This document shows positions 1-64,000 of a stretch of 64,000 bases of DNA, one piece after another; within the stretch, counting starts at the first letter, position 1; every line of letters starts with the position of its first letter. This stretch comes from a virus. Made by a program: the position numbers and the translations under genes. The notes beneath the pieces were generated by a model. That model did not search any database and was not told where the DNA came from. It saw only the letters and a list, made by a program, of their open reading frames with translations. The stretch covers positions 64,001 to 128,000 of the IMG/VR virus record IMGVR_UViG_3300043399_000524. One strand, 5' to 3'.

Positions 1-153
1 AAAACAAAAATAGAGTTTGATGCGTATGAGTTTGAAGATTGGCTCGAAGCAATATATGGTATAAAGATGAACATCGTCAACGGTAATATCACAGATGGTT
101 ATAAAATTATGGATGAAGCCAAATACACATTTTTTCTATTGAAATTCCAATGA
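1..153 (+). CDS. Partial small hypothetical protein (5' end outside window)
   Basis: Frame 1 is open from base 1 to TGA 151-153 (...FEDWLEAIYG...DEAKYTFFLLKFQ*); the stop overlaps the next ATG. Confidence 0.6.
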   Translation, partial: KTKIEFDAYEFEDWLEAIYGIKMNIVNGNITDGYKIMDEAKYTFFLLKFQ

Positions 154-494
154 ATAACAATCATCCATTTAAGATCACACAGTACGATAGATTTATCACT
201 GTGACATGGCCTAATATGAATGATGTCAGGGAAAAAGTTACTAAATTAAAATTAATAGAGGCAGCATTTCAACAATCCAAAGCAGTTGAAGTAGGCTTTG
301 TGTTAGAACTCAACAATAAAGAATATGATATCATGTGGATCAATTCTTTTCTTAGTTTGACTGAAAATGATTATGTGAATTATATACAAGATATGTATGT
401 TATTAAGGGTGTTGCATATAGAGAGAAAACAGATGCAGAGAAGTTCTACAATTGGTTAGAAGGAAAGTATATATGGCAATTACTCAAGGAATAA
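150..494 (+). CDS. Hypothetical protein
   Basis: 114 aa ORF tiled with ATGA overlap; no recognised motif. Confidence 0.7.
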   Translation: MNNNHPFKITQYDRFITVTWPNMNDVREKVTKLKLIEAAFQQSKAVEVGFVLELNNKEYDIMWINSFLSLTENDYVNYIQDMYVIKGVAYREKTDAEKFYNWLEGKYIWQLLKE

Positions 495-751
495 ACGGAA
501 CATTCGTTTCATACAGCGAAATGGATGACCCAATCTATTTTCGTAAATTCAAAAAGACCGTTCCACTTGACGGATCATGGGAAACCCGTGTATTCTATGA
601 GATAACTAAGTTTCCATTGGGTCGCAAAGAAACAGAACAATGGCTAGAAGACCATTATGGTAAGTTGAAATATAGCGACAGTTGGTGGAAAACATTTAAC
701 GGTATATGTATGAATGAAAAGATATACATACACTACAAATTATTGGAGTAA
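473..751 (+). CDS. Hypothetical protein
   Basis: ORF 452-751; ATG 473 preferred, preceded by AAGGAAAG. Confidence 0.65.
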   Translation: MAITQGINGTFVSYSEMDDPIYFRKFKKTVPLDGSWETRVFYEITKFPLGRKETEQWLEDHYGKLKYSDSWWKTFNGICMNEKIYIHYKLLE

Positions 752-753
752 GT

Positions 754-1314
754 ATGGCGGCGGATATAATGATTGATATTGAAAGTTTGAACACAACACC
801 TGATTGTGTTATTCTATCTATCGGCGCGGTTAGATTTGATCCTCGAGGCAACGGTGTTGTTGAACGATTAGAACTTAAACCTACAGTCGAGGATCAAACT
901 GAAATATATAATAGGAGTATTAACGATGATACAATCAGATGGTGGTCAGAACAAAATCCTGCTGCCCTTGAAGAAGCATTCAGCGAAGAAGGTAGAATCC
1001 CATTTGCCGAATGTATGGAGATCCTATACAAGTTTTGTTGGAATCGCCGTGCTGTGTGGAGTAATGGTGCCCCCTTCGATTTGGTCGTTATGGAACATGC
1101 TTGGAGACAAACAAGCGATAAACCTAATCCCATCCCCTGGCCTTTCTGGACAATGCGAGACACAAGAACACTGTGGGAAATCGCAGGAGTCAAACTCAAA
1201 GACGGAGGACACGTTACAAGTCACAAGGCTGTAGAAGATGCTGAACGACAAGCCATCGTTGTTCAACAAGCATACATGAAATTAATGAAAGCAGGATTGG
1301 CAGAATCACGATGA
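754..1314 (+). CDS. DEDDh 3'-5' exonuclease (T4 DexA / Rv2179c-like)
   Basis: ExoI DIMIDIESL, ExoII WSNGAPFDL, RDTRTL, ExoIII HKAVEDA. Confidence 0.85.
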   Translation: MAADIMIDIESLNTTPDCVILSIGAVRFDPRGNGVVERLELKPTVEDQTEIYNRSINDDTIRWWSEQNPAALEEAFSEEGRIPFAECMEILYKFCWNRRAVWSNGAPFDLVVMEHAWRQTSDKPNPIPWPFWTMRDTRTLWEIAGVKLKDGGHVTSHKAVEDAERQAIVVQQAYMKLMKAGLAESR

Positions 1315-1517
1315 ATGTCGAAAGAGAAAACACTTGGAGAACATTGCAAGGTCTTAAACCTATACAATCTTGGAAATGTAGACTTGGATGGCATCGTTGG
1401 ACTAATTATGAAATTCACGATAGGTCACATGATTTTATGGGACCAGTTGCAAGATGCCATTGTGCTGATTGCGGATTACCTAGAATAGAGCCTCCCTACA
1501 CAAAGAGTAAAAAATGA
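1311..1517 (+). CDS. Small Cys/His protein, possibly Zn-binding
   Basis: CRLGWHRW...CHCADCG; overlaps both neighbours by ATGA. Confidence 0.6.
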   Translation: MNVERENTWRTLQGLKPIQSWKCRLGWHRWTNYEIHDRSHDFMGPVARCHCADCGLPRIEPPYTKSKK

Positions 1518-2086
1518 AACTAGATGCTGATATTGACATTGACTTTGGTGACAGAGATAAGTTGTTGAAACTTATTGCTCATACATCTGCGGCTATGCGT
1601 AATGTTAAACCCATGCGTAAACATAACACGGGTGTCTATGTTACGGACATTCCGTATGATTCAGTAAATGACATGGCTAGTATTGATTACACCGAGGCTG
1701 AAAAACGTGGTTATTTTAAACTAGACTTGTTAAATGTTCATGTTTACGAGCAAGTACGTGATGAACAGCATTTAGTTGAATTGATGCAAGAACCAGACTG
1801 GTCTAAATTAAATGATAAAGAATTTGTTGAAAAACTGATTCACTTAGCGAATCATTATAATTCTATACAAAAAATGCCTGAACCCATTGATAGTATCCCT
1901 AGACTAGCAATGTTCTTAGCCGCTATTCGTCCAGCTAAAAAGCATTTGATTGGATTACCCTGGAAAGAAGTCGCAAAGACTATATGGGATAAAGGTGATG
2001 ATGGGTACAGTTTTAAGCGTTCGCATGCCGTTGCTTACGCACATTTGGTAGTAGTTCATATGAATCTACTTACGGCATCCTCTTAA
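1514..2086 (+). CDS. dnaE: Family-C DNA polymerase (DnaE) catalytic palm, C-terminal half of a split enzyme
   Basis: DIDIDF (E. coli PDFDVDF, D401/D403), KHNTGV (KHAGGV), GYFKLDLL (GLVKFDFL, D555), AAIRP (ALFRP), GYSFKRSHAVAYA (GYGFNKSHSAAYA); only 190 aa. Confidence 0.85.
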   Translation: MKLDADIDIDFGDRDKLLKLIAHTSAAMRNVKPMRKHNTGVYVTDIPYDSVNDMASIDYTEAEKRGYFKLDLLNVHVYEQVRDEQHLVELMQEPDWSKLNDKEFVEKLIHLANHYNSIQKMPEPIDSIPRLAMFLAAIRPAKKHLIGLPWKEVAKTIWDKGDDGYSFKRSHAVAYAHLVVVHMNLLTASS

Positions 2087-2450
2087 CTAACGTAATGCTC
2101 TTGCGTTTGGTCCTACGCTTGTTTAGTTCACTGATACTACATATAGGACCATGAATAATAGTCAGACTTTTATTGTTAAAAGTCCTTAAATAGGGCTTGA
2201 AAATACTCCATTCATCTTTCAGGAATAGGTTTATGGGGATAAGTCTATTACTTTCCCACCACCAAATATCTCCTAATTCTAGGAATTTTTCTTTAATTAG
2301 AGGGTCTACTATGGCCCCATAATCGTATATTGTAGTGACAACATCATCCCTATTCTGTACTATACCCACGTAATCTTGGTTTGAGTGCGAACATACTGTT
2401 ATGAACGGGTGATTTTCACTTAATTTTTTAAAAAATTCGTTGTGTATCAT
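2070..2450 (-). CDS. Hypothetical protein
   Basis: ORF 2070-2492; ATG 2450 lies downstream of minus-strand TAAATA at 2470-2475. Confidence 0.75.
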   Translation of the reverse strand: MIHNEFFKKLSENHPFITVCSHSNQDYVGIVQNRDDVVTTIYDYGAIVDPLIKEKFLELGDIWWWESNRLIPINLFLKDEWSIFKPYLRTFNNKSLTIIHGPICSISELNKRRTKRKSITLVKRMP

Positions 2451-2518
2451 TATTATTTTTAGACCGAAATATTTATCATTGGACACAACCATAATATATT
2501 TTGATAAATATCATTATC

Positions 2519-3307
2519 ATGTATTCAACCCAAGTATTTGTTTATACACAAAGACAAATTGTTGTCTTGCTATCAGGGACTTCTCCAAGGAGCTATATGC
2601 CTCAGTATGCCAAACCATTAACCCTACACAAAGGTGTAGATAACCAAATTCAATTTCAGTTCTTGAACCAAGAACAGAAACCCGTAGATATCACAGGAAA
2701 AGAAATTACCTGCAGAATTTTAAATAGTACTGGCACAACTGTCCTAATCAAAAAAGCATTAACTGTACAATTAGGATTAACAGGTATTGCTGCACTATAT
2801 CTAGATCCAGGTGAGTTAGAAGAAATTGACGCACAGAAATGCTATTACACATTAGAAATTCCAGTGGGAACATTTGATTATCCAGTATTTGTTGACCAAA
2901 ATGCAGCCGGCCGCGGAGATATGAACATTGTTAATAGTATATTACCTAGCTTTGTTCCTAGTACAGAACTAACAATTCCCTCTGGTCAAGCATTTGCAAA
3001 TACTGGTTGGATCCCAAATACATATTATGTTCCCGATCCAAACTCAGCAGTGTATTATACCAGTGTTTATACCACGACTAACAACCCGACACTTACTATT
3101 CAAGCAACATATACTGATTTTTATGGTAATGTAATGGTCGAAGGATCAACTGATATTGATAGTGATTGGTATCCAGTTAGCCCATTATTCAATTATACCG
3201 ATACCACAGAAACTTTCCATTATAATGTAACGGGATATCATCCTTATATCCGCATAGGATTTGTAAGTAATGCGGGCGTAGTAACCAATATATTGGTAAG
3301 ATCATAA
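2519..3307 (+). CDS. Probable virion structural protein (beta-rich)
   Basis: T/V/N-rich composition; GATAAATA late promoter at 2503-2510. Confidence 0.6.
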   Translation: MYSTQVFVYTQRQIVVLLSGTSPRSYMPQYAKPLTLHKGVDNQIQFQFLNQEQKPVDITGKEITCRILNSTGTTVLIKKALTVQLGLTGIAALYLDPGELEEIDAQKCYYTLEIPVGTFDYPVFVDQNAAGRGDMNIVNSILPSFVPSTELTIPSGQAFANTGWIPNTYYVPDPNSAVYYTSVYTTTNNPTLTIQATYTDFYGNVMVEGSTDIDSDWYPVSPLFNYTDTTETFHYNVTGYHPYIRIGFVSNAGVVTNILVRS

Positions 3308-3308
3308 C

Positions 3309-3337
3309 TTGATTGTGTAACTAAAATATGTTACACT
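3309..3337 (+). promoter_or_regulatory. sigma70-type promoter of primase/helicase; predicted +1 coincides with the ATG
   Basis: TTGATT-17-TACACT; ATG 3344 is 7 nt after the -10 hexamer; no SD. Confidence 0.7.
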
Positions 3338-3343
3338 AACTTA

Positions 3344-4321
3344 ATGTTTGATATTCTGTCTTTAATTCCAGGCAAGAAAAAACTTACCCACGGTGGCTGG
3401 CATAGCTTTAATGCTATCTGCTGTCACCATCGTGGGCACACTGCTGACAAACGAGGTCGCGGTGGTATTAAGTTTGACGGACAAACAAATTGGTCATATC
3501 ACTGCTTTAATTGTAACTTCAAAACAGGCTTTGTGTTGGGTAGAAGCATTAGTAGAAATACGAGACAATTATTGTCTTGGTGCGGTGTAGATGAATCGCA
3601 AATTGGCAAGTGGAGTTTAGAAAGTTTACAACAAAAAGATTTCTTGGATTTCACACTGCCCAAGAAAAAAGAAAAGAAGATAAAATTCAAAGACCATCAA
3701 TTGCCCGAAAATGCTGTGTTGATTGATGAAAATAACCCATCGCACAAAATATATATAGACTATCTCAGGGCCAGAGGCATAAGTAATACTGAATATCCTT
3801 TCATGGTTACTACTGATGACGTTGGTCGAATGGGTAACCGCATCATTATACCATACACTTATAAAAATAAGATTGTAGGACATACAAGTAGATTCTTAGA
3901 TAATAAAATACCCAAATACATTAACGAACAACAGCAAGGTTATGTGTTTGGTTATGATTTTCAATTACCCGATCAAAGTGTTACTATATTGGTCGAAGGT
4001 ATCTTTGACGCATTGAGTTTAGGTTGTTGTGCATTGACACACAATTCAATCAATGAAGGTCAAGCAGAATTACTAGCACAATTAAATAGACAGATTATTT
4101 TTGTCCCAGACCGAGACAAATCAGGACTTGAAACTTGTGAGAGAGCTATTCAATTAGGTTATAGTGTCAGCATCCCACATTGGGATAAAGACATAAAAGA
4201 TGTAAATGATGCCGTTGTAAGATATGGTAGACTACCAACTTTACTAAGTATATTAGAGTCTGCTACAATGAGCAAAATTAAAATAGAATTGAGGAAGAAA
4301 CAAATTGAAAAAGGACTATGA
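3344..4321 (+). CDS. DNA primase (Zn finger + Toprim), T4 gp61-like
   Basis: CCHH...HCFNC zinc finger, RIIIP, Toprim EGIFDA and PDRD. Confidence 0.92.
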   Translation: MFDILSLIPGKKKLTHGGWHSFNAICCHHRGHTADKRGRGGIKFDGQTNWSYHCFNCNFKTGFVLGRSISRNTRQLLSWCGVDESQIGKWSLESLQQKDFLDFTLPKKKEKKIKFKDHQLPENAVLIDENNPSHKIYIDYLRARGISNTEYPFMVTTDDVGRMGNRIIIPYTYKNKIVGHTSRFLDNKIPKYINEQQQGYVFGYDFQLPDQSVTILVEGIFDALSLGCCALTHNSINEGQAELLAQLNRQIIFVPDRDKSGLETCERAIQLGYSVSIPHWDKDIKDVNDAVVRYGRLPTLLSILESATMSKIKIELRKKQIEKGL

Positions 4322-5756
4322 AGATAATAGTTACCCAGTTGAGAAGCAAAAATATTTTTTACGAATGATGTTAACTAACGCAGAGTTGTTTACCCGTGTT
4401 ACTAACATCTATAATGCAATCAATTTTGATAAATCAATCAGACCTGTTGCTGAGTTTATCAAACACCACGCTGACGAATACAAGATACTACCTGAGTTTG
4501 AACAAGTAGAAGCCGTTACAGGGATTAAACTTGATCCTATTCAAAACTTAAATCAAGGACATTATGATTGGTTTTTGGAACAGTTTGAAAAATTTACTAA
4601 ACGACAAGAACTAGAACGTGCGATTTTAAAGAGTGCTGACTTGCTTGAAAAAGGTGAATATGATCCTGTTGAAAAATTAATCAAAGATGCGGTACAAATA
4701 AGTCTACAAAAAGACATGGGTATGGATTACTTTGCTGATCCACGTGGTCGGTTGTTAGCATTGAAATCTAATAATGGTCAAGTCAGTACAGGTTGGCCTA
4801 GCATGGACAAGAAACTATATGGTGGTTTTAACCGCGGTGAACTGCAAATCTTTGCAGGAGGCTCAGGTTCTGGTAAGAGTTTGTTCATGCAAAACTTAGC
4901 AGTTAATTGGACTAGTATGGGACTGAACGGAGTATATATCACACTAGAACTTAGTGAAGGCTTGTGTTCTATGCGTATTGACTCCATGACCACTGAAACA
5001 TCTAGTCGTGAAATTTTCAAATCAATTGATGATATTGAAATGAAAATTAAAATGATGAGTAAGAAGTATGGTAAGTTCCGTGTCAAATATATGCCGGCAC
5101 AAAGTAATGTCAACGATATCAGAGCATATTGTAAAGAACTACAGATCCAAACAGGTATGAATATTGACTTTTTGTGTATTGACTATTTGGACTTATTGAT
5201 GCCAGTATCTGCAAAAGTCAGTCCGAGTGATTTGTTTGTTAAAGACAAATATGTTGCAGAAGAAGTGCGTAACTTAGCAAAAGAGTTAAATGTATTATTA
5301 GTAACAGCATCGCAGTTGAATCGTAGTGCTGTAGAGGAGATTGAATTTGACCACAGTCATATTAGTGGCGGTATTAGTAAAATCAATACTGCGGACAATG
5401 TATTTGGAATCTTTACATCCAGGTCTATGCGTGAGCGCGGGCAGTATCAATTGCAATTGATGAAAACTCGTAGTAGTAGTGGTGTAGGACAAAAGATTGA
5501 ACTTGAATTTAATGTAGAAACATTAAGGATTACCGATCCTGATCCTGAAGGTTACGGGGAACAACAATCTAAGTTTAAACCTAGTCCCAGCCCCAATGAC
5601 ATTATGAATAGGTTAAAGCCCCAATCTACAATAGTTTCTACTGAACCTATAGTTGACCAGAATACAGGAGAAGTCTTGGAACCGTCAAACAAGAAGGTTG
5701 TTGTGGACGTTCAGGGATCAAAACTCAAGACTTTATTGAATAGTTTAAAGAAATAA
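4305..5756 (+). CDS. DnaB-family replicative helicase, T4 gp41-like
   Basis: Walker A GGSGSGKS, LELSE, IDYLDLL, ASQLNR, MKTR; TTG start after GAGGA. Confidence 0.95.
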   Translation: MKKDYEDNSYPVEKQKYFLRMMLTNAELFTRVTNIYNAINFDKSIRPVAEFIKHHADEYKILPEFEQVEAVTGIKLDPIQNLNQGHYDWFLEQFEKFTKRQELERAILKSADLLEKGEYDPVEKLIKDAVQISLQKDMGMDYFADPRGRLLALKSNNGQVSTGWPSMDKKLYGGFNRGELQIFAGGSGSGKSLFMQNLAVNWTSMGLNGVYITLELSEGLCSMRIDSMTTETSSREIFKSIDDIEMKIKMMSKKYGKFRVKYMPAQSNVNDIRAYCKELQIQTGMNIDFLCIDYLDLLMPVSAKVSPSDLFVKDKYVAEEVRNLAKELNVLLVTASQLNRSAVEEIEFDHSHISGGISKINTADNVFGIFTSRSMRERGQYQLQLMKTRSSSGVGQKIELEFNVETLRITDPDPEGYGEQQSKFKPSPSPNDIMNRLKPQSTIVSTEPIVDQNTGEVLEPSNKKVVVDVQGSKLKTLLNSLKK

Positions 5757-5783
5757 AAACGGCTTCAGACTAAATACTATATC

Positions 5784-6038
5784 ATGCAAAAACAAACTCG
5801 CAGTCTTTTAGAGGAATTAGAGGCCATTGGTAATAATCGTGATACCGCTCACATTATTGAGAGCAGGGGTCACAACATTATTACTAGCGCCATCAATTTA
5901 ATTGAAATGATTAATAAATACTATTCTCCTGATCAGGCTGAGATTTTAGAAAGAAAATTATTGAGTGCCATTAAAAGCAAGGATCAATCTAGATTTTCTA
6001 AGTCTATAAAAAAGAATAGTAAAAATGAACCCATCTGA
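5784..6038 (+). CDS. Hypothetical late protein
   Basis: 84 aa ORF, TAAATA at 5771. Confidence 0.7.
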   Translation: MQKQTRSLLEELEAIGNNRDTAHIIESRGHNIITSAINLIEMINKYYSPDQAEILERKLLSAIKSKDQSRFSKSIKKNSKNEPI

Positions 6039-7170
6039 TGAACTATCATTGCTAAAATCTAAGATTGAAGAATTAAGTCTTTTTGAAGGTAAAGGTCATT
6101 TAGACCATCCTGAGGATTTGATATTTTTAGATGGAACTCAGGGCGCTAATCATGCTATACAGGCATCAGTGGCCACAGTTAATAATCCACAAACAGTTAC
6201 TATCAAATGGGATGGATATCCTGCATTAATTTTTGGTCGTGGAACTAATGGTAAGTTCACTATAATGGACAAACACATGTTCAATAAAAAAGATTTATCA
6301 GGAAGACAAGTCTTTAGTCCAGAACAGTTTGTTCAGTATGACCGAGCACGTGGAGTAGACCGCACTGGATTACATCAAATAATTAACGAAATATGGCCTG
6401 GTCTAGAAAAGTCAGACCGTAGCAAAGGGTACTATTGGGGTGACCTACTATTCAGTCAGCCACTGCAAGACCAAAACGGTATGTATAAGTTTAGAGCCAA
6501 TCCCAATGGTATCACATATACCGTAGATACAGATAGTGAAGTAGGGCAGTTATTTAAAGGAAAGCAAGCGGGAATAGTTGTTCATCAATTTATTCCTGCT
6601 ACAGCAGTGACCACTGACGAGGCAACTCCTTTAGATGGCACTATAGGTAGTTTAAAAAATAATAGCAATGTTGCTATTGTTCCTGCCAAGATGCCTATAA
6701 CTCCTAAACTAAAGTTGAATAACAGTTTAGTCAAAAAAGCACAAGCTGCTATTGCTAAGTACGGCAAAGATGTGGATCAGATGCTAAATACTGCTCCACA
6801 GGCAGCATCTGCCTTTCGTACTATGTTTACTACCTACATCAATAAAAAGATTGTTGCAGGAGATTTGAACAATTTAGTAGATGGTTTTATGGAATTCTTC
6901 AATAGCCGTCCAATGACCGAAACTATGCGTCAAAAGTTAACACAACATTTACAAGCTAACAAAGCAGGACTAATAGGGGCATTCACCATTTGGGCTGCAC
7001 TATATCAATTAAAAATGTCTATTGTTGACCAATTAAACAGAGCAGCAGAGGCTAGCCCCGTTAAGGGTTATTTACAAGACGGCACACAAACTCAAGAAGG
7101 TTTTGTCAGTCAAGGGTTAAAATTCGTTGATAGAATGGGTTTTTCACGCCAAAATCTTGCAGGCCGATAG
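6025..7170 (+). CDS. DUF6267-like protein with ligase/capping-enzyme-type KxDG motif
   Basis: HLDHPED, TIKWDGYPALIFG, C-terminal EGFV...LKFVDR. Confidence 0.65.
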   Translation: MNPSDELSLLKSKIEELSLFEGKGHLDHPEDLIFLDGTQGANHAIQASVATVNNPQTVTIKWDGYPALIFGRGTNGKFTIMDKHMFNKKDLSGRQVFSPEQFVQYDRARGVDRTGLHQIINEIWPGLEKSDRSKGYYWGDLLFSQPLQDQNGMYKFRANPNGITYTVDTDSEVGQLFKGKQAGIVVHQFIPATAVTTDEATPLDGTIGSLKNNSNVAIVPAKMPITPKLKLNNSLVKKAQAAIAKYGKDVDQMLNTAPQAASAFRTMFTTYINKKIVAGDLNNLVDGFMEFFNSRPMTETMRQKLTQHLQANKAGLIGAFTIWAALYQLKMSIVDQLNRAAEASPVKGYLQDGTQTQEGFVSQGLKFVDRMGFSRQNLAGR

Positions 7171-7251
7171 CCCAAAACCAAGATTTTTTTCTACCAGGAC
7201 TAAATAAGTGTATGAATCTATATGATTCAAACATTTTAAAGGAATAATATC

Positions 7252-7674
7252 ATGGCAGGATTTACACGTACTCATGGTGATGCACAACCAGTATTTGCAA
7301 TGGACGTTCAGAACGGTCCAGTAGCTTCTTCAGCAGCAGCAAACGGTACAACTACTAACTTCATCGGTCCAGCAATGGACTTCTTCGGTTTCGACCTAGG
7401 TGCTGCTCCAACAGACCAATTAGGCGTTGACGAAATGGTTGCTCAAGTTCTAGTTTCTATCGAGCAATTAGCTACAGTTATGATGTACAGCGTAAGCGCA
7501 ACAGCTAACGTGACAAACATGTCTGTTGCTGTATACCCAGTTGGTGCATACACAGCGGCTGCCCTACAGACACAAATTCGTGCTCTAGGTACAGTTAACG
7601 GTTATGACCTAAGCGGTGCAACAGTAACTAACGTTGGTTTCCGTCTAGCTTCTACAGCTACAAGCGCAAGCTAA
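7252..7674 (+). CDS. Abundant virion protein (probable head/tail accessory)
   Basis: Late promoter 7201, SD AAAGGA, strongly biased codon usage (GCT/GCA, TTC, CTA), followed by a terminator. Confidence 0.6.
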   Translation: MAGFTRTHGDAQPVFAMDVQNGPVASSAAANGTTTNFIGPAMDFFGFDLGAAPTDQLGVDEMVAQVLVSIEQLATVMMYSVSATANVTNMSVAVYPVGAYTAAALQTQIRALGTVNGYDLSGATVTNVGFRLASTATSAS

Positions 7675-7692
7675 TCAGTTGTTTATCAACAG

Positions 7693-7724
7693 AAAAATCC
7701 GAGATTTATTCTCGGATTTTTTTT
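7693..7724 (+). terminator. Rho-independent terminator
   Basis: AAAAATCCGAGA-tttat-TCTCGGATTTTT followed by a T run. Confidence 0.9.
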
Positions 7725-7740
7725 GCCTCTAAATATAGAT

Positions 7741-8205
7741 ATGAGTTTTAAAGTAAGTTGCTATACACTATTTGATATCACTCAAACGGGTGTAATCAAT
7801 AGAAGTCGTCCCGGTCCAGAAGATGAACCTGATGTATGGCTACACAAAAGAAATACGCAATGTAATTTTGATACAATATTGCAAGTAATTTCATTACGCA
7901 GCCAACCAGAAGAAATTGGAATTCCCAAATTAATTAAAATCAAATTCAATGAATTTGATAATTTTGGGTTTTTGTTTAGTCAGGAACCCGACGAAGAATA
8001 TAATTGCTGGACATTTGATTTTACCATACATCATCCTAGTGTATTCTATGATGGTATTACAGAATTAGGTCATTTATACGCTGATTGCGATCAGGTACCT
8101 ATGATAAAAACAAATACAACATGGGATAAACTTCCTGCGTTTTTGGACTCTACGGATGAATTACGTAACATTTATTTTAAGGTGATTGAAAATGAGGATA
8201 ACTGA
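7741..8205 (+). CDS. Hypothetical late protein (leaderless start)
   Basis: TAAATA 7730-7735 + 5 nt + ATG 7741. Confidence 0.7.
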   Translation: MSFKVSCYTLFDITQTGVINRSRPGPEDEPDVWLHKRNTQCNFDTILQVISLRSQPEEIGIPKLIKIKFNEFDNFGFLFSQEPDEEYNCWTFDFTIHHPSVFYDGITELGHLYADCDQVPMIKTNTTWDKLPAFLDSTDELRNIYFKVIENEDN

Positions 8206-8680
8206 GACAGAAATTGAAAGAAAATTAAATCGAATAATTTCTTATAGGGAAATGAATGATTTGCAGTCAATTTCTATATTTGAACTGTCACCTAATTACT
8301 ATTCTGTATTTGGTAAATATTATATCAATAAAAAATCAAAAACATCGGTAGAAGTATTAGAATTAAATGGGGAATTAGTTCATACTTTTTTTAGTATGCG
8401 TAATGCAATTTGTTGGTGTATAAATGATTTGCGTGGAAAATATATTTCAGCGAATAGAGTAATTACATTAGACAAAAACATATCCAATGAAGAAGCTCAA
8501 ATAGCAGTACACAAATTATTGTTTAAAAAAGCTAAAAACACAGATGACAAATTGATTTTTTTGGCTAAATTGAATGAAGAAAAGCTAAAAAGAAGCAAAA
8601 TGATGGGTGAATTAGAGTCATACATCATAGAATCCAACTATTGGCAACAAAGTAAGTTTAACTTAAAAACCGAATATTAA
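8192..8680 (+). CDS. Hypothetical protein
   Basis: ORF 8186-8680; ATG 8192 with SD AAGGTG. Confidence 0.7.
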   Translation: MRITETEIERKLNRIISYREMNDLQSISIFELSPNYYSVFGKYYINKKSKTSVEVLELNGELVHTFFSMRNAICWCINDLRGKYISANRVITLDKNISNEEAQIAVHKLLFKKAKNTDDKLIFLAKLNEEKLKRSKMMGELESYIIESNYWQQSKFNLKTEY

Positions 8681-8725
8681 AGCCAAAAATGATAAATAAG
8701 ATATACTAGTCTTAGGACCCTAACT

Positions 8726-9436
8726 ATGAAATTAACAGATTTTGATAAAAAGCCAGTAGAAGTTGCTCAAAGAGCACTAAAAGAACATTATGGTAGATCC
8801 ATTGATGTTAGCAAAATGTCTTACGCACAAGTAAGAACAATGCTCAGTAAAGTTCGTGGATTAATGAACGAATCAAAAGCAAGCAGCGACTACTACAAAG
8901 ATAACTCAGCATACATGAAACTAGTTTTCATGGAGCAAGCACTAAGCAAGCAATTTGCTCAACTAAGCGCAAATCGTCCTCGCATTGTTGTCGAAAATGA
9001 AGAAGTTGAAAAGTCTCAGACTATTCTTGCTGCTCAAGATATGGTTGATTCTATTCAAAAGATGGTTGAGCAAGTTTCTGACATGATTGTCAAAGAATTG
9101 CCTGCACTAGTTGATAGCGTTCAAAGTGAAATCGGTGTCAATGAAAGCCAACAGTTTCAGCAGCAGGCCAGCGAGGCATTGACTTCCCTGCAAGCAGCAT
9201 TGACACAAAGCCAAACAACAATGAAGGAAGCCGTCAATGGCATCACCGGTCAAGGTGGCATGGGAGCATTTGATGCTGGCGCCGACATGGGAGCAGATGC
9301 AGATATGGGCGGAGAAGAATTTGCTGACATAGGTGCTTCTGAAGAACTTCCCGGAGGCGAGGAAGAAGTTGATCTAGACATAGGTGCTGAAGAAGAACCT
9401 GAAGATGTTGGGTCAGTAGGCCGCGCCAAAAGATAA
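8726..9436 (+). CDS. Coiled-coil protein with acidic tail; probable prohead core/scaffold-type protein
   Basis: Helical heptads, very acidic C-terminus, late promoter 8693, LMNE|S and VVE|N motifs. Confidence 0.5.
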   Translation: MKLTDFDKKPVEVAQRALKEHYGRSIDVSKMSYAQVRTMLSKVRGLMNESKASSDYYKDNSAYMKLVFMEQALSKQFAQLSANRPRIVVENEEVEKSQTILAAQDMVDSIQKMVEQVSDMIVKELPALVDSVQSEIGVNESQQFQQQASEALTSLQAALTQSQTTMKEAVNGITGQGGMGAFDAGADMGADADMGGEEFADIGASEELPGGEEEVDLDIGAEEEPEDVGSVGRAKR

Positions 9437-9437
9437 T

Positions 9438-9758
9438 ATGAGATTATTTGAGTTCACCGACAGTCCACTAGTGGTTGGGTTGGTAGCAAGTACTAACCAG
9501 CTTAAACACGAAATAGATAGTGGTAAAGCAAGACCTGATTGGACTGTAGCAGAACTATTGAATTATTATAAAGATAATGATATCATTATCGACAAGAGCG
9601 ATTTGTATAATATGATTAAACAACCTCCCCTAAATAAGTATATTACAAATATACAAGGGGACAATGTAGTTTTCAAAGGACAATCAGAACCGGGTGAGCA
9701 AAAGCCTGACGAGAAGAAAAAGGTTGTTCAGCAAATGGCTAAAAAAGCAATGAAATGA
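9438..9758 (+). CDS. Hypothetical protein
   Basis: 106 aa, starts MRLFEF. Confidence 0.7.
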   Translation: MRLFEFTDSPLVVGLVASTNQLKHEIDSGKARPDWTVAELLNYYKDNDIIIDKSDLYNMIKQPPLNKYITNIQGDNVVFKGQSEPGEQKPDEKKKVVQQMAKKAMK

Positions 9759-10075
9759 TAACTCTGACAGACAAAGCAAAAAGTAAAATACAACAACAAA
9801 TTAAAAAGCGTGGCAAAGGCCTGGGTATTCGTGTAGGAGTTAAGACTACAGGTTGCTCAGGTTTAGCTTATGTGCTTGAGTATGTTGACAATCCAGTAGA
9901 GGGTGATATCGCTGTTGATTGCGAGGGTTGCTCATTGTTTGTTGATCCTAAAAGTTGCCCATATGTTCAAGGTATGACTATTGATTTTGTTAGAAATGGA
10001 CTTAATGAAGGTTTTGAATTTAGCAATCCAAACGAGCGTGACCGTTGCGGTTGCGGGGAAAGTTTCAGAGTATAA
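9755..10075 (+). CDS. iscA: Iron-sulfur cluster assembly A-type carrier (IscA/HesB)
   Basis: TTGCSGLAY and CGCGESF signatures. Confidence 0.95.
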   Translation: MITLTDKAKSKIQQQIKKRGKGLGIRVGVKTTGCSGLAYVLEYVDNPVEGDIAVDCEGCSLFVDPKSCPYVQGMTIDFVRNGLNEGFEFSNPNERDRCGCGESFRV

Positions 10076-10078
10076 GTA

Positions 10079-10107
10079 TTGACAATGATTGATTCTTGTG
10101 CTAGAAT
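10079..10107 (+). promoter_or_regulatory. sigma70 promoter; predicted +1 coincides with the ATG
   Basis: TTGACA-17-TAGAAT; ATG 10114 is 7 nt downstream; no SD. Confidence 0.85.
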
Positions 10108-10113
10108 TAAAGA

Positions 10114-10800
10114 ATGTATATTCCAAACAAATATAATTATGTTTCAATTAATAGGGAAACAATAAATGGTGAACGAAGATACGCTACACCTGACGGTGAG
10201 AAACTACCTAGCGTAACTACGATACTTTCTGCAACAGCCCCAAAAGAAAAACTTCAAGCATTGCAGGAATGGCGCAATCGTGTGGGCCATAAACAAGCAC
10301 AGGCAATCACTACAGAAGCTGCAGGCCGTGGCACACGAATGCACAAGTGGTTAGAAGATTATGTAAAAACAGGAGTTATAGGTGTCCCCGGAAGCAATCC
10401 ATACAGCATCCAAAGCCATAAAATGGCATCTACCATCATTTATGAAGGACTTAGTAAATGTAATGAATATTGGGGGACAGAAGTTCCCCTTTATTTTCCT
10501 AAAGTATATGCCGGAACAACTGACCTGGTTGGCGTTCATGATGGTAGTCCTGCTATCATGGATCACAAGCAATCTAACAAATTGAAAAAGCGTGAGTGGA
10601 TCGAAGACTATTTCCTACAGTTAGCAGCGTACGCCAATGCACACAACGAAGTACACGGTACAAATATTCGCAAGGGTGTCATTTTTATGTGTACCGCAGA
10701 CAATATCTACCAAGAATTCATCGTTGAGGGTAATGAATTTGATGAGTGGACAAACAAATGGTTTGAACGGGTTGAAAAATATTACACACAGTTCTTGTAA
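10114..10800 (+). CDS. PD-(D/E)XK exonuclease (RecB/Cas4-like fold, no Fe-S cysteines)
   Basis: LPSVTTIL, RGTRMH, E...YAGTTD...IMDHK, QLAAY. Confidence 0.85.
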   Translation: MYIPNKYNYVSINRETINGERRYATPDGEKLPSVTTILSATAPKEKLQALQEWRNRVGHKQAQAITTEAAGRGTRMHKWLEDYVKTGVIGVPGSNPYSIQSHKMASTIIYEGLSKCNEYWGTEVPLYFPKVYAGTTDLVGVHDGSPAIMDHKQSNKLKKREWIEDYFLQLAAYANAHNEVHGTNIRKGVIFMCTADNIYQEFIVEGNEFDEWTNKWFERVEKYYTQFL

Positions 10801-10844
10801 TGGATTTTAGATAAATAAGTATAAATCTGCAAAGAATTACACTT

Positions 10845-13439
10845 ATGGCTATTATACAAATTTCAAAAATCCAACAAAGATCCGGAAACTTAGTCGATCT
10901 ACCACAACTTGATGAAGCTCAATTTGGTTGGGCTACAGACGCTAAGAAATTGTTCATTGGTAAAACCACAGGAAACATAGAAAATATTGAAGTATTAACT
11001 AGTTATTCCAATATTAGTTTCAGCCAAATTGATGGGTCTGACGGCGGCAATTTTAATATTAGCAACGCTACTAATGGACAAATACTGACATATGTAGAGT
11101 TAACAAATACTTGGGAGAATTGGACAGGAAATGCATCTCAACTAAGTAATTCAAAAATACAATTAGGTGATGTTTCAAACATCAGTATAGAAGGCGGCGC
11201 AACTGGCTATGTCTTAGAAACAGATGGTGTAGGTAATCTTGCCTGGACAAGTAAGGGAACATTAAGGTCGGCCATTTATGGGTTATCAAATGCAACTCCC
11301 ATAATAATGACAGTTGAAAATACTACTCCATATACAAATAAATTACCAGTTACTATTAGTGGCGCAAATGCAGATAATGCTAACTCAATTGTAAATGGAC
11401 AAACCTTCTTTGTTAAACTATCAGTAGATTTCCCTACAACTGGAAATGTTGAATTATATACCTCCTCTAATTTAGATATGGCTAATGCGGCAGTAGGTAC
11501 AGGGTTAAACAACTATGTTTCAAATTCAGGTATAGCAACTGCACTATTAAGTGCTGGGGTAGTACCCAATGCAGGCGGCTCCGTCAATACTATACAGTTT
11601 AATAACAGTGGAATATTAGACGGTTCGGCAAACTTTACTTTTTCTGGTGGAAACTTAGTAACATTGAATGGTAATCTTATTGCTGGTAATGTGAACGGTG
11701 GAAATCTAGTATCAGCAAATTACGTTTCGGGTGTGTTGACTACAGCATCACAACCTAACATTACTGCTACTGGTGTATTAGCAAATTTAAGTATTAGTGG
11801 CAACATCAATGTTGGGGATATAAATGTTTCTGGTAATATAATACCCACTGCAAATGTAACTTATAATTTAGGTAATTCTACTAACGCATTTAAAGATTTG
11901 TATCTTTCTGGTACAAGCATTTCACTAGGAACGCAAACAATAACGTCAAACGTTAACGGAGTAATATTATCTAATACAGTTTTTGCATCTGCTTTAAGTA
12001 TAACCGGTAATGCAGATATTGGAAATATTAATACTAGTGGCACAATAAGTTCTACTGGTACTGCTACAGTTGGTAATTTAAGCACAGGTGGCACAATAAC
12101 TTCTACTGGTACTGCTACAGTTGGTAATTTAACTACTAGTGGTACAATAACTTCTACCGGTACTGCTACAGTTGGTAATTTAACTACTGGTGGTACAATA
12201 ACTTCTACTGGTAATATTGCCGGTGGAAACTTAACAACAAATGGAAACGTAACGGCTAATAACATTTCTGCTACTGGTAACGTTACCGCTGCAAATTTTA
12301 TCGGATCAGGTAATGGATCTCCTACTATTAATAGTGCAAGCACTTTAACTATTTCTGCTAATTCAGGGGTGACATTAGGCAATGTTACTATTTTATCTAC
12401 TGGCTCCAATACTACCGCAGGAACAATTGTTGGTAATTGGACGTTAGATGGAAGTTTTAATGCATCAGGTAATTTGGGTACATCTGGTAATTTGAGTTCA
12501 ACTGGTAATTTAAATATTACTGGTAACATGACAATTGCTACGAGTCCTGTTTTAAATAGTAAATTTGGTGTAATATCTTCTGGAAGATTATTGGGAGTAT
12601 ACACTAATAGAGTCGGTATTGGTAGTTATTATGCTGATTATAATGGTACTAATGATATTACATCTGCTGATGCTACTAGCGTAAGTAGACTAGGTACTAT
12701 TTTGGATACCGGAATAGCTTCATCAAATACTTCTGTTGCATTCGGTACCAGTTACGGCAGCAATCCGGCAGGTCTAGCATTTGTTTCTGGTACTGCACAG
12801 GACGTACTTAGAATCGCTACTGGTTTACCGCCTACTTATACGGGAAATATCAATGCTGTTTTATTGGGGTACCCCAGCGGTGGACCAAGAATTCTAGTGC
12901 AGAATTATGCACTTGTCGATGATTCACCGAATACTATCACTCATGTTGCTACTACACATAAATTTGTAGGAGAATTATCAACAACAAATATTACAACCGG
13001 CGCAAACACGACCGCAGGAAGTTTGACAGGAAATTGGACATTAACAGCAGGATCTCAATTACAAGCAACATACGCTGACTTGGCTGAATATTACGAAGCT
13101 GATGCTACTTATGAACCAGGAACAGTTTTAGAATTTGGCGGACTAAAAGAAGTTACATTAGCTGAAGATGAAACAACTAAAGTAGCAGGTGTTGTTTCAA
13201 CCAATCCGGCTTATGTGATGAATACCAACTGTAAAGGGTTTGCCGTAGCTATTGCTCTGCAAGGAAGAGTTCCAGTAAAAGTTAAAGGCAATATAAAGAA
13301 GGGTGATATGATGGTTAGTGCTGGTGATGGATTTGCAAGACCCACAAATAGCCCTAAATTAGGTACTATCATAGGAAAAGCATTGGCTGACTTCAATGGA
13401 ATTGAGGGTATAATAGAAATTGCTGTAGGAAGATTGTAA
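10845..13439 (+). CDS. Tail fibre/spike protein with C-terminal autocleaving chaperone-like domain
   Basis: G/N/T-rich beta repeats; C-terminal YADLAEYY...GTV...GVVSTNPAY...GRVPVKV...IIGKAL. Confidence 0.75.
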   Translation: MAIIQISKIQQRSGNLVDLPQLDEAQFGWATDAKKLFIGKTTGNIENIEVLTSYSNISFSQIDGSDGGNFNISNATNGQILTYVELTNTWENWTGNASQLSNSKIQLGDVSNISIEGGATGYVLETDGVGNLAWTSKGTLRSAIYGLSNATPIIMTVENTTPYTNKLPVTISGANADNANSIVNGQTFFVKLSVDFPTTGNVELYTSSNLDMANAAVGTGLNNYVSNSGIATALLSAGVVPNAGGSVNTIQFNNSGILDGSANFTFSGGNLVTLNGNLIAGNVNGGNLVSANYVSGVLTTASQPNITATGVLANLSISGNINVGDINVSGNIIPTANVTYNLGNSTNAFKDLYLSGTSISLGTQTITSNVNGVILSNTVFASALSITGNADIGNINTSGTISSTGTATVGNLSTGGTITSTGTATVGNLTTSGTITSTGTATVGNLTTGGTITSTGNIAGGNLTTNGNVTANNISATGNVTAANFIGSGNGSPTINSASTLTISANSGVTLGNVTILSTGSNTTAGTIVGNWTLDGSFNASGNLGTSGNLSSTGNLNITGNMTIATSPVLNSKFGVISSGRLLGVYTNRVGIGSYYADYNGTNDITSADATSVSRLGTILDTGIASSNTSVAFGTSYGSNPAGLAFVSGTAQDVLRIATGLPPTYTGNINAVLLGYPSGGPRILVQNYALVDDSPNTITHVATTHKFVGELSTTNITTGANTTAGSLTGNWTLTAGSQLQATYADLAEYYEADATYEPGTVLEFGGLKEVTLAEDETTKVAGVVSTNPAYVMNTNCKGFAVAIALQGRVPVKVKGNIKKGDMMVSAGDGFARPTNSPKLGTIIGKALADFNGIEGIIEIAVGRL
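12039..12215 (+). repeat. 51-bp (17 aa) tandem repeat, about 3.5 copies
   Basis: GG(C/T)ACAATAA(G/C)TTCTAC(T/C)GGTACTGCTACAGTTGGTAATTTAA recurs at 12039, 12090, 12141 and 12192 (GTITSTGTATVGNL). Confidence 0.9.
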
Positions 13440-13443
13440 AAAT

Positions 13444-15456
13444 ATGAGTGAGAAAAAAGTTTATCAGATTGGATGTTATACTGAAGCCGGCTGGGATATA
13501 GTTCATGAATTACTAACTAGAGATGGAACATTAGAAGATAATATTCCTCCTAGGAGTGTTGAATTAGTAGACTATAAAGAGCATAGTCCAACTAGATCAA
13601 CTTATCTTTTGTCTGATGAAGAAGCCGAAGAATTAAAAAAACGTCCTGAAATTAAATTTGTCAATATAGATTATACTAGCTACGGAGATCAATACAAACC
13701 ACCGGCAAAAGATTTGTATTGCGACTATAGATATTCATCTAATGTAAAGTCTTATAGAAATTTTTATTCTCCCAATCAATTGCCTGCATCTCCGACTTCG
13801 GCAGACTTGAACAGAAATGGGTATCAATTATATAGGTGTACACAAAAATTAAATCCATGGGCGGGTGTAAGTGACACTACAGTTTTTAATGATAGAATAC
13901 AAAAAACCGGTACTGGTCTAGGAGTAGATGTTATAGTAAGTGATGACGGGTGTTGGTTTGGTCACTCTGAATTTCAAAACAATACAGGATCTGGTCCTAC
14001 TGATTATATAGGTGGTAATGTATTGCCCGGAAACGGTACATGTGATTTGTTAGATTTATATCTGGACAGTCCTTATTATATTGACCCAGACTGGTTCAAC
14101 GCAGATCCTGCAACTAGGCTAATTACAAGATGGGATGGAACCATTGTTCCAGTTGAGCAAGTCGCTAGAGATTGGTGGAGTAATCCCACAAAAAGGTCAG
14201 CCAAATTTGCAGGAATAGGAACTGTTCCGGAGCGCACTGCATATACAAGAGATACTTGTAATGGATCTAACACATTTAAACTGGGGATATTTGCTCAAGG
14301 AACACATGGAACACCGTGTAGTTCTTTAGCATATGGTAGAACACTAGGATGGGCATATAATGCCAATAAATGGGCTGTCAATATTCTTGGTTTAAACTCT
14401 ATATCAGAAGAATCATATTTTGATATGATGAAAATATTTCATCAAAATAAACCAATAAACCCTTCTTATGGAAATAAAAACCCTACAATAAGTTCTAATA
14501 GTTGGGGATACAGATATGCAATAAGTACGTTTAGTTCATTTAATACTTATTACTATCGTGTAGGAACTACTGGTTCGGGAGGGATTAATAAACCCACTCT
14601 CCCTGGTTTTTTATATTATTTAGGTTATTTTGATAATTCAAGAATTTCTAGTGAAATGCTAGATAACTCAATTAGTGAAGCTGGAAAAGAAATGATAGAT
14701 TCCGGGGTTATTTTTGTCGCGGCAGCCGGCAACAATAATCAAAAAATAGTAGGATCAAATCATCCTGATTACAATAATTATTGGGCAAATAATCAGAATG
14801 TACCTCTAGCAAATGCAACCTACACTGATTACTATGATAGGGTATATTACCAAACATCAAGCCGCCGCGGTTATCCTACCCAGTTAGGGAAATATACCAA
14901 TACAGGTTCGGTTGTATATCCTGTAATTGCAGTTGGCGCATTAGATGGACGTATGTACTCTCCTAATACAATAGAATATATAGCCAACTATAGTATGCGG
15001 GGCGAGTCAGTTGATTTATATGCTCCCGGAGATGGTGTTTTGGCTGCAAGTACGTGGCAGGCAGATTCTGGCTATACACAATATAATAGGGCAGATACGT
15101 ATCCTGGTGCTAATTTTACATTTCAGGATATATATTTTAATGGTACTAGCGCAGCATGTCCTGTCACAACAGGTTTAATTGCCACCGCATTACAATACAA
15201 TAGAAATTGGACTTGGCAAGATGTTAAAGCGTGGATAAACACATTAGAATTGCAGACTGAATCTGCTTTTTATCAAGGACCAGATCCCAATACTGCTGAA
15301 AGTCCAGACTGGAGTAGTTTTACTAGTCTAATGGGAGGCTCAAGACGTATATTATATAACAATGTCACAATACCCACGCCTCCGGTTGTAACTAATCTTC
15401 GTATAGCTGGATCAGGACTTCGACTTGGTGGTAATGGTTTAACAATCAGTTTGTAA
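13444..15456 (+). CDS. Subtilisin-like S8 serine protease
   Basis: VIVSDDG (Asp), HGTPCSS (His), AAAGNNN (oxyanion Asn), NGTSAACP (Ser); N-terminal I9-like propeptide. Confidence 0.88.
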   Translation: MSEKKVYQIGCYTEAGWDIVHELLTRDGTLEDNIPPRSVELVDYKEHSPTRSTYLLSDEEAEELKKRPEIKFVNIDYTSYGDQYKPPAKDLYCDYRYSSNVKSYRNFYSPNQLPASPTSADLNRNGYQLYRCTQKLNPWAGVSDTTVFNDRIQKTGTGLGVDVIVSDDGCWFGHSEFQNNTGSGPTDYIGGNVLPGNGTCDLLDLYLDSPYYIDPDWFNADPATRLITRWDGTIVPVEQVARDWWSNPTKRSAKFAGIGTVPERTAYTRDTCNGSNTFKLGIFAQGTHGTPCSSLAYGRTLGWAYNANKWAVNILGLNSISEESYFDMMKIFHQNKPINPSYGNKNPTISSNSWGYRYAISTFSSFNTYYYRVGTTGSGGINKPTLPGFLYYLGYFDNSRISSEMLDNSISEAGKEMIDSGVIFVAAAGNNNQKIVGSNHPDYNNYWANNQNVPLANATYTDYYDRVYYQTSSRRGYPTQLGKYTNTGSVVYPVIAVGALDGRMYSPNTIEYIANYSMRGESVDLYAPGDGVLAASTWQADSGYTQYNRADTYPGANFTFQDIYFNGTSAACPVTTGLIATALQYNRNWTWQDVKAWINTLELQTESAFYQGPDPNTAESPDWSSFTSLMGGSRRILYNNVTIPTPPVVTNLRIAGSGLRLGGNGLTISL

Positions 15457-15481
15457 TAAATACAATACAGGAATACAAAAA

Positions 15482-15769
15482 ATGGCGTCATACATATATA
15501 CCGCGACAGGCTCTAGTCAAAAATCAGCCGCAATTCAAACAGATAAGGTTAGAATCTCTACAACAACATCAGCTATAGCAATCGCCATTGGTGATGCCAA
15601 TGTAACTGCTAATTTGACAGCATGTGAAATAGTTCCATCTAACACGGTTCTTAACAGTGTTATTGTTGGGCAAAATAATTATATAGCATTTATTAATGTC
15701 GCAGGGACAGCAGGTGCTTTTAGTGTTACTGAATTAGGTGCTAATCATCCCGAAACTGGCACCGAATAA
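15482..15769 (+). CDS. Small virion-type protein
   Basis: Late promoter 15457, SD AGGA, beta-rich. Confidence 0.6.
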   Translation: MASYIYTATGSSQKSAAIQTDKVRISTTTSAIAIAIGDANVTANLTACEIVPSNTVLNSVIVGQNNYIAFINVAGTAGAFSVTELGANHPETGTE

Positions 15770-15797
15770 TTGTCCATTTCTGATAAATATATAGTAC

Positions 15798-15852
15798 GCT
15801 CTTAATTCTGAGAGTTTATGCGGTCCCCGCCGCGTAGTGGAATAGAACCCAC
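15798..15852 (+). ncRNA. Candidate structured 5' leader RNA (three tandem hairpins)
   Basis: GCTCTTA/TGAGAGT (15798-15815), TATGCGG/CCGCGTA (15817-15836), GTGG/CCAC (15837-15852); GC-rich island between late promoter 15784 and SD 15861. Confidence 0.6.
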
Positions 15853-15873
15853 ATATCAACAAGGAGAAAACAA

Positions 15874-16890
15874 ATGGGACGTCCTTTAAAAATCGCTAAG
15901 GCTCAAGCAGTCTTAACAATCACAGATACAACAGCAGCAACAGATACAGTTACAGTATCTCAAGATATTTCAGCACCACCAACAGGTGTTGGCATTATTG
16001 CAGGTATGCCATTTGTAGTTGCATCAAACGTTGGTGGTCTAACAGCTAACACAACATATTGGGTTTTAGAAGTTATCGATGCTAATAATTTCACAGTTTC
16101 AGCAACTGATTTAAGTGCAAATAGAACTCGCACACCAGTATCATTGTCTGACACAACATCTCAAACAGTCTCCGCTTCCGTCGGTGTAGTTGACGCTTAT
16201 TTCAACAATCCAAACGGTGGCGCAGGTTTCCCAGCAACAAACGCTAACACATACAGTGTAGTTGGTGGTAATACAGCTATTATTGGTCCACAAGTACTAG
16301 CACGTGTTGCTATTGCACAAAATGGTGTAGGTACAATTACAGTAGCCGACGATAGTCCAAACATCACTGGTGTAGGTACAGACTTTGCTAACACGTTGAC
16401 AGATGGAACAGTAATTACAACAGCAGATGGCACATTATTAGGTTATGTAACTGATATCGCTAATGCTAACGCTACATTTGCTACGTTTGCAGCTAACAGC
16501 TTGTCTAATGCTACAAATGTGAGTTTCGTATTTGCTAACAATGAAGCAGGATTTATTGTTCGCCAAAAAGGTAAACAGAAATATCTAGTACAAGGTACAA
16601 CTTCAGGTTTAGTTGGCGCTTGCTTTACAGCTAACCTAGCTAATGCTGATTTATATCCAGGTACTATGAACATTGTTGGTACATATGCTAATGCTGCTAC
16701 AGAAAACGTACAGTCATTAAGCGATCACAATGCAGAATTGTTTACAGCAACCTCTGGCATAACAGCACTGCCAAACGAAACTGCAAACATCAATAATAGC
16801 TCACCAGCATACAGCACGTTCAACACTGCTTACGATGCTGATACATACGGTGGTCAACCATACCCAATCGTAACTATTTCTAATGCATAA
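15874..16890 (+). CDS. Abundant virion structural protein
   Basis: MGRPLK...FIVRQKGKQKYLV; strong SD AAGGAG; highly biased codon usage. Confidence 0.7.
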   Translation: MGRPLKIAKAQAVLTITDTTAATDTVTVSQDISAPPTGVGIIAGMPFVVASNVGGLTANTTYWVLEVIDANNFTVSATDLSANRTRTPVSLSDTTSQTVSASVGVVDAYFNNPNGGAGFPATNANTYSVVGGNTAIIGPQVLARVAIAQNGVGTITVADDSPNITGVGTDFANTLTDGTVITTADGTLLGYVTDIANANATFATFAANSLSNATNVSFVFANNEAGFIVRQKGKQKYLVQGTTSGLVGACFTANLANADLYPGTMNIVGTYANAATENVQSLSDHNAELFTATSGITALPNETANINNSSPAYSTFNTAYDADTYGGQPYPIVTISNA

Positions 16891-16892
16891 TT

Positions 16893-17204
16893 ATGCCAGC
16901 AGCAAAGACTATTAAAATGCCTAAGACAGAAACTGAGGTAGCAATCTTGCAAGTACAAGTTAAAAACATTGAAAATGATGTTTCTGAAATAAAATCAGAA
17001 ATAAAAGATGTTAAACAAGGCCTTGTGGAAAATATGGAAGAAACTAAAAAACTTCTTAGAGATATGAAGGATGCTAGTACCAATGCTCACAAGGCAATGT
17101 CTGAAAAAATCTCTGCGCTAGAAAAATGGCGATGGATGATGATGGGCGCTGGCGTAGTCATAGGATCTTTGGGATTCGATACGCTGGGAAAGCTGTTCAA
17201 ATAA
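16893..17204 (+). CDS. Coiled-coil protein with C-terminal transmembrane helix (XhlA/holin-like topology)
   Basis: Heptad repeats followed by LEKWRWMMMGAGVVIGSLG. Confidence 0.55.
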   Translation: MPAAKTIKMPKTETEVAILQVQVKNIENDVSEIKSEIKDVKQGLVENMEETKKLLRDMKDASTNAHKAMSEKISALEKWRWMMMGAGVVIGSLGFDTLGKLFK

Positions 17205-17230
17205 AAAAGGACTCTTAGGAGTCCTTTTTT
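17203..17230. terminator. Bidirectional terminator between convergent genes
   Basis: AAAAAAGGACTC-ttag-GAGTCCTTTTTT. Confidence 0.92.
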
Positions 17231-17631
17231 GTTAAAGTCAATAATTTAGATTGTACAACATCAAAATTTACGGTGTTAAACAATCCAGGATGTAATGGTT
17301 TAGGATACTGATTATCACCTACCCAAGCATATCCGCAATGCTCATCATTTAGTATGGGCGTAAACTCTTTATCAACTTCACAAAAGAATGTATGATATGT
17401 GAATGAATGATTTACAAATTTTTGAATTGGAATTAATTTTGCTTTTTTGGGAAAGTACCCAATTTCTTCCATACACTCACGTTCAACACCTTCAATAAGT
17501 GTCTCACCTTCTTCAATCTTACCACCTGGTATACCCCAGTTACCGGGATTTTTGTGGTCAGTTCTCAACAGATATAGATACCTGTCTGTCTTTTTTGAAT
17601 AAAAGAAAACTCCTGCTGAAGTATTACTCAT
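17215..17631 (-). CDS. Nudix hydrolase
   Basis: Nudix box GGKIEEGETLIEGVERECMEEIG. Confidence 0.92.
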   Translation of the reverse strand: MSNTSAGVFFYSKKTDRYLYLLRTDHKNPGNWGIPGGKIEEGETLIEGVERECMEEIGYFPKKAKLIPIQKFVNHSFTYHTFFCEVDKEFTPILNDEHCGYAWVGDNQYPKPLHPGLFNTVNFDVVQSKLLTLTKKDS

Positions 17632-17648
17632 ATTATGATTTATCATAA

Positions 17649-19022
17649 TTAAATCACAATAGAATAATCTCCTTGGTCATACCAACCTTCGTATGATTTC
17701 ATCCAAACACCATCGGGTGTATAGCGATATTGAATACCTGTGGTTAGATTAGTTACGTATTCCACTGTGTCACAGGCTTGACTGTCAAAAGAAACGAACC
17801 ACTGGCCTGAGGTGGCATCATATTCAACAATGTCGTTAGCGTTAGCTATTAAATCACCCCACGCTACTGTAGAATCTCCCTCACTACCAATTGACTCTAC
17901 CAACAAGTATCGAACGCCATTGACAGGTCCTGGCAATCCTGCATTCGGCCCCGAGATTAGAGGGTTAATTACACTGTTTACTGGTCCAAGTGTATTTTGG
18001 GGAAGGGTATCTGGGTCAATATTATAGATTAGTAATCTATCATCAGTTGGATCTTGTACAATAGTACCAACAATATCTGTATCCATATATGGATTTTGCA
18101 GCCATATTTGACTAATACCCGGTCTGATGGTTCCGTATACATTCAATAATGATGACCAATATAAACTGGTATTAGGTGGGTTAGGATAATTTAAATCAAT
18201 GTTACTCACGAAGGGAGCATTATCCGCAGGTAATAATTGAAGTCTATTGCCCATCAATAATACTTTATAACCATAAGGCGTAATTTTTTGTCGAGTTCCT
18301 AACAACAAGTCATCATTTTGAATATCTTGTAATGCTGTTCCTTTGTAGATACTGGCGATAATTTTCTCAATGACACCCATCTTCTTGAGTTTAGCAGCAG
18401 TACTAATCCATATAGGCATGTAAAATTTCCAACTCATTACATCGATGGGGTTCGCAGTACCTTGTGGTATTGTTCTACTACTGAATGTTAATCCATCTTG
18501 ATATACAACTGACAACGAAGTCCAATCAATAAAGTTATCAGTAGATTGAATCTCCATACTAGGATTAAATAATGTTCCTAACTGTTCGATTAATTCTAGT
18601 TTTTGATTATAGTTTGTAGTCCAAAAATCAACTGTTACTCTTAATGTATATGGTACAGGCATCAGTCTTTCGACTGTAAATGCTTGACCTTGAACACTTT
18701 CATATTGCCCTGTATCTTCGTTGTATTTTCTTTGTCTAACGTTGATTCTATCAATATAAGTAGGATCTTGAGTTCTGCGCTGGTCATACTCTAGACCACT
18801 TATATAGTATGTAATCAAGGGTGCGCTAGGTAAATTACTTGCAGAGTTATTTGCTATTACTGTAGAGGCTTGACGACTTTGGTCACCGTACATTATAGGC
18901 ACTCGCACTAATATGTCGTTCCCATTAGGATCTTTGCCTTTAGTGACATACCAATTGCTAAAAATTTTTGCAAATTGAATTAAAAATCTGCGTATCTGAT
19001 TATCGTAAAAAAACTGTGCCAT
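17649..19022 (-). CDS. Tail terminator/sheath stabiliser, T4 gp15-like, with C-terminal extension
   Basis: MAQFFYDNQIRRFLIQF...VPIMYG...PVPY...EQ...FNP; adjacent to the gp14-like gene. Confidence 0.75.
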   Translation of the reverse strand: MAQFFYDNQIRRFLIQFAKIFSNWYVTKGKDPNGNDILVRVPIMYGDQSRQASTVIANNSASNLPSAPLITYYISGLEYDQRRTQDPTYIDRINVRQRKYNEDTGQYESVQGQAFTVERLMPVPYTLRVTVDFWTTNYNQKLELIEQLGTLFNPSMEIQSTDNFIDWTSLSVVYQDGLTFSSRTIPQGTANPIDVMSWKFYMPIWISTAAKLKKMGVIEKIIASIYKGTALQDIQNDDLLLGTRQKITPYGYKVLLMGNRLQLLPADNAPFVSNIDLNYPNPPNTSLYWSSLLNVYGTIRPGISQIWLQNPYMDTDIVGTIVQDPTDDRLLIYNIDPDTLPQNTLGPVNSVINPLISGPNAGLPGPVNGVRYLLVESIGSEGDSTVAWGDLIANANDIVEYDATSGQWFVSFDSQACDTVEYVTNLTTGIQYRYTPDGVWMKSYEGWYDQGDYSIVI

Positions 19023-19023
19023 A

Positions 19024-20739
19024 TTATAAAATCGGTGGTAGTGGATCTGGAGCAATAGTCAATATTGATGACAATGGCTGAGATTGTGTTGTCGTTGTTC
19101 CATCAGTTAGAACGGTTACATTACTGTTATTTATGAAGCTAGATAGTTGTGATTGATCTCCATCCATCAATCCAGTATCTGTTCTTACATTTTCACTAAT
19201 TCTAACCCATATGACTCCGTCCCAACGATATAATATTTGCGGCAAATAGTCTATTCTTAGGAAATAATCTCCAACTTGTGGATTTTGTGGGAAGCTGATG
19301 CCTGCTCCGGTCGGGTAACCATTTGGAGCCTCTGATGTACCAGTCAAATAACCTGCACTATAACCGAAACTTCTTGGACTTGAACGTGCAATATATTGGA
19401 ATCTAGGATCACAATCCGCACGATAGTCCATTTCTTGAGTTATGTTACCAGTAAATCCCGGTGCTTCTGGGTTTTGATCTGCAAATGCGTATGTATTATC
19501 GGCAGTACCATATGGACCAGTTATGGTCATCATACTATCGACAGTCAATATAATATCATTTTCAACTGCGCCTGAACCCCCGTCTGTCATCATTGGGGCT
19601 ATTTCTTGGACTAAAAGCGAAGTTGTGATGTTTGTTTGACTGGAAGGTATTCCTGGAAATGCAGTGTCTAATATTTGATTCCATATTTTAGCTACTGTAG
19701 CAGCCGGTATTCTTAGATAAGGACTATCATTAACATATTTGGCATTGCTATAAATTTCAACTACCGGCGAAGGTGCACCGTCCTGTGCTGCACTCGTTAC
19801 AACGTTAACTGGTGGTGCAGGTTGATTTAATTTATCTGATAATAGATTATCCTCTTCATAGGGGCCGTATGTAGGAACAATATATAGGTTGCTCGTGTCA
19901 TAACCTGATTTAGGTAATAACCGTTTAGCCTCGTCGAGGTTAGCATTATTGATTTCAAGATTTTTATTATATGTAGACAATATATCTTTGAGATTTTGTT
20001 CTTCCGTTAATTTCCAATATGTTTCATTGGGTGGATTAATTCCTGCAGGCACTTCAATAATCGATTCGTAATTTTTATCACCGTAACTAATAATATAACC
20101 CGGTGGATATGTTTTATCTTTATCCCATAATCCTAAATAATTATCTTGATTAATGGGCTCTTGTAATATTTGACTGAATTCTTGACTATCAACCAATGGC
20201 TCACATTTAATGCGCCATAAATGAGGGAACCAAGTTTGACTAAAACCCTCGCTGGCAAAATTAGCATCAGTAATCTGGTAAAATCTTTTTAATGCTACTG
20301 GAATAGTTTCTCTTAATGGATTATAATCTAATAAATGGGGTAATTCTAATACATCACCGACCATTAACTTTCTACCAACAATATCAATCATATCATTATA
20401 ATGTACATTAATGAATATAATATCGTTGTTTAAAAATAATCCAAATTGACTTAAATCGAAATCTAAATTCTGCACATTATAATGTCCACGTAATCTATAT
20501 ACATTTGGATCATATGTCCTATCTCTATTTTCTAAAAATAGTAAATCCTGTATATTAGTAGGACTTAATGTAGCATATTCAGGTTGAGTATAATCTATGC
20601 TCTGACCTTGATTTGTTGGTCCTAAATACTTGTGAATATATAAATCCGTGCCGCCCACACGCAATTCTTCGGATATTGTTCTATCAAAGAAACGGTAATC
20701 GTTTTGTTTATTTGGGCGGTATAGTGACAATTTTGGCAT
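19024..20739 (-). CDS. Neck/head-closure protein, T4 gp14-like, extended
   Basis: GGTDLYIHKYLG...DLLFLENRDR...LSQFGL...GDVLELP...FYQI...LWRIKC. Confidence 0.7.
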   Translation of the reverse strand: MPKLSLYRPNKQNDYRFFDRTISEELRVGGTDLYIHKYLGPTNQGQSIDYTQPEYATLSPTNIQDLLFLENRDRTYDPNVYRLRGHYNVQNLDFDLSQFGLFLNNDIIFINVHYNDMIDIVGRKLMVGDVLELPHLLDYNPLRETIPVALKRFYQITDANFASEGFSQTWFPHLWRIKCEPLVDSQEFSQILQEPINQDNYLGLWDKDKTYPPGYIISYGDKNYESIIEVPAGINPPNETYWKLTEEQNLKDILSTYNKNLEINNANLDEAKRLLPKSGYDTSNLYIVPTYGPYEEDNLLSDKLNQPAPPVNVVTSAAQDGAPSPVVEIYSNAKYVNDSPYLRIPAATVAKIWNQILDTAFPGIPSSQTNITTSLLVQEIAPMMTDGGSGAVENDIILTVDSMMTITGPYGTADNTYAFADQNPEAPGFTGNITQEMDYRADCDPRFQYIARSSPRSFGYSAGYLTGTSEAPNGYPTGAGISFPQNPQVGDYFLRIDYLPQILYRWDGVIWVRISENVRTDTGLMDGDQSQLSSFINNSNVTVLTDGTTTTQSQPLSSILTIAPDPLPPIL

Positions 20740-20760
20740 ACATGTATTTATCGGAATAGG

Positions 20761-20789
20761 TTGACAATAAATATGGTCTATGTTATACT
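20761..20789 (+). promoter_or_regulatory. sigma70 promoter
   Basis: TTGACA-17-TATACT, SD AGGAG 20809, ATG 20819; back-to-back with minus-strand TAAATA at 20745-20750. Confidence 0.88.
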
Positions 20790-20818
20790 AGCATTTAGTT
20801 GTAAATTTAGGAGAAACA

Positions 20819-22000
20819 ATGGCAACTCGTAAGCGTAATTCTGAGGATCACAGTCAAGTCAAAGCACTGAATCCCAAAAACCCTGATACAAAGTACATGG
20901 GTGATGAGCCACTATTTGTCATTCAACCTGATAGCGACCGTAGAACTTCTGCACTAAGTAATGCATTCTCTTGGTATAATTGGTTCTATACTAAAAAAGA
21001 CGCTAAAGAACTACTTTGTCAATACCTAGATTTCAGCAACCGCCAATCCGAGGCTAAAATTGTACGCCGTGTTGCTGATAGCGAAATCATTAACACATAT
21101 TGCTGGCTAGCTAGGATGAAGCTACGTGGTTTGGAACTTAATGAACACGAACTTAGTACCCTCGAAAACGAAATTTCACGACTTATTAAAGCTGTACACA
21201 AGCCTGAAGTCAAAGAAAGTATTACCTCTGTCACTAAGGAAGTAACAGAAGCACCTGCTCGTCCTAATATTCAGGACATTTTGCGTGAAAAAGCAAAAGA
21301 TGCGGCAGGTGAACTTGAAGGCGTTTTTGATGACTTTATTCTAACTGGCAAAGCAAGTTCAAAAACAATGGACGTTGTTGCACGATTTAATGTTATGCCA
21401 CAGCACATCGGTTTGATTACTGAAATTTGGAAGAAAAAACAAAACGAATTTACAGAACTTCAAGGTGGCCTTGATAAACAACTAAATGAAGGTTATAATT
21501 ATCTGACAAAAATTCAGGTTCGCAACATCTTAAAATTTATCGATCAGGTACTTTCTGACCTCAATGCATATATCTCTGTCAAGAAAGCAAGCAAGGCCCC
21601 GCGCAAACGTAAAGAGGTTCCTGTTGAAAAGATTGTCAGCAAACTCAAATACCTCAAGGCATTTAAAGATGCCGCAAGCAAACTTGACTTGGTTAGTATC
21701 AGCCCTGTAAAACTACACGGTGCAAGCGAATGCTATCTGTACGACACTACGAAACGCAAGTTGGTTTATTTGTGTGCTGATGAATATAGCAAAACTTTTA
21801 CAGTAAAGGGTACTAGTATTCTTGGTATTGACACAAGTAAAAGTCAGATCAAAACTTTACGGAAACCCGGAGATCAATTGGGTGCATTTTTGAAACTAGG
21901 TAAACCGGCCGGAAGAAAGTTTTTTGACGAAATTAAAGCAGCAGGTACTACACCTAATGGCAGAACGAATGAAAATATGATTATTCTTAAGGCTTGGTAA
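20819..22000 (+). CDS. Early protein of unknown function
   Basis: 393 aa, own sigma70 promoter, highly expressed codon usage, C-terminal KTLRKP...NGRTNENMIILK. Confidence 0.75.
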   Translation: MATRKRNSEDHSQVKALNPKNPDTKYMGDEPLFVIQPDSDRRTSALSNAFSWYNWFYTKKDAKELLCQYLDFSNRQSEAKIVRRVADSEIINTYCWLARMKLRGLELNEHELSTLENEISRLIKAVHKPEVKESITSVTKEVTEAPARPNIQDILREKAKDAAGELEGVFDDFILTGKASSKTMDVVARFNVMPQHIGLITEIWKKKQNEFTELQGGLDKQLNEGYNYLTKIQVRNILKFIDQVLSDLNAYISVKKASKAPRKRKEVPVEKIVSKLKYLKAFKDAASKLDLVSISPVKLHGASECYLYDTTKRKLVYLCADEYSKTFTVKGTSILGIDTSKSQIKTLRKPGDQLGAFLKLGKPAGRKFFDEIKAAGTTPNGRTNENMIILKAW

Positions 22001-22021
22001 CATACTTGATATCTTCAAATT

Positions 22022-22053
22022 CTCTCCTTATTTGATAAATAAAGTAAGGAGAG
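22022..22053 (+). promoter_or_regulatory. RBS-occluding hairpin with late promoter in the loop
   Basis: CTCTCCTTA/TAAGGAGAG 9-bp perfect stem; TAAATA at 22036-22041 in the loop; SD AAGGAG in the 3' arm. Confidence 0.85.
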
Positions 22054-22059
22054 TTTTTT

Positions 22060-23157
22060 ATGGATGAAATTATTAATATTCTGAATAAGTGTTCTTTTAA
22101 AGGAAAATATGTTACTGTAATTAAACAGGCTAATTTATGGCATTTGATAGAAAATAGCGTTGGTACTGTAGAAGTGTCCGATCCAGAAAAAGTTTATTTG
22201 TATCTTAACCCTCTTGCGGAAATAACCTGTTCATCCGGTAATAAAAGGAAGTTCAAAGGTGTCCGAATCGGGTACAACTTATATTGTGAAAATAAAAAAT
22301 GCGATATTTGTAATACAAAGAAAAAGCAGGCAGTTAAACAAGGTGTATTTGAAAAATATGGAGTAGACAATGTAGGAAAACTACAATCAGCGATTATTAG
22401 TAGAGATAAATTTTGGAATGACAAATCTGCCATCGAAGATGCTAATAGTAAAAGAAAACAAACTAATTTGACAAAATATGGATGCGAGAATGTTTTTCAG
22501 AATGAAAAAATTAAAGAAAATATTAAAAACCTATTCATAGAACGATACGGAGTAGAAAATCCGTCACAATCAGAAATTATTAAGGAAAAAAAGAAAAATA
22601 CTTTGACCGAGAATTACGGAGTTCCTTTTGGGCTACAATCACCTATAATCAAAGAAAAAATAAAGACTACGAATACTCGTAAATATGGCGTTCCGCATAT
22701 TATGCAGGTTAACGAAATAAAAAATAAAATGATTGCAACCAAAATAGCAAAGGGCTCTTTTGGAAAAAGTAATTCTTCAATAGAGGCTACTACCTACTTC
22801 AAAAACTATATAAAGACAAAGGGATACAATCTATCACAGGTAGCGTTTAATGATCCTAAAAATGGATTGTATGAATGGGGATTCAGGTTCGATAGATGGT
22901 ACTTGTTTGATTTTGTTGCTTTTGAATTAGGTCATAGAGGAGACTATAAAAAAATTATAGAAATAATAGAATATCACGGACCATTCCACTATACAGAATC
23001 CGATGTGATGATTAGGGGATCTGAAAAAGCCTATCCATGGAAATCTAATAATACTACAATTTTAGAATCTTACCAAAGAGATATACAAAAACAGGAATAT
23101 GCTGTAAAATATCTTACTACAAACTACAATGTTATATGGAGCGAAAATGACAAGTAA
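22060..23157 (+). mobile_element. Free-standing homing-endonuclease-like gene (YG-repeat array + C-terminal Vsr/PD-(D/E)XK-like nuclease)
   Basis: Five (K/R/N)YG(V/C) repeats, the last four spaced about 24 aa; C-terminal YLFDF...IIEYHGPFH; very AT/Lys-rich. Confidence 0.7.
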
Positions 23158-23566
23158 TGAAAATCAAGTAAACATGAAAAAGTATCTTAATTTTGTTGAT
23201 ACTTTGACCTCTAATCCAAGTAAAGAACACGAATTATATTTGAAAAGGTTGAATGAGCTAAAAATACAAGGATGTGATATCACTCGGTTAGATACCGCTA
23301 TTTCCGGGCTAATAGCTGAGTCAGGTGAGGCGATGGAAATCTTGAAAAAGATGAAATTTCAAGGGAAAGAGTGGTCAGAAGATATTAGGTACCATTTGAA
23401 AAGAGAAGCAGGCGATGTAATTTTTTATTGGATTAACCTTTGTATTGCACTTGGTTATGACCCCAACGATGTTATTGCTGAGAATGTAGGCAAACTTGAA
23501 GCACGATATCCGGGCGGACACTTTGACGCATTCTATAGCGAGAACCGAAAAGAAGGCGACCTGTAA
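23147..23566 (+). CDS. mazG: MazG-like nucleotide pyrophosphohydrolase
   Basis: GLIAESGEAMEILKK...EAGDVIFYW...NVGKLEARY; SD GGAG 23138. Confidence 0.88.
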   Translation: MTSNENQVNMKKYLNFVDTLTSNPSKEHELYLKRLNELKIQGCDITRLDTAISGLIAESGEAMEILKKMKFQGKEWSEDIRYHLKREAGDVIFYWINLCIALGYDPNDVIAENVGKLEARYPGGHFDAFYSENRKEGDL

Positions 23567-23567
23567 A

Positions 23568-23786
23568 ATGGCTCCTTGGGATGAAGAACTGTACTTGTTC
23601 ACTCCTGAGGAGTACGAACAGTTACCTGACGGTATTGAACTAACATCAATTAGTGGTGATTCCAAAATCAAGGGCAAAGATTACATTGACATGGATACAC
23701 GATTCGGGCACATCGCCTATGGCGTGAAAGATCCATGGAATCATGAACTCAAAGACTTGTTCTTGATTTTCAAAATCAAACAATGA
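23568..23786 (+). CDS. Hypothetical protein
   Basis: ATG 23568 immediately after the mazG stop. Confidence 0.65.
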   Translation: MAPWDEELYLFTPEEYEQLPDGIELTSISGDSKIKGKDYIDMDTRFGHIAYGVKDPWNHELKDLFLIFKIKQ

Positions 23787-23977
23787 GATATGGATATACT
23801 CCCAGAAAGACAGTAGTACATCCCTGGGAGCGTTGGTTTGCGTGGTATCCTGTCAAAGTGCATGGAAAACGTACATGGTTAAAGATAGTATACCGTCGTT
23901 GTATTAATACCTATGTTGATATGGAGGACTGGGAACGATACGAATATGGAAATGTATTTGATTTGCTAAAGGACTGA
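23783..23977 (+). CDS. Small Trp-rich hypothetical protein
   Basis: WERWFAWYPV...WLKIVYRR; ATGA overlap. Confidence 0.65.
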   Translation: MRYGYTPRKTVVHPWERWFAWYPVKVHGKRTWLKIVYRRCINTYVDMEDWERYEYGNVFDLLKD

Positions 23978-24006
23978 TTACCTGATAAATACATTATCAG
24001 GTAATC
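23976..24006 (+). promoter_or_regulatory. RBS-occluding hairpin overlapping a late promoter
   Basis: GATTACCTGATAA-ataca-TTATCAGGTAATC 13-bp perfect inverted repeat; TAAATA 23986-23991; SD AGGT in the 3' arm. Confidence 0.88.
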
Positions 24007-24010
24007 CATT

Positions 24011-24811
24011 ATGTCTATACCATCAATAACACCAAACATTCTTTCTACTCCCAATGGCATGACATTGGAAGAGCTAAAACAAGGATTATTTCAAAATCTA
24101 CGTTATCGTTTAGGTGACGGAATCATCGACTTAGAATTAGATCCGCAACATTTTGAAGCGGCGTTTAACTATGCTATAAAAGTATATCGTCAAAGAGCGC
24201 AAAACTCTACCGCAGAATCATATACCTTGATGACAACAATCAAGGATATTGACACATATACATTGCCACAAGAATTTATTAACGTCAGAGCAATTTTCAG
24301 ACGTACAGTTGGTCTTGAGACAGGCCCTAGTTCTACTAGCTTTGACCCATTCTCAAGTGCTATTCTAAACACATACTTACTCAATTACAACTGGGCTGGC
24401 GGTATGGCAACATACGATTTTTACGCCGGCTATGTTGAATTAGCTGCACGTATGTTCGGTGGATATGTCATCTACACTTTTGATCCTGTAACAAAAGTAT
24501 TGCGTATTGTTCGTGACCCGAAAGGAACAGGAGAACGTGTTCTAATATGGGCGGACGTTCAAAGACCTGAAATTGTACTATTACAAGATCCAGGAGCAGG
24601 TGTTTGGATTGGTGACTTTACATTAGCAACACTAAAGATAATCATCGGTGAAGCCCGTGAGAAGTTCGGAACAATCGCTGGTCCAGGCGGCGGCACAACA
24701 CTAAACGGTACAGCCATGAAGTCAGAAGGAACCGCCCTACAAGCACAATTAATTGACGAACTCAAGCGTTACGTTGATTACAGTCAGCCGTTAACTTGGG
24801 TCCAAGGTTAA
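24011..24811 (+). CDS. Neck protein, T4 gp13-like
   Basis: LRYRLGDGIIDLEL...AIKVYRQ...GEAREKF...GGGTTLNG. Confidence 0.85.
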   Translation: MSIPSITPNILSTPNGMTLEELKQGLFQNLRYRLGDGIIDLELDPQHFEAAFNYAIKVYRQRAQNSTAESYTLMTTIKDIDTYTLPQEFINVRAIFRRTVGLETGPSSTSFDPFSSAILNTYLLNYNWAGGMATYDFYAGYVELAARMFGGYVIYTFDPVTKVLRIVRDPKGTGERVLIWADVQRPEIVLLQDPGAGVWIGDFTLATLKIIIGEAREKFGTIAGPGGGTTLNGTAMKSEGTALQAQLIDELKRYVDYSQPLTWVQG

Positions 24812-24834
24812 CCTAAACACTTTTCTTTGTCACG

Positions 24835-24867
24835 CTCCTGTCATAGAATAAGTATCTCTGACAGGAG
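24835..24867 (+). promoter_or_regulatory. RBS-occluding hairpin with sigma70-like -10 in the loop
   Basis: CTCCTGTCA/TGACAGGAG 9-bp perfect stem; TAGAAT 24844-24849 in the loop; SD AGGAG in the 3' arm; -35 is poor. Confidence 0.75.
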
Positions 24868-24874
24868 TTTCCAT

Positions 24875-25504
24875 ATGATTTTAGGTGTAACTGGACGTAT
24901 AGGTTCTGGCAAGGATACAATTGCAGATTATCTATGTACATTTCACGGATTTAAAAGAGTTAGTTTTGCAGCGTCATTGAAAGATGCTGTAGCAGCAGTG
25001 TTTAATTGGGACAGAGAATTGCTTGAAGGGTCTACTAAATCAAGCAGAGAATGGCGAGAACAAATAGACGAGTGGTGGTCTGACAGACTAGGAATGAATA
25101 TTACTCCTAGATGGGTTCTTCAATATTGGGGTACAGACGTTCTTAGAAACAATTTTCACAGTGATATATGGGTTGCTAGCGTAGAAAACAAACTACGAAC
25201 TACTAAAGACAATATAGTGATAACCGACTGCCGTTTTGCTAATGAAGTCGAAGCGATCAAAAGAGCAGGCGGAATTACTTGCAGAGTTGAGCGCGGTGAA
25301 CTACCCGAGTGGTACCAATATGCCATAGATCATAATAAAGGCCCCTCACATGTGGGCTGGTCATTAGGAAAATCTCGCCTTGACAAACTAAAAATACATG
25401 CTAGTGAATATTCTAGTGTTGGTCTAGAATATGATTATTATATTGATAACAATAATACTATTGACGATTTACACAAACAAATCAACTCAATAATCAACTT
25501 CTAA
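24875..25504 (+). CDS. Deoxynucleoside monophosphate kinase, T4 gp1-like
   Basis: GRIGSGKDT, SFAASLKD, PRWVLQYWGTD, ITDCRFANE. Confidence 0.92.
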   Translation: MILGVTGRIGSGKDTIADYLCTFHGFKRVSFAASLKDAVAAVFNWDRELLEGSTKSSREWREQIDEWWSDRLGMNITPRWVLQYWGTDVLRNNFHSDIWVASVENKLRTTKDNIVITDCRFANEVEAIKRAGGITCRVERGELPEWYQYAIDHNKGPSHVGWSLGKSRLDKLKIHASEYSSVGLEYDYYIDNNNTIDDLHKQINSIINF

Positions 25505-25831
25505 GTCACCTCTGCGCCAGGTAACTTCTTTTTTCTTTACAACCTCAACGCAGTTTAGACAGATACTACGTAGATTGGTAAACTTACAGTTATCTAAGTT
25601 TCCGTCAATGTGAAACACTGTAATTTGAGTAGGTAGTACACTTTTAAAGCCACATAAATCACATGTGGCTTTTTTCTTATATCCTGCAGCCTGCCACCTA
25701 GAAGTTCTAGGTTTTTGTTTATTCTTTTTGCGACCACATTCATCACATATACTTCTATAGTGGGTAGTCCCGTTACGCACATAATTTATAGCACAAAGAT
25801 TTTTGTTACAGTGCTTACATATTGGTCTCAT
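25487..25831 (-). CDS. HNH endonuclease with Zn-finger motifs
   Basis: CKHC...CDEC, CDLC...HIDGNLDNCKFTNLRSICLNC; TAAATA at 25836-25841 (minus). Confidence 0.85.
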   Translation of the reverse strand: MRPICKHCNKNLCAINYVRNGTTHYRSICDECGRKKNKQKPRTSRWQAAGYKKKATCDLCGFKSVLPTQITVFHIDGNLDNCKFTNLRSICLNCVEVVKKKEVTWRRGDLEVDY

Positions 25832-25951
25832 GTTATATTTAGCAACTAACCTTCGAAGGTACGGTAAACCCATTATTTTTTCATTTTTAACTAAATAATA
25901 GTATGCATTTTAGGTGGTAAACCTCATAATTTTACATAAAGGAAAAACAAA

Positions 25952-28900
25952 ATGGCATTAGTATCTCCAGGCGTAGAAGTTACAATCACAGACCAAAGTC
26001 AGTATCTTCCAGCCCCAACAAATTCAGTCCCTCTAGTCGTTTTAGCAACAGCGCAAAACAAAGCTAATGCTAGTGGTACGGGTGTAGCAGCCGCAACAAC
26101 TGCTGCAAACGCAAATAAATTATATCAAGTAACAAGTCAGCGTGATTTAGTTAACTTATACGGAAAGCCGTTCTTTTACACAACAACCAATGGTACTCCT
26201 ATTCAAGGTTATGAATTAAACGAATATGGTCTATTAGCGGCATATTCATTATTGGGAGTTACAAACCGTTGTTACGTACTCCGCGCTGATGTTGATTTAG
26301 CTAGTTTAGTTGGTCAGACAAGCCGTCCAACTGGTGCACCAGAAAATAATACTTATTGGCTAAATACCTCAACATCTACATGGGGTATCTATGAATTTAA
26401 TTCTACAACTGGCTCGTTTACACTTCAAAATCCTATTGTAATTACAGACTCTGGTTCGTTGTCTGGTGGTTTTCCTCTAGATAGCATAGGAAATATAGGC
26501 GATTACGCCGTTAACGCTATTCAACCAATCGGGGCGCCTGCTGCAACGACACCGAAGACATTTTTCTATAAAACTTCAAACAATGTTTGGGTAACTTTAG
26601 GTGGTGGCGCCTGGAGATCAGATATACCTACTGTACAAGGTACTATTTCTAATCCAACACTAAGTCCAACTAGTAATTTTACTATCAATGTAAGTGGAAT
26701 TTGGACAGCTACTGTGAGCGTTGTAGGAACTTCAGTTAATGACGTTGCTACTGCTATTAACAACTTAAACACGCCTACAGTTATTGCTAGAGTTGTAAGT
26801 GGAAAATTACAAATCTTATCAAACCAAATTACATCATCAGGAATACCTTCAATCGTATTAACAGACGGAACAAATACTCCATTGGCTAATTTGGGTATTG
26901 ATGCTGGTACTTATTATCAGCCTGCTCTTGCGTATGGAACTTCCGCACAAATGCCATTATGGTCAGCAAGTCAAACATATCCTAGACCAACAGGTTCAGT
27001 ATGGATTAAAATCGGTATTGCTGGAAATGGTTTATATCCTCAACTATCACAATATAAAACTTCTACAGCGTCTTGGACAACAAAAAATGTTTCACAGTAT
27101 AATTCTGATTGGGCAGCCATTGCTAATTTAGACTCTACTGGCGGCGCCCTTATCCCTGCTGGAACAATCTATGGTCAATATGATTTTGATGGACAGATAT
27201 TGACTTCCCCTTACTATTTGTGGGAAAGAATTGCAACAGGTCCTACTGTTGTTACCGGTGATAATAATAGTCCTCTATTCAACTCTACAAATTTAGGAAC
27301 TGCAGGCCCTTATACTTTAAATTTAAGAGTTAGTGTTCCCGCAAGTACTTCATTATCATCAGTATATACAGTTACAATACCTAATAATGCTGACGCTACT
27401 GATTTTGTTACAGCATGGTTCGCAGCAAATATACCATATACATCTGCTAGTGTAACAACAGATGGTGCTATTCAATTGACTCATACAGAAGGAGGCGTAA
27501 TTATATTAGGCGACTTGTCAAACCAAGTAAGTAATGGAGTTATCGCTGAAGCTGGATTTTCGATTGGTTCGACACCAGGTGTAAAATATGGACCAGTGAA
27601 TCAATATTCATGGACTAATCTTGCATCATCAGGCGGAAGTGGTACTGGGGCAAGATTTGATGTGCTAGGAATCGGTGCCGCTTATTATCTAAATGGAGAT
27701 GGAATTAATGTAGGTGGTAGTGGATATACCGTAGGGGATATCATTACTATTAGTGGTACTATCCTAAGTGGTTCCTCCCCGGCAAATGACTTAAGATTAG
27801 TGGTGACATCTGTAGGTGCATCTAATGCTGTTACAGGAGTCGCATATTATTCAGGTAGTGGTGTGGGCGGATATACTACTCAATTGAGTAATTGGGTAGA
27901 ATTTGCTTATACTAGCAACGAAGGTGCCCCTGTAATTAATCCTGTAAACAATACCAATTGGTTCTACTCAGTAATCGATGAAGTCGATATCATGGTTCAA
28001 AAGAACGGTTCTTGGGTTGGTTATAGAACAACTGCTTATGATTTTAACGGACATCCGGCAGCTAGTGGATCTGCAAACACTGATCCAAACGGACCTATTA
28101 TTTCAGGATCTGCGCCTACTACACAAAGTGATGGTACATCGCTTGTTTGGGGTGATCTATGGATAGACACAAGTGATTTAGAACTATATCCTGTTATATA
28201 TCGTTGGCAAGAGGTTAATGGTATCGATCAGTGGGTACTAATAAACAATACAGACCAAGTTAGCCAAAATGGTATAGTATTTGCTGACGCTCGTTGGTCT
28301 AGTTCTGGTGCTATTGATCCTACAAATGATCCCATACCAACAATTACTAGTTTATTAACAAGTAACTATATTGATTTAGATGCACCGGAGCCAACTTTAT
28401 ATCCACAAGGCATGTTGTTGTTTAACACTCGTCGTAGTGGTTACAATGTAAAACAGTTTAGAACTAACTATTTTACTGGTGCTAATTATCCAGATGCAGG
28501 ATCATATAATCCAGCACAACCTACTAATACTAGTAACTTACCGGCGTACAGCTATACATGGGTTTCTGTAAGTGGTAATCAAGCAAACGGCGCCCCTTAT
28601 ATGGGCCGCAAAGCGCAGCGTGCAATGGTAGTCCAATCTTTGAGAGCCGCTATTGATACTAACTTAGCGATACGTGATGAAGATAATTATTTTAACTTAA
28701 TTGCTTCACCTAACTACCCTGAATTACAACCTAACATGGTTGTATTGAATGCGGATCGTGGTGAAACAGCATTTATCGTTGGTGACACCCCATTGGGTCT
28801 ACCTGATGATGCTACTGCAATTCAAGCCTGGGCAACTAATGCAGCAGGTGCAACAAGTACAGGAGAAGAAGGCTTAGTAACACGCAACACATATTTAGGT

Positions 28901-29548
28901 TTGTTCTATCCAAGTGGAATTACTAACGATTTAGATGGCAACGAAGTTGTTGTACCAGCAAGTCACATGATGTTACGAACAATATTAAACAGTGATACTA
29001 AATCTTATCCTTGGTTAGCACCTGCAGGTACTCGTCGTGGTAACATTGATAACGCATTGAATATTGGTTACTTAGACCGCGATACCGGAGAATTTGTTGC
29101 TATTAAAACACGAATTGGTATCCGCGATGTTCTATATATTAATCAAATCAACCCAATGGTATTCTTTACTGGTGTTGGATTGTTGAACTATGGTAACAAA
29201 GTAAGTTTCAACTCACAATCTGCGTTAGATAGAATCAACGTTGCTCGTTTGATTAACTATGTACGTCGTCAGTTGACAATTGCTGCTCGTCCGTTTGTAT
29301 TCGAACCTAATGACCAGCTAACACGTAATGAAATAGCAGGAGTTGTACAAACATTAATGGTTGACTTAGTTGCTAAACGAGGTATTTACGACTATCTAGT
29401 TGTATGTGACGAAAGTAACAATACACCGGCTCGTATTGATAGAAACGAACTATGGATTGATGTTGCAATTGAGCCAGTCAAGGCTGCTGAATTCATCTAT
29501 ATCCCTGTTCGTGTATTGAATACAGGTGAAATTTCAGGTGTAGTTTAA
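25952..29548 (+). CDS. Contractile tail sheath protein (gp18-like), 1198 aa with large insertions
   Basis: MALVSPGVEV N-terminus; C-terminal YPWLAPAG.RRG, QINP, LDRINVARL, VFEPND, VVCDESNNTP, PVKAAEFIYI. Confidence 0.95.
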   Translation: MALVSPGVEVTITDQSQYLPAPTNSVPLVVLATAQNKANASGTGVAAATTAANANKLYQVTSQRDLVNLYGKPFFYTTTNGTPIQGYELNEYGLLAAYSLLGVTNRCYVLRADVDLASLVGQTSRPTGAPENNTYWLNTSTSTWGIYEFNSTTGSFTLQNPIVITDSGSLSGGFPLDSIGNIGDYAVNAIQPIGAPAATTPKTFFYKTSNNVWVTLGGGAWRSDIPTVQGTISNPTLSPTSNFTINVSGIWTATVSVVGTSVNDVATAINNLNTPTVIARVVSGKLQILSNQITSSGIPSIVLTDGTNTPLANLGIDAGTYYQPALAYGTSAQMPLWSASQTYPRPTGSVWIKIGIAGNGLYPQLSQYKTSTASWTTKNVSQYNSDWAAIANLDSTGGALIPAGTIYGQYDFDGQILTSPYYLWERIATGPTVVTGDNNSPLFNSTNLGTAGPYTLNLRVSVPASTSLSSVYTVTIPNNADATDFVTAWFAANIPYTSASVTTDGAIQLTHTEGGVIILGDLSNQVSNGVIAEAGFSIGSTPGVKYGPVNQYSWTNLASSGGSGTGARFDVLGIGAAYYLNGDGINVGGSGYTVGDIITISGTILSGSSPANDLRLVVTSVGASNAVTGVAYYSGSGVGGYTTQLSNWVEFAYTSNEGAPVINPVNNTNWFYSVIDEVDIMVQKNGSWVGYRTTAYDFNGHPAASGSANTDPNGPIISGSAPTTQSDGTSLVWGDLWIDTSDLELYPVIYRWQEVNGIDQWVLINNTDQVSQNGIVFADARWSSSGAIDPTNDPIPTITSLLTSNYIDLDAPEPTLYPQGMLLFNTRRSGYNVKQFRTNYFTGANYPDAGSYNPAQPTNTSNLPAYSYTWVSVSGNQANGAPYMGRKAQRAMVVQSLRAAIDTNLAIRDEDNYFNLIASPNYPELQPNMVVLNADRGETAFIVGDTPLGLPDDATAIQAWATNAAGATSTGEEGLVTRNTYLGLFYPSGITNDLDGNEVVVPASHMMLRTILNSDTKSYPWLAPAGTRRGNIDNALNIGYLDRDTGEFVAIKTRIGIRDVLYINQINPMVFFTGVGLLNYGNKVSFNSQSALDRINVARLINYVRRQLTIAARPFVFEPNDQLTRNEIAGVVQTLMVDLVAKRGIYDYLVVCDESNNTPARIDRNELWIDVAIEPVKAAEFIYIPVRVLNTGEISGVV

Positions 29549-29549
29549 C

Positions 29550-29571
29550 AAGATGCCCTTAGGGGCATCTT
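29550..29571 (+). terminator. Stable hairpin between sheath and tube genes (no U-tract)
   Basis: AAGATGCCC-ttag-GGGCATCTT. Confidence 0.65.
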
Positions 29572-29606
29572 ATAATTAAGATAAATAGTATACAGGAGAA
29601 ATAAAA

Positions 29607-30242
29607 ATGGCAACAGCCTCTCAATCATTATTCAACATGACCGTCGCTAGCGATAATGCAGGTGGCAACCAAGGTCTGTTGATGCCAAAATTACAATACC
29701 GTTTCAGAGTTAATTTCTTAAATTTCGGTGTTGGTCAAACAGTTGAGTTAACAAAACAAGTAATTGATGTCACTCGTCCCCAAGTTAGCTTCGGGGAAAT
29801 TACTATCCCAGTTTATAACTCTACCTTGTATCTTGCTGGTCGTCACGAATGGCAAGCGTTGACTATTAACGTTAGAGATGACGCACAAGGTCAAGTTTCT
29901 AAATTAGTTGGTCAACAATTGCAGAAACAATTAGATTTTGTTGAACAAGCAAGCGCCGCAACAGGACAAGATTATAAGTTTCAAACAAACATTGAAATAT
30001 TAGACGGTGGTAATGGTACTGTTGCACCGCAAGTATTAGAAACTTGGGAAGTTTATGGATGTTTCTTGCAACAAGCAAACTACAATAATTTGGCATACAG
30101 TGCAAACGAAGCAGTTACAATTGCCCTAACAATTCGCTTTGATAATGCAATACAGAGTCCTCTAACTTCTGGTGTTGGCACAAGCATTGGTCGTGTATTA
30201 GGTGGTGCTACTGTAACAGGTATTGGCGCGCCACAAGGCTAA
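29607..30242 (+). CDS. Tail tube protein (gp19-like)
   Basis: PKLQYRFRV, RP.VSF, GRHEWQ.LTINVRDD, W.VYGCF, L.Y, TIRFDNA; follows the sheath gene. Confidence 0.9.
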   Translation: MATASQSLFNMTVASDNAGGNQGLLMPKLQYRFRVNFLNFGVGQTVELTKQVIDVTRPQVSFGEITIPVYNSTLYLAGRHEWQALTINVRDDAQGQVSKLVGQQLQKQLDFVEQASAATGQDYKFQTNIEILDGGNGTVAPQVLETWEVYGCFLQQANYNNLAYSANEAVTIALTIRFDNAIQSPLTSGVGTSIGRVLGGATVTGIGAPQG

Positions 30243-30257
30243 TATCAAGGCAGATAC

Positions 30258-31481
30258 ATGAGTGGATTTTTTCAAAATTTATTAAAAGATACCGTAAAGG
30301 GTTTTTTTGGTAATGAATATGTAAGAGATTATACTCATGCTGCCAAAACTTTTAGGTCGAATGCATATCAATACGCACCTAAATTAAAATTTTTATTTCA
30401 TGTATACTTTGAAATTAACCCTGCTGTCTATGCCAAAGGCATAGCCCAGGGTTCTAATTTTGGTCTTGCTGTAAAAACAATCGATTTACCTAAATATTCG
30501 ATTGATACAGCAATCATGAACCAATACAACAGAAAAAGACTAGTACAAACTAAAATTAAGTATCAACCCATTACCGTAGTATTCCATGATGATAACGGTA
30601 ATATAGTCAACGATATGTGGTATAATTATTATACCTATTACTTTCAAGATGCGAATAAACCAGTAGTATCAAGTGCAGGTAGACAAACCACTAATGTCAG
30701 TAACAGTGGTTCAATCGATTTTAATTCTAGAAACTTATACAAACCTGATATATCAGGAGACGAAGATTGGGGATTCATTGGAGAAACTAGTACCCCCGCC
30801 GGAACAGCTAGCCAATTGGCACAGGGTATAAGTAAAATTCCTTTCTTTAAAAGTATACAAATATTTGGATTTAACCAACATAATTTTATACAGTACACAT
30901 TAATTAATCCAGTAATCACGGCGTTTAACCACGATACATATGATTATAGTCAAGGCAATGGCACCATGTCAAATACAATGACAATTGACTATGAAACAGT
31001 TAAATATGCAGAGGGTGCGCTCGACGGCAGATCGCCAAGTAATATTGTCACTGGTTTTGGATTGGACGCAAATTATGACAGGACACCAAGTCCTATTCAG
31101 CGTCCCGGTGCTAATGGTACTATATTAGGTCAAGGTGGATTAGTAGATGCAGCGGGTGGTTTTATTAATGATTTGTCGAATGGAAACATATTGGGTGCAA
31201 TTCGTACTGCCGGAACTGCATATAATACTTTTAAAAATAAAGACTTAAAGCAAATAGCAACTTCTGATGTAAATTCTATTTTAACCAATGCGGTACAGCA
31301 ACAACTACCGAGCGCCGTAAGAACAAATACATATTATCCCGGTTATGGGACAACTCCAAATAATGTTGCCGGCGCACCAAACTCAGGCCTTTCACAACCA
31401 CCACAAATTTCAAGTACAGGAACGGGTGTCAATACAGCAGTACAACCCGCCGGCAAACAAACTATTCCTGGTCAAAAATAA
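30258..31481 (+). CDS. Tube-fold baseplate protein (gp48/gp54-like)
   Basis: VKTIDLPKYSID, NQYNRKRLVQTKIKYQPITVVFHDD, TMTIDYE. Confidence 0.75.
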   Translation: MSGFFQNLLKDTVKGFFGNEYVRDYTHAAKTFRSNAYQYAPKLKFLFHVYFEINPAVYAKGIAQGSNFGLAVKTIDLPKYSIDTAIMNQYNRKRLVQTKIKYQPITVVFHDDNGNIVNDMWYNYYTYYFQDANKPVVSSAGRQTTNVSNSGSIDFNSRNLYKPDISGDEDWGFIGETSTPAGTASQLAQGISKIPFFKSIQIFGFNQHNFIQYTLINPVITAFNHDTYDYSQGNGTMSNTMTIDYETVKYAEGALDGRSPSNIVTGFGLDANYDRTPSPIQRPGANGTILGQGGLVDAAGGFINDLSNGNILGAIRTAGTAYNTFKNKDLKQIATSDVNSILTNAVQQQLPSAVRTNTYYPGYGTTPNNVAGAPNSGLSQPPQISSTGTGVNTAVQPAGKQTIPGQK

Positions 31482-31510
31482 TCTTGCATAAATACTCTAC
31501 GGAGATTTAT

Positions 31511-31870
31511 ATGGCAAAAATTATTGATTCACGAACACAACTCGATCAAACAGTTCAAATTTTTGATGAATTCTATGAATTTAATTTAGTTGTAAGTGGT
31601 AGTGAATATGATATTGTTTTTTCATATTTCAAAAGTATCTGCGATACTACCCAAATTGCAGGAAATTTTACTGTCAAATTATTTAGAATTTCTCAAGAAA
31701 CTCAAATCCCTGTTTTAGACTTACTAAGATATATTCAAGGTAAAACACAGCTAGAAACAAATACCGTTATAGCATATTACCTAAACAGTTTTAAATCAAA
31801 AACTTCTCTTTATGGATTTGGTACTTTGCCACAACCAAATGAATCCGTTCAAAGAAACATAGTTCAATAA
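31511..31870 (+). CDS. Hypothetical late protein
   Basis: Late promoter 31489, SD GGAG 31501. Confidence 0.7.
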   Translation: MAKIIDSRTQLDQTVQIFDEFYEFNLVVSGSEYDIVFSYFKSICDTTQIAGNFTVKLFRISQETQIPVLDLLRYIQGKTQLETNTVIAYYLNSFKSKTSLYGFGTLPQPNESVQRNIVQ

Positions 31871-32317
31871 ATGGGTAACTGGGCACAAGGGACATTTGCT
31901 CCCAAGAATCCTGAAAAGTATGTAGGCAAACATGCTCCAAGATATCGTAGTGGCTGGGAACTAAGAGTAATGATGTTTTTAGATGAAAATAAACACATCA
32001 ATCATTGGGCTAGTGAAGCGATATCCATTCCTTATAGAAACCCATTAACCGGGAAACTCTCAAGGTACGTACCTGATTTTTTTGTAGTATACGAAAATAA
32101 ATTTCACCAGATGAAGGCAGAAATTATTGAGGTTAAACCAAAAAGTCAAACTTCATTAAAAGAAGCAAGAACAAGACAAGATCAAGCACATGCTATAGTA
32201 AACCAGGCTAAATTTATGGCTGCAATGGCTTATTGCAAACAACATGGTTATGTTTTTAGAGTTATAAGCGAGGATTCTATTTTTATGAATACCAAAAGTA
32301 ATCCTAAAAAGAGATAA
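31871..32317 (+). CDS. Head completion nuclease, T4 gp4-like (TnsA-type)
   Basis: PEKYVG...YRSGWE...WASE...IPY...YVPDF...IEVKP...NQAK. Confidence 0.9.
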   Translation: MGNWAQGTFAPKNPEKYVGKHAPRYRSGWELRVMMFLDENKHINHWASEAISIPYRNPLTGKLSRYVPDFFVVYENKFHQMKAEIIEVKPKSQTSLKEARTRQDQAHAIVNQAKFMAAMAYCKQHGYVFRVISEDSIFMNTKSNPKKR

Positions 32318-32322
32318 ATAAA

Positions 32323-32358
32323 AGTGTAGTTCGCGGAATGGGGATTCCCAACTACTCT
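32323..32358 (+). ncRNA. Candidate structured leader of the HNH gene
   Basis: GTAGTT/AACTAC outer stem and GGAAT/ATTCC inner stem, between late promoter 32315 and SD AAGGAG 32367. Confidence 0.5.
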
Positions 32359-32381
32359 AACGCTACAAGGAGCAATCAGCA

Positions 32382-33125
32382 ATGATATTTATCAATAACC
32401 GCTATACAGCAATCTATTATAGAATAATTGAAAATTCAATTCAACAAGAATCTACAAAGGATGGTAAAGAACGCCATCATATAATACCTGAGTCATTTTT
32501 TATTAATAGGTCACGTCCGGGCCCGAAAGGTTGGCTAACCGGTAATCCCGAAGATTGTTCTAATATAGTATTTTTAACTCCACGTGAACATGCTTTTTGT
32601 CATAAATTACTAGTACGAATGACAATAGGAAAAATGAAATCTAAAATGATTCTAGCAATTTGGCGAATGTTGAATAGTAAACACACAAAGTTGTTTTCTT
32701 CAAAAGATTATGAAAAGTATAGATTATTGTTCATTGATGCAATCAAAGTTATGAATACCGGGAAAAGAAAACCTTTAAGCAACGAACATAAATCAAATAT
32801 ATCAAAATCATCTAAAGGGACTCCTAAGACTGATCTCGCAAAAAACAACATGAAATTAGCATGGACGTCAAGGGATAGAACAGTAAAACAATCTACTAGG
32901 GAACTTAACAGAATTGCTAGTAATAGATATTGGTCTTCTGATGAGGCGAGAAAAGTCCAGTCTGAAAAAAGAAAACAATTTATCCACTCAAATCCTTCCA
33001 TAATAGATGACCAAATAAAAAATCTTAACAAATTAAGTAAGTGTGAACATTGTGATAAAACTATGAATCTTGGAAACTATAAAAGATGGCACGGACCCAA
33101 ATGTAAACTAAATAAACTACTATGA
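32382..33125 (+). mobile_element. Free-standing HNH homing endonuclease with NUMOD3-like DNA-binding segments
   Basis: ERHHIIPES...NIVFLTPREHAFCHKLL; GKRKPLSNEHKSNISKS; C-terminal CEHC...RWHG..C. Confidence 0.85.
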
Positions 33126-33607
33126 CAAAAAAATTGCAGGAATTATTTGAATTACCAGAAGATGACCTAAAAGAGGTAAATGAATCTTTAATCGAAAAAG
33201 CTGAGGCTGATTTAATCACTGAAGAAGCATATAATACCATAGACAAAATAGAAAAAGCACTACCGCAAGTTAAAGGATTAGAAGCTAGTGACGGTGAAAT
33301 GGACGAGTTAGCGCAACTTGCAACAAGTAGCTATAAAGACTTGATGGATTTGGGAATGCAAGTTGATAGTCGTTTTGCTAGCGAAATCTTCAATAGTGCG
33401 AGTTCTATGCTAGGACATGCTATCACGGCAAAGACAGCAAAAATTAATAAGAAGTTGAAGATGCTAGACTTGCAGTTAAAAAAAGCACAACTAGACCAAA
33501 AAATTGCCGGAAAAACGGAAGAAATTGAAGCAACCCCATTGGGTGAGGGTAAGAGTTTGGATCGAAATGAACTACTTAAAATGCTAGCTGCTAAAAAAGA
33601 CGAATAA
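33122..33607 (+). CDS. Helical protein, possible terminase small subunit
   Basis: All-helical 161 aa next to the gp4-like gene; assignment is inferred from position and size only. Confidence 0.4.
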   Translation: MTKKLQELFELPEDDLKEVNESLIEKAEADLITEEAYNTIDKIEKALPQVKGLEASDGEMDELAQLATSSYKDLMDLGMQVDSRFASEIFNSASSMLGHAITAKTAKINKKLKMLDLQLKKAQLDQKIAGKTEEIEATPLGEGKSLDRNELLKMLAAKKDE

Positions 33608-33635
33608 AGATAAATACTGAATATAGGAATAACAA

Positions 33636-34265
33636 ATGAAAAGCCTAAAACAATATATTGTAGAAAGTGTTCACACATACAATTACACGATTAAAATTGC
33701 CGGTAATGTAGACAAAAACTGGCTAGATATGTTCAAGTACAACTTGAAGAAATTTGATCCTGTAAAGATTGATGAACCAAAGACTACACCTATTCAGAAA
33801 GATCCATACGGATTTCCCAACATACACAACCAACCTGTTACTATCATTAAAGCAGAATTTCGTTACCCAGCTAACGAACCCATGATTCAACAAATTGCTC
33901 AATTGTTAGGTTATCAAGTTGATATGGTTCGTGTAATTGGATCAGACTATGACGATAGCATCAACAGCGAAGCAGAAGGCTATGCTAATGAAATGAGTCA
34001 TAATCCATTATTGCTACATCCTGAACTAGAAGAACAACCTGGTGCTAAGGAAGCAAATAAGAATTATTCTGATAGCTATTTAAGCTCTATCAAAGACCAA
34101 GCTAAAGACAGTAAAATTGACATTCCATATGCAGGTACAAAGACTCCTGATGCATTTGATCCATTCAAACCTTATTTGGCAAATGATCCAAGAGGAATGA
34201 AGAGCCCAATGTCAACAATTAAACGTCCACCAAAGCCTGCAACAGGTGCAAGCGCATCAAAATAA
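33636..34265 (+). CDS. Probable internal head protein with capsid-targeting-like N-terminus
   Basis: MKSLKQYIVE|S resembles T4 CTS MKTYQEFIAE; late promoter 33611. Confidence 0.55.
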   Translation: MKSLKQYIVESVHTYNYTIKIAGNVDKNWLDMFKYNLKKFDPVKIDEPKTTPIQKDPYGFPNIHNQPVTIIKAEFRYPANEPMIQQIAQLLGYQVDMVRVIGSDYDDSINSEAEGYANEMSHNPLLLHPELEEQPGAKEANKNYSDSYLSSIKDQAKDSKIDIPYAGTKTPDAFDPFKPYLANDPRGMKSPMSTIKRPPKPATGASASK

Positions 34266-34277
34266 GAGGAATTAAAA

Positions 34278-36542
34278 ATGAACTTCAAAGATATGTTAGA
34301 AAAGATTAGTCTACTAAGTGAAGCTACTAAAGAAACGCCAACGGGTAAAGTACACAAGGCTGAGCCAGGTGGATATGGTCGTAAATATGATACCGATGAA
34401 GAAGGTGATGAAAAAAAAGCAGCCAAGGCAGATGCACCTAAGCGTGGACGCGGCCGCCCCAAGAAAGGCGCTGATGATGCAGGTGAAGTAAAAACATACG
34501 ATACAAAAACATTGGGTGGTGTATTTGGTGGTGGAAAGAAACCCAAAAAAGAAGTAGGTAAAGTTTCTAAAAAGCATAGTTTAAAAGAATATTTTGATTC
34601 ATTAGATTCTGCACTTAATGAGATGCAAACGCAACAACCTATTCCGGTTGTTAGTAAACAGGGCGCTACACAATCAACCGGTGCAGGTTTTATTCATATC
34701 GATGATACCAGCCCTGCAGGCAAAGCAATGAGCGATGCTTTAGGAAAATTGGCACAACAAAAGAAAGCACAGATTGTTGTTCCTACGGCACAACAAGCTA
34801 CACAACAAAAGCCCACGGCTACTGCAGGCGGTGCAACAAATCAACCTGCCATGTCTGAAAAGTGGGAAGGTGGCGCAGAAGTTGAGAAGACCGGTGAGTA
34901 TGCAGGTAAAACAACTGCTGAATTAAAATCTATGTTAGCTAAACTACATAAGAGTGGTCCTCACAAGCGAGGAAGTCCCGAAGAAAAGAAAATGCATCAA
35001 ATCAATTTTGCACTACGAGCAAAGGGTGGTTGGAAAAAAGGTGAAGGTGCGGCATCTAGAGAAGATATGGCAGAAGCAGACATGCCACCGCAGGATTCAA
35101 TGGCAAGTCCATTAACACTAGAAGGAAAAGGTTCTAAACCTGATTTCTTAGATTTAGACAAAGACGGCAACAAAAAAGAATCAATGAAGAAGGCCGCAAA
35201 AGACAAAAAGAAAGTTGATGAAGGTATGGAACATAAACTAAAGGCGGCACGCCATGCAGGCAAGGCACATGCTTTAGCTAAAGAGGGTTACAACTGCCGT
35301 TACGATGACATGGAAGAAGCAAGACACTATCACGAAGGCTATAAAGAAGGCTTGGATGAGTGCTATGGACAAATGCCAATTCAAGGTTATGTAGGTGAAA
35401 CAACTCCACCTGCAACAGTTCCTGGTATGGCTAATCAAGCGGAACACGACGATGTAGAAGAAGGAAATGCTTTTACAGCAGCACTAGCTAAAACACCAAA
35501 AGGTGGTAAGTTCAGTGTAGGCGGTAAGACATTTACAGACAGAACAAACTATGATGCCAAAGTAACAGAAAGCCCATTTGCATTCGAAGCATGGGATAAC
35601 CAATTATCTGCTTTACTTGAAGGTAAAGAAGAAGTTGCCGAAGGCATGACTGTTTCTATCAGCAAGGGTCAACAAGGCATGCCCGACTCTGTTTCAGTAA
35701 CAGCGCAAGACCAAGAAGCTGACCAACTATTAGGTCTAATCAAACAAGCAGGTTTGGGTCTATTTGGTGGTGACGAGGCACAACCAACAGCTTCTAGTCC
35801 AATGTCTCTACAACCAGCAGACGGGGAACATGGCGCTGAAGAAATTGGCGTTGTTGGTGACCATGATGGTATGATGGATTTAATAAAGAAGGTTACTGGT
35901 GCTTCGGTTGGTCCACAAGGCGGCGAAATCTCTGCTGACCACGATGCCGACTACGAAGAAGAAGGTGGTGAAACTCATGACCATGAGCACACTGATGAAG
36001 AAACATGCAACGAATGTGGTATGTACGAGTCAAAATGCGAGTGTGACCATGAAAAAGTTGATGAAGTTGAGTCAGAAGATCAAATGACTTATCAAGTTGC
36101 AGAAGATAATCCTCCTGACAGTGGTGCAGAAGAATTTCAAGCAATGGATCAAGAAATAGCACAAGATAATGCAGCAGCTAGTTCACATGGTGGTGCACAA
36201 AATTCTAACTTAGAAGAAGAATCTGAGGAAGAAGAAGACGACCATGCAGAAGAAGCCGGTGAAAAAGTTACTAAAGACATTGAATACGATGACAAGAAAG
36301 ACAAGAAACTTGACGAATGGGCTAACGAAGCAGGTAAAAAAGGTACAGATACTACATTTGAGCAAGACATTGATTACATGATGAATGTAATCACAGGTGG
36401 TTTGAACAAGCGTAAAGTTACTGGTCAGACAACTATCCCTGTTATCGCAAGTCAAACAAACAGACAAGTTTCTCACAATACTACTGATATAAACGAATCA
36501 ACAGATGATGTTGCAGCATGGAAAAAACTAGCAGGTATTTAA
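34278..36542 (+). CDS. Highly charged modular protein; probable prohead core/internal polyprotein
   Basis: More than 10 [LIVM]xE sites separating short modules; ends WKKLAGI; highly expressed codon usage. Confidence 0.6.
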   Translation: MNFKDMLEKISLLSEATKETPTGKVHKAEPGGYGRKYDTDEEGDEKKAAKADAPKRGRGRPKKGADDAGEVKTYDTKTLGGVFGGGKKPKKEVGKVSKKHSLKEYFDSLDSALNEMQTQQPIPVVSKQGATQSTGAGFIHIDDTSPAGKAMSDALGKLAQQKKAQIVVPTAQQATQQKPTATAGGATNQPAMSEKWEGGAEVEKTGEYAGKTTAELKSMLAKLHKSGPHKRGSPEEKKMHQINFALRAKGGWKKGEGAASREDMAEADMPPQDSMASPLTLEGKGSKPDFLDLDKDGNKKESMKKAAKDKKKVDEGMEHKLKAARHAGKAHALAKEGYNCRYDDMEEARHYHEGYKEGLDECYGQMPIQGYVGETTPPATVPGMANQAEHDDVEEGNAFTAALAKTPKGGKFSVGGKTFTDRTNYDAKVTESPFAFEAWDNQLSALLEGKEEVAEGMTVSISKGQQGMPDSVSVTAQDQEADQLLGLIKQAGLGLFGGDEAQPTASSPMSLQPADGEHGAEEIGVVGDHDGMMDLIKKVTGASVGPQGGEISADHDADYEEEGGETHDHEHTDEETCNECGMYESKCECDHEKVDEVESEDQMTYQVAEDNPPDSGAEEFQAMDQEIAQDNAAASSHGGAQNSNLEEESEEEEDDHAEEAGEKVTKDIEYDDKKDKKLDEWANEAGKKGTDTTFEQDIDYMMNVITGGLNKRKVTGQTTIPVIASQTNRQVSHNTTDINESTDDVAAWKKLAGI

Positions 36543-36555
36543 TTAAAACTTGTAC

Positions 36556-36585
36556 AAAATACCCGGCTTAGCCGGGTATTTTTTT
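36556..36585 (+). terminator. Rho-independent terminator
   Basis: AAAATACCCGGC-tta-GCCGGGTATTTT followed by TTT. Confidence 0.92.
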
Positions 36586-36637
36586 GGGTACGACACTTTA
36601 TGAAAAAACGATAAATACTTAATAAGGTGATTTAAAA

Positions 36638-39600
36638 ATGGCACAACAGAACATTGACTTTGGTTCATTTCCAGACGATCCGTCAGCAGATGCAATAAGA
36701 ACTGCGTTTTCGAAAGTACAAAATAATTTTACACAATTGTTTGATGCAACATCCGGCGCGGCAGTTACATCGGTTAACAGAAGCCCGGGAGCAGGTATAA
36801 CAGTTAATTATCCAACTGGAAACGTAGTAGTATCTGCAAATATCGCTAATATCACAGTATCATCGCCCAACTTACTATTTGGTACTAGCTTGGGTGTTTT
36901 AGCCAGTTCTTTAATATATACATCATCTACTCAAACATTATACATTGTTGTACCCAACACCTTTAGTGTAGGTAATATAGTCGCTTCAGGTAATATTAGC
37001 GTAGGAAATACTCTCACCGTTTCAAAATCTTCCAATTTAGGTAACACTGCAACTGCCAACTATTTTATAGGTTCTGGTAATAACTTATCTAATATACAAG
37101 GGGCAAATATTTCTGGCCCAGTAGGCAGCGCTGTCACTGCACAAACAGTAACCTCAAATGCTCAACCAAATATCACATCAACAGGTACATTAATATCAGT
37201 ATCTGTATCAGGTAATGCTAACATTGGAAACATTGGTACTGTTGGAATAATTACTGCTACTGGTAATATCACGGGTGGCAATTTAATAACAGGTGGTAGT
37301 CTATCAGTTACTGGTAATTCCAACGTAGGTAATATAGGTGCAACATTATTTGTAGGTGATTTATCTAGTACCGGAAACAGTAATGTAGGTAATATAGGTG
37401 CAACATTATTTGTAGGTGATTTATCTAGCACCGGAAACAGTAATGTAGGTAATATAGGTGCAACAGGTGTATATGCTACTACAGTAAGTGCTACAGGTAA
37501 TGTAACTGCAGGTAATATTATTACTACGGGTTCAATCACAGGTTCAGGTGGTAATATATCTGGAGCTAATTATGTAATTGCTAACTATTTTAGTGGAAGT
37601 GGTAATAATCTAAGTAATATTCAAGCATCAAATATCACCGGTACAATCGCAAATGCAAACTATTCCTTATATGCAGGTACAGTTCTAACAAATTCTCAAC
37701 CAAATATAACTAGCGTTGGTACATTAACATCATTATCAGTTTCAGGTAATGCCAATATTGGTAATGTAGGGGCAACCTTATTTGTAGGTAACTTGACTGG
37801 TACTGGGAACAGTAATGTTGGTAATTTAGATGTGATCGGAGTATATGCGGTCACACTAAGTGCTACAGGAAACGCCAATGTAGGCAACATAGGTGCAACA
37901 TATTTAATCGGCAATTTATTCAGTGTCGGGGATAGTAATGCTAACAATCTAGCTGCTAGCGGGTTTATTTCAGCGAATGGTAATATCACCGGTGGTAATT
38001 TAATAACAAGCGGTAATTTATCTGTTACAGGAAATGCTAATATTGGTAATGTTGGTGCAACATTATTTGTAGGTAATTTGAGTGGTACTGGAAACAGTAA
38101 TGTAGGTAATATAGGTGCTACCGGTGTATATACTACCACGTTAAGTGCTACGGGTAATGTAACTGCAGGTAATATTGATATCACAGGTTCAATCACAGGT
38201 TCAGGTGGTAATATATCTGGTGCTAATTATGTAATTGCTAACTATTTTAGTGGAAGTGGTAATAATCTAAGCAATATCCAAGCATCAAACATAACAGGCG
38301 TTATCGCAAACGCAAATTATTCTTTATATGCAGGTACCGTCATTACTGCCTCGCAACCAAATATCACTAGTGTAGGTACATTAACATCATTGTCAGTTTC
38401 AGGTAATGCCAATATTAGTAATATTGTAGGTGGCAATCTAGTAACAAGTGGTTTGATTACTACTACTGGTAATATCAATGGTGGAAATTTATCAATAACA
38501 GGAAATACAAATTTAAATAATTTATCAGTATCTGGTAATCTGACTGCCGGAAGTATTATTATTGATAGCATTGTTAATGGAACCAGTAATGTTGATATTA
38601 CAAATCCTAACGGTAACATTACGATGGGTGTCAGTGGTATTCCTAATATATTTACAGCTACTAGCACCGGTATTGTTATAACAGGAACATTAACTGCTAG
38701 TGGCAACAGCAATGTAGCTAATTTAGAGGCTACCGGTTCAATTACCGGTGCTAATGTTATTGGTGGTAATTTAATATCAACTGGTATTTTATCGGTTACA
38801 GGAAATGCTAATATTGGTAATGTCAGTGCAACATTATTTGTTGGTAATTTATCAAGTACTGGTAATAGTAACATAGGTAATTTAAGTGCTAGTGGATACA
38901 TAACTGCCTTTGGTAATATTTCCGGTGGTAACTTAATAACAAGCGGTAACTTATCTGTTACTGGCAATAGTAACATAGGTAACATAAATGCTACTCAAAT
39001 TAATGCTACAGCAAATATTACTGCACCGCAATTAATTTCAAATGTAACTACTGGCACTCCTCCCTTAATAGTCACATCAACAACTCAAGTTGCTAACTTA
39101 AATGTTGCAACTGCAGGAGCAGCTACGACAGCTGGCACAGTTACAACAGCCGCACAACCTAATATAACTAGTTTAGGTACCCTAACTGAGTTAACAAGTA
39201 CAGGAAATATTAATTTTAATGGTGCTTCAAACATATCCTTAGCAAATGCCAATGTACTACGAATAGGTGGCGGCAGCCTAAACACAGTATTGATAAGTGA
39301 TGGTACGGGTGGAGTAAATTGGGGATCATACTCAGGTTTACCGATTGGTGGATCCAATACTCAAATTCAATTTAATGATGTCGGACTTTTCCAAGGCTCT
39401 GCAAATCTCACATTTAATAAAACAACAAACACATTATCTGCAACAAACATTACATCTAGTACTTTAAGTGCTACCGGAAATGCCAATGTAGGTAATTTGG
39501 GTAGTATAGGTACTATTATTGCTCAAGGAAATATAAATGCCGGCAACTTAGGAACCGGTGGTTCACTAACAGTCACAGGAACGGCAAATGTAGGTAATTT

Positions 39601-40198
39601 AAACTCATTGGGATCGTTGTCCGTCGCCGGTATAAGTAACCTTGGTGTAGTAGGAAACGTATACATCTCAGGTGGTGTTAATGGATATGTGTTGAGCACT
39701 GATGGGTCTGGTAACTTAAGTTGGGTAGCACAATCCGGTGGCGCATCAATTACAGTAACTAACGATACTACTACAAACAGTGATTTATTTTATCCCTCTT
39801 TGGCAACAGCAACATCAGGTAATTTAACTGGGGTCACAGTTTCAAGTACAAATATGTATTTCAATCCCTTTACAGGACAACTAAACGCTGTTAACTTTAA
39901 TTCATTATCAGACGAGAATAGAAAAGCAAATATTACAATTATCACTGATTCACTAAACAAAATAATGGAATTAAAGGGAGTTACTTTTAATTTTATTGAC
40001 AGCAATGAACCTAGCGCAGGCCTGTTAGCGCAGGACATTCAAAAAGTATTACCGGAAGCTGTTAAATACACAAAAGAAACGGATACACTAAGCGTTAACT
40101 ACAACGGAGTAATAGGAATGTTAGTCGAGGCAGTAAAAGAATTAGTATCTAAAGTTAATATCCTTGAAACTAGATTGAAGGAGAATGGAATACAATGA
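36638..40198 (+). CDS. Long tail fibre with C-terminal S74 intramolecular chaperone
   Basis: G/N-rich repeats; SLS|DENRK...LKGVTF...GLLAQD...PEAV...VNYNGVIGMLVEAVKEL. Confidence 0.88.
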   Translation: MAQQNIDFGSFPDDPSADAIRTAFSKVQNNFTQLFDATSGAAVTSVNRSPGAGITVNYPTGNVVVSANIANITVSSPNLLFGTSLGVLASSLIYTSSTQTLYIVVPNTFSVGNIVASGNISVGNTLTVSKSSNLGNTATANYFIGSGNNLSNIQGANISGPVGSAVTAQTVTSNAQPNITSTGTLISVSVSGNANIGNIGTVGIITATGNITGGNLITGGSLSVTGNSNVGNIGATLFVGDLSSTGNSNVGNIGATLFVGDLSSTGNSNVGNIGATGVYATTVSATGNVTAGNIITTGSITGSGGNISGANYVIANYFSGSGNNLSNIQASNITGTIANANYSLYAGTVLTNSQPNITSVGTLTSLSVSGNANIGNVGATLFVGNLTGTGNSNVGNLDVIGVYAVTLSATGNANVGNIGATYLIGNLFSVGDSNANNLAASGFISANGNITGGNLITSGNLSVTGNANIGNVGATLFVGNLSGTGNSNVGNIGATGVYTTTLSATGNVTAGNIDITGSITGSGGNISGANYVIANYFSGSGNNLSNIQASNITGVIANANYSLYAGTVITASQPNITSVGTLTSLSVSGNANISNIVGGNLVTSGLITTTGNINGGNLSITGNTNLNNLSVSGNLTAGSIIIDSIVNGTSNVDITNPNGNITMGVSGIPNIFTATSTGIVITGTLTASGNSNVANLEATGSITGANVIGGNLISTGILSVTGNANIGNVSATLFVGNLSSTGNSNIGNLSASGYITAFGNISGGNLITSGNLSVTGNSNIGNINATQINATANITAPQLISNVTTGTPPLIVTSTTQVANLNVATAGAATTAGTVTTAAQPNITSLGTLTELTSTGNINFNGASNISLANANVLRIGGGSLNTVLISDGTGGVNWGSYSGLPIGGSNTQIQFNDVGLFQGSANLTFNKTTNTLSATNITSSTLSATGNANVGNLGSIGTIIAQGNINAGNLGTGGSLTVTGTANVGNLNSLGSLSVAGISNLGVVGNVYISGGVNGYVLSTDGSGNLSWVAQSGGASITVTNDTTTNSDLFYPSLATATSGNLTGVTVSSTNMYFNPFTGQLNAVNFNSLSDENRKANITIITDSLNKIMELKGVTFNFIDSNEPSAGLLAQDIQKVLPEAVKYTKETDTLSVNYNGVIGMLVEAVKELVSKVNILETRLKENGIQ
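37318..37465 (+). repeat. 60-bp (20 aa) tandem repeat, about 2.5 copies
   Basis: AA(C/T)GTAGGTAATATAGGTGCAACA recurs at 37322, 37382 and 37442. Confidence 0.9.
37440..38420 (+). repeat. 657-bp-offset internal duplication in the fibre gene
   Basis: Near-identical blocks GTAACTGCAGGTAATATT...GGTTCAATCACAGGTTCAGGTGGTAATATATCTGG...GGAAGTGGTAATAATCTAAG at 37502 and 38159. Confidence 0.88.
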
Positions 40199-40818
40199 TT
40201 ACACTAGAATTATTACAGGCAATGTGCCCTAAAACAAGAAAGTCAGTTTTAGAAGGTTATATTGAACCTCTTAATACTGTAGCAGAATATTATGACATGT
40301 TTGAAAATCCAAAGCGTGTTGCGGGATTTTTAGCACAAATTGCACATGAGTCAGGTGGATTCAATGCTGTAGTTGAAAATTTAAATTATTCTGCTAAAGG
40401 TCTAATGACCATATTTAAAAAATATTTTCCTACAGAAGAACTTGCAAAACAGTATGAACGTAAGCCTGAAAAGATTGCTAATCGTGTTTATGCTAATCGC
40501 ATGAGTAATGGTGATGAAGCAAGCGGAGATGGTTGGAAATTTAGAGGTCGTGGATTGATTCAATTGACAGGTAGAGCAAATTATACAAAGTTTGCACAAG
40601 ATTTAGACATGTCTATAGAAGATACAATAGCATATTTAGAAACACCTAACGGTGCTGTAGCAAGCGCAGGATGGTTTTGGGATAATAACAAATTGAATCA
40701 ATTTTGTGATAGGGATGATTTTGTTACGTTGACAAAACGTATAAACGGTGGTACTATTGGTCTTGCCGATAGACAACATCATTATCATATAGCACTACAA
40801 CATTTAGGCGCACATTAA
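40195..40818 (+). CDS. Glycoside hydrolase family 19 endolysin
   Basis: FLAQIAHESGG, ENLNYS, FRGRGLIQLTGRANY, SAGWFW, TKRINGG..GL.DR. Confidence 0.93.
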   Translation: MITLELLQAMCPKTRKSVLEGYIEPLNTVAEYYDMFENPKRVAGFLAQIAHESGGFNAVVENLNYSAKGLMTIFKKYFPTEELAKQYERKPEKIANRVYANRMSNGDEASGDGWKFRGRGLIQLTGRANYTKFAQDLDMSIEDTIAYLETPNGAVASAGWFWDNNKLNQFCDRDDFVTLTKRINGGTIGLADRQHHYHIALQHLGAH

Positions 40819-40819
40819 T

Positions 40820-43318
40820 ATGGCACAACCAATATGGAATACCGCTGCAGGATTTATAGGTAGTTTTCCTGCGTCAATTTACACTACATTTCAGTTAAGT
40901 GCCAGTCCAGTGTTACCTGCAGTATCTCTAACTTATACATTAATTAGCGGATCATTACCTAGCGGAATGACTATTGATTCTAATGGATTAATCAGTGGGA
41001 CCCCCGGTATTGTTACTACCAACATAACTTCAACTTTTGCTGTTAGGGTCATTGATAATTTAGGAAATTTAAGAGATAGAACCTTTGACATGACCATTAC
41101 AGGTTCTGCTATCCCGCAATTTGTTACACCAAACGGTAGTATATTGACAACGCCCGATAGCATATGGGTTGAAAACCCAATTGCATATAGTAATCCTAAA
41201 TCAGATAACCCGGTAATAATTCAAGTAAAAGAAGGATCGTTGCCTCCTGGTCTAGAAATAGACACTTTGGGTATCATCAGAGGTTACGCCGATCCTCCAG
41301 TGTTAGTGACTACACAATCTTTAGTTACAACAACTGCATTCCTGACCGCAAATTCCAACAATTCAATAACAGTTGGATCCACTACAGGATTTACTGTTGG
41401 TAGACCGATTGTTTTTAGTGGATCAACTTTTGGGAACATAAACGCTAACGTGACTTACTATATCAAATCTATATTGAATAGTACAACATTTACAATAACC
41501 GATACACAAAACGGGCCTACATACGTATTAACAGACGGTAATGGATCAATGCTAGTTACGTTACCTGCTGTCTCTACTGGAAATCCAGTAATTAGAACAT
41601 ATTCATTTACATTAGAATTATCTAGTCCTTTAGGGACTGACACCGCTGAATACTCTATAACTGTTATAAATCAAAATACTCCGTTCACGCAAGGCAACCC
41701 CAATCCGCAGCCACCAAACAGTAGATTACCGGTATTGTTTAACACAAGACCGCCAACATATGACATTAATGATACCGATCCATATTATGGGTACTACATA
41801 TTACCACCAGTATCTCCTATACAATCAGCCAATATGGGAAATTTTAAAAGCGGAGAATATTTTTCATTTAAAATGATAGGACATGATTTTGATGGTAGCC
41901 CAATTAAATACTCATATAGTGATTTGCCAATGGAATTGACTGGTGATGTTGATACCGGTTGGATAACAGGAAATCCGTCATTGTCAACTGATGGACTTAG
42001 TAACTACAGTTTTAGAGTAGGCGTGTATAAAGCAGATGCACCAGAATATGCAAGCCCGTTCTATAACTTTAATTTCACATTACAGCGCAATATCACTGGA
42101 GAAATTATTTGGATTACAGGTAGTGATTTAGGACAAATATTAAATGGAACCATAAGCACACTATTTGTTAAGGCTACCAGTGATGTAGAATTAAGTTATG
42201 CGGTTGTATCTGGAAGTTTACCACCTAATTTAACTTTATCTAGTAACGGAGAAATTATAGGAAGAGTAGCAGATCAACCAACAGATAACTATTTAAATCC
42301 CGGAGATACTAGTAGTTATACTTTTACTATACAGGCTTACTCTACCATATATCCTTCTATAGTTTCTGAAAAAACATTTACAGTGACAGTATTGCAAGAG
42401 TTTGAGCAACCAACAGATATTCTATATATTAAGGCTGCGCCTCCTGTTTTTGATAGAATTATATTAGAACAATTATTAACAGATGAAACAATAATACCTA
42501 CAAATTATTTATATAGACCGGATGACCAGTATTTTGGCAAGGCGACAAGTGTGATATACGAACATGCGTATGGTATATATGCAAGTGACATACAACAATA
42601 TTTGGCTGCAGTAACTAGAAATCACTATTGGCGTTATTTAACTTTAGGAGAGTTAAAAACTGCTATTGCTAGAAATGATACAGGCGATATCATATATGAA
42701 GTTGTATACAGTGAGGTAATTGATAATTTAGTAAATCCTCAAGGTGTAAGCATACAAACTCCAATAGTATGGCCTAGAAAAATAGATTTAGGATTGGGTC
42801 CCTGGTATACTAGCATGACTGATATATATACAAGTTATGTAGAAATTTTGGGACAACAATTTTATACTAGTTTAACTCCTGGCTATGCAAGGATATTATA
42901 TCCAAATAGTTTATACAACATGCGAAATAGAGTTGCTAATGTATTGGGGCAAGAATACAACAGTAAACTTTTACCACTATGGATGACTAGTCAACAAATA
43001 AACGGTAACACATTGGGGTATACGCAGGCTTGGGTCATAGCTTACACTAAACCTGGCTATAGTGAAATAGTAAAAAACAATATTCAAACTAAATGGAAGG
43101 ATCCTGTTGGAAATCCATATACATTAAATTTAATTAATTTTCAAATTGATAGGTTTACTGTAGATAAATCAGCAACATATAATTATGATAACAACACCGA
43201 TCCTGATGCCTGGACTGGGCTTCCTAGTGCAGACCCTGCTCCGAATCCATTAGATAGTAAAGATTTTTATGTCTTATTCCCAAGACAAACTATTTTACCG
43301 GATGAAACCCAATACTAA
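40820..43318 (+). CDS. Virion protein with multiple Ig-like (putative Ig) domains
   Basis: Repeated SGSLPxG(M/L)T...GxIxGxP...F.V motifs. Confidence 0.75.
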   Translation: MAQPIWNTAAGFIGSFPASIYTTFQLSASPVLPAVSLTYTLISGSLPSGMTIDSNGLISGTPGIVTTNITSTFAVRVIDNLGNLRDRTFDMTITGSAIPQFVTPNGSILTTPDSIWVENPIAYSNPKSDNPVIIQVKEGSLPPGLEIDTLGIIRGYADPPVLVTTQSLVTTTAFLTANSNNSITVGSTTGFTVGRPIVFSGSTFGNINANVTYYIKSILNSTTFTITDTQNGPTYVLTDGNGSMLVTLPAVSTGNPVIRTYSFTLELSSPLGTDTAEYSITVINQNTPFTQGNPNPQPPNSRLPVLFNTRPPTYDINDTDPYYGYYILPPVSPIQSANMGNFKSGEYFSFKMIGHDFDGSPIKYSYSDLPMELTGDVDTGWITGNPSLSTDGLSNYSFRVGVYKADAPEYASPFYNFNFTLQRNITGEIIWITGSDLGQILNGTISTLFVKATSDVELSYAVVSGSLPPNLTLSSNGEIIGRVADQPTDNYLNPGDTSSYTFTIQAYSTIYPSIVSEKTFTVTVLQEFEQPTDILYIKAAPPVFDRIILEQLLTDETIIPTNYLYRPDDQYFGKATSVIYEHAYGIYASDIQQYLAAVTRNHYWRYLTLGELKTAIARNDTGDIIYEVVYSEVIDNLVNPQGVSIQTPIVWPRKIDLGLGPWYTSMTDIYTSYVEILGQQFYTSLTPGYARILYPNSLYNMRNRVANVLGQEYNSKLLPLWMTSQQINGNTLGYTQAWVIAYTKPGYSEIVKNNIQTKWKDPVGNPYTLNLINFQIDRFTVDKSATYNYDNNTDPDAWTGLPSADPAPNPLDSKDFYVLFPRQTILPDETQY

Positions 43319-43340
43319 ATAATAGACGGAACGAATAACT

Positions 43341-45137
43341 ATGACAAGCGCAATTAACACGAATGGAATAAATGTAAATTATCCAGTACCAGGTATCAAT
43401 AATAGTTCTCAGGGTTTCAGAGATAACTTTGCTGCCATAAAAACTGACTTGAACACTGCTGCAACTGAAATAACAGATTTACAAAATAATGTTGTATTGA
43501 AACAAGCATTAAGTGGTACTACCCTTAATAACGATATGGCTAACACATTGATTAGCAATGCTGTTACCCGCGGATTCAGAGCTAGTACATTTAACTTAGG
43601 TAATGCTATTTCAGGAACATTAATAGTTAATGCTAGTTTAGGCGATGTGCAGTATGGTTCAATAACTGGAAATACTACTATTCAATTTACCGGTTGGGCA
43701 CCTTCGGGTACACAAAGTAATGTAGAATTGCAATTGTCCGTAGCTAACAATTTAGCAGTTATATCATTGCCAACACAAGTATCAATGGACGGTGGCTATG
43801 GAATTGAAACAGTTGAAAACTTTTCAAATGTTTCTGGTACGCCCACACTAACGATTCCATATGGTGCTACCCGTGTGGATTATTGTTTTAGCACTATAGA
43901 CTGTGGTAACACAATAACTATTGAAAATTACAATAGACCTAGACAGACCACACAAATTCAACAAAGAATTCCTAGTCCTATAGGTAGACAAGGGGATGTA
44001 AACGGCACTGTTTGCGTAGATACTGCCACATCTACTGCTTTTGCTACTTGTACTTCAACTAATGGTACTTATGAAATAATAACTTGCGATAGCACTGCAG
44101 GATTTTATTTAGATATGCCTATACAGTTTTCAGGTGTAGTTTTTGGTGGAGTTACTGCGGGAACTGTATATTATGTTCGAAGCATCCCGAGTTCGACAAC
44201 GTTTACTATATCTTCTGTACCGGGAACAAATTCAGGACCAGCAAGTGCGTTTAATTTAACGTCAGCTAGTGGATCAATGACAGTATCACCGGTGAGTTAT
44301 ATTTATGTTGCGACAGGAACATATGATGGTACTACTATAACAAAGTCTGTAACTTCCACCAATGTAGTGACAAATACAGTAACCTCAACAAACACAGCTT
44401 CCACTGGTAATCTTATTACTGTGTCAAGTACTGCTAACTTTGTCATTGGATATCCGGTATCGTTTTCTGGAACAACAACTAATGCTACTGCGACAGCTAC
44501 ATATGCAACAAGTAATGTTATAACTGTATCTACTACTGCAGGAATGATATCAGGAGGAAGAATTACATTTTCAGGAAGTGTTTTTGGTAATTTATCCGCC
44601 ACAACATATTACATAAAAAACATATATCCCGGTAACTCTAATATTACTGTAAGTACAACATTTGGTGGTGCAAATGTAGCACTAACTTCTGCTACTGGAA
44701 CTGCTAATATAACATATGGTAATATAATGGGAAATTTATCGACTACTACAAATTATTTTGTACAAAGCATTCCTTCAGGTACAACGTTTACTGTTTGTGC
44801 TAATACTCCTGGCGGAGCACCGGTGGCATTACTAGATGAAAATGGATCGATGCAAGTCACTGCTGTAACGAATTATAATGTAACATTAAACAGTACAACC
44901 AGTATTGCCAATAATAATCCAATAGTTTTTGAAGGTAATGTGTTTGGCGGAATAGCAGCTAACACTGTTTACTACGTTGCTAATGTAGAAAGCGGTACTA
45001 ATATCACAGTATCACAGACCAGATATAATGGTATTGCCGGGCAAAAAATGGCACTAAGTGCTGCTAATGGTACTGCAAGCATGACAGCGTATCAGGGAAC
45101 CAGTATTTGGAAAAGAACTCAATTAAGTTCTTGGTAA
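43341..45137 (+). CDS. Virion protein with four beta-sandwich repeats
   Basis: Repeated P(I/V)xFxGxxFGxxxxxTxYYVxxIxSxTxFTV motif. Confidence 0.75.
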   Translation: MTSAINTNGINVNYPVPGINNSSQGFRDNFAAIKTDLNTAATEITDLQNNVVLKQALSGTTLNNDMANTLISNAVTRGFRASTFNLGNAISGTLIVNASLGDVQYGSITGNTTIQFTGWAPSGTQSNVELQLSVANNLAVISLPTQVSMDGGYGIETVENFSNVSGTPTLTIPYGATRVDYCFSTIDCGNTITIENYNRPRQTTQIQQRIPSPIGRQGDVNGTVCVDTATSTAFATCTSTNGTYEIITCDSTAGFYLDMPIQFSGVVFGGVTAGTVYYVRSIPSSTTFTISSVPGTNSGPASAFNLTSASGSMTVSPVSYIYVATGTYDGTTITKSVTSTNVVTNTVTSTNTASTGNLITVSSTANFVIGYPVSFSGTTTNATATATYATSNVITVSTTAGMISGGRITFSGSVFGNLSATTYYIKNIYPGNSNITVSTTFGGANVALTSATGTANITYGNIMGNLSTTTNYFVQSIPSGTTFTVCANTPGGAPVALLDENGSMQVTAVTNYNVTLNSTTSIANNNPIVFEGNVFGGIAANTVYYVANVESGTNITVSQTRYNGIAGQKMALSAANGTASMTAYQGTSIWKRTQLSSW

Positions 45138-45148
45138 TAAATATTAGG

Positions 45149-45403
45149 ATGCAACACCCATTCATCACTAGCCTAAACGACAAGTCTTTAGATGAATTGT
45201 CCACGGCTCTAACTGACTTAACCAAAAAATTGAATTTTGCTTATAGGTCTCAAAATGGACCTATGATTCATCAATTGCAAATGATTCTAGAAAGCTATAA
45301 AGCAGAATACAATAAAAAAATGGATGAGCTTATGAAAAAACAAAACATAAGAACAGCAGTCAAGGTCGAAAAAGAAGGTGAAATTAGTTCCAAAAATTCT
45401 TGA
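45149..45403 (+). CDS. Small helical late protein (leaderless start)
   Basis: TAAATA 45138 + 5 nt + ATG 45149. Confidence 0.65.
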   Translation: MQHPFITSLNDKSLDELSTALTDLTKKLNFAYRSQNGPMIHQLQMILESYKAEYNKKMDELMKKQNIRTAVKVEKEGEISSKNS

Positions 45404-45428
45404 TATTTTCTATGTAATGTTGTAAACT
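45400..45428 (+). promoter_or_regulatory. sigma70-type promoter; predicted +1 coincides with the ATG
   Basis: TTGATA-17-TAAACT; ATG 45435 is 7 nt downstream; no SD. Confidence 0.7.
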
Positions 45429-45434
45429 CATAAT

Positions 45435-45941
45435 ATGAGAACTGACATATACGGGCAACAAATCTATGATGAAATGGAGCTATGCTTACTGTATCTGCAG
45501 GATCCCTCACGTAAACTAAAAAAAGTTTTCGTAGAAAAAGAAATCAAGTTTGACGATACCCTACAACTACAAAACATCCCCGAACTTATAAAATACAACA
45601 GTAACAACATTTCTATAGAAGAATTTGACACTATAAATCAAAATAATTGGTTTATGCCCGAAGAATATAAATCAATGGACATAGCCAAATTTGTATTAGA
45701 CCAATGCAAAAATGAAGCAGAATTGCAAAGGGCAGGCGAAGAACTGTTGTTGTTTCAAGAAAGGAACATGTTTACATTGTTGTGCTACTTAAAATATTTG
45801 GTAGATACAATGCGTAAAAATAATATTGTCTGGGGTGTCGGGCGAGGATCGAGTGTTGCTAGTTTCGTATTATTTTTGTTGGGGGTACACCGTATAAATA
45901 GTTTGTATTACGACTTGTCTATCGCTGAATTCTTAAAATAA
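45435..45941 (+). CDS. dnaE: Family-C DNA polymerase (DnaE) N-terminal palm half of a split enzyme
   Basis: R..EEL, L.YLKYLVD.MR, WGVGRGSSVASFVLFLLGVHRINSLYYDLSIAEFLK* (E. coli [34 protein letters not shown]). Confidence 0.85.
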   Translation: MRTDIYGQQIYDEMELCLLYLQDPSRKLKKVFVEKEIKFDDTLQLQNIPELIKYNSNNISIEEFDTINQNNWFMPEEYKSMDIAKFVLDQCKNEAELQRAGEELLLFQERNMFTLLCYLKYLVDTMRKNNIVWGVGRGSSVASFVLFLLGVHRINSLYYDLSIAEFLK

Positions 45942-45950
45942 GGAGAAATT

Positions 45951-46292
45951 ATGAAAAATTACAGAACCGCAATGGGAAAAACTGTAGATATGGCTGCATT
46001 AGCAGCAAAAAACGAACATACTAGAGCCGTGGGTAATATGAAAGTAAATGCCCGAGGTGACAAAATTGATAGCACCGGACGAGTCATACAACCAGTAAAC
46101 GAGCGTGTAACACAAAATTATTCTCACACTGTAGGTAATAGGTCAGCGAATGCTAGTCGTACCCAATCAACTCCGCCCAAACCTAAAATTGTAGAAGAAC
46201 TTACTCCTCAAGAACTTGAGTTGGAAGACAGCCTAGAGGATGATTTAGAAGTTGAGAAAATTAAAGCACAGGAACTAAAAGGAAAGAAATGA
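45951..46292 (+). CDS. Hypothetical protein
   Basis: SD AAGGAG; VGNMKVNARGD. Confidence 0.75.
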   Translation: MKNYRTAMGKTVDMAALAAKNEHTRAVGNMKVNARGDKIDSTGRVIQPVNERVTQNYSHTVGNRSANASRTQSTPPKPKIVEELTPQELELEDSLEDDLEVEKIKAQELKGKK

Positions 46293-46669
46293 GCGAATAT
46301 TCTAAACCAGCATTCAGTCCCACGAAAGTAGACAAATTACGGTTCATGTACGACAACATTATTGTTTCGGATATGAAATTTGATGAACGCATCAGTCGAG
46401 GAGGTATCGTTCTTTTGGACGATGACAAGAAAAGTTCTGGTATTCGCCCTCGTTGGGCAAAGATTTATGGTTTGGGTCCTGATGTAAAAGATCCACAACT
46501 TGAAATTGGGAAATATATTCTTATCAGTCACGGTCGTTGGACACGAGGTATCACTGTTGAAACTCCAGAGGGCAAAGTCACGTTGCGTAAAGTAGATCCT
46601 AATGATATACTACTTGTGTCGGATGAGCCGATGGAAGATGAAACAATGAGTGATAAGGTTATAGCATGA
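46289..46669 (+). CDS. groES: GroES-like co-chaperonin
   Basis: DNIIV...SRGGIVL...A.I..LGP...IGKYILIS...V...DILLV. Confidence 0.8.
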   Translation: MSEYSKPAFSPTKVDKLRFMYDNIIVSDMKFDERISRGGIVLLDDDKKSSGIRPRWAKIYGLGPDVKDPQLEIGKYILISHGRWTRGITVETPEGKVTLRKVDPNDILLVSDEPMEDETMSDKVIA

Positions 46670-46992
46670 TGAAATGGTTTTATAGATGGTTGGCTAGCAA
46701 GATTCAAGACAGTCAATATGCTGACGAGGAAGCACAAAATATCGGACTAATAATTGGTTCAAATAAAGTAAATAGAGTACGCAAAACTACCACCGTCCGT
46801 GAAAGTGATGAACTTGGCTCTGAACCAATTGTATTCAAAATGTTCAAAGCAAGTGGTGGCTGGGCTATTGAGTTCAGACATTATGATAACAGAAATGACA
46901 GGGTAGATACCAATCTTTATGTTGTCAATGATGAAGAAGAACTTGGTAGTCATATTTCTAAAATTATTACTATGGAGGCATTAAAAAGATGA
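46666..46992 (+). CDS. Hypothetical protein
   Basis: 108 aa, ATGA overlaps on both sides. Confidence 0.7.
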   Translation: MMKWFYRWLASKIQDSQYADEEAQNIGLIIGSNKVNRVRKTTTVRESDELGSEPIVFKMFKASGGWAIEFRHYDNRNDRVDTNLYVVNDEEELGSHISKIITMEALKR

Positions 46993-47675
46993 GTTATTCA
47001 GATACATTAGTATATCGTAGTGCGGCTCAAATCAATGAAGCAATGAGTCGTGTGTATGGCTACATGGGACTTGCTACATTAGTTAGTCTGTTTGTAAGCT
47101 ATGTTGTAGGTTCTAGTCCAGAACTAGTACAATTTTTCTTTACAGGCTGGATGCGCTATGTAACTATTTTTTTACCATTGGTGGCAGTATTCCCAATTAC
47201 CATTGCTTTGAACAGTAACCCACCAAAAGAAATGGCATTATTCATGCTAGTTCTTTTTGCTGGTATAATGGGCTTGAGTTTTGCAGTAATTTTTGCAGTT
47301 TATACAATGGCAAGCATTGTTAGTGCATTTATGGGTTCAGCAGTATTGTTTGGAACTATGAGCTTTTATGGTTATTTTACCAAACAAAGTTTAGACAGTG
47401 TGGGCAAATTCTTATTTGTAGGCTTGATTGCAGTGGTAATTGCTAGTATAATTAACGTCTTTGTGGGTAGTACCGTAGCACAAATGGTAATTTCAGCAAT
47501 TGCAATTATTGTATTCTTGGGACTTACTGCATACGATACACAAAAAATCCGTGAACAATTAATGGATTCTAAGGAGTCAACTGTTGCAGAAGTATCTGGA
47601 GCATTGACATTATACCTAGATTTTATTAATATATTCTTGTCGTTGTTACAACTTTTTGGCAATAAGAAAGATTAA
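46989..47675 (+). CDS. yccA: Bax inhibitor-1/YccA family membrane protein
   Basis: About 7 hydrophobic helices; GLTAYDTQKI and ALTLYLDFINIFLSLL signatures. Confidence 0.93.
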   Translation: MSYSDTLVYRSAAQINEAMSRVYGYMGLATLVSLFVSYVVGSSPELVQFFFTGWMRYVTIFLPLVAVFPITIALNSNPPKEMALFMLVLFAGIMGLSFAVIFAVYTMASIVSAFMGSAVLFGTMSFYGYFTKQSLDSVGKFLFVGLIAVVIASIINVFVGSTVAQMVISAIAIIVFLGLTAYDTQKIREQLMDSKESTVAEVSGALTLYLDFINIFLSLLQLFGNKKD

Positions 47676-48599
47676 ATGAAGAATCAACTTTGGGTAGAAA
47701 AGTATAGGCCCGCTTCGGTAGACGAATATGTTTTTGTCGATGATCGTCAACGAGAGCAAGTCGCACAATGGATTAAAGACGGGTCTATACCCAATCTATT
47801 ATTCAGCGGGGACCCTGGCACTGGTAAAACTACACTAGCTAAAGTTCTAATTAAAGAATTAGGTGTAGAAGATTATGATGTGATGGAAATCAACGCAAGT
47901 CGTGATAACGGCGTTGACTACATCAGGTTCAAAATTGAGGGCTTTGTGCAAACTATGCCTTTCGGTAAGTTCAAAGTGGTTTTGTTAGACGAGGCAGATT
48001 ATCTGTCCCAGCCCGGTCAAGCTATCTTGCGTGGATTGATAGAATCATATTCTGACACCGCACGATTCATATTGACTTGTAATTATGACTACAAAATCAT
48101 CCCTGCATTAAAATCTCGCTGTCATAATATGCATATTGCAAAAACTGATATGACAGAATTCACTGCAAGGGCGGCAACTGTATTAGTTAACGAGAATGTA
48201 GAATTTGATTTAGATACACTGGATAACTATATTCGTGCCACATACCCGGATTTGCGTAAATGTTTAAATCAACTTCAAGTTAACAGCAATACAGGTAAGT
48301 TGTTATCTGCACAAGCACAAGGTTCTAGTGAACATGAATTATTGTTAGAGGCAACACAATTGTTTAAAGCTGGAAAAATTCTTGAAGGAAGACAACAGTT
48401 AATGCAATATATCGCACTTTATCCTACACGAATTGAGGATACATATAGGTGGATGTACGACAATTTAGATTTGTGGGGCAAAGATCAGGAAAAGAAAGAT
48501 GCAAGCATTATCATTATACGAAATGGTCTTGCGAATCTTCCATTAGTTGGAATCCCCGAAATTAGCATGGCAGCAACATTAGTGGAGTTAACAAGTTGA
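47676..48599 (+). CDS. Sliding-clamp loader AAA+ subunit (T4 gp44/RFC-like)
   Basis: WVEKYRP, GDPGTGKTT, INAS, LDEAD, LTCN, SRC, PDLRK. Confidence 0.93.
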   Translation: MKNQLWVEKYRPASVDEYVFVDDRQREQVAQWIKDGSIPNLLFSGDPGTGKTTLAKVLIKELGVEDYDVMEINASRDNGVDYIRFKIEGFVQTMPFGKFKVVLLDEADYLSQPGQAILRGLIESYSDTARFILTCNYDYKIIPALKSRCHNMHIAKTDMTEFTARAATVLVNENVEFDLDTLDNYIRATYPDLRKCLNQLQVNSNTGKLLSAQAQGSSEHELLLEATQLFKAGKILEGRQQLMQYIALYPTRIEDTYRWMYDNLDLWGKDQEKKDASIIIIRNGLANLPLVGIPEISMAATLVELTS

Positions 48600-48868
48600 G
48601 ATATTTACTTATTCAATTTCTTAGAAAGCCAGGCGGGCAGATTGATGAACAGGTTACTGTAGCTAAGAGAATAAAACCAGCGGACCTGCAAACATGTAAT
48701 GTTATTTTAGATTATGGAACCAAACAACTTCAAAAATGTGTCATTGAAGGTAAAATTGTGGATACAACTTTTGAAAAAATGGATGCATATTACAAACAAG
48801 TTTATCCCAATCTTATCAGTCAATTAGAAAAAGAGGCTGTTATTACAGCCAATCATAAAGGGGCCTAA
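48596..48868 (+). CDS. Hypothetical protein
   Basis: 90 aa, TTG start overlapping the upstream stop. Confidence 0.65.
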   Translation: MRYLLIQFLRKPGGQIDEQVTVAKRIKPADLQTCNVILDYGTKQLQKCVIEGKIVDTTFEKMDAYYKQVYPNLISQLEKEAVITANHKGA

Positions 48869-48880
48869 GCCCCTTTATTT
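48855..48880. terminator. Bidirectional terminator
   Basis: ATAAAGGGGC-ctaa-GCCCCTTTAT between convergent genes. Confidence 0.85.
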
Positions 48881-49661
48881 AAGAATACATTTTCAAAATG
48901 TGTTCTATAATTCGATGACGCTGAATATCCCGCGTATCGAATTTGCATGACGCCATGCCCGGAATCACCTCCTTCCCTTTTTCTAGCCTACTTAGTAAGT
49001 CTAGGAGCCCATTCTCAGGCGTGCGTCTATCTGTCTGTTCTACATCGCCAGTAATGACAATCTTGCTACCGATTCCGATGCGTGTCATAATCATTTTTAA
49101 CTGACTAGGAGTTGCGTTTTGAGCCTCGTCTAATACAACCCAACTGTTTTTAAAGTTTCGACCTCTACAGAAAGCTAATGGAGCAATTTCAATAATCTGA
49201 TCCTCTAGCATTTGTGCGATTTCTTTGGTTGTATAGTATTCTCGCAAAACATCCAATAACGGCCTTGTCCATGGTTCCATTTTTTGATTGATATCACCAG
49301 GTAAGAAACCATGTTTTTCGTCGTCAACACCGACTGCAGGTCTAGTTAAAATGATCCTGTCGCATTCGCCGCTTTTCATTGCTTTGATGGCAGCTTGCAT
49401 GGCCAAATACGTTTTCCCTGTCCCTGCTGGTCCCGAAACCACAACTATGTCTGTCTTATCATCAAGTAATGCTATGATATATTTTTCTTGATTAATGGAT
49501 TTGGGGATGAGTTCTACGGGTTTGTGTACCCTTGACCTTTGCGTTGCTTGGTTAAAGTCGATAGTTTTATTCTCATTTGAATAGAATGTCTTGCTTTCCT
49601 TTTTATTGTGTGAAAAACGTGTGTCTGTACTACGTAATGCGCTAGTTTTTCTTTTGCTCAA
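48879..49661 (-). CDS. phoH: PhoH-family ATPase
   Basis: GPAGTGKT, LTRPAV, GFLPGD, APLAFCRGR, LDEAQN, TRIG, TGD..Q.DR; TTG start after AAGGAG. Confidence 0.95.
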   Translation of the reverse strand: MSKRKTSALRSTDTRFSHNKKESKTFYSNENKTIDFNQATQRSRVHKPVELIPKSINQEKYIIALLDDKTDIVVVSGPAGTGKTYLAMQAAIKAMKSGECDRIILTRPAVGVDDEKHGFLPGDINQKMEPWTRPLLDVLREYYTTKEIAQMLEDQIIEIAPLAFCRGRNFKNSWVVLDEAQNATPSQLKMIMTRIGIGSKIVITGDVEQTDRRTPENGLLDLLSRLEKGKEVIPGMASCKFDTRDIQRHRIIEHILKMYS

Positions 49662-49829
49662 GTTATTCTCCTTTGAAAGAGCATGAGTCCTCATACGACT
49701 CATTTTTATTTAAGGTAGTTAAAACCTTATATACTAGTATACTTTTAACGCAAACTTTTAGCATAAATATTAGGCTAACCCCAAAATTCTTCAAAAGTTG
49801 TATTCGTTGAGAAAAAGATAAATACAACT

Positions 49830-50438
49830 ATGATTAAAACCGCCGACAGATTTTTTGATGACGTTGATTATGTCAGTATTATAGACACTGTAAAGGGTAT
49901 CTTTACTAGTGACGGGTCTATGGCCGTTCTACTAGATTTTGAACGAGTATTAGACGAAGCAGATTTATATGCCTTCCGTAACTGGGAATTAGGAGAGTTG
50001 GTTCAGGGCCCCGTAGTAAAACGATACAGTGTAGGCTCCATGTTTATGTGGCCTTATAAATTGATGCCCGATCCTAGGGCATGCAAAAGATTAATACATT
50101 TAGGTTGTAAAATTTACTGGAAAAAAACGAAAATCAAGGTTCCGGTAGAAGTCCAAGATCCAGACGATTTCCAGCCCGGAACACGTTATCCGAAAATGAA
50201 ACCTAAAACAGTTTGGTTGGTTTATATAGAAATGCCCAAAGAACTTATGGACGATATTCGTGAGGGATCTATTGATTTGGCAGGACAGAATATTGACTTG
50301 AATGAATTAGATGATTCATACGATGAAGATATGCAGAAAGAGGATAGTGACGGTACCGAACAAGGTGGAAATACTCAACAGTCTACACCTGATATGGGAG
50401 GTAACGTTGGAGATAATGAACAACTGCCGGCGATGTAA
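49830..50438 (+). CDS. Hypothetical late protein with acidic tail (leaderless start)
   Basis: TAAATA 49819 + 5 nt + ATG. Confidence 0.75.
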   Translation: MIKTADRFFDDVDYVSIIDTVKGIFTSDGSMAVLLDFERVLDEADLYAFRNWELGELVQGPVVKRYSVGSMFMWPYKLMPDPRACKRLIHLGCKIYWKKTKIKVPVEVQDPDDFQPGTRYPKMKPKTVWLVYIEMPKELMDDIREGSIDLAGQNIDLNELDDSYDEDMQKEDSDGTEQGGNTQQSTPDMGGNVGDNEQLPAM

Positions 50439-50440
50439 TT

Positions 50441-50995
50441 ATGACTAATATATTAAATGAAGGCCTAGACTATCACGACTTAGAGGGTATCGTTACACCA
50501 ACGGTTACTGTTGATGAATACGCGGCTAAAATGGGCAAAGATAGCGAAATTGTTACGTTATCTTTCGTTGTTAATAATAAGCAAGCAGGATCAGATTTGA
50601 GTGACTGGTTTGAAAGAGGATATGATTTTGTACTAGATGCACAAGTTAGTGATGGTGAATTAAGTTCAGGAAAATATCTGGTATTTGTTGAGATGAATCG
50701 CAGAACAAGTGTTCCTGAAAGAATTATTAGACTTATAGATGACTTGGAAACATTAACTGACATCCCACTAAAAGATTGGACTATTGTAGTAGATGACGAA
50801 GAATATGAACCAGATGAGGAAGTGTTAAAACAAGTACTAACGTTATCACCACACCAATACCGCGAAACAGTAGAACCAGAAAAAGAAGAAGAATTAAACG
50901 AAATGCGTGAAAGAGCAGGCTTAGAAGTAAAATCACTTTATACAGATAAGCAAGATGCTGATATCAAAGCATTTAAATCAATGGCGGGGTTATAA
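50441..50995 (+). CDS. Hypothetical protein, possible internal head protein
   Basis: MTNILNE|G N-terminus; ends MRERAGL...FKSMAGL. Confidence 0.65.
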   Translation: MTNILNEGLDYHDLEGIVTPTVTVDEYAAKMGKDSEIVTLSFVVNNKQAGSDLSDWFERGYDFVLDAQVSDGELSSGKYLVFVEMNRRTSVPERIIRLIDDLETLTDIPLKDWTIVVDDEEYEPDEEVLKQVLTLSPHQYRETVEPEKEEELNEMRERAGLEVKSLYTDKQDADIKAFKSMAGL

Positions 50996-50996
50996 C

Positions 50997-51548
50997 ATGG
51001 CAACAACAATATTAGCAAAAAAAGCTGGGGCAGAGACTCCAATTGCAACTGATGATGAACACCATCAAGTCTTAGCAGCAGATCCATCTATACAACAATT
51101 CCCACAAGGTAGTAGTTTTGGTGGATTCAGTTCACCGTCAAGTTCAAGTTTTGGAGGAACACAGATGAATAGTTTTCAATCTGCGGCAGTGAACAATTTT
51201 GCGAATACTCCGGGAACAAATCAACCTCAACCAAATCTTACACAAGCAGGTTCAAATGCAGCACAAGGTGCAGATGTATTAGTAGCACATGACAAAGATA
51301 GCACCGATTGGATTAATAAAAAATGGCGACCAGTTATGGGTTGGGTTTATATGTTAACATGTACTGTTGACTTTGTTTTATTTCCCATATTATGGTCTAT
51401 ATTACAAGCCCTAAGTAAAGGTAATGTCACAAGTCAATGGCAACCTCTAACCTTGCAAGGTGCAGGATTGTATCATATTGCAATGGGTGCCGTTCTTGGT
51501 ATCGCAGCATATGGTCGTACCAAAGAAAAAATTGAGGGTAAATCTTAA
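50997..51548 (+). CDS. Putative holin (GTA 3TM holin-like) with low-complexity N-terminus
   Basis: KKWRPVMGWVY...DFVLFPILW...WQPLTL...LGIAAYGRT.EKI. Confidence 0.7.
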   Translation: MATTILAKKAGAETPIATDDEHHQVLAADPSIQQFPQGSSFGGFSSPSSSSFGGTQMNSFQSAAVNNFANTPGTNQPQPNLTQAGSNAAQGADVLVAHDKDSTDWINKKWRPVMGWVYMLTCTVDFVLFPILWSILQALSKGNVTSQWQPLTLQGAGLYHIAMGAVLGIAAYGRTKEKIEGKS

Positions 51549-51549
51549 T

Positions 51550-51578
51550 TTGACTAAAAACACGTAAGGTGTTATACT
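51550..51578 (+). promoter_or_regulatory. sigma70 promoter; predicted +1 coincides with the ATG
   Basis: TTGACT-17-TATACT; ATG 51585 is 7 nt downstream; no SD. Confidence 0.85.
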
Positions 51579-51584
51579 CATTTA

Positions 51585-52400
51585 ATGGATTACTATAAGA
51601 CATTAGGGGTAGCTAAAACGGCTACTCCTGATGAAATCAAAAAAGCATATCGCAAACTAGCAAGTCAGCATCACCCGGATAAGGGTGGCGATACCGCTAT
51701 GTTCCAAAAGATCGAAGAAGCATATCGTATTCTTTCAGACCCACAACAACGTCAACAATACGACAATCCAAATCCATTCGGACAACACCCATTTAATAAT
51801 CAAGGTCCAGGATTCCCGGGCGGCTTCCATTTCAATTTTAATGGCGCTGATTTAAATGACATTTTTAGTCAGATGTTTAACCATCATCAGCAACGACACC
51901 CAAATTCTCCCCACACATATAGAACCGCAGTTTCTATTACTTTAGAACAAAGTTACATAGGCGGGTCTATGCCATTAAAATTACAAACCAATACACAAAT
52001 GTATACTGTAAGTATTGACATACCCAAAGGAGTTTCAGATGGTGGTCAATTAAGATATGATAATCTCATACCCAATGCATCTTTAATTGTAGAATTTAGA
52101 GTGCAACCTCATTTAAAATTCGAACGCAAGGGTGTGGATTTATATTGTAATCAACAAATATCAGTGTTGGATTTGATTGTTGGAACCACATTTGAATTCA
52201 CTACGATATCTGGAAAAACATTAGAAGTTAGGGTTCCTCCCAAAACTCAACCACACAAACAATTAAAAATAGCAGGAGAAGGTATGCCTATAAATGGCTC
52301 TACATTATACGGAGACCAAATCATATTGATTAAACCCTTCGTACCTGATAATATCAGTGACGAGATAACACAAAGTATTTTGCGTTCCAAATCCAAATAA
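51585..52400 (+). CDS. dnaJ: DnaJ/CbpA-type co-chaperone (class II, no Zn finger)
   Basis: DYYKTLGV...HHPDKGG J-domain, G/F region, C-terminal domain with G.GMP. Confidence 0.95.
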
Positions 52401-52424
52401 ATATTTTTTTTAATAAAGGAAGTT

Positions 52425-54698
52425 ATGACTAATTCACCAGAAATTGAAAGCATTATCGAACAAGCCATTGTTTATGCTAAAGAACGCAAACACCAATACT
52501 GTACGGTAGAGCACTTATTGCTATCATTGATTACGCATACTCCATTCAAAAAATGTTTGGATAGCTTTGGTGCCGATAGTGATATGTTGATTCAGGAAGT
52601 TAGCGCATATTTAGATAGTCTACATGCTATCGAAATTAAAAACGTAACTGCCGACGAAGTTCAACCTCGCAAGACAAACAGCCTTGAGCGCACGATGAAC
52701 CGTAGCATTACACAAGTATTGTTCACTGGTCGCCGTCAAGTCACAACTATCGATTTATATCTTAGCATTGCATCAGAGGGTAACAGTCATGCACATTATT
52801 TCTTGTTGAAATACGGAGTGAACAAACAAGAATTTGTCACGCATTGGCAAAAAACTTACAAAGGTGCTGAGTTTACTGCCAAGTTGTCTGAATCCCAAGC
52901 TGATGAAATTCTCGAAGAATATACCACAAATCTTACTGACCTCGCAAGGCAAGGCAAACTAGAACCGTTGATTGGTCGTAGTAAAGAACTTGATGATATT
53001 GTTAATGTTCTTGCTAAACGATTCAAAGCAAACGTTCTCATGGTTGGTGATCCGGGTGTTGGTAAAACTGCAATTGCAGAAGGTCTTGCAAATATGATTG
53101 TTGCAAATGAATGTCCTGAATTTATTCTCAATCATGAAGTTTATAGTCTTGAGGTCGGTGCATTGCTCGCAGGAAGTAAATATCGTGGCGACTTTGAAGA
53201 AAAAGTCAAGGCAGTATTAGAAGCACTTAACACCAAAAAGAAAGCAATTTTATTCATTGATGAAGCACACACCATGAGTGGTAGTGGTAACGGTAATGGT
53301 GGTAGTGTTGACTTCGCTAACATGATTAAGCCCGCGATTACTAAAGGCACACTAAAAGTTATCGCAAGCACAACATGGGAAGAATTCTACGAGAGTTTTG
53401 AAAAGGACCGCGCACTAATGCGTCGATTCTATCGTGTTGGCATCGATGAACCCAATAAAGAAACTACTATTCGTATTCTAACTGGTTTGTCACAGAGACT
53501 AAGCGAGTTTCATAATGTTGCCGTTTCAGAAGAAGCAATTACAGCAGCAGTGGATTTGGCTGATCGTTACATTCACGACCGTAAAAACCCAGATAAATCC
53601 ATTGATTTGATTGATGCAGCATGTGCTAAACAGCGTGTACTAGACAATAAAGGTGCAATAATTAACAAAGAGTTAATTTATGAACAAGTGGAACGGTTCA
53701 CAGGGGTACCTGCTGATAAACTTCAAGGTGATAACATGGATCGCATACAAACGCTTGAAGTTAACGTTAAAGGTAAACTTTATGGACAGGATGAAACTGT
53801 CGATAAAGTACTAGAACGTGTATATGTTAGTTTTGCGGGTATTGGTAATGAAACTAAACCCACAGCAAGTTTCTTGTTCTTGGGTCCAACAGGTACAGGT
53901 AAAACAGAATTGGCTAAGTTGTTGAGCAAGAACCTCGACATGCCATTACTCAAGTATGATATGTCAGAGTATAGCGAAAAGCACTCGGTTTCTAGCTTGA
54001 TCGGTCCTCCACCTGGTTATGTTGGTTTCGGTGACAGTCAAGTTCAAGGTGGTCGATTAATTTCTGATTTGAGTAAGAACCCACATGCTATCATGTTGTT
54101 TGATGAAGTTGAAAAGGCTCACCCAGATATCTTTAACATCTTCTTGCAAATGCTCGACGAAGGTACTATTACTGGTAGTAACGGTAAAAAAGTTAGCTGC
54201 AAGAACACTATCATTATCATGACCAGTAACTTGGGCAGTAGTGATAGTGAACGTAATAACATTGGTTTCGGTACCCAGGAAAAGACTGGCGAAGATGACA
54301 AGGCACTAAAAGAATTCTTTAAACCTGAGTTCCGTAATCGTTTGGATCTTGTCTGTAAGTTCAATAAACTTGATATGCTTGCGATTAAGAAGATTGTTGT
54401 TAAGTTTGCAGAAGACCTAAAGAAATCAGTACTTGACAAGCACAATATCACATTGAATCTGTCCGAAGAGGCAATTGAGTATCTTGCTGATAAAGGTTAC
54501 GACAAGAAGATGGGAGCTAGACCTCTTGCTCGTAAAATTGATGAATTGATCCGTGTCCCTCTTTCAAAGAAGATTTTATTTGAACGAATTAAAAATGCAA
54601 ATGTTATGGTAAGACTAGAAAACAACGAAATTGTGTTTGATGTGCAACAAAAATTAACAGCTACGGTGAACCAAGATGGGATTATTGAAGTCAATTGA
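52425..54698 (+). CDS. clpA: ClpA-type AAA+ unfoldase
   Basis: 757 aa; GDPGVGKT, KYRGDFE, FIDEAH, GPTGTGKT, GYVGF, FDEVEK; IGF loop NNIGFG; no ClpB middle domain. Confidence 0.93.
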   Translation: MTNSPEIESIIEQAIVYAKERKHQYCTVEHLLLSLITHTPFKKCLDSFGADSDMLIQEVSAYLDSLHAIEIKNVTADEVQPRKTNSLERTMNRSITQVLFTGRRQVTTIDLYLSIASEGNSHAHYFLLKYGVNKQEFVTHWQKTYKGAEFTAKLSESQADEILEEYTTNLTDLARQGKLEPLIGRSKELDDIVNVLAKRFKANVLMVGDPGVGKTAIAEGLANMIVANECPEFILNHEVYSLEVGALLAGSKYRGDFEEKVKAVLEALNTKKKAILFIDEAHTMSGSGNGNGGSVDFANMIKPAITKGTLKVIASTTWEEFYESFEKDRALMRRFYRVGIDEPNKETTIRILTGLSQRLSEFHNVAVSEEAITAAVDLADRYIHDRKNPDKSIDLIDAACAKQRVLDNKGAIINKELIYEQVERFTGVPADKLQGDNMDRIQTLEVNVKGKLYGQDETVDKVLERVYVSFAGIGNETKPTASFLFLGPTGTGKTELAKLLSKNLDMPLLKYDMSEYSEKHSVSSLIGPPPGYVGFGDSQVQGGRLISDLSKNPHAIMLFDEVEKAHPDIFNIFLQMLDEGTITGSNGKKVSCKNTIIIMTSNLGSSDSERNNIGFGTQEKTGEDDKALKEFFKPEFRNRLDLVCKFNKLDMLAIKKIVVKFAEDLKKSVLDKHNITLNLSEEAIEYLADKGYDKKMGARPLARKIDELIRVPLSKKILFERIKNANVMVRLENNEIVFDVQQKLTATVNQDGIIEVN

Positions 54699-55398
54699 TA
54701 ATGTGCCCGGTGTTGATTATTACGAATACCGTGATAATCAATACTATAACAAATATGAATACCGCCTAAGGGCAACTATTCCTTGTATTAAATATACATG
54801 GGATTGTAAGAATCCTGAGGATCTGGATAAAAAACTTCAAGGTAAATTTAGTGGTTACGGAAATGTGCGTAAAGAAGATAAACAAGATGTTATCGATAAC
54901 TTACCTGCATTAAAATATATCATCGGTTTACAAAAAGAGAAAAAGAAAAAAGAAATAGGAATCCGTATCGAAAGCAACACTATTGCGATTTTTTCGAATG
55001 ATCTATCTACTCTCAAGGATATCGAAACACTACTAGGTAGTCAATATAAATTTAATTATACACAGGTGCAAACCAGTCAGTATGCAGGTGTAAAACATTT
55101 TGTAAATGACCCTCCGCACAAATACCGTGTTTATTTAAAATCAAAACGAGTAGATGACCAATTTCATGTCGAATTGCGTGAAATGTTCAAAAAACAACCT
55201 AATTTATACCCCAGTCCTTCACTAAAACGATGGATGTATAATGACGGTAAACGCTATGGAATTTGGTATTTCCGTTGGTCTAGTTCAGCACATTTCATTG
55301 ATTACGATGATGAAAGTACACTAAGTTATCTAGCACTTATGCACGGTGAAATGTTGGGTAAAAAGTACAAACTAGAAAAGCGTCCCGATAATATCTAA
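54676..55398 (+). CDS. Hypothetical protein
   Basis: 240 aa, overlaps the clpA end. Confidence 0.75.
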   Translation: MGLLKSIDNVPGVDYYEYRDNQYYNKYEYRLRATIPCIKYTWDCKNPEDLDKKLQGKFSGYGNVRKEDKQDVIDNLPALKYIIGLQKEKKKKEIGIRIESNTIAIFSNDLSTLKDIETLLGSQYKFNYTQVQTSQYAGVKHFVNDPPHKYRVYLKSKRVDDQFHVELREMFKKQPNLYPSPSLKRWMYNDGKRYGIWYFRWSSSAHFIDYDDESTLSYLALMHGEMLGKKYKLEKRPDNI

Positions 55399-55404
55399 AA
55401 GTGA

Positions 55405-55432
55405 TAAATACTCTATTACTATAGGGTATTTA
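55405..55432 (+). promoter_or_regulatory. RBS-occluding hairpin whose 5' arm is the late promoter
   Basis: TAAATACTCTAT-tact-ATAGGGTATTTA, 12 bp with one G-U; ATG 55435. Confidence 0.82.
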
Positions 55433-55434
55433 CC

Positions 55435-55596
55435 ATGGCACAGGTTTTAGAAGAAGCAATCGTAATTAAAGTTAGCAAGTTAGTAAAAAATGGTTCAGGA
55501 GAAACTCTTGTTCCGGAAGAAACTTTGCAAGCATTAGAACAAGTCACCCAAGAATTATTGGGTGATTCCGTTATTGTTGAAGTGGAAAAAGCATGA
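55435..55596 (+). CDS. 53 aa late protein (not in the ORF track)
   Basis: MAQVLEEAIVIKVSKLVKNGSGETLVPEETLQALEQVTQELLGDSVIVEVEKA*; stop overlaps the next ATG. Confidence 0.75.
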   Translation: MAQVLEEAIVIKVSKLVKNGSGETLVPEETLQALEQVTQELLGDSVIVEVEKA

Positions 55597-55982
55597 GCCA
55601 AACAACAACACTAATACTATTACCACAAACAACTTGGAATGGTAATGTTTCCAATGTACAGATTTATGATGTTGTGGGTGACAAAAAACAAGCAGCAAGT
55701 TATTATGTAGGAAGCAAAGACCTACAAACTGTTAATATCAATTTAGCAGGTGTAACAGGAAATATCCTTATACAAGCTACATTAGCTACAGAACCAGTTG
55801 AAGTAGATTGGTTTAACGTTTATAAAATAGAAGCTAATGCAGGAGCACCTGCAAATAGCGAGGGTAATTTAAACGCTTTCTTAAATGAAGCGATTAACGT
55901 TGAGGGTAACTTTGTTTGGATGAGGGCAAAGATACAAGATTTCAATGGTGGTATCGTTCAATATGTTAAACTGAGTTACTAA
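55593..55982 (+). CDS. Small beta-rich virion-type protein
   Basis: 129 aa; GNILIQATL...WF.V...GNFVWMRA. Confidence 0.65.
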   Translation: MSQTTTLILLPQTTWNGNVSNVQIYDVVGDKKQAASYYVGSKDLQTVNINLAGVTGNILIQATLATEPVEVDWFNVYKIEANAGAPANSEGNLNAFLNEAINVEGNFVWMRAKIQDFNGGIVQYVKLSY

Positions 55983-55983
55983 T

Positions 55984-57564
55984 ATGTCTATGATTGTTAT
56001 TATGCCGGGCGGCTTTCATCCCTTTCACGCAGGTCATTATGCGTTGTACCAATCTGCATTAAAAGCCTTTCCTGGTGCAGAAGTTTATGTGGCCGCAACC
56101 AATGATATGAGCGAAAGACCTTTCCCCTTCGCACTAAAAGAGAAACTAGCAAAGCTAGCAGGTGTTAAGCCGGGACATTTTGTACAAGTTAAAAGTCCAT
56201 TCAAAGCGGAAGAAATTACAAAGAACTACGATCCAGAAAAAGATATATTAATATTTGTTCGAAGTGAAAAAGACAAAGACGAGAGTCCCAAACCAGGCGG
56301 CATTAAGAAAGATGGCACTCCTGCTTATTTCCAACCATGGACAGGAAAAGATGCTCAGCCATTTGCTAAACATGCATATTTTGCATATCTACCAACTGTT
56401 GAGTTTGGTCCTGGAATCACAAGTGCTACACAGATTCGTAAAGCATGGCCTACACTAAATGACAGACGCAAGACCGCACTTGTTATGAGTTTGTATCCTG
56501 GAGCACAAAAGAATCCTAAACTAGCACAAAATGTGGTTGGTATGTTTGACCAAGTTATGGGTGGACAAGTAAGTGAAGGTGTAGCAGAGAATAAAGAAAA
56601 TAAATGTCCACCTGCTACACAAGATATTACATTAAATCTTAAAAATCGTCAAAAAGCAATTGATGAATATGGTTATGGTCCATTAAATCCTGACTTACCT
56701 AACACTAAGTTTTGGATGAAAAAAGTAGACGAGTGGAATCTAGATTCTGTAGAAGAAGCCAAACAAAGTTTGTGTGGTAATTGTGCAGCGTTTGATATAC
56801 GTCAAGATACATTAGATTGTATTGCTAAAGGTATAGATAGCGATAATCCCAGTGATGCTGAAGTTACAATTGATGCAGGTGAATTAGGTTATTGTAAGTT
56901 TTTAAAATTCAAATGTGCTAGTCGCAGAACGTGTGACGCATGGGTAACCGGTGGACCACTTATAGACAAGAAAGACGTAACAGAGAGTACAGATAAAAAA
57001 GAAGCAACTCGCAGAATACAAAAAATGTTAAATGATAAGTTTGGTGCTAATTTAGATATCGACGGTATCTTAGGACCACTTACATTACAATCAATAAACA
57101 AATTTATGCCAAATGCCAAAGTAGGGCCTGCTGATGAACCTAATAAAACTACTGCTGTGCAAGGTAAAAAATATAAAGATGTATCAGAAGATAAAAGTGA
57201 CGCAATTGCTAGAACAGTAAAAGACTTAACCAACCCACCCAAAGTCATGCAACATCGCAGCAAGCGTGATATGGAACGAGAAAAAGAATTACAATACAGA
57301 AACATTTCTAAAAGAACCAATGAAGGATTTGGTCCTGGATATCCTGAGACATACGAACAAGAAAACAAACCCTTCAAACACAAAGGTGGTTACCGTATCA
57401 CTGATATAACAAGTGAAGATGTTAACGAAGAACATGTTTATCGTGGTAATGCACCCGGTGAAGCAGTTAGAACTGCCAAACCCAAACGCATGCCTAGTCA
57501 AGTTGAATTAAATAGAAAAAAGGGTATATTGCCTGAAAGTATCGATTACATAGACGAGATATAA
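55984..57564 (+). CDS. HIGH-motif (cytidylyltransferase-like) domain fused to a chain of short modules
   Basis: IMPGGFHPFHAGH, ERPF, SATQIR; then Cys-rich CPPAT...CGNC...YC...C..W and PG-binding-like DGILGPLT modules. Confidence 0.75.
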   Translation: MSMIVIMPGGFHPFHAGHYALYQSALKAFPGAEVYVAATNDMSERPFPFALKEKLAKLAGVKPGHFVQVKSPFKAEEITKNYDPEKDILIFVRSEKDKDESPKPGGIKKDGTPAYFQPWTGKDAQPFAKHAYFAYLPTVEFGPGITSATQIRKAWPTLNDRRKTALVMSLYPGAQKNPKLAQNVVGMFDQVMGGQVSEGVAENKENKCPPATQDITLNLKNRQKAIDEYGYGPLNPDLPNTKFWMKKVDEWNLDSVEEAKQSLCGNCAAFDIRQDTLDCIAKGIDSDNPSDAEVTIDAGELGYCKFLKFKCASRRTCDAWVTGGPLIDKKDVTESTDKKEATRRIQKMLNDKFGANLDIDGILGPLTLQSINKFMPNAKVGPADEPNKTTAVQGKKYKDVSEDKSDAIARTVKDLTNPPKVMQHRSKRDMEREKELQYRNISKRTNEGFGPGYPETYEQENKPFKHKGGYRITDITSEDVNEEHVYRGNAPGEAVRTAKPKRMPSQVELNRKKGILPESIDYIDEI

Positions 57565-57620
57565 AATTTTTCGACACCCCTATTGCCATGTAAATAATCT
57601 TATCTTATTAAGAGGAATTT

Positions 57621-58607
57621 ATGGCAACAAAGAAAAACGCATCAGAAACGGCAGCTAAGAAAACATCAAGTGCTGCTCCCAAAACTACAGCACCTAAGAC
57701 TAAGAAGGCATCAAAAACTAAGGCGGCCGCCAAACAAGTAGCGGCTCAAGCTGTACCGGAAACTGCCAGCGTACAAACCAGTGAAAACAAAGAACAACTA
57801 CAACAAGGTCAAGTTCAAGTCAATGTAGACTATCTACGTACTACCAGAGTACATATCGCAATGCCATGTTATGGTGGTATGCTAACCGAATCTACATTCA
57901 TGTCTTTCATTAAGTGGGCAAATACAGCCCGTCAGCTTGGTATTGATTGGACACTAGAAACTATGGTCAACGAAAGTCTTATCAGTCGGGCCCGTAACAC
58001 ATTAACTGCTAAGTTCTTAGACATGCCCGAAGCAACACACTTATTCTTTGTTGATGCAGACATTGGTTGGGAACCATGGCATTTATTGGTTTTATTGAAT
58101 CATGATGTTGATGTTATCGGTGGTTTATATCCAATGAAGACCATGCCCATTAAATGGGTTGTTAACGGATTTGAGGGAGCGGAAGAAGGGCCAGATGGTC
58201 TACAAGAAGTAAGTAAAGCAGGCACAGGTTTCTTGTTGATGAAGAAACATGTATTCGAAAAACTAAAATCGCACCCTGCAGTCAAGCAGTACAAGAACGA
58301 TATCGGTCTAGATCCTAAGTACGACCAACATTTAAAGACTTACTTTGATACCGCGGTTCGTCAAAATCGTTATTACAGTGAAGACTGGACGTTCTGTGAA
58401 AACTGGCGTGATCTAGGTGGTAAGGTTTATGTTGACAAACGTGTCTTACTACGACACAGCGGTGCATATGTATTCTGTATGGAAAATCAACAACATTTGT
58501 TGAATACTATAGGACCAATGTATCTGGAAGAACAAAAGAAAAAAGCAATAGAGCAACAAAAAATAGCTACTGATAATAACGGGAACGTTACTTTACAGAC
58601 TACTTAA
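57621..58607 (+). CDS. GT-A-fold glycosyltransferase-like protein with Lys/Ala-rich N-terminal tail
   Basis: HIAMPCYGG, ESLISRARN, LFFVDADIGW (DxD), GTGFLL, SEDWTFC. Confidence 0.8.
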   Translation: MATKKNASETAAKKTSSAAPKTTAPKTKKASKTKAAAKQVAAQAVPETASVQTSENKEQLQQGQVQVNVDYLRTTRVHIAMPCYGGMLTESTFMSFIKWANTARQLGIDWTLETMVNESLISRARNTLTAKFLDMPEATHLFFVDADIGWEPWHLLVLLNHDVDVIGGLYPMKTMPIKWVVNGFEGAEEGPDGLQEVSKAGTGFLLMKKHVFEKLKSHPAVKQYKNDIGLDPKYDQHLKTYFDTAVRQNRYYSEDWTFCENWRDLGGKVYVDKRVLLRHSGAYVFCMENQQHLLNTIGPMYLEEQKKKAIEQQKIATDNNGNVTLQTT

Positions 58608-58610
58608 AAT

Positions 58611-58631
58611 AGCCCCGAAAGGGGCTTTTTT
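58611..58631 (+). terminator. Rho-independent terminator
   Basis: AGCCCC-gaaa-GGGGCT followed by TTTTT. Confidence 0.9.
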
Positions 58632-58690
58632 GTGGCTATACATTAGAGTAGTTCTCTTAATATTCGATAAATATATAAAGAGGATTCAGC

Positions 58691-59419
58691 ATGGCAAACA
58701 ATCAAATAGAATATCCAATATCTGGAGCATATGACGGGAACATAATAACTACACCAGCTTTTATACCAGAGCCGCCGCCTCCTATAGATACAACTCCTAC
58801 TATAGTTAAACCATTGGGTGTTGGGTCAGAATCTGAAACAAATATTATTCCTAAAAATATTAATTCAATGAGAAATCCAACAGGATTTGGTATTGTTTCG
58901 GTTACTGGTCAGGATTCCTTAATTGCTAATTCTTATATGGATCAGTTAAATATTGTGTCCGGTAACAATATCAATATAACAACTGATGCAGCTACAACTT
59001 CCGTAACAATATCAGCAGAAACACTCAATGCAATTACTGATGTACTTCCCGGTACTGGAATCGGTGTAACTGGAAACAGCACTTCAGTTATAGTTACAAA
59101 TACATTTACTGAAATAGTATATTCAGGAGGAAATGCAATTGGCACACTCACCCCTAATAGAAACAACGGTACCGTTCAAAAATTTACATTAACAGGAAAT
59201 ATCGTATTAGCTCCTCCTACCAATATGTTAGCCGGCCAAAGTTTGACATTAATACTTACTCAAGATTCTGTAGGAAACAGAATACTAGACGCAAATACTG
59301 CTTACTTGTTCGCTAGTGGATTTCAAACTTTGAGTACAGCATCAGGTGCAATTGATATGATAAACATTTTTACTGATGGCACAACATATTATGGTACGTT
59401 AACAGTGGGGTATTCATAA
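58691..59419 (+). CDS. Probable virion/tail accessory protein
   Basis: Late promoter 58668; DVLPGTGIGV repeat; C-terminal QKFTLTGN...SLTLILTQD..G.R. Confidence 0.6.
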   Translation: MANNQIEYPISGAYDGNIITTPAFIPEPPPPIDTTPTIVKPLGVGSESETNIIPKNINSMRNPTGFGIVSVTGQDSLIANSYMDQLNIVSGNNINITTDAATTSVTISAETLNAITDVLPGTGIGVTGNSTSVIVTNTFTEIVYSGGNAIGTLTPNRNNGTVQKFTLTGNIVLAPPTNMLAGQSLTLILTQDSVGNRILDANTAYLFASGFQTLSTASGAIDMINIFTDGTTYYGTLTVGYS

Positions 59420-60096
59420 TGCCTATAGGAGCCTCTCGATTAGGATTTTGGTTTGTACCTTCAAGTCCGCCGGATCCAGAAGATCCAGTAGAACAGTTCA
59501 CAAATTTAGGTTTCGAAGAAGGAATATCTGGCTGGACGGTAGCTGCAACTAGGATTAGATTTAATGGTTTAAGCCTGTTAGCCGGGTTTCCTACTCCTAC
59601 AGATCCAGATCCCCAAGGGGCCGGCGCCGGAGATGCTATCGTTGTAAACACAATGCCAACTTTTAGGTACCTTCTAAACACAGTTGACAAACCTCCATTA
59701 GGACAGGTGCAAAGTATGCATTTGATTATGGGTGATCCGCAAGAAGGTCAAGTAAATGCGTTCGGCGCCCTATACGGTCCAGCAATTTACAGTAATTTTT
59801 ATGTCAATTTCAATGCCGGCGATCAAGTGGCGTTTGATTGGAGAGCAAGACCATTGAGTGATGCTTATACTGTTTTTGCTTATATGATCGAAAAAGATAC
59901 GGGTAATGTTATCAATCTATTAAGATCATGGGGTCAAAGTTCTAGCTCAGGAACTTCGTGGACTACGACAACAGTAAATGTAACTACAACCGGAGCATAC
60001 AAGTTTGTATTTGTAGCAGGTAGTTGGGACAGAACGGGCGGTACTATTATCGGCGGTGAAATGTTAATCGATAATATCAGAAGGATACAACCTTAA
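59419..60096 (+). CDS. Probable virion protein (beta-sandwich, lectin-like)
   Basis: NLGFEEGISGW; aromatic-rich beta strands. Confidence 0.55.
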   Translation: MPIGASRLGFWFVPSSPPDPEDPVEQFTNLGFEEGISGWTVAATRIRFNGLSLLAGFPTPTDPDPQGAGAGDAIVVNTMPTFRYLLNTVDKPPLGQVQSMHLIMGDPQEGQVNAFGALYGPAIYSNFYVNFNAGDQVAFDWRARPLSDAYTVFAYMIEKDTGNVINLLRSWGQSSSSGTSWTTTTVNVTTTGAYKFVFVAGSWDRTGGTIIGGEMLIDNIRRIQP

Positions 60097-60110
60097 TAAA
60101 TATTTAAACT

Positions 60111-62267
60111 ATGAATTTAAAAGAACTAGACTCCTTCAAAATTTCTGATGCTATTACTTTCCACGATAAGTTAAATCCTAAACTGTGGGCAGGTAATAAG
60201 TTGCGCCCTGAAGTTAAAAATCAACTAGAATCTATCGCAGAAGATTTTTTACAAGAAATGGGAATACATGATTTAGACGTTAGAGATATTACTATTTCTG
60301 GTTCTAATGCAGCATACAGTTATAATAAACACAGTGATATTGACTTACATATTTTAGTCAACATGAATGATTTACCAAACAGTGACATTTATAAAGAGTT
60401 GTTTAATGCCAAGAAAACAATATACAATGATTCACATGACATTACTATTCACGGTATTCCTGTAGAATTATATGTGGAAAATGCAGCAGAACCTGCAGTT
60501 ACCTTAGGTGAGTACAGTATCAAAAATGACAAATGGTTACGAATTCCCACAAAACGCAGGGCAAATTTTGACCAAAAATCTACCAAGTTAAAATATGAGA
60601 AACTACTTGATATTGTTAAACGAGCATTAAAGTCTAAAGACTTAGATAAAATTCAAAAAGTTTTAAAGAAAATTAAACAATATAGACAAGCGGGATTAGA
60701 TAAAGGCGGAGAGTTTGGTCCCGAAAATCTAGCATTCAAAGCATTGCGTAGTCAGGGCTGGATCACTAAATTATATGAATTACGTGATAAATTGCATAGC
60801 GAAAAGTTAAGCATTGAAAGCATGTATGCCAGCGAAGATTACAATCCAAATGGTCCACCACCTGGTCCTGAATTCAAACCAACTATGCCTAAGGGCACAG
60901 TCAAGGTAGACGTTAGTGACGTATATGATTGGTATAAACTAGGTCAACACATTAGCAATATGAAGGGCTTAGGGCAACATGACTTTGGTCAAGGACCACC
61001 TAGTACTATATTATCTTTTGGTGATGAAGATACTGAACATCAATACATACAAGATTTAGAAAAAACAGGATTGACAACTACTGATGTTGACCCGCCCGCA
61101 CATGATAAAATAAAAGGTCAAAAAACTGATCCAAGATTTAATGTCGAAGAAGCTAAAGTTCCTAATATTCGCCAACAAATAATTGATACTGTCAAAAAGT
61201 ATGGTGGCGATATAAATGACTATTTTGTGCGATTCACAGATACCGATAAATTAGGATTCAGCGCAAAACAAGGGTTTGGTAAAACTCCAGATGTTGACAA
61301 TCCTAAATTTGATGTAGACTATATTGGTCAAGGTGAGGGTCGCAGAGCATTATGGTTTTATCCACTAAGTTATTATCTCAAGGACAAACGAGGTGTTTAT
61401 GCCAGCGATAATCCATATATTTGGTTAGTAAAATTAAAACCCAATGCATGGATGCAAACCGTTAAGCGTGGCGATAATAAAGTACAGCAAGCCCCTAAAG
61501 GTAAAGAGCGTGTGGGCATGTTAAGAATGAGTGATCCTCCCGCAGCTATCTTTTTTACATATGGATTTGACGTAGTTGGCCGCTATTATGACTATGCAGG
61601 GCAACATAAAAGACACGGTGAAGTAAAAGGTCGTCCAGATCCTAGTTTCTTTGATAAAATCAGGGGTATTGACGAGGATTTTACAGGTCAGTACGCTAGT
61701 GAAAAAACACCAGTTATAAGTCCATATGCAGGTGTTAAAGATAATCAATATCGTGGTGCAATATCAGAAAACTCAACATCAACGTTTGTCTATCATGTCA
61801 CTCCCACAAAGAATATAAAGTCAATAGCAAAGCAAGGTCTTACTCCGACAGTGGGTGATAGGGCAAGTCAAATTGCAGGTGAAAAATCTGGAATCTATGT
61901 ATTCCCTGACAAAGTAAGCGCAGAAGATGCGGTTATGAATTGGTTAGGAGATGAATTCGATGACGAACCATTAACGATGCTAAAGATTGATATTTCTGGT
62001 TTAGAAAACAACATCACTAAAGGTGCTGACTATGAATTGATAGTTGGTACTACAATTGAACCTAAACGAATCAAAAAAGTCAATATTCAATTAGAAGAAG
62101 CATCAGGTTATATACCCTCAGAAAAAGAAAAAAACGATCCTCGTTTTAAGACAGCATTAACAGTAGATATTAAGCCCTACACTATGAAGAAGGACGCTAA
62201 AAAGTTCGGAAACACAATAAGTCGTGCAGGTATACCCCCAACTCTCAAACCCTCAGGCAAATTCTGA
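60111..62267 (+). CDS. Modular protein: Pol-beta-family nucleotidyltransferase + unknown modules + ADP-ribosyltransferase-fold (Tpt1/KptA-like) domain
   Basis: ITISGSNAAYSY...SDIDLH...PVELY; late module YHVTPTKNIKSIAKQGLTP...GIYVF...LKID...E...IEPKRI. Confidence 0.75.
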   Translation: MNLKELDSFKISDAITFHDKLNPKLWAGNKLRPEVKNQLESIAEDFLQEMGIHDLDVRDITISGSNAAYSYNKHSDIDLHILVNMNDLPNSDIYKELFNAKKTIYNDSHDITIHGIPVELYVENAAEPAVTLGEYSIKNDKWLRIPTKRRANFDQKSTKLKYEKLLDIVKRALKSKDLDKIQKVLKKIKQYRQAGLDKGGEFGPENLAFKALRSQGWITKLYELRDKLHSEKLSIESMYASEDYNPNGPPPGPEFKPTMPKGTVKVDVSDVYDWYKLGQHISNMKGLGQHDFGQGPPSTILSFGDEDTEHQYIQDLEKTGLTTTDVDPPAHDKIKGQKTDPRFNVEEAKVPNIRQQIIDTVKKYGGDINDYFVRFTDTDKLGFSAKQGFGKTPDVDNPKFDVDYIGQGEGRRALWFYPLSYYLKDKRGVYASDNPYIWLVKLKPNAWMQTVKRGDNKVQQAPKGKERVGMLRMSDPPAAIFFTYGFDVVGRYYDYAGQHKRHGEVKGRPDPSFFDKIRGIDEDFTGQYASEKTPVISPYAGVKDNQYRGAISENSTSTFVYHVTPTKNIKSIAKQGLTPTVGDRASQIAGEKSGIYVFPDKVSAEDAVMNWLGDEFDDEPLTMLKIDISGLENNITKGADYELIVGTTIEPKRIKKVNIQLEEASGYIPSEKEKNDPRFKTALTVDIKPYTMKKDAKKFGNTISRAGIPPTLKPSGKF

Positions 62268-62312
62268 TTAAACGGTATTTTGATAAATACTATATAAATT
62301 CGGAATTTAGCT

Positions 62313-63101
62313 ATGAAAATCAATCAAATCATCAGTGAAACTACAACAGCGGGAGCAGTCGCACCCGTAAGTCAAAGTTTTGTTAAAATGTCAAGTCGCA
62401 ATCCTGTCGTAAGCAGCAAAAAGGGTAATAATCTGTTGACTGGAAAAGTGACTAATAAAAAGTACGCAAACAGCGTTAACGAAAGCAAAATGAAAGACCT
62501 TGTAATGGATCTAAAGTCAGGTCCAGATGGTTTGACAGATGAAGAATTCAAAAAGAAATATAACAAGAGTAAAGCTGAAATGCGTAAAGCAATGCGTGAT
62601 TCTGACAAAGAAATGAAGCAACAAAAGCCAGAACCAGTCAGTGAAGCAGATTTACACGAAGAAGATAAAATTATTGCTGTTGGTAAAGGTAACAAACTAA
62701 AGCCCGGGTTATTAGATAAGCCAATAAATTCAATGAACCCTACTGATACTGTCAAAGTTGATGTTCCATTTTTAATCAGACTATTAGAATTCGCAAGAGA
62801 AGATGCTAGTTCTGATATGGATCTACATGACCTAGCAGAAAAGTTAGTTGACAGAGGTCGTCGTGGTAAGACATTAACCATGAAAGACTATGAGTATGTT
62901 GTTGACAAACCCCAAGTTGACGAGAAAGCTGTCAGCAAAGCACAGCAAAGATTCATGGGCATGGTTCATGCTGTTCAAAAAGGCGAAATGAAGGCTCCTA
63001 GCAAAGAAGTAAGCAAAGTAGCTAAAGGCATGAGTAAGAAAGCAGGACATGACTATGCTGCAACTAAGCACAAGGGTCTACCAGAAAAGGTCAAAAAATG
63101 A
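62313..63101 (+). CDS. Modular charged protein, probable internal head polyprotein
   Basis: MKINQIISE|T; modules including VDVPFLIRLLEFARED and KAVSKAQQRFMGMVHA (DUF3008-like). Confidence 0.65.
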   Translation: MKINQIISETTTAGAVAPVSQSFVKMSSRNPVVSSKKGNNLLTGKVTNKKYANSVNESKMKDLVMDLKSGPDGLTDEEFKKKYNKSKAEMRKAMRDSDKEMKQQKPEPVSEADLHEEDKIIAVGKGNKLKPGLLDKPINSMNPTDTVKVDVPFLIRLLEFAREDASSDMDLHDLAEKLVDRGRRGKTLTMKDYEYVVDKPQVDEKAVSKAQQRFMGMVHAVQKGEMKAPSKEVSKVAKGMSKKAGHDYAATKHKGLPEKVKK

Positions 63102-64000
63102 GCAACATTTTCAAAGGACTAAACGAAGCTATTGATATCGGCAGTATGCAAGCCGAGTATAGAACTCGCAAGGCAGAGATTGAAAAGAATGCTGAACAAT
63201 ACTCTAAAAAGTATAGCATTCCTACTGACGACCAATATTTTGCTCAGAAAGTTATGCAAGCGCAGGATCGTGAAAAAGATCAAGCTAGATTAGCACAGCA
63301 AAAGCAACAATCGGCTGCTGCACAACAACAAAGTGTTGCTGGTGATAAACAAAATATTGAAGCACTAAAGCAACAATTGCAAAAGTTAAAGGGTCAACTT
63401 GATCCCAACTATCAACAAAGTGACGATTACACATTCGTTAGTCAACAACAAAGAATTGCAAATGCTATTCAAGGTTTAGAAAAGCGTATCAGTGCTGCCA
63501 ATGTATCAGAAGAAACAATACATGTAGGTCACCGTAACTCAAAAGGTGACTGGGTAAAAACCAGCACACATAGTAACTATGCTGATGCAGAAGCTGCAAT
63601 GAAAGAATTAGAGAAGGCTGGTAAGAAAGGTGTTCAACATCGTTATGACAACAAGGGCAATATTGATCCTGGTGCCATGATGACCGCAAGACCAGATTCT
63701 GGAATGTTAGAAGCAGAACAAGATTTAGGTCCTAAATATCAATCAGCAGTGGCAGCATTGAAACAAATGGCTAAACAAGGTCCGCGTAAAACTGTTTGGG
63801 ATCCTGTCAAGCGTGTGTACAAGACTGTTCCAGTTAATCCACCTAAGAAAGAAGAAGGTGTGTCGGAAGGATCATCTACAGGCAATTTACTCTCAAGATC
63901 GGGATTCAAAGAAATTAGAAAAATAAAACACGGTGCTGAGTATAGCAATGGGCGTCAAGCAGTTAGTATTCAAATTGATCCATCGGATCCCGATTGGATT
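63098..64000 (+). CDS. Partial modular protein running off the window (not in the ORF track)
   Basis: ATG 63098 MSNIFKGLNE|AID...; frame stays open to base 64000; VSE|E, MLE|A and VSE|G sites. Confidence 0.85.
   Translation, partial: MSNIFKGLNEAIDIGSMQAEYRTRKAEIEKNAEQYSKKYSIPTDDQYFAQKVMQAQDREKDQARLAQQKQQSAAAQQQSVAGDKQNIEALKQQLQKLKGQLDPNYQQSDDYTFVSQQQRIANAIQGLEKRISAANVSEETIHVGHRNSKGDWVKTSTHSNYADAEAAMKELEKAGKKGVQHRYDNKGNIDPGAMMTARPDSGMLEAEQDLGPKYQSAVAALKQMAKQGPRKTVWDPVKRVYKTVPVNPPKKEEGVSEGSSTGNLLSRSGFKEIRKIKHGAEYSNGRQAVSIQIDPSDPDWI

Follow-up and report, generated by a model that had tools for sequence, protein, structure and literature searches.

Do two short open reading frames that lie far apart in a virus genome together encode one DNA polymerase? 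The question is raised by the stretch of 64,000 nucleotides analysed here, the window, which corresponds to bases 64001-128000 of an IMG/VR virus contig with a length of 139 kb and an estimated completeness of 39%. Most of this stretch is contained in only two sequencing runs, both from one freshwater metagenome sample that may be its source, and no RNA data set was listed for it. The original prediction was a miniature family C polymerase split in its active site and encoded by two distant genes. One is an ORF of 190 aa at 1514-2086 (+) with the N-terminus M-K-L-D-A-D-I-D-I-D-F, the other an ORF of 168 aa at 45435-45941 (+) that contains G-V-G-R-G-S-S and ends with E-F-L-K-stop. Coordinates, lengths and motifs are exactly as predicted. 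Both genes are located on the same strand 43.3 kb apart and together account for 358 aa. Fold, residue conservation, co-occurrence, the presence of a separate family B polymerase (PolB) and a model of the complex all bear out the split miniature polymerase, and the 168-aa and 190-aa ORFs are confirmed as the N- and C-terminal halves of a minimal catalytic core of Pol III alpha (family C). They are called N-half and C-half below.

The implied novelty of such a protein did not hold up. The split minimal Pol III alpha of group 2.2 jumbo phages has been described from sequence by Iyer, Anantharaman, Krishnan, Burroughs and Aravind (Iyer et al. 2021, Viruses 13:63, section 3.4.1 and Fig. 3b; PMC7824862), who reported that no other Pol III domains are present with it. 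Having all defining features of this family, the pair in the window is one of its members. As the split mini Pol III alpha was already known, our additions are small and consist of a single fused form of 375 aa and a residue-level inventory. Literature searches returned only the 2021 description and no biochemical or genetic study of any member, and the main text of the PA5oct omics paper mentions neither half's gene.

Fold of the two halves

The N-half matches the Pfam family DNA_pol3_alpha (PF07733, E 2e-9) over profile positions 16-94 of 260, and phrog_11127 among the PHROGs (E 1.3e-38). No Pfam match was obtained for the C-half, which corresponds to phrog_11778 (E 9.5e-60). Both PHROGs are annotated as DNA polymerase and both profiles are as short as the ORFs themselves. 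Single-sequence phmmer searches of the PDB yielded a best E of only 1.2 for the N-half and nothing meaningful for the C-half, so that profiles were needed. A divergent N-half profile matched exclusively Pol III alpha structures (E. coli alpha 320-393, E 1.3e-5), and the C-half profile produced three colinear matches to E. coli alpha at 536-563, 598-641 and 739-767.

Structure prediction is consistent with these assignments. AF2 models of the N-half and the C-half reached a pLDDT of 87.1 and 94.6, respectively, and for each of them the top 13-14 chains in Foldseek were all family C polymerases. In VIA-align comparisons, residues 66-168 of the N-half (45435..45941, +), which make up the beginning of the palm and carry the R-G-S motif for nucleotide binding, superimposed on E. 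coli alpha 277-393 (Z 9.7) and on Mtb DnaE1 305-413 (Z 10.4, rmsd 2.5, 95 aa). The range for these two polymerases was Z 9.7-10.4 with an rmsd of 2.5-2.8 over about 95 aa, and the next unrelated chain scored Z 2.4. The C-half (1514..2086, +) comprises the base of the fingers and the remainder of the palm, including its three acidic residues. Its residues 1-190 aligned with E. coli alpha 397-779 (Z 8.9) and, over 187 of the 190 aa, with Taq 458-836 (Z 9.9, rmsd 3.6). It also aligned with PolC 968-1294, the next unrelated chain being found at Z 3.8.

The first 65 residues of the N-half (45435-45629, +) form an additional module, predicted with confidence as a small strand-helix fold (pLDDT 82-92). 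No DnaE counterpart of this module was found in the structure alignments, which begin at residue 66. It is not a PHP domain either, as PF02811 did not match the N-half, residues 1-65 are too short and the alignment with DnaE starts only at E. coli 277.

The C-half is a strongly reduced version of its counterpart. Its 190 residues cover 383 residues of E. coli DnaE (397-779), and the protein ends there. The deletion of the thumb is real, most of the index finger is gone as well, and in the profile alignment E. coli 642-738 is shrunk to about 20 residues. The loss of the thumb had been part of the original prediction, as had the absence of PHP, most of the fingers, HhH and OB from the pair, and this reading is supported. 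The Pfam models for PHP (PF02811) and Pol3-finger (PF17657) did not match anywhere in the 139-kb, 39% complete contig, and they also failed to match the 100%-complete relatives G002 and G003. Because the genome of the window is 39% complete, the lack of further Pol III pieces is shown only in the complete relatives.

Active-site residues and the break point

Motif equivalences were derived from the profile-to-PDB alignment plus structure alignment, and conservation from 53 N-half homologues and 82 C-half homologues (31-91% identity). On the N-half, the GS motif G136-R137-G138-S139 (45840..45851, +) is invariant (53/53), with R137-G138-S139 equivalent to E. coli R362-G363-S364. The terminal residues E165-F166-L167-K168 and the stop codon (45927..45941, +) match E. 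coli R390-F391-L392-N393. F166 is invariant in all 53 N-halves, and the position of R390 is occupied by a conserved Glu (E165).

On the C-half, D6-I-D8-I-D10 (1529..1543, +) corresponds to E. coli D401, D403 and D405; D6 and D8 are present in 82/82 homologues and D10 in 81/82. K69-L-D71 (1718..1726, +), equivalent to K553 and D555, is likewise found in all 82. R139-P140-A141-K142 (1928..1939, +) aligns with R639-P640-G641; the Arg and the Pro are invariant (82/82), and K142 is a conserved extra Lys of the C-half (74/82). Finally, Y165-S-F167-K168-R-S170-H171 (2006..2026, +) represents the E. coli helix-loop-helix with Y754, F756, N757, S759 and H760 (H171 in 80/82, K168 in 76/82 and F167 in 68/82 homologues). 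H37 of the C-half is also conserved (81/82). The active site is divided over the chains, with R-G-S on the N-half and D6, D8, D71, K69, R139-P140 and H171 on the C-half.

The conservation of the catalytic Asp residues, on which the prediction depended, is complete for D6, D8 and D71 (82/82). The DxD motif is indeed present at the N-terminus of the C-half, as first proposed, with the refinement that the metal-binding Asp residues are D6 and D8. In E. coli alpha, metals are bound by D401, D403 and D555, and D405, the residue matched by D10, is specific to DnaE and replaced by Asn in PolC (PMC3919608).

The functions of the equivalent residues in E. coli are well documented. R362, G363, S364, Y754, F756, N757 and H760 lie within 4 A of dGTP, R362-G363-S364 contact the dNTP sugar and the beta/gamma phosphates, and R639, P640, G641 and G753 are located within 4 A of the templating base (bioRxiv 10.64898/2026.06.29.735100). 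[quoted passage not shown] The exchanges R362A and K553A abolish activity, and R390A causes a 27-fold drop in catalytic efficiency (bioRxiv 10.64898/2026.06.29.735100). H760 is a steric gate against rNTPs (PMC8485763). The residue map of the pair therefore comprises a kept set (R-G-S, D-x-D-x-D, K-x-D, R-P and the Y/F/H of the finger helix) and a lost set, namely R390 and the index-finger basic residues R709, R710, K714 and K715, which fall in the deleted segment. The conserved K142 and K143 might substitute for the latter. Taken together, the residue inventory, as read from the alignments, favours templated use of dNTPs.

As predicted, the halves abut. In the structure alignments the N-half extends to E. 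coli 393 and the C-half starts at 397, which places the break (393/397) inside the Pol-beta-like palm. The C-half of the window begins five residues before the catalytic strand, and the N-half ends within a DnaE-homologous helix. The position is the same in relatives. In 81/81 loci from IMG/VR and one MAG, the N-half stop codon lies 29-30 residues after G-R-G-S and the protein ends with E-F-[LI]-[KR]. In PA5oct, Atu_ph07, PBECO4 and SCTP-2, the N-half ends with E-F-[LF]-[KE] and the C-half begins at most 20 residues before the D-x-D-x-D motif. The split is ancient and precise.

The arrangement of the junction bears on how the chains come together. Joining after translation by a split intein, in the style of cyanobacterial DnaE, has a known precedent, and inteins have been reported in PolB genes of related phages, among them MIJ3 and SCTP-2 (PMC6892783). 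Alternatively, the two genes could be joined by rearrangement or trans-splicing of nucleic acid. Intein blocks, however, need about 100 and about 35 aa, and because the N-half stop and the C-half start sit so near the motifs, there is no room for them at either end of the junction. Moreover, in all relatives the two genes have separate start and stop codons, and the structure alignments account for every residue at the junction. We regard any such joining as extremely unlikely. The fixed N-half stop in 81/81 loci and the C-half start close to D-x-D-x-D agree with the earlier claim that the break is free of inteins.

Predicted assembly, natural fusion and distribution

A complex model of the two separate halves gave an ipSAE of 0.90 in three runs, compared with 0.04 for the best control. 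The benchmark mark for this score was reached by 58/80 solved complexes and by 2/110 mismatched pairs. The runs share at least 97% of contacts, with a partner pLDDT of at least 90. In the modelled interface, W133-G134 of the N-half, in the strand before the GS loop, pairs with C-half residues 9-11 of the D-x-D strand, so that one palm sheet would be completed across both chains. Residues 3, 6-9, 19 and 28-31 of the additional N-terminal module are also predicted to contact the C-half. Because the halves belong to a solved fold, a pass was expected and may reflect their likeness to DnaE. The model shows a DnaE-like fit of the pieces, not binding in a cell, and read in this way it supports the proposed heterodimer as probable.

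Independent support for the halves fitting together comes from a natural fusion. P0298, a protein of 375 aa encoded at L012 1066-2193, consists of an N-half, a 10-residue linker and a C-half in the predicted order. Its N-terminal part matches the N-half of the window (BLASTP 3e-24) and the protein retains all catalytic residues. The gene occurs once, on a 2.4-kb ENA metagenome contig with 25% GC, and is followed by the same small reverse-strand gene that is found after C-halves elsewhere. MAFFT misaligned the N-halves (11-17% identity) in a mixed two-half alignment with P0298, and the halves were folded separately. P0298 is probably a secondary fusion, because it nests among stand-alone C-halves in a midpoint-rooted tree (local clade support 0.98, deeper nodes weak). 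It would provide a ready single-chain version suitable for expression.

No relatives of P0298 were found in IMG/VR or GTDB genomes, and no single place in the phage records covered at least 80% of P0298 or spanned both halves. A word-index search, which we rate as weak evidence, returned no longer fused relatives of the C-half, and a further search of genome contigs led to one MAG contig, in which the genes are split. In the ESM Atlas, clusters of unsplit size (355-378 aa) with PF07733, with or without PF17657, are nearest by features and give a possible lead.

The separate halves, on the other hand, are abundant and travel together. In a large protein collection, each half forms about 8000 clusters at 90% identity, all of them about 168 or 190 aa long, and the C-half falls into 386 clusters at 50% identity. 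By tblastn, the C-half was detected in 96 and the N-half in 95 phage records with the same host distribution. A fused query matched 188 places in 96 phage records, i.e. two places in nearly every record, and at least one record with a single place, a 109-kb Klebsiella phage record, is a fragment. Co-occurrence of the halves across jumbo phages, which had been named as a check of the prediction, was observed in about 92 of the 96 phage records and in 5/5 long IMG/VR contigs that had been picked via the N-half and carry the C-half 37-128 kb away. Judged by sequence comparison, the recurrence of these proteins as halves of a split polymerase is far beyond chance.

Two observations concern individual relatives. 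In G004, the 181-kb IMG/VR contig of L047, the C-half is encoded at 366-929 (-) and the N-half near 128960 (+), 128 kb apart. This opposite-strand arrangement differs from the same-strand layout elsewhere and could reflect either a true inversion or an assembly artefact. In GenBank and RefSeq, the halves of relatives are already annotated as 'DNA polymerase' or 'DNA polymerase III alpha'. In Atu_ph07 (MF403008.1; L006 2950-3525), the GenBank CDS of the C-half begins at locus position 3031 and leaves out an in-frame upstream Met and the catalytic D-I-D-I-D-F strand, so that the true start probably lies further upstream.

The distribution also speaks to whether the genes are still functional. 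About 70% of a normal DnaE is missing and the C-half has no Pfam match, as might be the case for decayed remnants of a captured bacterial dnaE or for a dead structural or regulatory pair in a PolB replisome. Such a fate is hard to reconcile with two intact frames, about 8000 clusters per half, a break point fixed in 81/81 loci and compact folds modelled with high confidence for both halves. Furthermore, the catalytic Asp and Lys residues and R-G-S are invariant down to 31% identity, and the invariant or near-invariant residues of the core as a whole hold across homologues over the same range. Decay or a dead pair is therefore strongly disfavoured and, in our estimate, very unlikely.

Genomic context, proposed function and known systems

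A separate PolB, as anticipated, is present on the contig of the window, where an uninterrupted 894-aa frame for a family B DNA polymerase lies outside the window (G000:C1:137645-138925). PolB of about 900 aa is also encoded in both 100%-complete relatives, G002 and G003. Across very distant phages, the C-half is followed by a small gene on the reverse strand (phrog_11637) and then by genes for a structural protein, primase and DnaB-like helicase. The neighbours of the N-half are likewise kept: a gene encoding about 113 aa comes first, then a GroES-like gene and, at some distance, that of the clamp loader. The window itself encodes primase, DnaB-like helicase and clamp loader, and both halves' genes are located in conserved replication modules.

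In the window, a gene for an Rv2179c-like 3'-5' exonuclease (754-1314, +; PF16473, E 1.3e-31) is found directly upstream of the C-half, and a Cys/His-rich ORF of 68 aa (1311-1517, +) lies between the two. At each of the two junctions between exonuclease, 68-aa ORF and C-half, the stop codon of one gene overlaps the start codon of the next in the sequence ATGA. We considered the exonuclease as a fixed proofreading partner and rejected this idea, as no exonuclease domain is encoded upstream of the C-half in PA5oct, PBECO4, Atu_ph07 and SCTP-2. The upstream exonuclease is a lineage-specific neighbour. At the other locus, the GroES-like gene and the clamp loader gene are separated by an inserted gene for a 228-aa membrane protein of the Bax inhibitor-1/YccA family (46989-47675, +; PF01027, E 8e-54), which deserves mention because an FtsH-like protease has been reported from PA5oct-like relatives.

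Which reaction the pair catalyses is less certain than its identity. The Pol-beta-like nucleotidyltransferase fold serves tailing, priming or signalling chemistry in other families. Thus, the pair might be a nucleotidyltransferase rather than a templated polymerase, i.e. an enzyme of untemplated tailing, a primase-like enzyme using rNTPs or a maker of signalling or counter-defence nucleotides. The missing thumb, most of the fingers and all duplex- and clamp-binding domains would be in line with this, as would the loss of R390 and of the basic index-finger residues by which E. coli alpha grips the triphosphate. Against it, the R139-P140 template contact and the H171 steric gate are kept in 80-82 of 82 homologues, K69, whose equivalent K553 binds the primer's last phosphate, is invariant, and both genes reside in replication modules in very distant phages. 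A nucleotidyltransferase of this kind appears unlikely to us. The retained steric-gate His and template-contact residues in particular make rNTP priming and synthesis of signalling nucleotides less likely.

We consider it probable that the ORFs encode the two subunits of a split minimal Pol III alpha that acts as a template-directed accessory heterodimer beside PolB, the polymerase role being inferred. The palm would begin with strands from the 168-aa protein, which would also provide the R-G-S loop for nucleotide binding. The 190-aa protein would contribute the strands with the catalytic Asp residues, the primer-end Lys, the template-contacting R-P pair and the finger helix that bears the steric-gate His. 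Made separately, the chains would assemble non-covalently without an intein and complete one Pol-beta-like palm sheet across the interface, which would rebuild an active site of 358 aa. The resulting heterodimer would polymerize dNTPs on a template. Lacking thumb, HhH, clamp-binding and OB domains, the pair alone would presumably grip DNA only weakly. An accessory role in the PolB replisome is therefore proposed, such as short-patch synthesis, primer extension or repair, and other replisome proteins would probably help the heterodimer. Whether the pair could perform templated synthesis alone is uncertain, given the missing thumb and the loss of every duplex- and clamp-binding domain.

More tentatively, the 358-aa heterodimer may be an active template-directed family C polymerase and a second polymerase of the PolB replisome, extending primase products or filling short gaps beside the helicase-primase, for example. 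We see this as possible, with the odds somewhat against it. If true, no smaller family C polymerase would be known, and the pair could serve as a working model for the ancestral core of Pol III. An active pair would reduce the minimum of family C to the palm plus the base of the fingers, on two chains. It would also place a bacterial-type core beside an archaeo-eukaryotic-type PolB in one replisome. This would bear on the origins of replicative polymerases, a question raised by Iyer et al. (PMC7824862).

The pair in the window is an ordinary member of a phage family that has been published and is abundant, each half forming about 8000 clusters. What the present analysis adds is the residue map of DnaE contacts, the invariant break point and one fused natural variant. 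Nothing essential differs from the other split Pol III alpha proteins of group 2.2, i.e. of jumbo phages of the Rak2/121Q/PA5oct/Atu_ph07 type. In all of them, an N-terminal NTP-binding piece and a C-terminal Mg2+- and template-binding piece are separate proteins encoded by distant genes, no other Pol III domains occur, PolB is present and the replication backbone is T4-like. PA5oct resembles the window down to the neighbouring genes, and its halves are 43.6 kb apart. The copy in the window comes from an uncultured freshwater giant phage, in contrast to the closest cultured relatives, PA5oct and Atu_ph07, to which it is 43-47% identical. Its lineage further differs from PA5oct, PBECO4, Atu_ph07 and SCTP-2 by the exonuclease gene just upstream of the C-half. 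The fused P0298 has the same two modules in the same order and differs in being a single, linker-joined polypeptide.

With DnaE (E. coli 2HNH/5FKW, Taq 3E0D) and PolC (3F2B), the pair shares the Pol-beta-like palm, R-G-S, D-x-D-x-D, K-x-D, the R-P-G template contact and the F-x-K-S-H finger helix with the steric-gate His; its D10 matches D405 of the DnaE type, which is Asn in PolC. Whereas those enzymes are single chains of about 1160 aa, the phage version is made up of two chains with 358 aa and is devoid of PHP, thumb, most of the index finger, HhH/beta-binding, OB and tau-binding domains. Compared with DnaE, R390 is exchanged for Glu, and the N-half starts with an additional module of about 65 aa. 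In cyanobacteria, a family C polymerase likewise originates from two distant genes (Npu/Ssp DnaE split intein). There, however, the protein is split elsewhere, each part carries one intein half and trans-splicing restores full-length DnaE, whereas the pair described here has no intein residues and a break that runs through the catalytic palm.

Follow-up and report, generated by a model that had tools for sequence, protein, structure and literature searches.

The window analysed here is a 64,000-nucleotide stretch of a viral contig, in the second half of which a series of genes encode proteins that begin with a short leader ending in a hydrophobic residue, any residue and glutamate (φ-x-E below), the same motif being found again at internal positions in several of them. 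The contig is a fragment (39% complete, 184 ORFs), and its sequence is best explained as part of the ~350-kb genome of an uncultured jumbo myovirus of the T4 superfamily. According to comparisons of sheath, terminase and head genes, the lineage is T4/Rak2/PA5oct-like; no match to near-identical DNA was found among GenBank phages. The main genome used for comparison, G001, is a complete 524-kb relative with 629 ORFs. The features discussed below are the following (ORFs are named by their first nucleotide and a slash marks the predicted cut after Glu):

33,122..33,607, + strand: 161-aa acidic neighbour beginning MTKKLQELFE/L, a possible but weak member of the group; N-terminus conserved in 80 orthologues; phrog_16202 (function unknown)
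33,636..34,265, + strand: 209-aa protein with the leader MKSLKQYIVE/S (33,636-33,665); 78 orthologues, the one in G001 being 80% identical
34,278..36,542, + strand: 754-aa very acidic, length-variable protein with the leader MNFKDMLEKISLLSE/A; leader and internal sites conserved
49,830..50,438, + strand: 202-aa homologue of annotated virion structural proteins (phrog_12928, E = 1.4e-29)
50,441..50,995, + strand: 184-aa acidic protein beginning MTNILNE/GLDYHDLE/G, with the C-terminal tail FKSMAGL (phrog_13138, E = 3.4e-22)
55,984..57,564, + strand: 526-aa protein with an N-terminal cytidylyltransferase-like domain (PF01467, E = 3.8e-4, just above the cut-off), then swapped modules
60,111..62,267, + strand: 718-aa chain with an N-terminal domain (phrog_36119), a variable middle and a conserved C-terminal module
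61,677-61,769, + strand: DYTG-type module of ORF 60111, after GIDE/D
61,770..62,099, + strand: 110-aa module inserted in ORF 60111 between AISE/ and QLEE/A, delimited by comparison with the orthologue in L198
62,313..63,101, + strand: 262-aa basic protein with the leader MKINQIISE/T (62,313-62,339), which matches the strict leader pattern given below, and SVNE/S
62,928-63,092, + strand: DUF3008 module of ORF 62313, after QVDE/K (Pfam E = 1.4e-4; phrog_30268, E = 1e-17)
63,098..64,000, + strand: first 301 of the 611 residues of a basic (+30) module chain, which continues 933 nt beyond the window end
63,098-63,127 and 63,857-63,868, + strand: leader MSNIFKGLNE/A and GVSE/G linker of ORF 63098

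ORF 33636 matched neither Pfam nor PHROG, and ORF 34278 had no Pfam match and a single PHROG match of unknown function (phrog_24078, E = 1e-06). The initial annotation described many of the ORFs as late; a motif resembling the T4 late promoter (ATAAATA) precedes ORFs 60111 and 62313 only, and the scan is too weak to call the genes late.

N-terminal leaders

Five leaders, those of ORFs 33636, 34278, 50441, 62313 and 63098, had been read as similar to the capsid targeting sequence of T4, and all five are indeed found at N-termini, each ending in φ-x-E. In ORF 33636, the leader M[KR]SL..[YF]I-x-E/S is kept in 78 of 78 orthologues, with only the middle residue changing (V/T/A/M/F). All full-length orthologue N-termini tallied for ORF 34278 (22 sequences, 11 distinct) present L-[NS]-E/A, I/L-N-E/G of ORF 50441 is retained in G001, MKI[NST]QII.E/T is retained in the orthologues of ORF 62313, and MSNI[LFI]KGL.E is seen repeatedly in the family of ORF 63098. 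This variation of the middle residue, while the hydrophobic residue and Glu stay fixed, indicates at the sequence level that selection acts on the protein.

In T4, the capsid targeting sequence is MKTYQEFIAE (PMC8442874), whose residues 7, 8 and 10 (F, I and E) count for targeting and processing (PMC8442874, PMC9026906), and gp21 cuts after the Glu of an L/I-x-E motif (PMC9026906). These F, I and E are the residues retained in the MRxxEFIxE leaders. In T4, targeting persists when the cleavage position is Asp, but processing is lost. The resemblance extends to propeptides proven to be cut by gp21, since the N-termini of T4 gp24, gp22 and gp21 are similar in style to the leaders, and MAKINELLRE/S of gp24 is comparable to MKINQIISE/T of ORF 62313. 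The likeness to T4 proposed earlier is thus borne out.

A strict leader pattern, M[KR]..[EQ][FIYL][ILV].E at the ORF start, was matched by 7 of the 184 contig ORFs (0.008 expected) and by 9 of the 629 ORFs of G001 (0.02 expected), a more than 300-fold enrichment at N-termini in both. The cargoes behind it are of at least 10 non-homologous kinds; among them are a GNAT protein (Pfam E = 2.9e-8) and an HExxH protein (g133861), the latter being a separate leader-tagged gene rather than part of a chain. A Pfam search of the small leader-tagged proteins gave no match. The loose motif [LIVMF]-x-E occurs within the first 16 residues of 51 of the 184 ORFs, close to chance for so loose a three-residue motif, and is therefore uninformative on its own.

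Modules, junctions and linkers

The family of ORF 63098 comprises more than 7,900 homologues, which are composed of shuffled micro-modules, with 52 arrangements of module order among 120 proteins. Because of this mosaic order, a global alignment of 40 chain proteins (4,099 columns) was useless, and module HMMs were used instead. φ-x-E stands immediately before four module types in 75/75, 54/57, 20/21 and 34/34 distinct contexts (95-100%), the background rate for the motif being 2.6%; the last series is that of the DYTG-type module, which begins after GIDE/D in ORF 60111. The linkers are acidic and the modules basic. In short homologues, φ-x-E ends the stretch before the first module in 51 of 51 distinct sequences, and bare leaders of 8-9 residues are common (MRAEEFINE/NLHKW, MRYQEILE/ACW). 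These sequences support the idea that leader and internal linker are interchangeable before the same modules.

Several of the junctions pointed out in the initial annotation were recovered in comparisons with relatives. AISE/ and QLEE/A are the two ends of the 110-residue insert of ORF 60111, whose homology to the L198 orthologue covers residues 1-555 and 661-718, so that the insert lies exactly between the Glu sites. QVDE/K is the start of DUF3008 in ORF 62313, and a cyanophage S-CAM22 protein has INE/K at the equivalent place; orthologues of this ORF retain the first ~130 residues, the remainder being swapped. The internal sites KVDE/G, EVAE/G, KVDE/V and KLDE/W of ORF 34278 are conserved among orthologues of 700-1150 aa, and KVDE/G, EVAE/G and KLDE/W lie at the N-edges of conserved islands. 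GVSE/G of ORF 63098 and GVAE/N of ORF 55984 (nt 56,578-56,589) are linkers. Module shuffling among orthologues, by insertion and by swapping, is seen at Glu sites. The proposal that new modules are added between such sites holds for the ORF 60111 insert, but some breakpoints are located elsewhere. This is the case of ORF 55984, for which the reading as a polyprotein stands only in part: its modules are swapped after GVAE/N, with further ones following KVDE/W and SVEE/A, but it has no leader, and its homology to two G001 orthologues stops at residues 216 and 254, the first of which is not a Glu site. Its nucleotidyltransferase plus DUF5872 architecture is also present in other members of the family.

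The insert of ORF 60111 is possibly a small ADP-ribosyltransferase-like domain, as a lead only: its ESM atlas neighbours are Arr-ms and PARP (0.94), and it has no HMM match. An ADP-ribosyltransferase-like fold common to this insert and to a leader-tagged 123-aa protein was considered and is likewise kept as a lead, as language-model neighbours alone suggested it and BLAST, Arr-ms HMM and PDB sequence searches were empty. Single-sequence AlphaFold2 models of both were unusable (pLDDT 36 for the insert and 40 for the 123-aa protein).

The φ-x-E signal is positional and not numerical. The initial annotation expected the motif to be enriched at domain boundaries, which holds for the positions preceding modules, but the raw count is only modestly raised in 4 of 7 ORFs (z 2.2-2.9) and is not raised in the other 3. 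We consider it unlikely, although it is the most probable of the three alternatives weighed here, that the chains are genuine virion or internal proteins that stay uncut, with acidic spacers in which φ-x-E acts as a structural cap and at most the N-terminal leader is removed. φ-x-E is indeed found inside conserved folded modules too, where the sites would need shielding by folding if the chains were cut, and an excess of the motif is likewise seen in the remaining proteome (z 4.3). However, an uncut chain does not account well for the same linker preceding unrelated modules in any order, nor for a removable leader occupying the linker position in single-module genes.

The coding of the linkers provides a second kind of information. 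In three genomes, most of the GVAE and GVSE sites are spelled GGT GTG GCG/TCG GAA, even though GTG and GCG each account for just 7-10% of their codon families. This DNA-level conservation with rare codons points to a role at the level of the nucleic acid, which cleavage would not explain. Together with the large-scale permutation of module order and the one insertion with Glu-site ends on both sides, it could mean that the linkers are mainly recombination joints in the DNA, the peptide being partly a by-product and cleavage secondary or absent. We regard this as less probable again than uncut chains. EQLDE, the commonest linker, varies synonymously (TTA/CTT/CTA, GAT/GAC) while its peptide is constant, and the fixed hydrophobic residue and Glu of the leaders argue for protein-level selection; moreover, a recombination joint is compatible with cleavage at the same site.

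Probable head packaging and the prohead protease

Homologues of the chain protein and of a tagged nucleotidyltransferase were detected in purified cyanophage virions. PSSM2_123 of P-SSM2, which is homologous to modules of ORF 63098, falls in the cluster T4-GC119, for which purified virions of S-SM1 yielded 13 peptide counts (PMC3037559 Table S8); the T4-GC190 cytidylyltransferase, whose P-SSM2 member begins MKSFSQFLTE/T, gave 25 (PMC3037559 Table S8). The S-SCSM1_29 chain protein is annotated as "virion protein", the virion proteins of S-SCSM1 having been identified by MS from CsCl-purified particles. These cyanophage virion data have no bearing on processing. The transferase domain of ORF 55984 was considered as a homologue of the cyanophage virion cytidylyltransferase and rejected, as no similarity was detectable by tblastn and both match PF01467 only.

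The initial annotation proposed to locate a gp21-like protease. Neither prohead protease nor capsid (head) genes were found on the 39%-complete contig, but a gp21-type protease (Peptidase S77) is present in 3 of 4 large relatives, and PF03420 is carried by relatives with 81-87% terminase identity. The protease of G001 (L090:13668-14312) shares 35% identity with T4 gp21, whose His and Ser motifs it retains. In the capsid protein of G001, L-A-E/S aligns with L-T-E/A at the T4 cleavage position.

That the proteins are not head cargo at all, being instead cytoplasmic polyproteins or regulators that are uncut or cut by another Glu-specific protease, with a leader serving for example in translation initiation or secretion, appears improbable, and the least probable of the alternatives. 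The genes of the tagged and chain proteins are scattered outside the head module, ORF 55984 lacks a leader, and some members of the chain family carry a sigma-70 region 4 or a TAT-like signal, all of which would agree with such a role. Against it, the leader resembles the T4 tag and propeptides at functionally mapped residues, homologues are found in purified virions, and two ORFs end in a scaffold-type C-terminal tail. As for the uncut chains, it is true that T4 internal proteins undergo a single cut and that cyanophage proteomics found the protein with no sign of fragments, but so unspecific a prohead protease would presumably cleave every L/I/V-x-E within its reach.

Therefore, we favor, with a probability of roughly 60%, head cargo carrying an address tag, in which chains of modules are cut apart by a gp21-type protease inside the prohead; from their sequences, the tagged chains are probably packed into the capsid and separated there. 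The head would be built with a protease of the T4 gp21 type, cutting after Glu in L/I-x-E. An address peptide of one of two types (type A, MRxxEF[IV]xE, MKINQIISE and MKSLKQYIVE; type B, MSNI[LF]KGLxE), itself ending in the protease site, would attach the protein to the scaffolding core, as in the analogous case of the T4 capsid targeting sequence; a protein so attached would be trapped inside during shell assembly, and the peptide clipped off afterwards. Several of the tagged proteins are chains of small Cys- or Trp-bearing modules, most of them basic, with occasional enzymes, joined by short acidic linkers (EQLDE/, QGVAE/, KE/SxIL[KE]GL...E/). Because these linkers end in the protease site, cutting by the prohead protease would yield one small protein per module. 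The basic ones may remain on the DNA and neutralise its charge or condense it, while enzymes, and inhibitors if there are any, could enter the host along with it. Since each module brings its own Glu-terminated joint, modules could be added, lost or permuted harmlessly.

Except in T4 and the phiKZ group, little is known about what the heads of giant phages contain besides DNA. Should the tags and linkers function in this way, head cargo could be recognized directly in the sequences of thousands of uncultured T4-related phages, and a very large unnamed mosaic family (DUF3008, DUF5872, DUF6321 and the cyanophage cluster T4-GC119) would be explained. They would also provide a ready set of natural tags and cleavable joints with which foreign proteins could be loaded into T4-type capsids. 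Cultured cyanophages with existing virion proteomes offer a direct test of the idea. More tentatively, and with a lower probability than the packaging scheme itself, a general grammar of head cargo can be imagined, in which one site serves as tag end, as cargo joint and, at least for the GGTGTGGCGGAA-encoded linker, as DNA splice point. Lake and ocean T4-related phages might thereby build polyproteins in which small DNA-binding peptides and host-directed enzymes stand in any order and can be permuted and exchanged; these would be cut apart inside the prohead and reach the host together with the genome.

Comparison with known head proteins

The tagged proteins resemble the T4 internal proteins carrying a capsid targeting sequence in their leader of ~10 residues with an L/I-x-E end, in which the F, I and E of EFIxE are kept, in the combination of a constant tag with diverse, fast-turning-over cargo, in basic proteins that would stay with the DNA, and in the gp21-type protease of the lineage. 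Unlike the T4 internal proteins, which are single and cut once, many cargoes here are module chains with predicted internal sites; there are at least two leader types, and the family extends across thousands of uncultured aquatic phage proteins.

A role as prohead core proteins suits ORFs 34278 and 50441 better than one as injected effectors, because they are acidic (net charge -51 and -23, respectively) and have a C-terminal motif in common with the gp22-type scaffold. Apart from ORF 34278, with its WKKLAGI tail, only the gp22-like scaffold and ORF 50441 have this motif; the scaffold of G001 presents the same K-x-[LM]-A-G-[LI] form, and T4 gp68 ends in KALGLS. The T4 prohead core proteins gp22, gp67 and gp68, which gp21 cuts into several fragments, are likewise acidic and rich in L/I-x-E sites. 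No sequence homology of either ORF to these three proteins was detected, and ORF 34278 differs from them in being far larger and in presenting conserved islands. ORF 50441 is likely a prohead core protein judging from its sequence; its homologues in phages 121Q and PBECO4 are labelled "virion structural protein", and in 121Q-type jumbo phages the match spans two adjacent genes with this annotation.

In giant phages such as phiKZ, 201phi2-1 and SPN3US, many head proteins, inner-body and ejection proteins among them, are cut after Glu in a three-residue motif, some of them at multiple sites and with removal of long propeptides. However, the gp21-related proteases of these phages recognize S/A/G-x-E or A-x-E, whereas the junctions here have a hydrophobic residue (L/I/V/F/M) at P3. 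The cargo shows no homology to the phiKZ inner-body families, so it does not belong with them, and no freely permuted strings of micro-modules have been described in that group. Literature searches on DUF5872, DUF3008, DUF6321 and polyprotein cargo brought up no account of such an architecture.

The polyvalent proteins of phages and conjugative elements are also multi-domain, combining two or more conflict-related domains, and a model has been put forward in which they travel with the DNA and are processed into separate functional units (PMC5512222). Their proposed self-processing typically relies on a zincin-like peptidase of their own (MPTase), and their domain repertoire is another one (Iyer et al. 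2017). In the chain proteins, no MPTase was detected with Pfam or PHROG, which sets them apart from this class. In the chains of this lineage, it is the head protease that would do the processing, at the linker sites, and most modules are only 25-90 residues long.

Leaders ending in hydrophobic-x-Glu

The pattern of leaders and junctions ending in hydrophobic-x-Glu (phi-x-E) is a real feature of these proteins. All five N-termini named in the initial annotation (ORFs 33636, 34278, 50441, 62313 and 63098, named by window start) are present, but the motif by which they were defined was too loose (51 of 184 ORFs have a phi-x-E among their first 16 residues). In contrast, the strict form M-[KR]-x-x-[EQ]-[FIYL]-[ILV]-x-E is enriched, standing at the start of 7 contig ORFs where 0.008 are expected, and of 9 of the 629 ORFs of G001, a complete 524-kb relative. 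The clearest cases lie outside the window, on the same contig:

Three ORFs, MRAREFI[AT]E
Double-GNAT protein, MRASEFITE
HExxH protein, MRYTEFVTE
One ORF, MRINEILTE

Within the window the strict pattern fits ORF 62313, and the leader of ORF 33636 is one residue longer, which is the length of the T4 tag. Compared without their leaders, the cargoes form at least 10 unrelated groups. Among the orthologues of ORF 33636 (n=78), the I and E of the leader are invariant and the middle residue is variable, and in those of ORF 34278 the leader end L-[NS]-E↓A is invariant (↓, proposed cut point). A second leader type, MSNI[LF]KGLxE, is found on ORF 63098, with a related form on ORF 50441, and recurs across the family, N-terminally as well as internally, as the linker KE↓SxIL[KE]GL.

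The T4 capsid targeting sequence (CTS) is MKTYQEFIAE (PMC8442874), in which mutants assigned residues 4 and 7 to targeting and residues 8 and 10 to processing (PMC9026906). Of these tag residues, MRxxEFIxE retains F7, I8 and E10. Similarly, the start of ORF 62313 (MKINQIISE↓TTTA) resembles that of T4 gp24 (MAKINELLRE↓STTT).

Just upstream of the terminase there is a family of paralogues, all starting with MRAxEF[IV]xE and ending in (F)KGYKRK, with 111 copies in 56 of the 80 related loci:

Genome 40326-42383 (L002:326-2383), and in the related loci, ~130-aa MRAxEF[IV]xE paralogues

Module junctions and linkers

ORF 63098 (611 aa, extending 933 nt past the window end) has more than 7,900 homologues in the database, and HMMs built for its modules were mapped in the best 120 of these, revealing 52 module orders. 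With boundaries not fully independent of the motif, as the HMM seeds started right after a Glu, phi-x-E immediately adjoins the N-terminal side of the module in 75/75, 54/57, 20/21 and 34/34 distinct contexts for four module types (background 2.6% per residue); in the remaining two types it lies a few residues further upstream. Nevertheless, one point survives this caveat: identical short linkers (EQLDE, QGVAE, phi-x-NE) stand before unrelated modules in any order. Short homologues provide an independent test, the residues before their first module ending in phi-x-E in all 51 distinct cases and often consisting of a leader alone (MRAEEFINE↓NLHKW, MRYQEILE↓ACW, MKISEILTE↓RWSQ). Judging from these sequences, leader and linker are interchangeable, giving an identical module start.

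Within the window, raw counts of phi-x-E show only a mild excess. The chain protein of ORF 60111 (small modules joined by short linkers) contains, compared with its orthologue in the relative L198, 110 extra residues exactly between AISE↓ and QLEE↓A. Some orthologue breakpoints lie away from Glu sites, as in ORF 55984 at residue 216. In ORF 34278, KVDE↓G, EVAE↓G, KVDE↓V and KLDE↓W are conserved at the front edges of conserved islands set in variable acidic filler, and DUF3008 follows QVDE↓K in ORF 62313 and INE↓K in a protein of cyanophage S-CAM22.

In the ESM atlas, both the ORF 60111 insert and a leader-tagged protein elsewhere on the contig have neighbours (0.92-0.94) of Arr/PARP (ADP-ribosyltransferase) type. 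HMM and BLAST gave this reading no support and the AF2 models were unusable; if true, it would provide a parallel to T4 Alt.

Window 61770-62099, ORF 60111 insert
Genome 26543-26914 (L001:6543-6914), leader-tagged 123-aa protein

A ferritin/Dps-like gene belongs to the conserved neighbourhood downstream of the chain gene, which it immediately follows in L198 and in another relative, L199:

Genome 130614-131066, contig copy, about 1.7 kb past the chain gene with two genes between
L198 11865-12311, ferritin/Dps-like gene

The (Q/E)GV(A/S)E linker occurs in three genomes (the contig, L198 and G001):

Window 56578-56589 and 63857-63868
Genome 48200, 48335 and 128481
L198 and G001, further sites

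At nearly all sites GVAE/GVSE is spelled GGT GTG GCG/TCG GAA, even though GTG and GCG each represent just 7-10% of their codon families in the three genomes, being rare codons in the contig (10% and 8%, at ~37% GC). In contrast, the EQLDE linker varies synonymously. Given these rare fixed codons, the GVAE/GVSE linker seems to be under constraint in its DNA sequence as well, and it may serve as a recombination joint or a translational pause.

Head genes and proposed cargo

Neither a capsid gene nor a prohead-protease gene was found in the parent contig (139,307 bp, IMG/VR; 39% complete by CheckV), of which the window covers bases 64001-128000. A T4 gp21-type protease (PF03420) is present in three of four large relatives tested. 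The head module of G001 comprises, in order, a portal, an acidic protein, the protease, a gp22-like scaffold and a gp23-like capsid protein. In this protease, which is 35% identical to T4 gp21, the GE..HP and GVSSRG motifs are conserved, and L-A-E↓S of the capsid protein aligns with L-T-E↓A of T4 gp23, the site of the gp21 cut.

The evidence for tagged and chain proteins as head cargo is indirect. The modules of ORF 63098 have cyanophage homologues in virion gene blocks, between gp15 and gp16 in P-SSM2 and after gp16 in S-CAM22. P-SSM2 PSSM2_123 is annotated as T4-GC119, detected in purified S-SM1 virions (13 counts), with the cytidylyltransferase T4-GC190 (25 counts) listed alongside it (Sullivan et al. 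2010 Table S8, PMC3037559). The P-SSM2 member of T4-GC190 starts with a CTS-like tag, MKSFSQFLTE↓T. S-SCSM1_29, a chain with joints GVSE↓G, FNE↓D and VSE↓G, is annotated as "virion protein"; S-SCSM1 virion proteins were identified by MS of CsCl-purified particles, in a study that also found NMN adenylyltransferase in virions (PMC9602691).

ORFs 34278 and 50441 are both strongly acidic and end in K-x-[LM]-A-G-[LI], a C-terminus that, in the contig and G001, is limited to these ORFs (with orthologues) and the gp22-like scaffold; in sequence they look more like components of the prohead core than effectors. This ending, beside which the KALGLS end of T4 gp68 can be set, may be an anchoring tail for core or shell:

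Window 36500-36542 and 50950-50995, tails of ORFs 34278 and 50441
L090:14315-15418, G001 gp22-like gene

In the mechanism we propose, the tag would attach the protein to the scaffolding core, the shell would close round the core with its bound cargo, and a gp21-type protease would remove the tag and cut every exposed linker, freeing a few enzymes together with basic peptides that would stay with the DNA. The ORF 63098 product carries a net charge of +30, and its linkers are acidic. As phi-x-E is also present within modules, such sites would need shielding by folding. We infer targeting, cutting, function and injection of the cargo; what is established is the sequence anatomy and its conservation, that relatives have the protease, and that homologues occur in virions.

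The closest known system is that of the T4 internal proteins, CTS and gp21, and reviews already propose the CTS as a means for T4-like phages to load varied proteins. T4 core proteins are known to be processed at several sites, as are phiKZ-type inner-body proteins, although in the latter the P3 residue differs. Polyvalent proteins are a kindred concept with another processing device. We found no paper on permuted micro-module chains joined by head-protease sites, or on these leaders.

Lineage and gene neighbourhood

Gene content places the contig among the T4-superfamily jumbo myoviruses. Its 1198-aa sheath is 46-47% identical to the Atu_ph07 and PA5oct sheaths over about 60% of its length, and tube proteins, fibres, a clamp loader, a terminase and homologues of annotated virion proteins from 121Q/PBECO4-type phages are also present. 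Many metagenomic relatives have terminases 81-91% identical to that of the contig. At the very end of the G001 contig, part of its chain gene is repeated in inverted orientation (523174-524565 vs 175621-179142). This repeat is probably an artefact of assembly, and the genome may therefore be shorter than the contig.

A chaperone set (GroES-like, DnaJ and a 757-aa ClpA/B-type AAA+ protein) has the same gene order in L198, and no ClpP was found near the AAA+ gene. Homing-endonuclease-like genes (GIY-YIG/HNH-type paralogues) are numerous and dispersed over the contig, one of them directly upstream of the 33122-36542 block:

Window 46289-46669, 51585-52400 and 52425-54698, chaperone set
Window 32382-33125 and 22060-23157, homing-endonuclease-like genes
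Genome 10721, 13804, 48773, 50895, 53281, 129820, 132705 and 135181, homing-endonuclease-like genes
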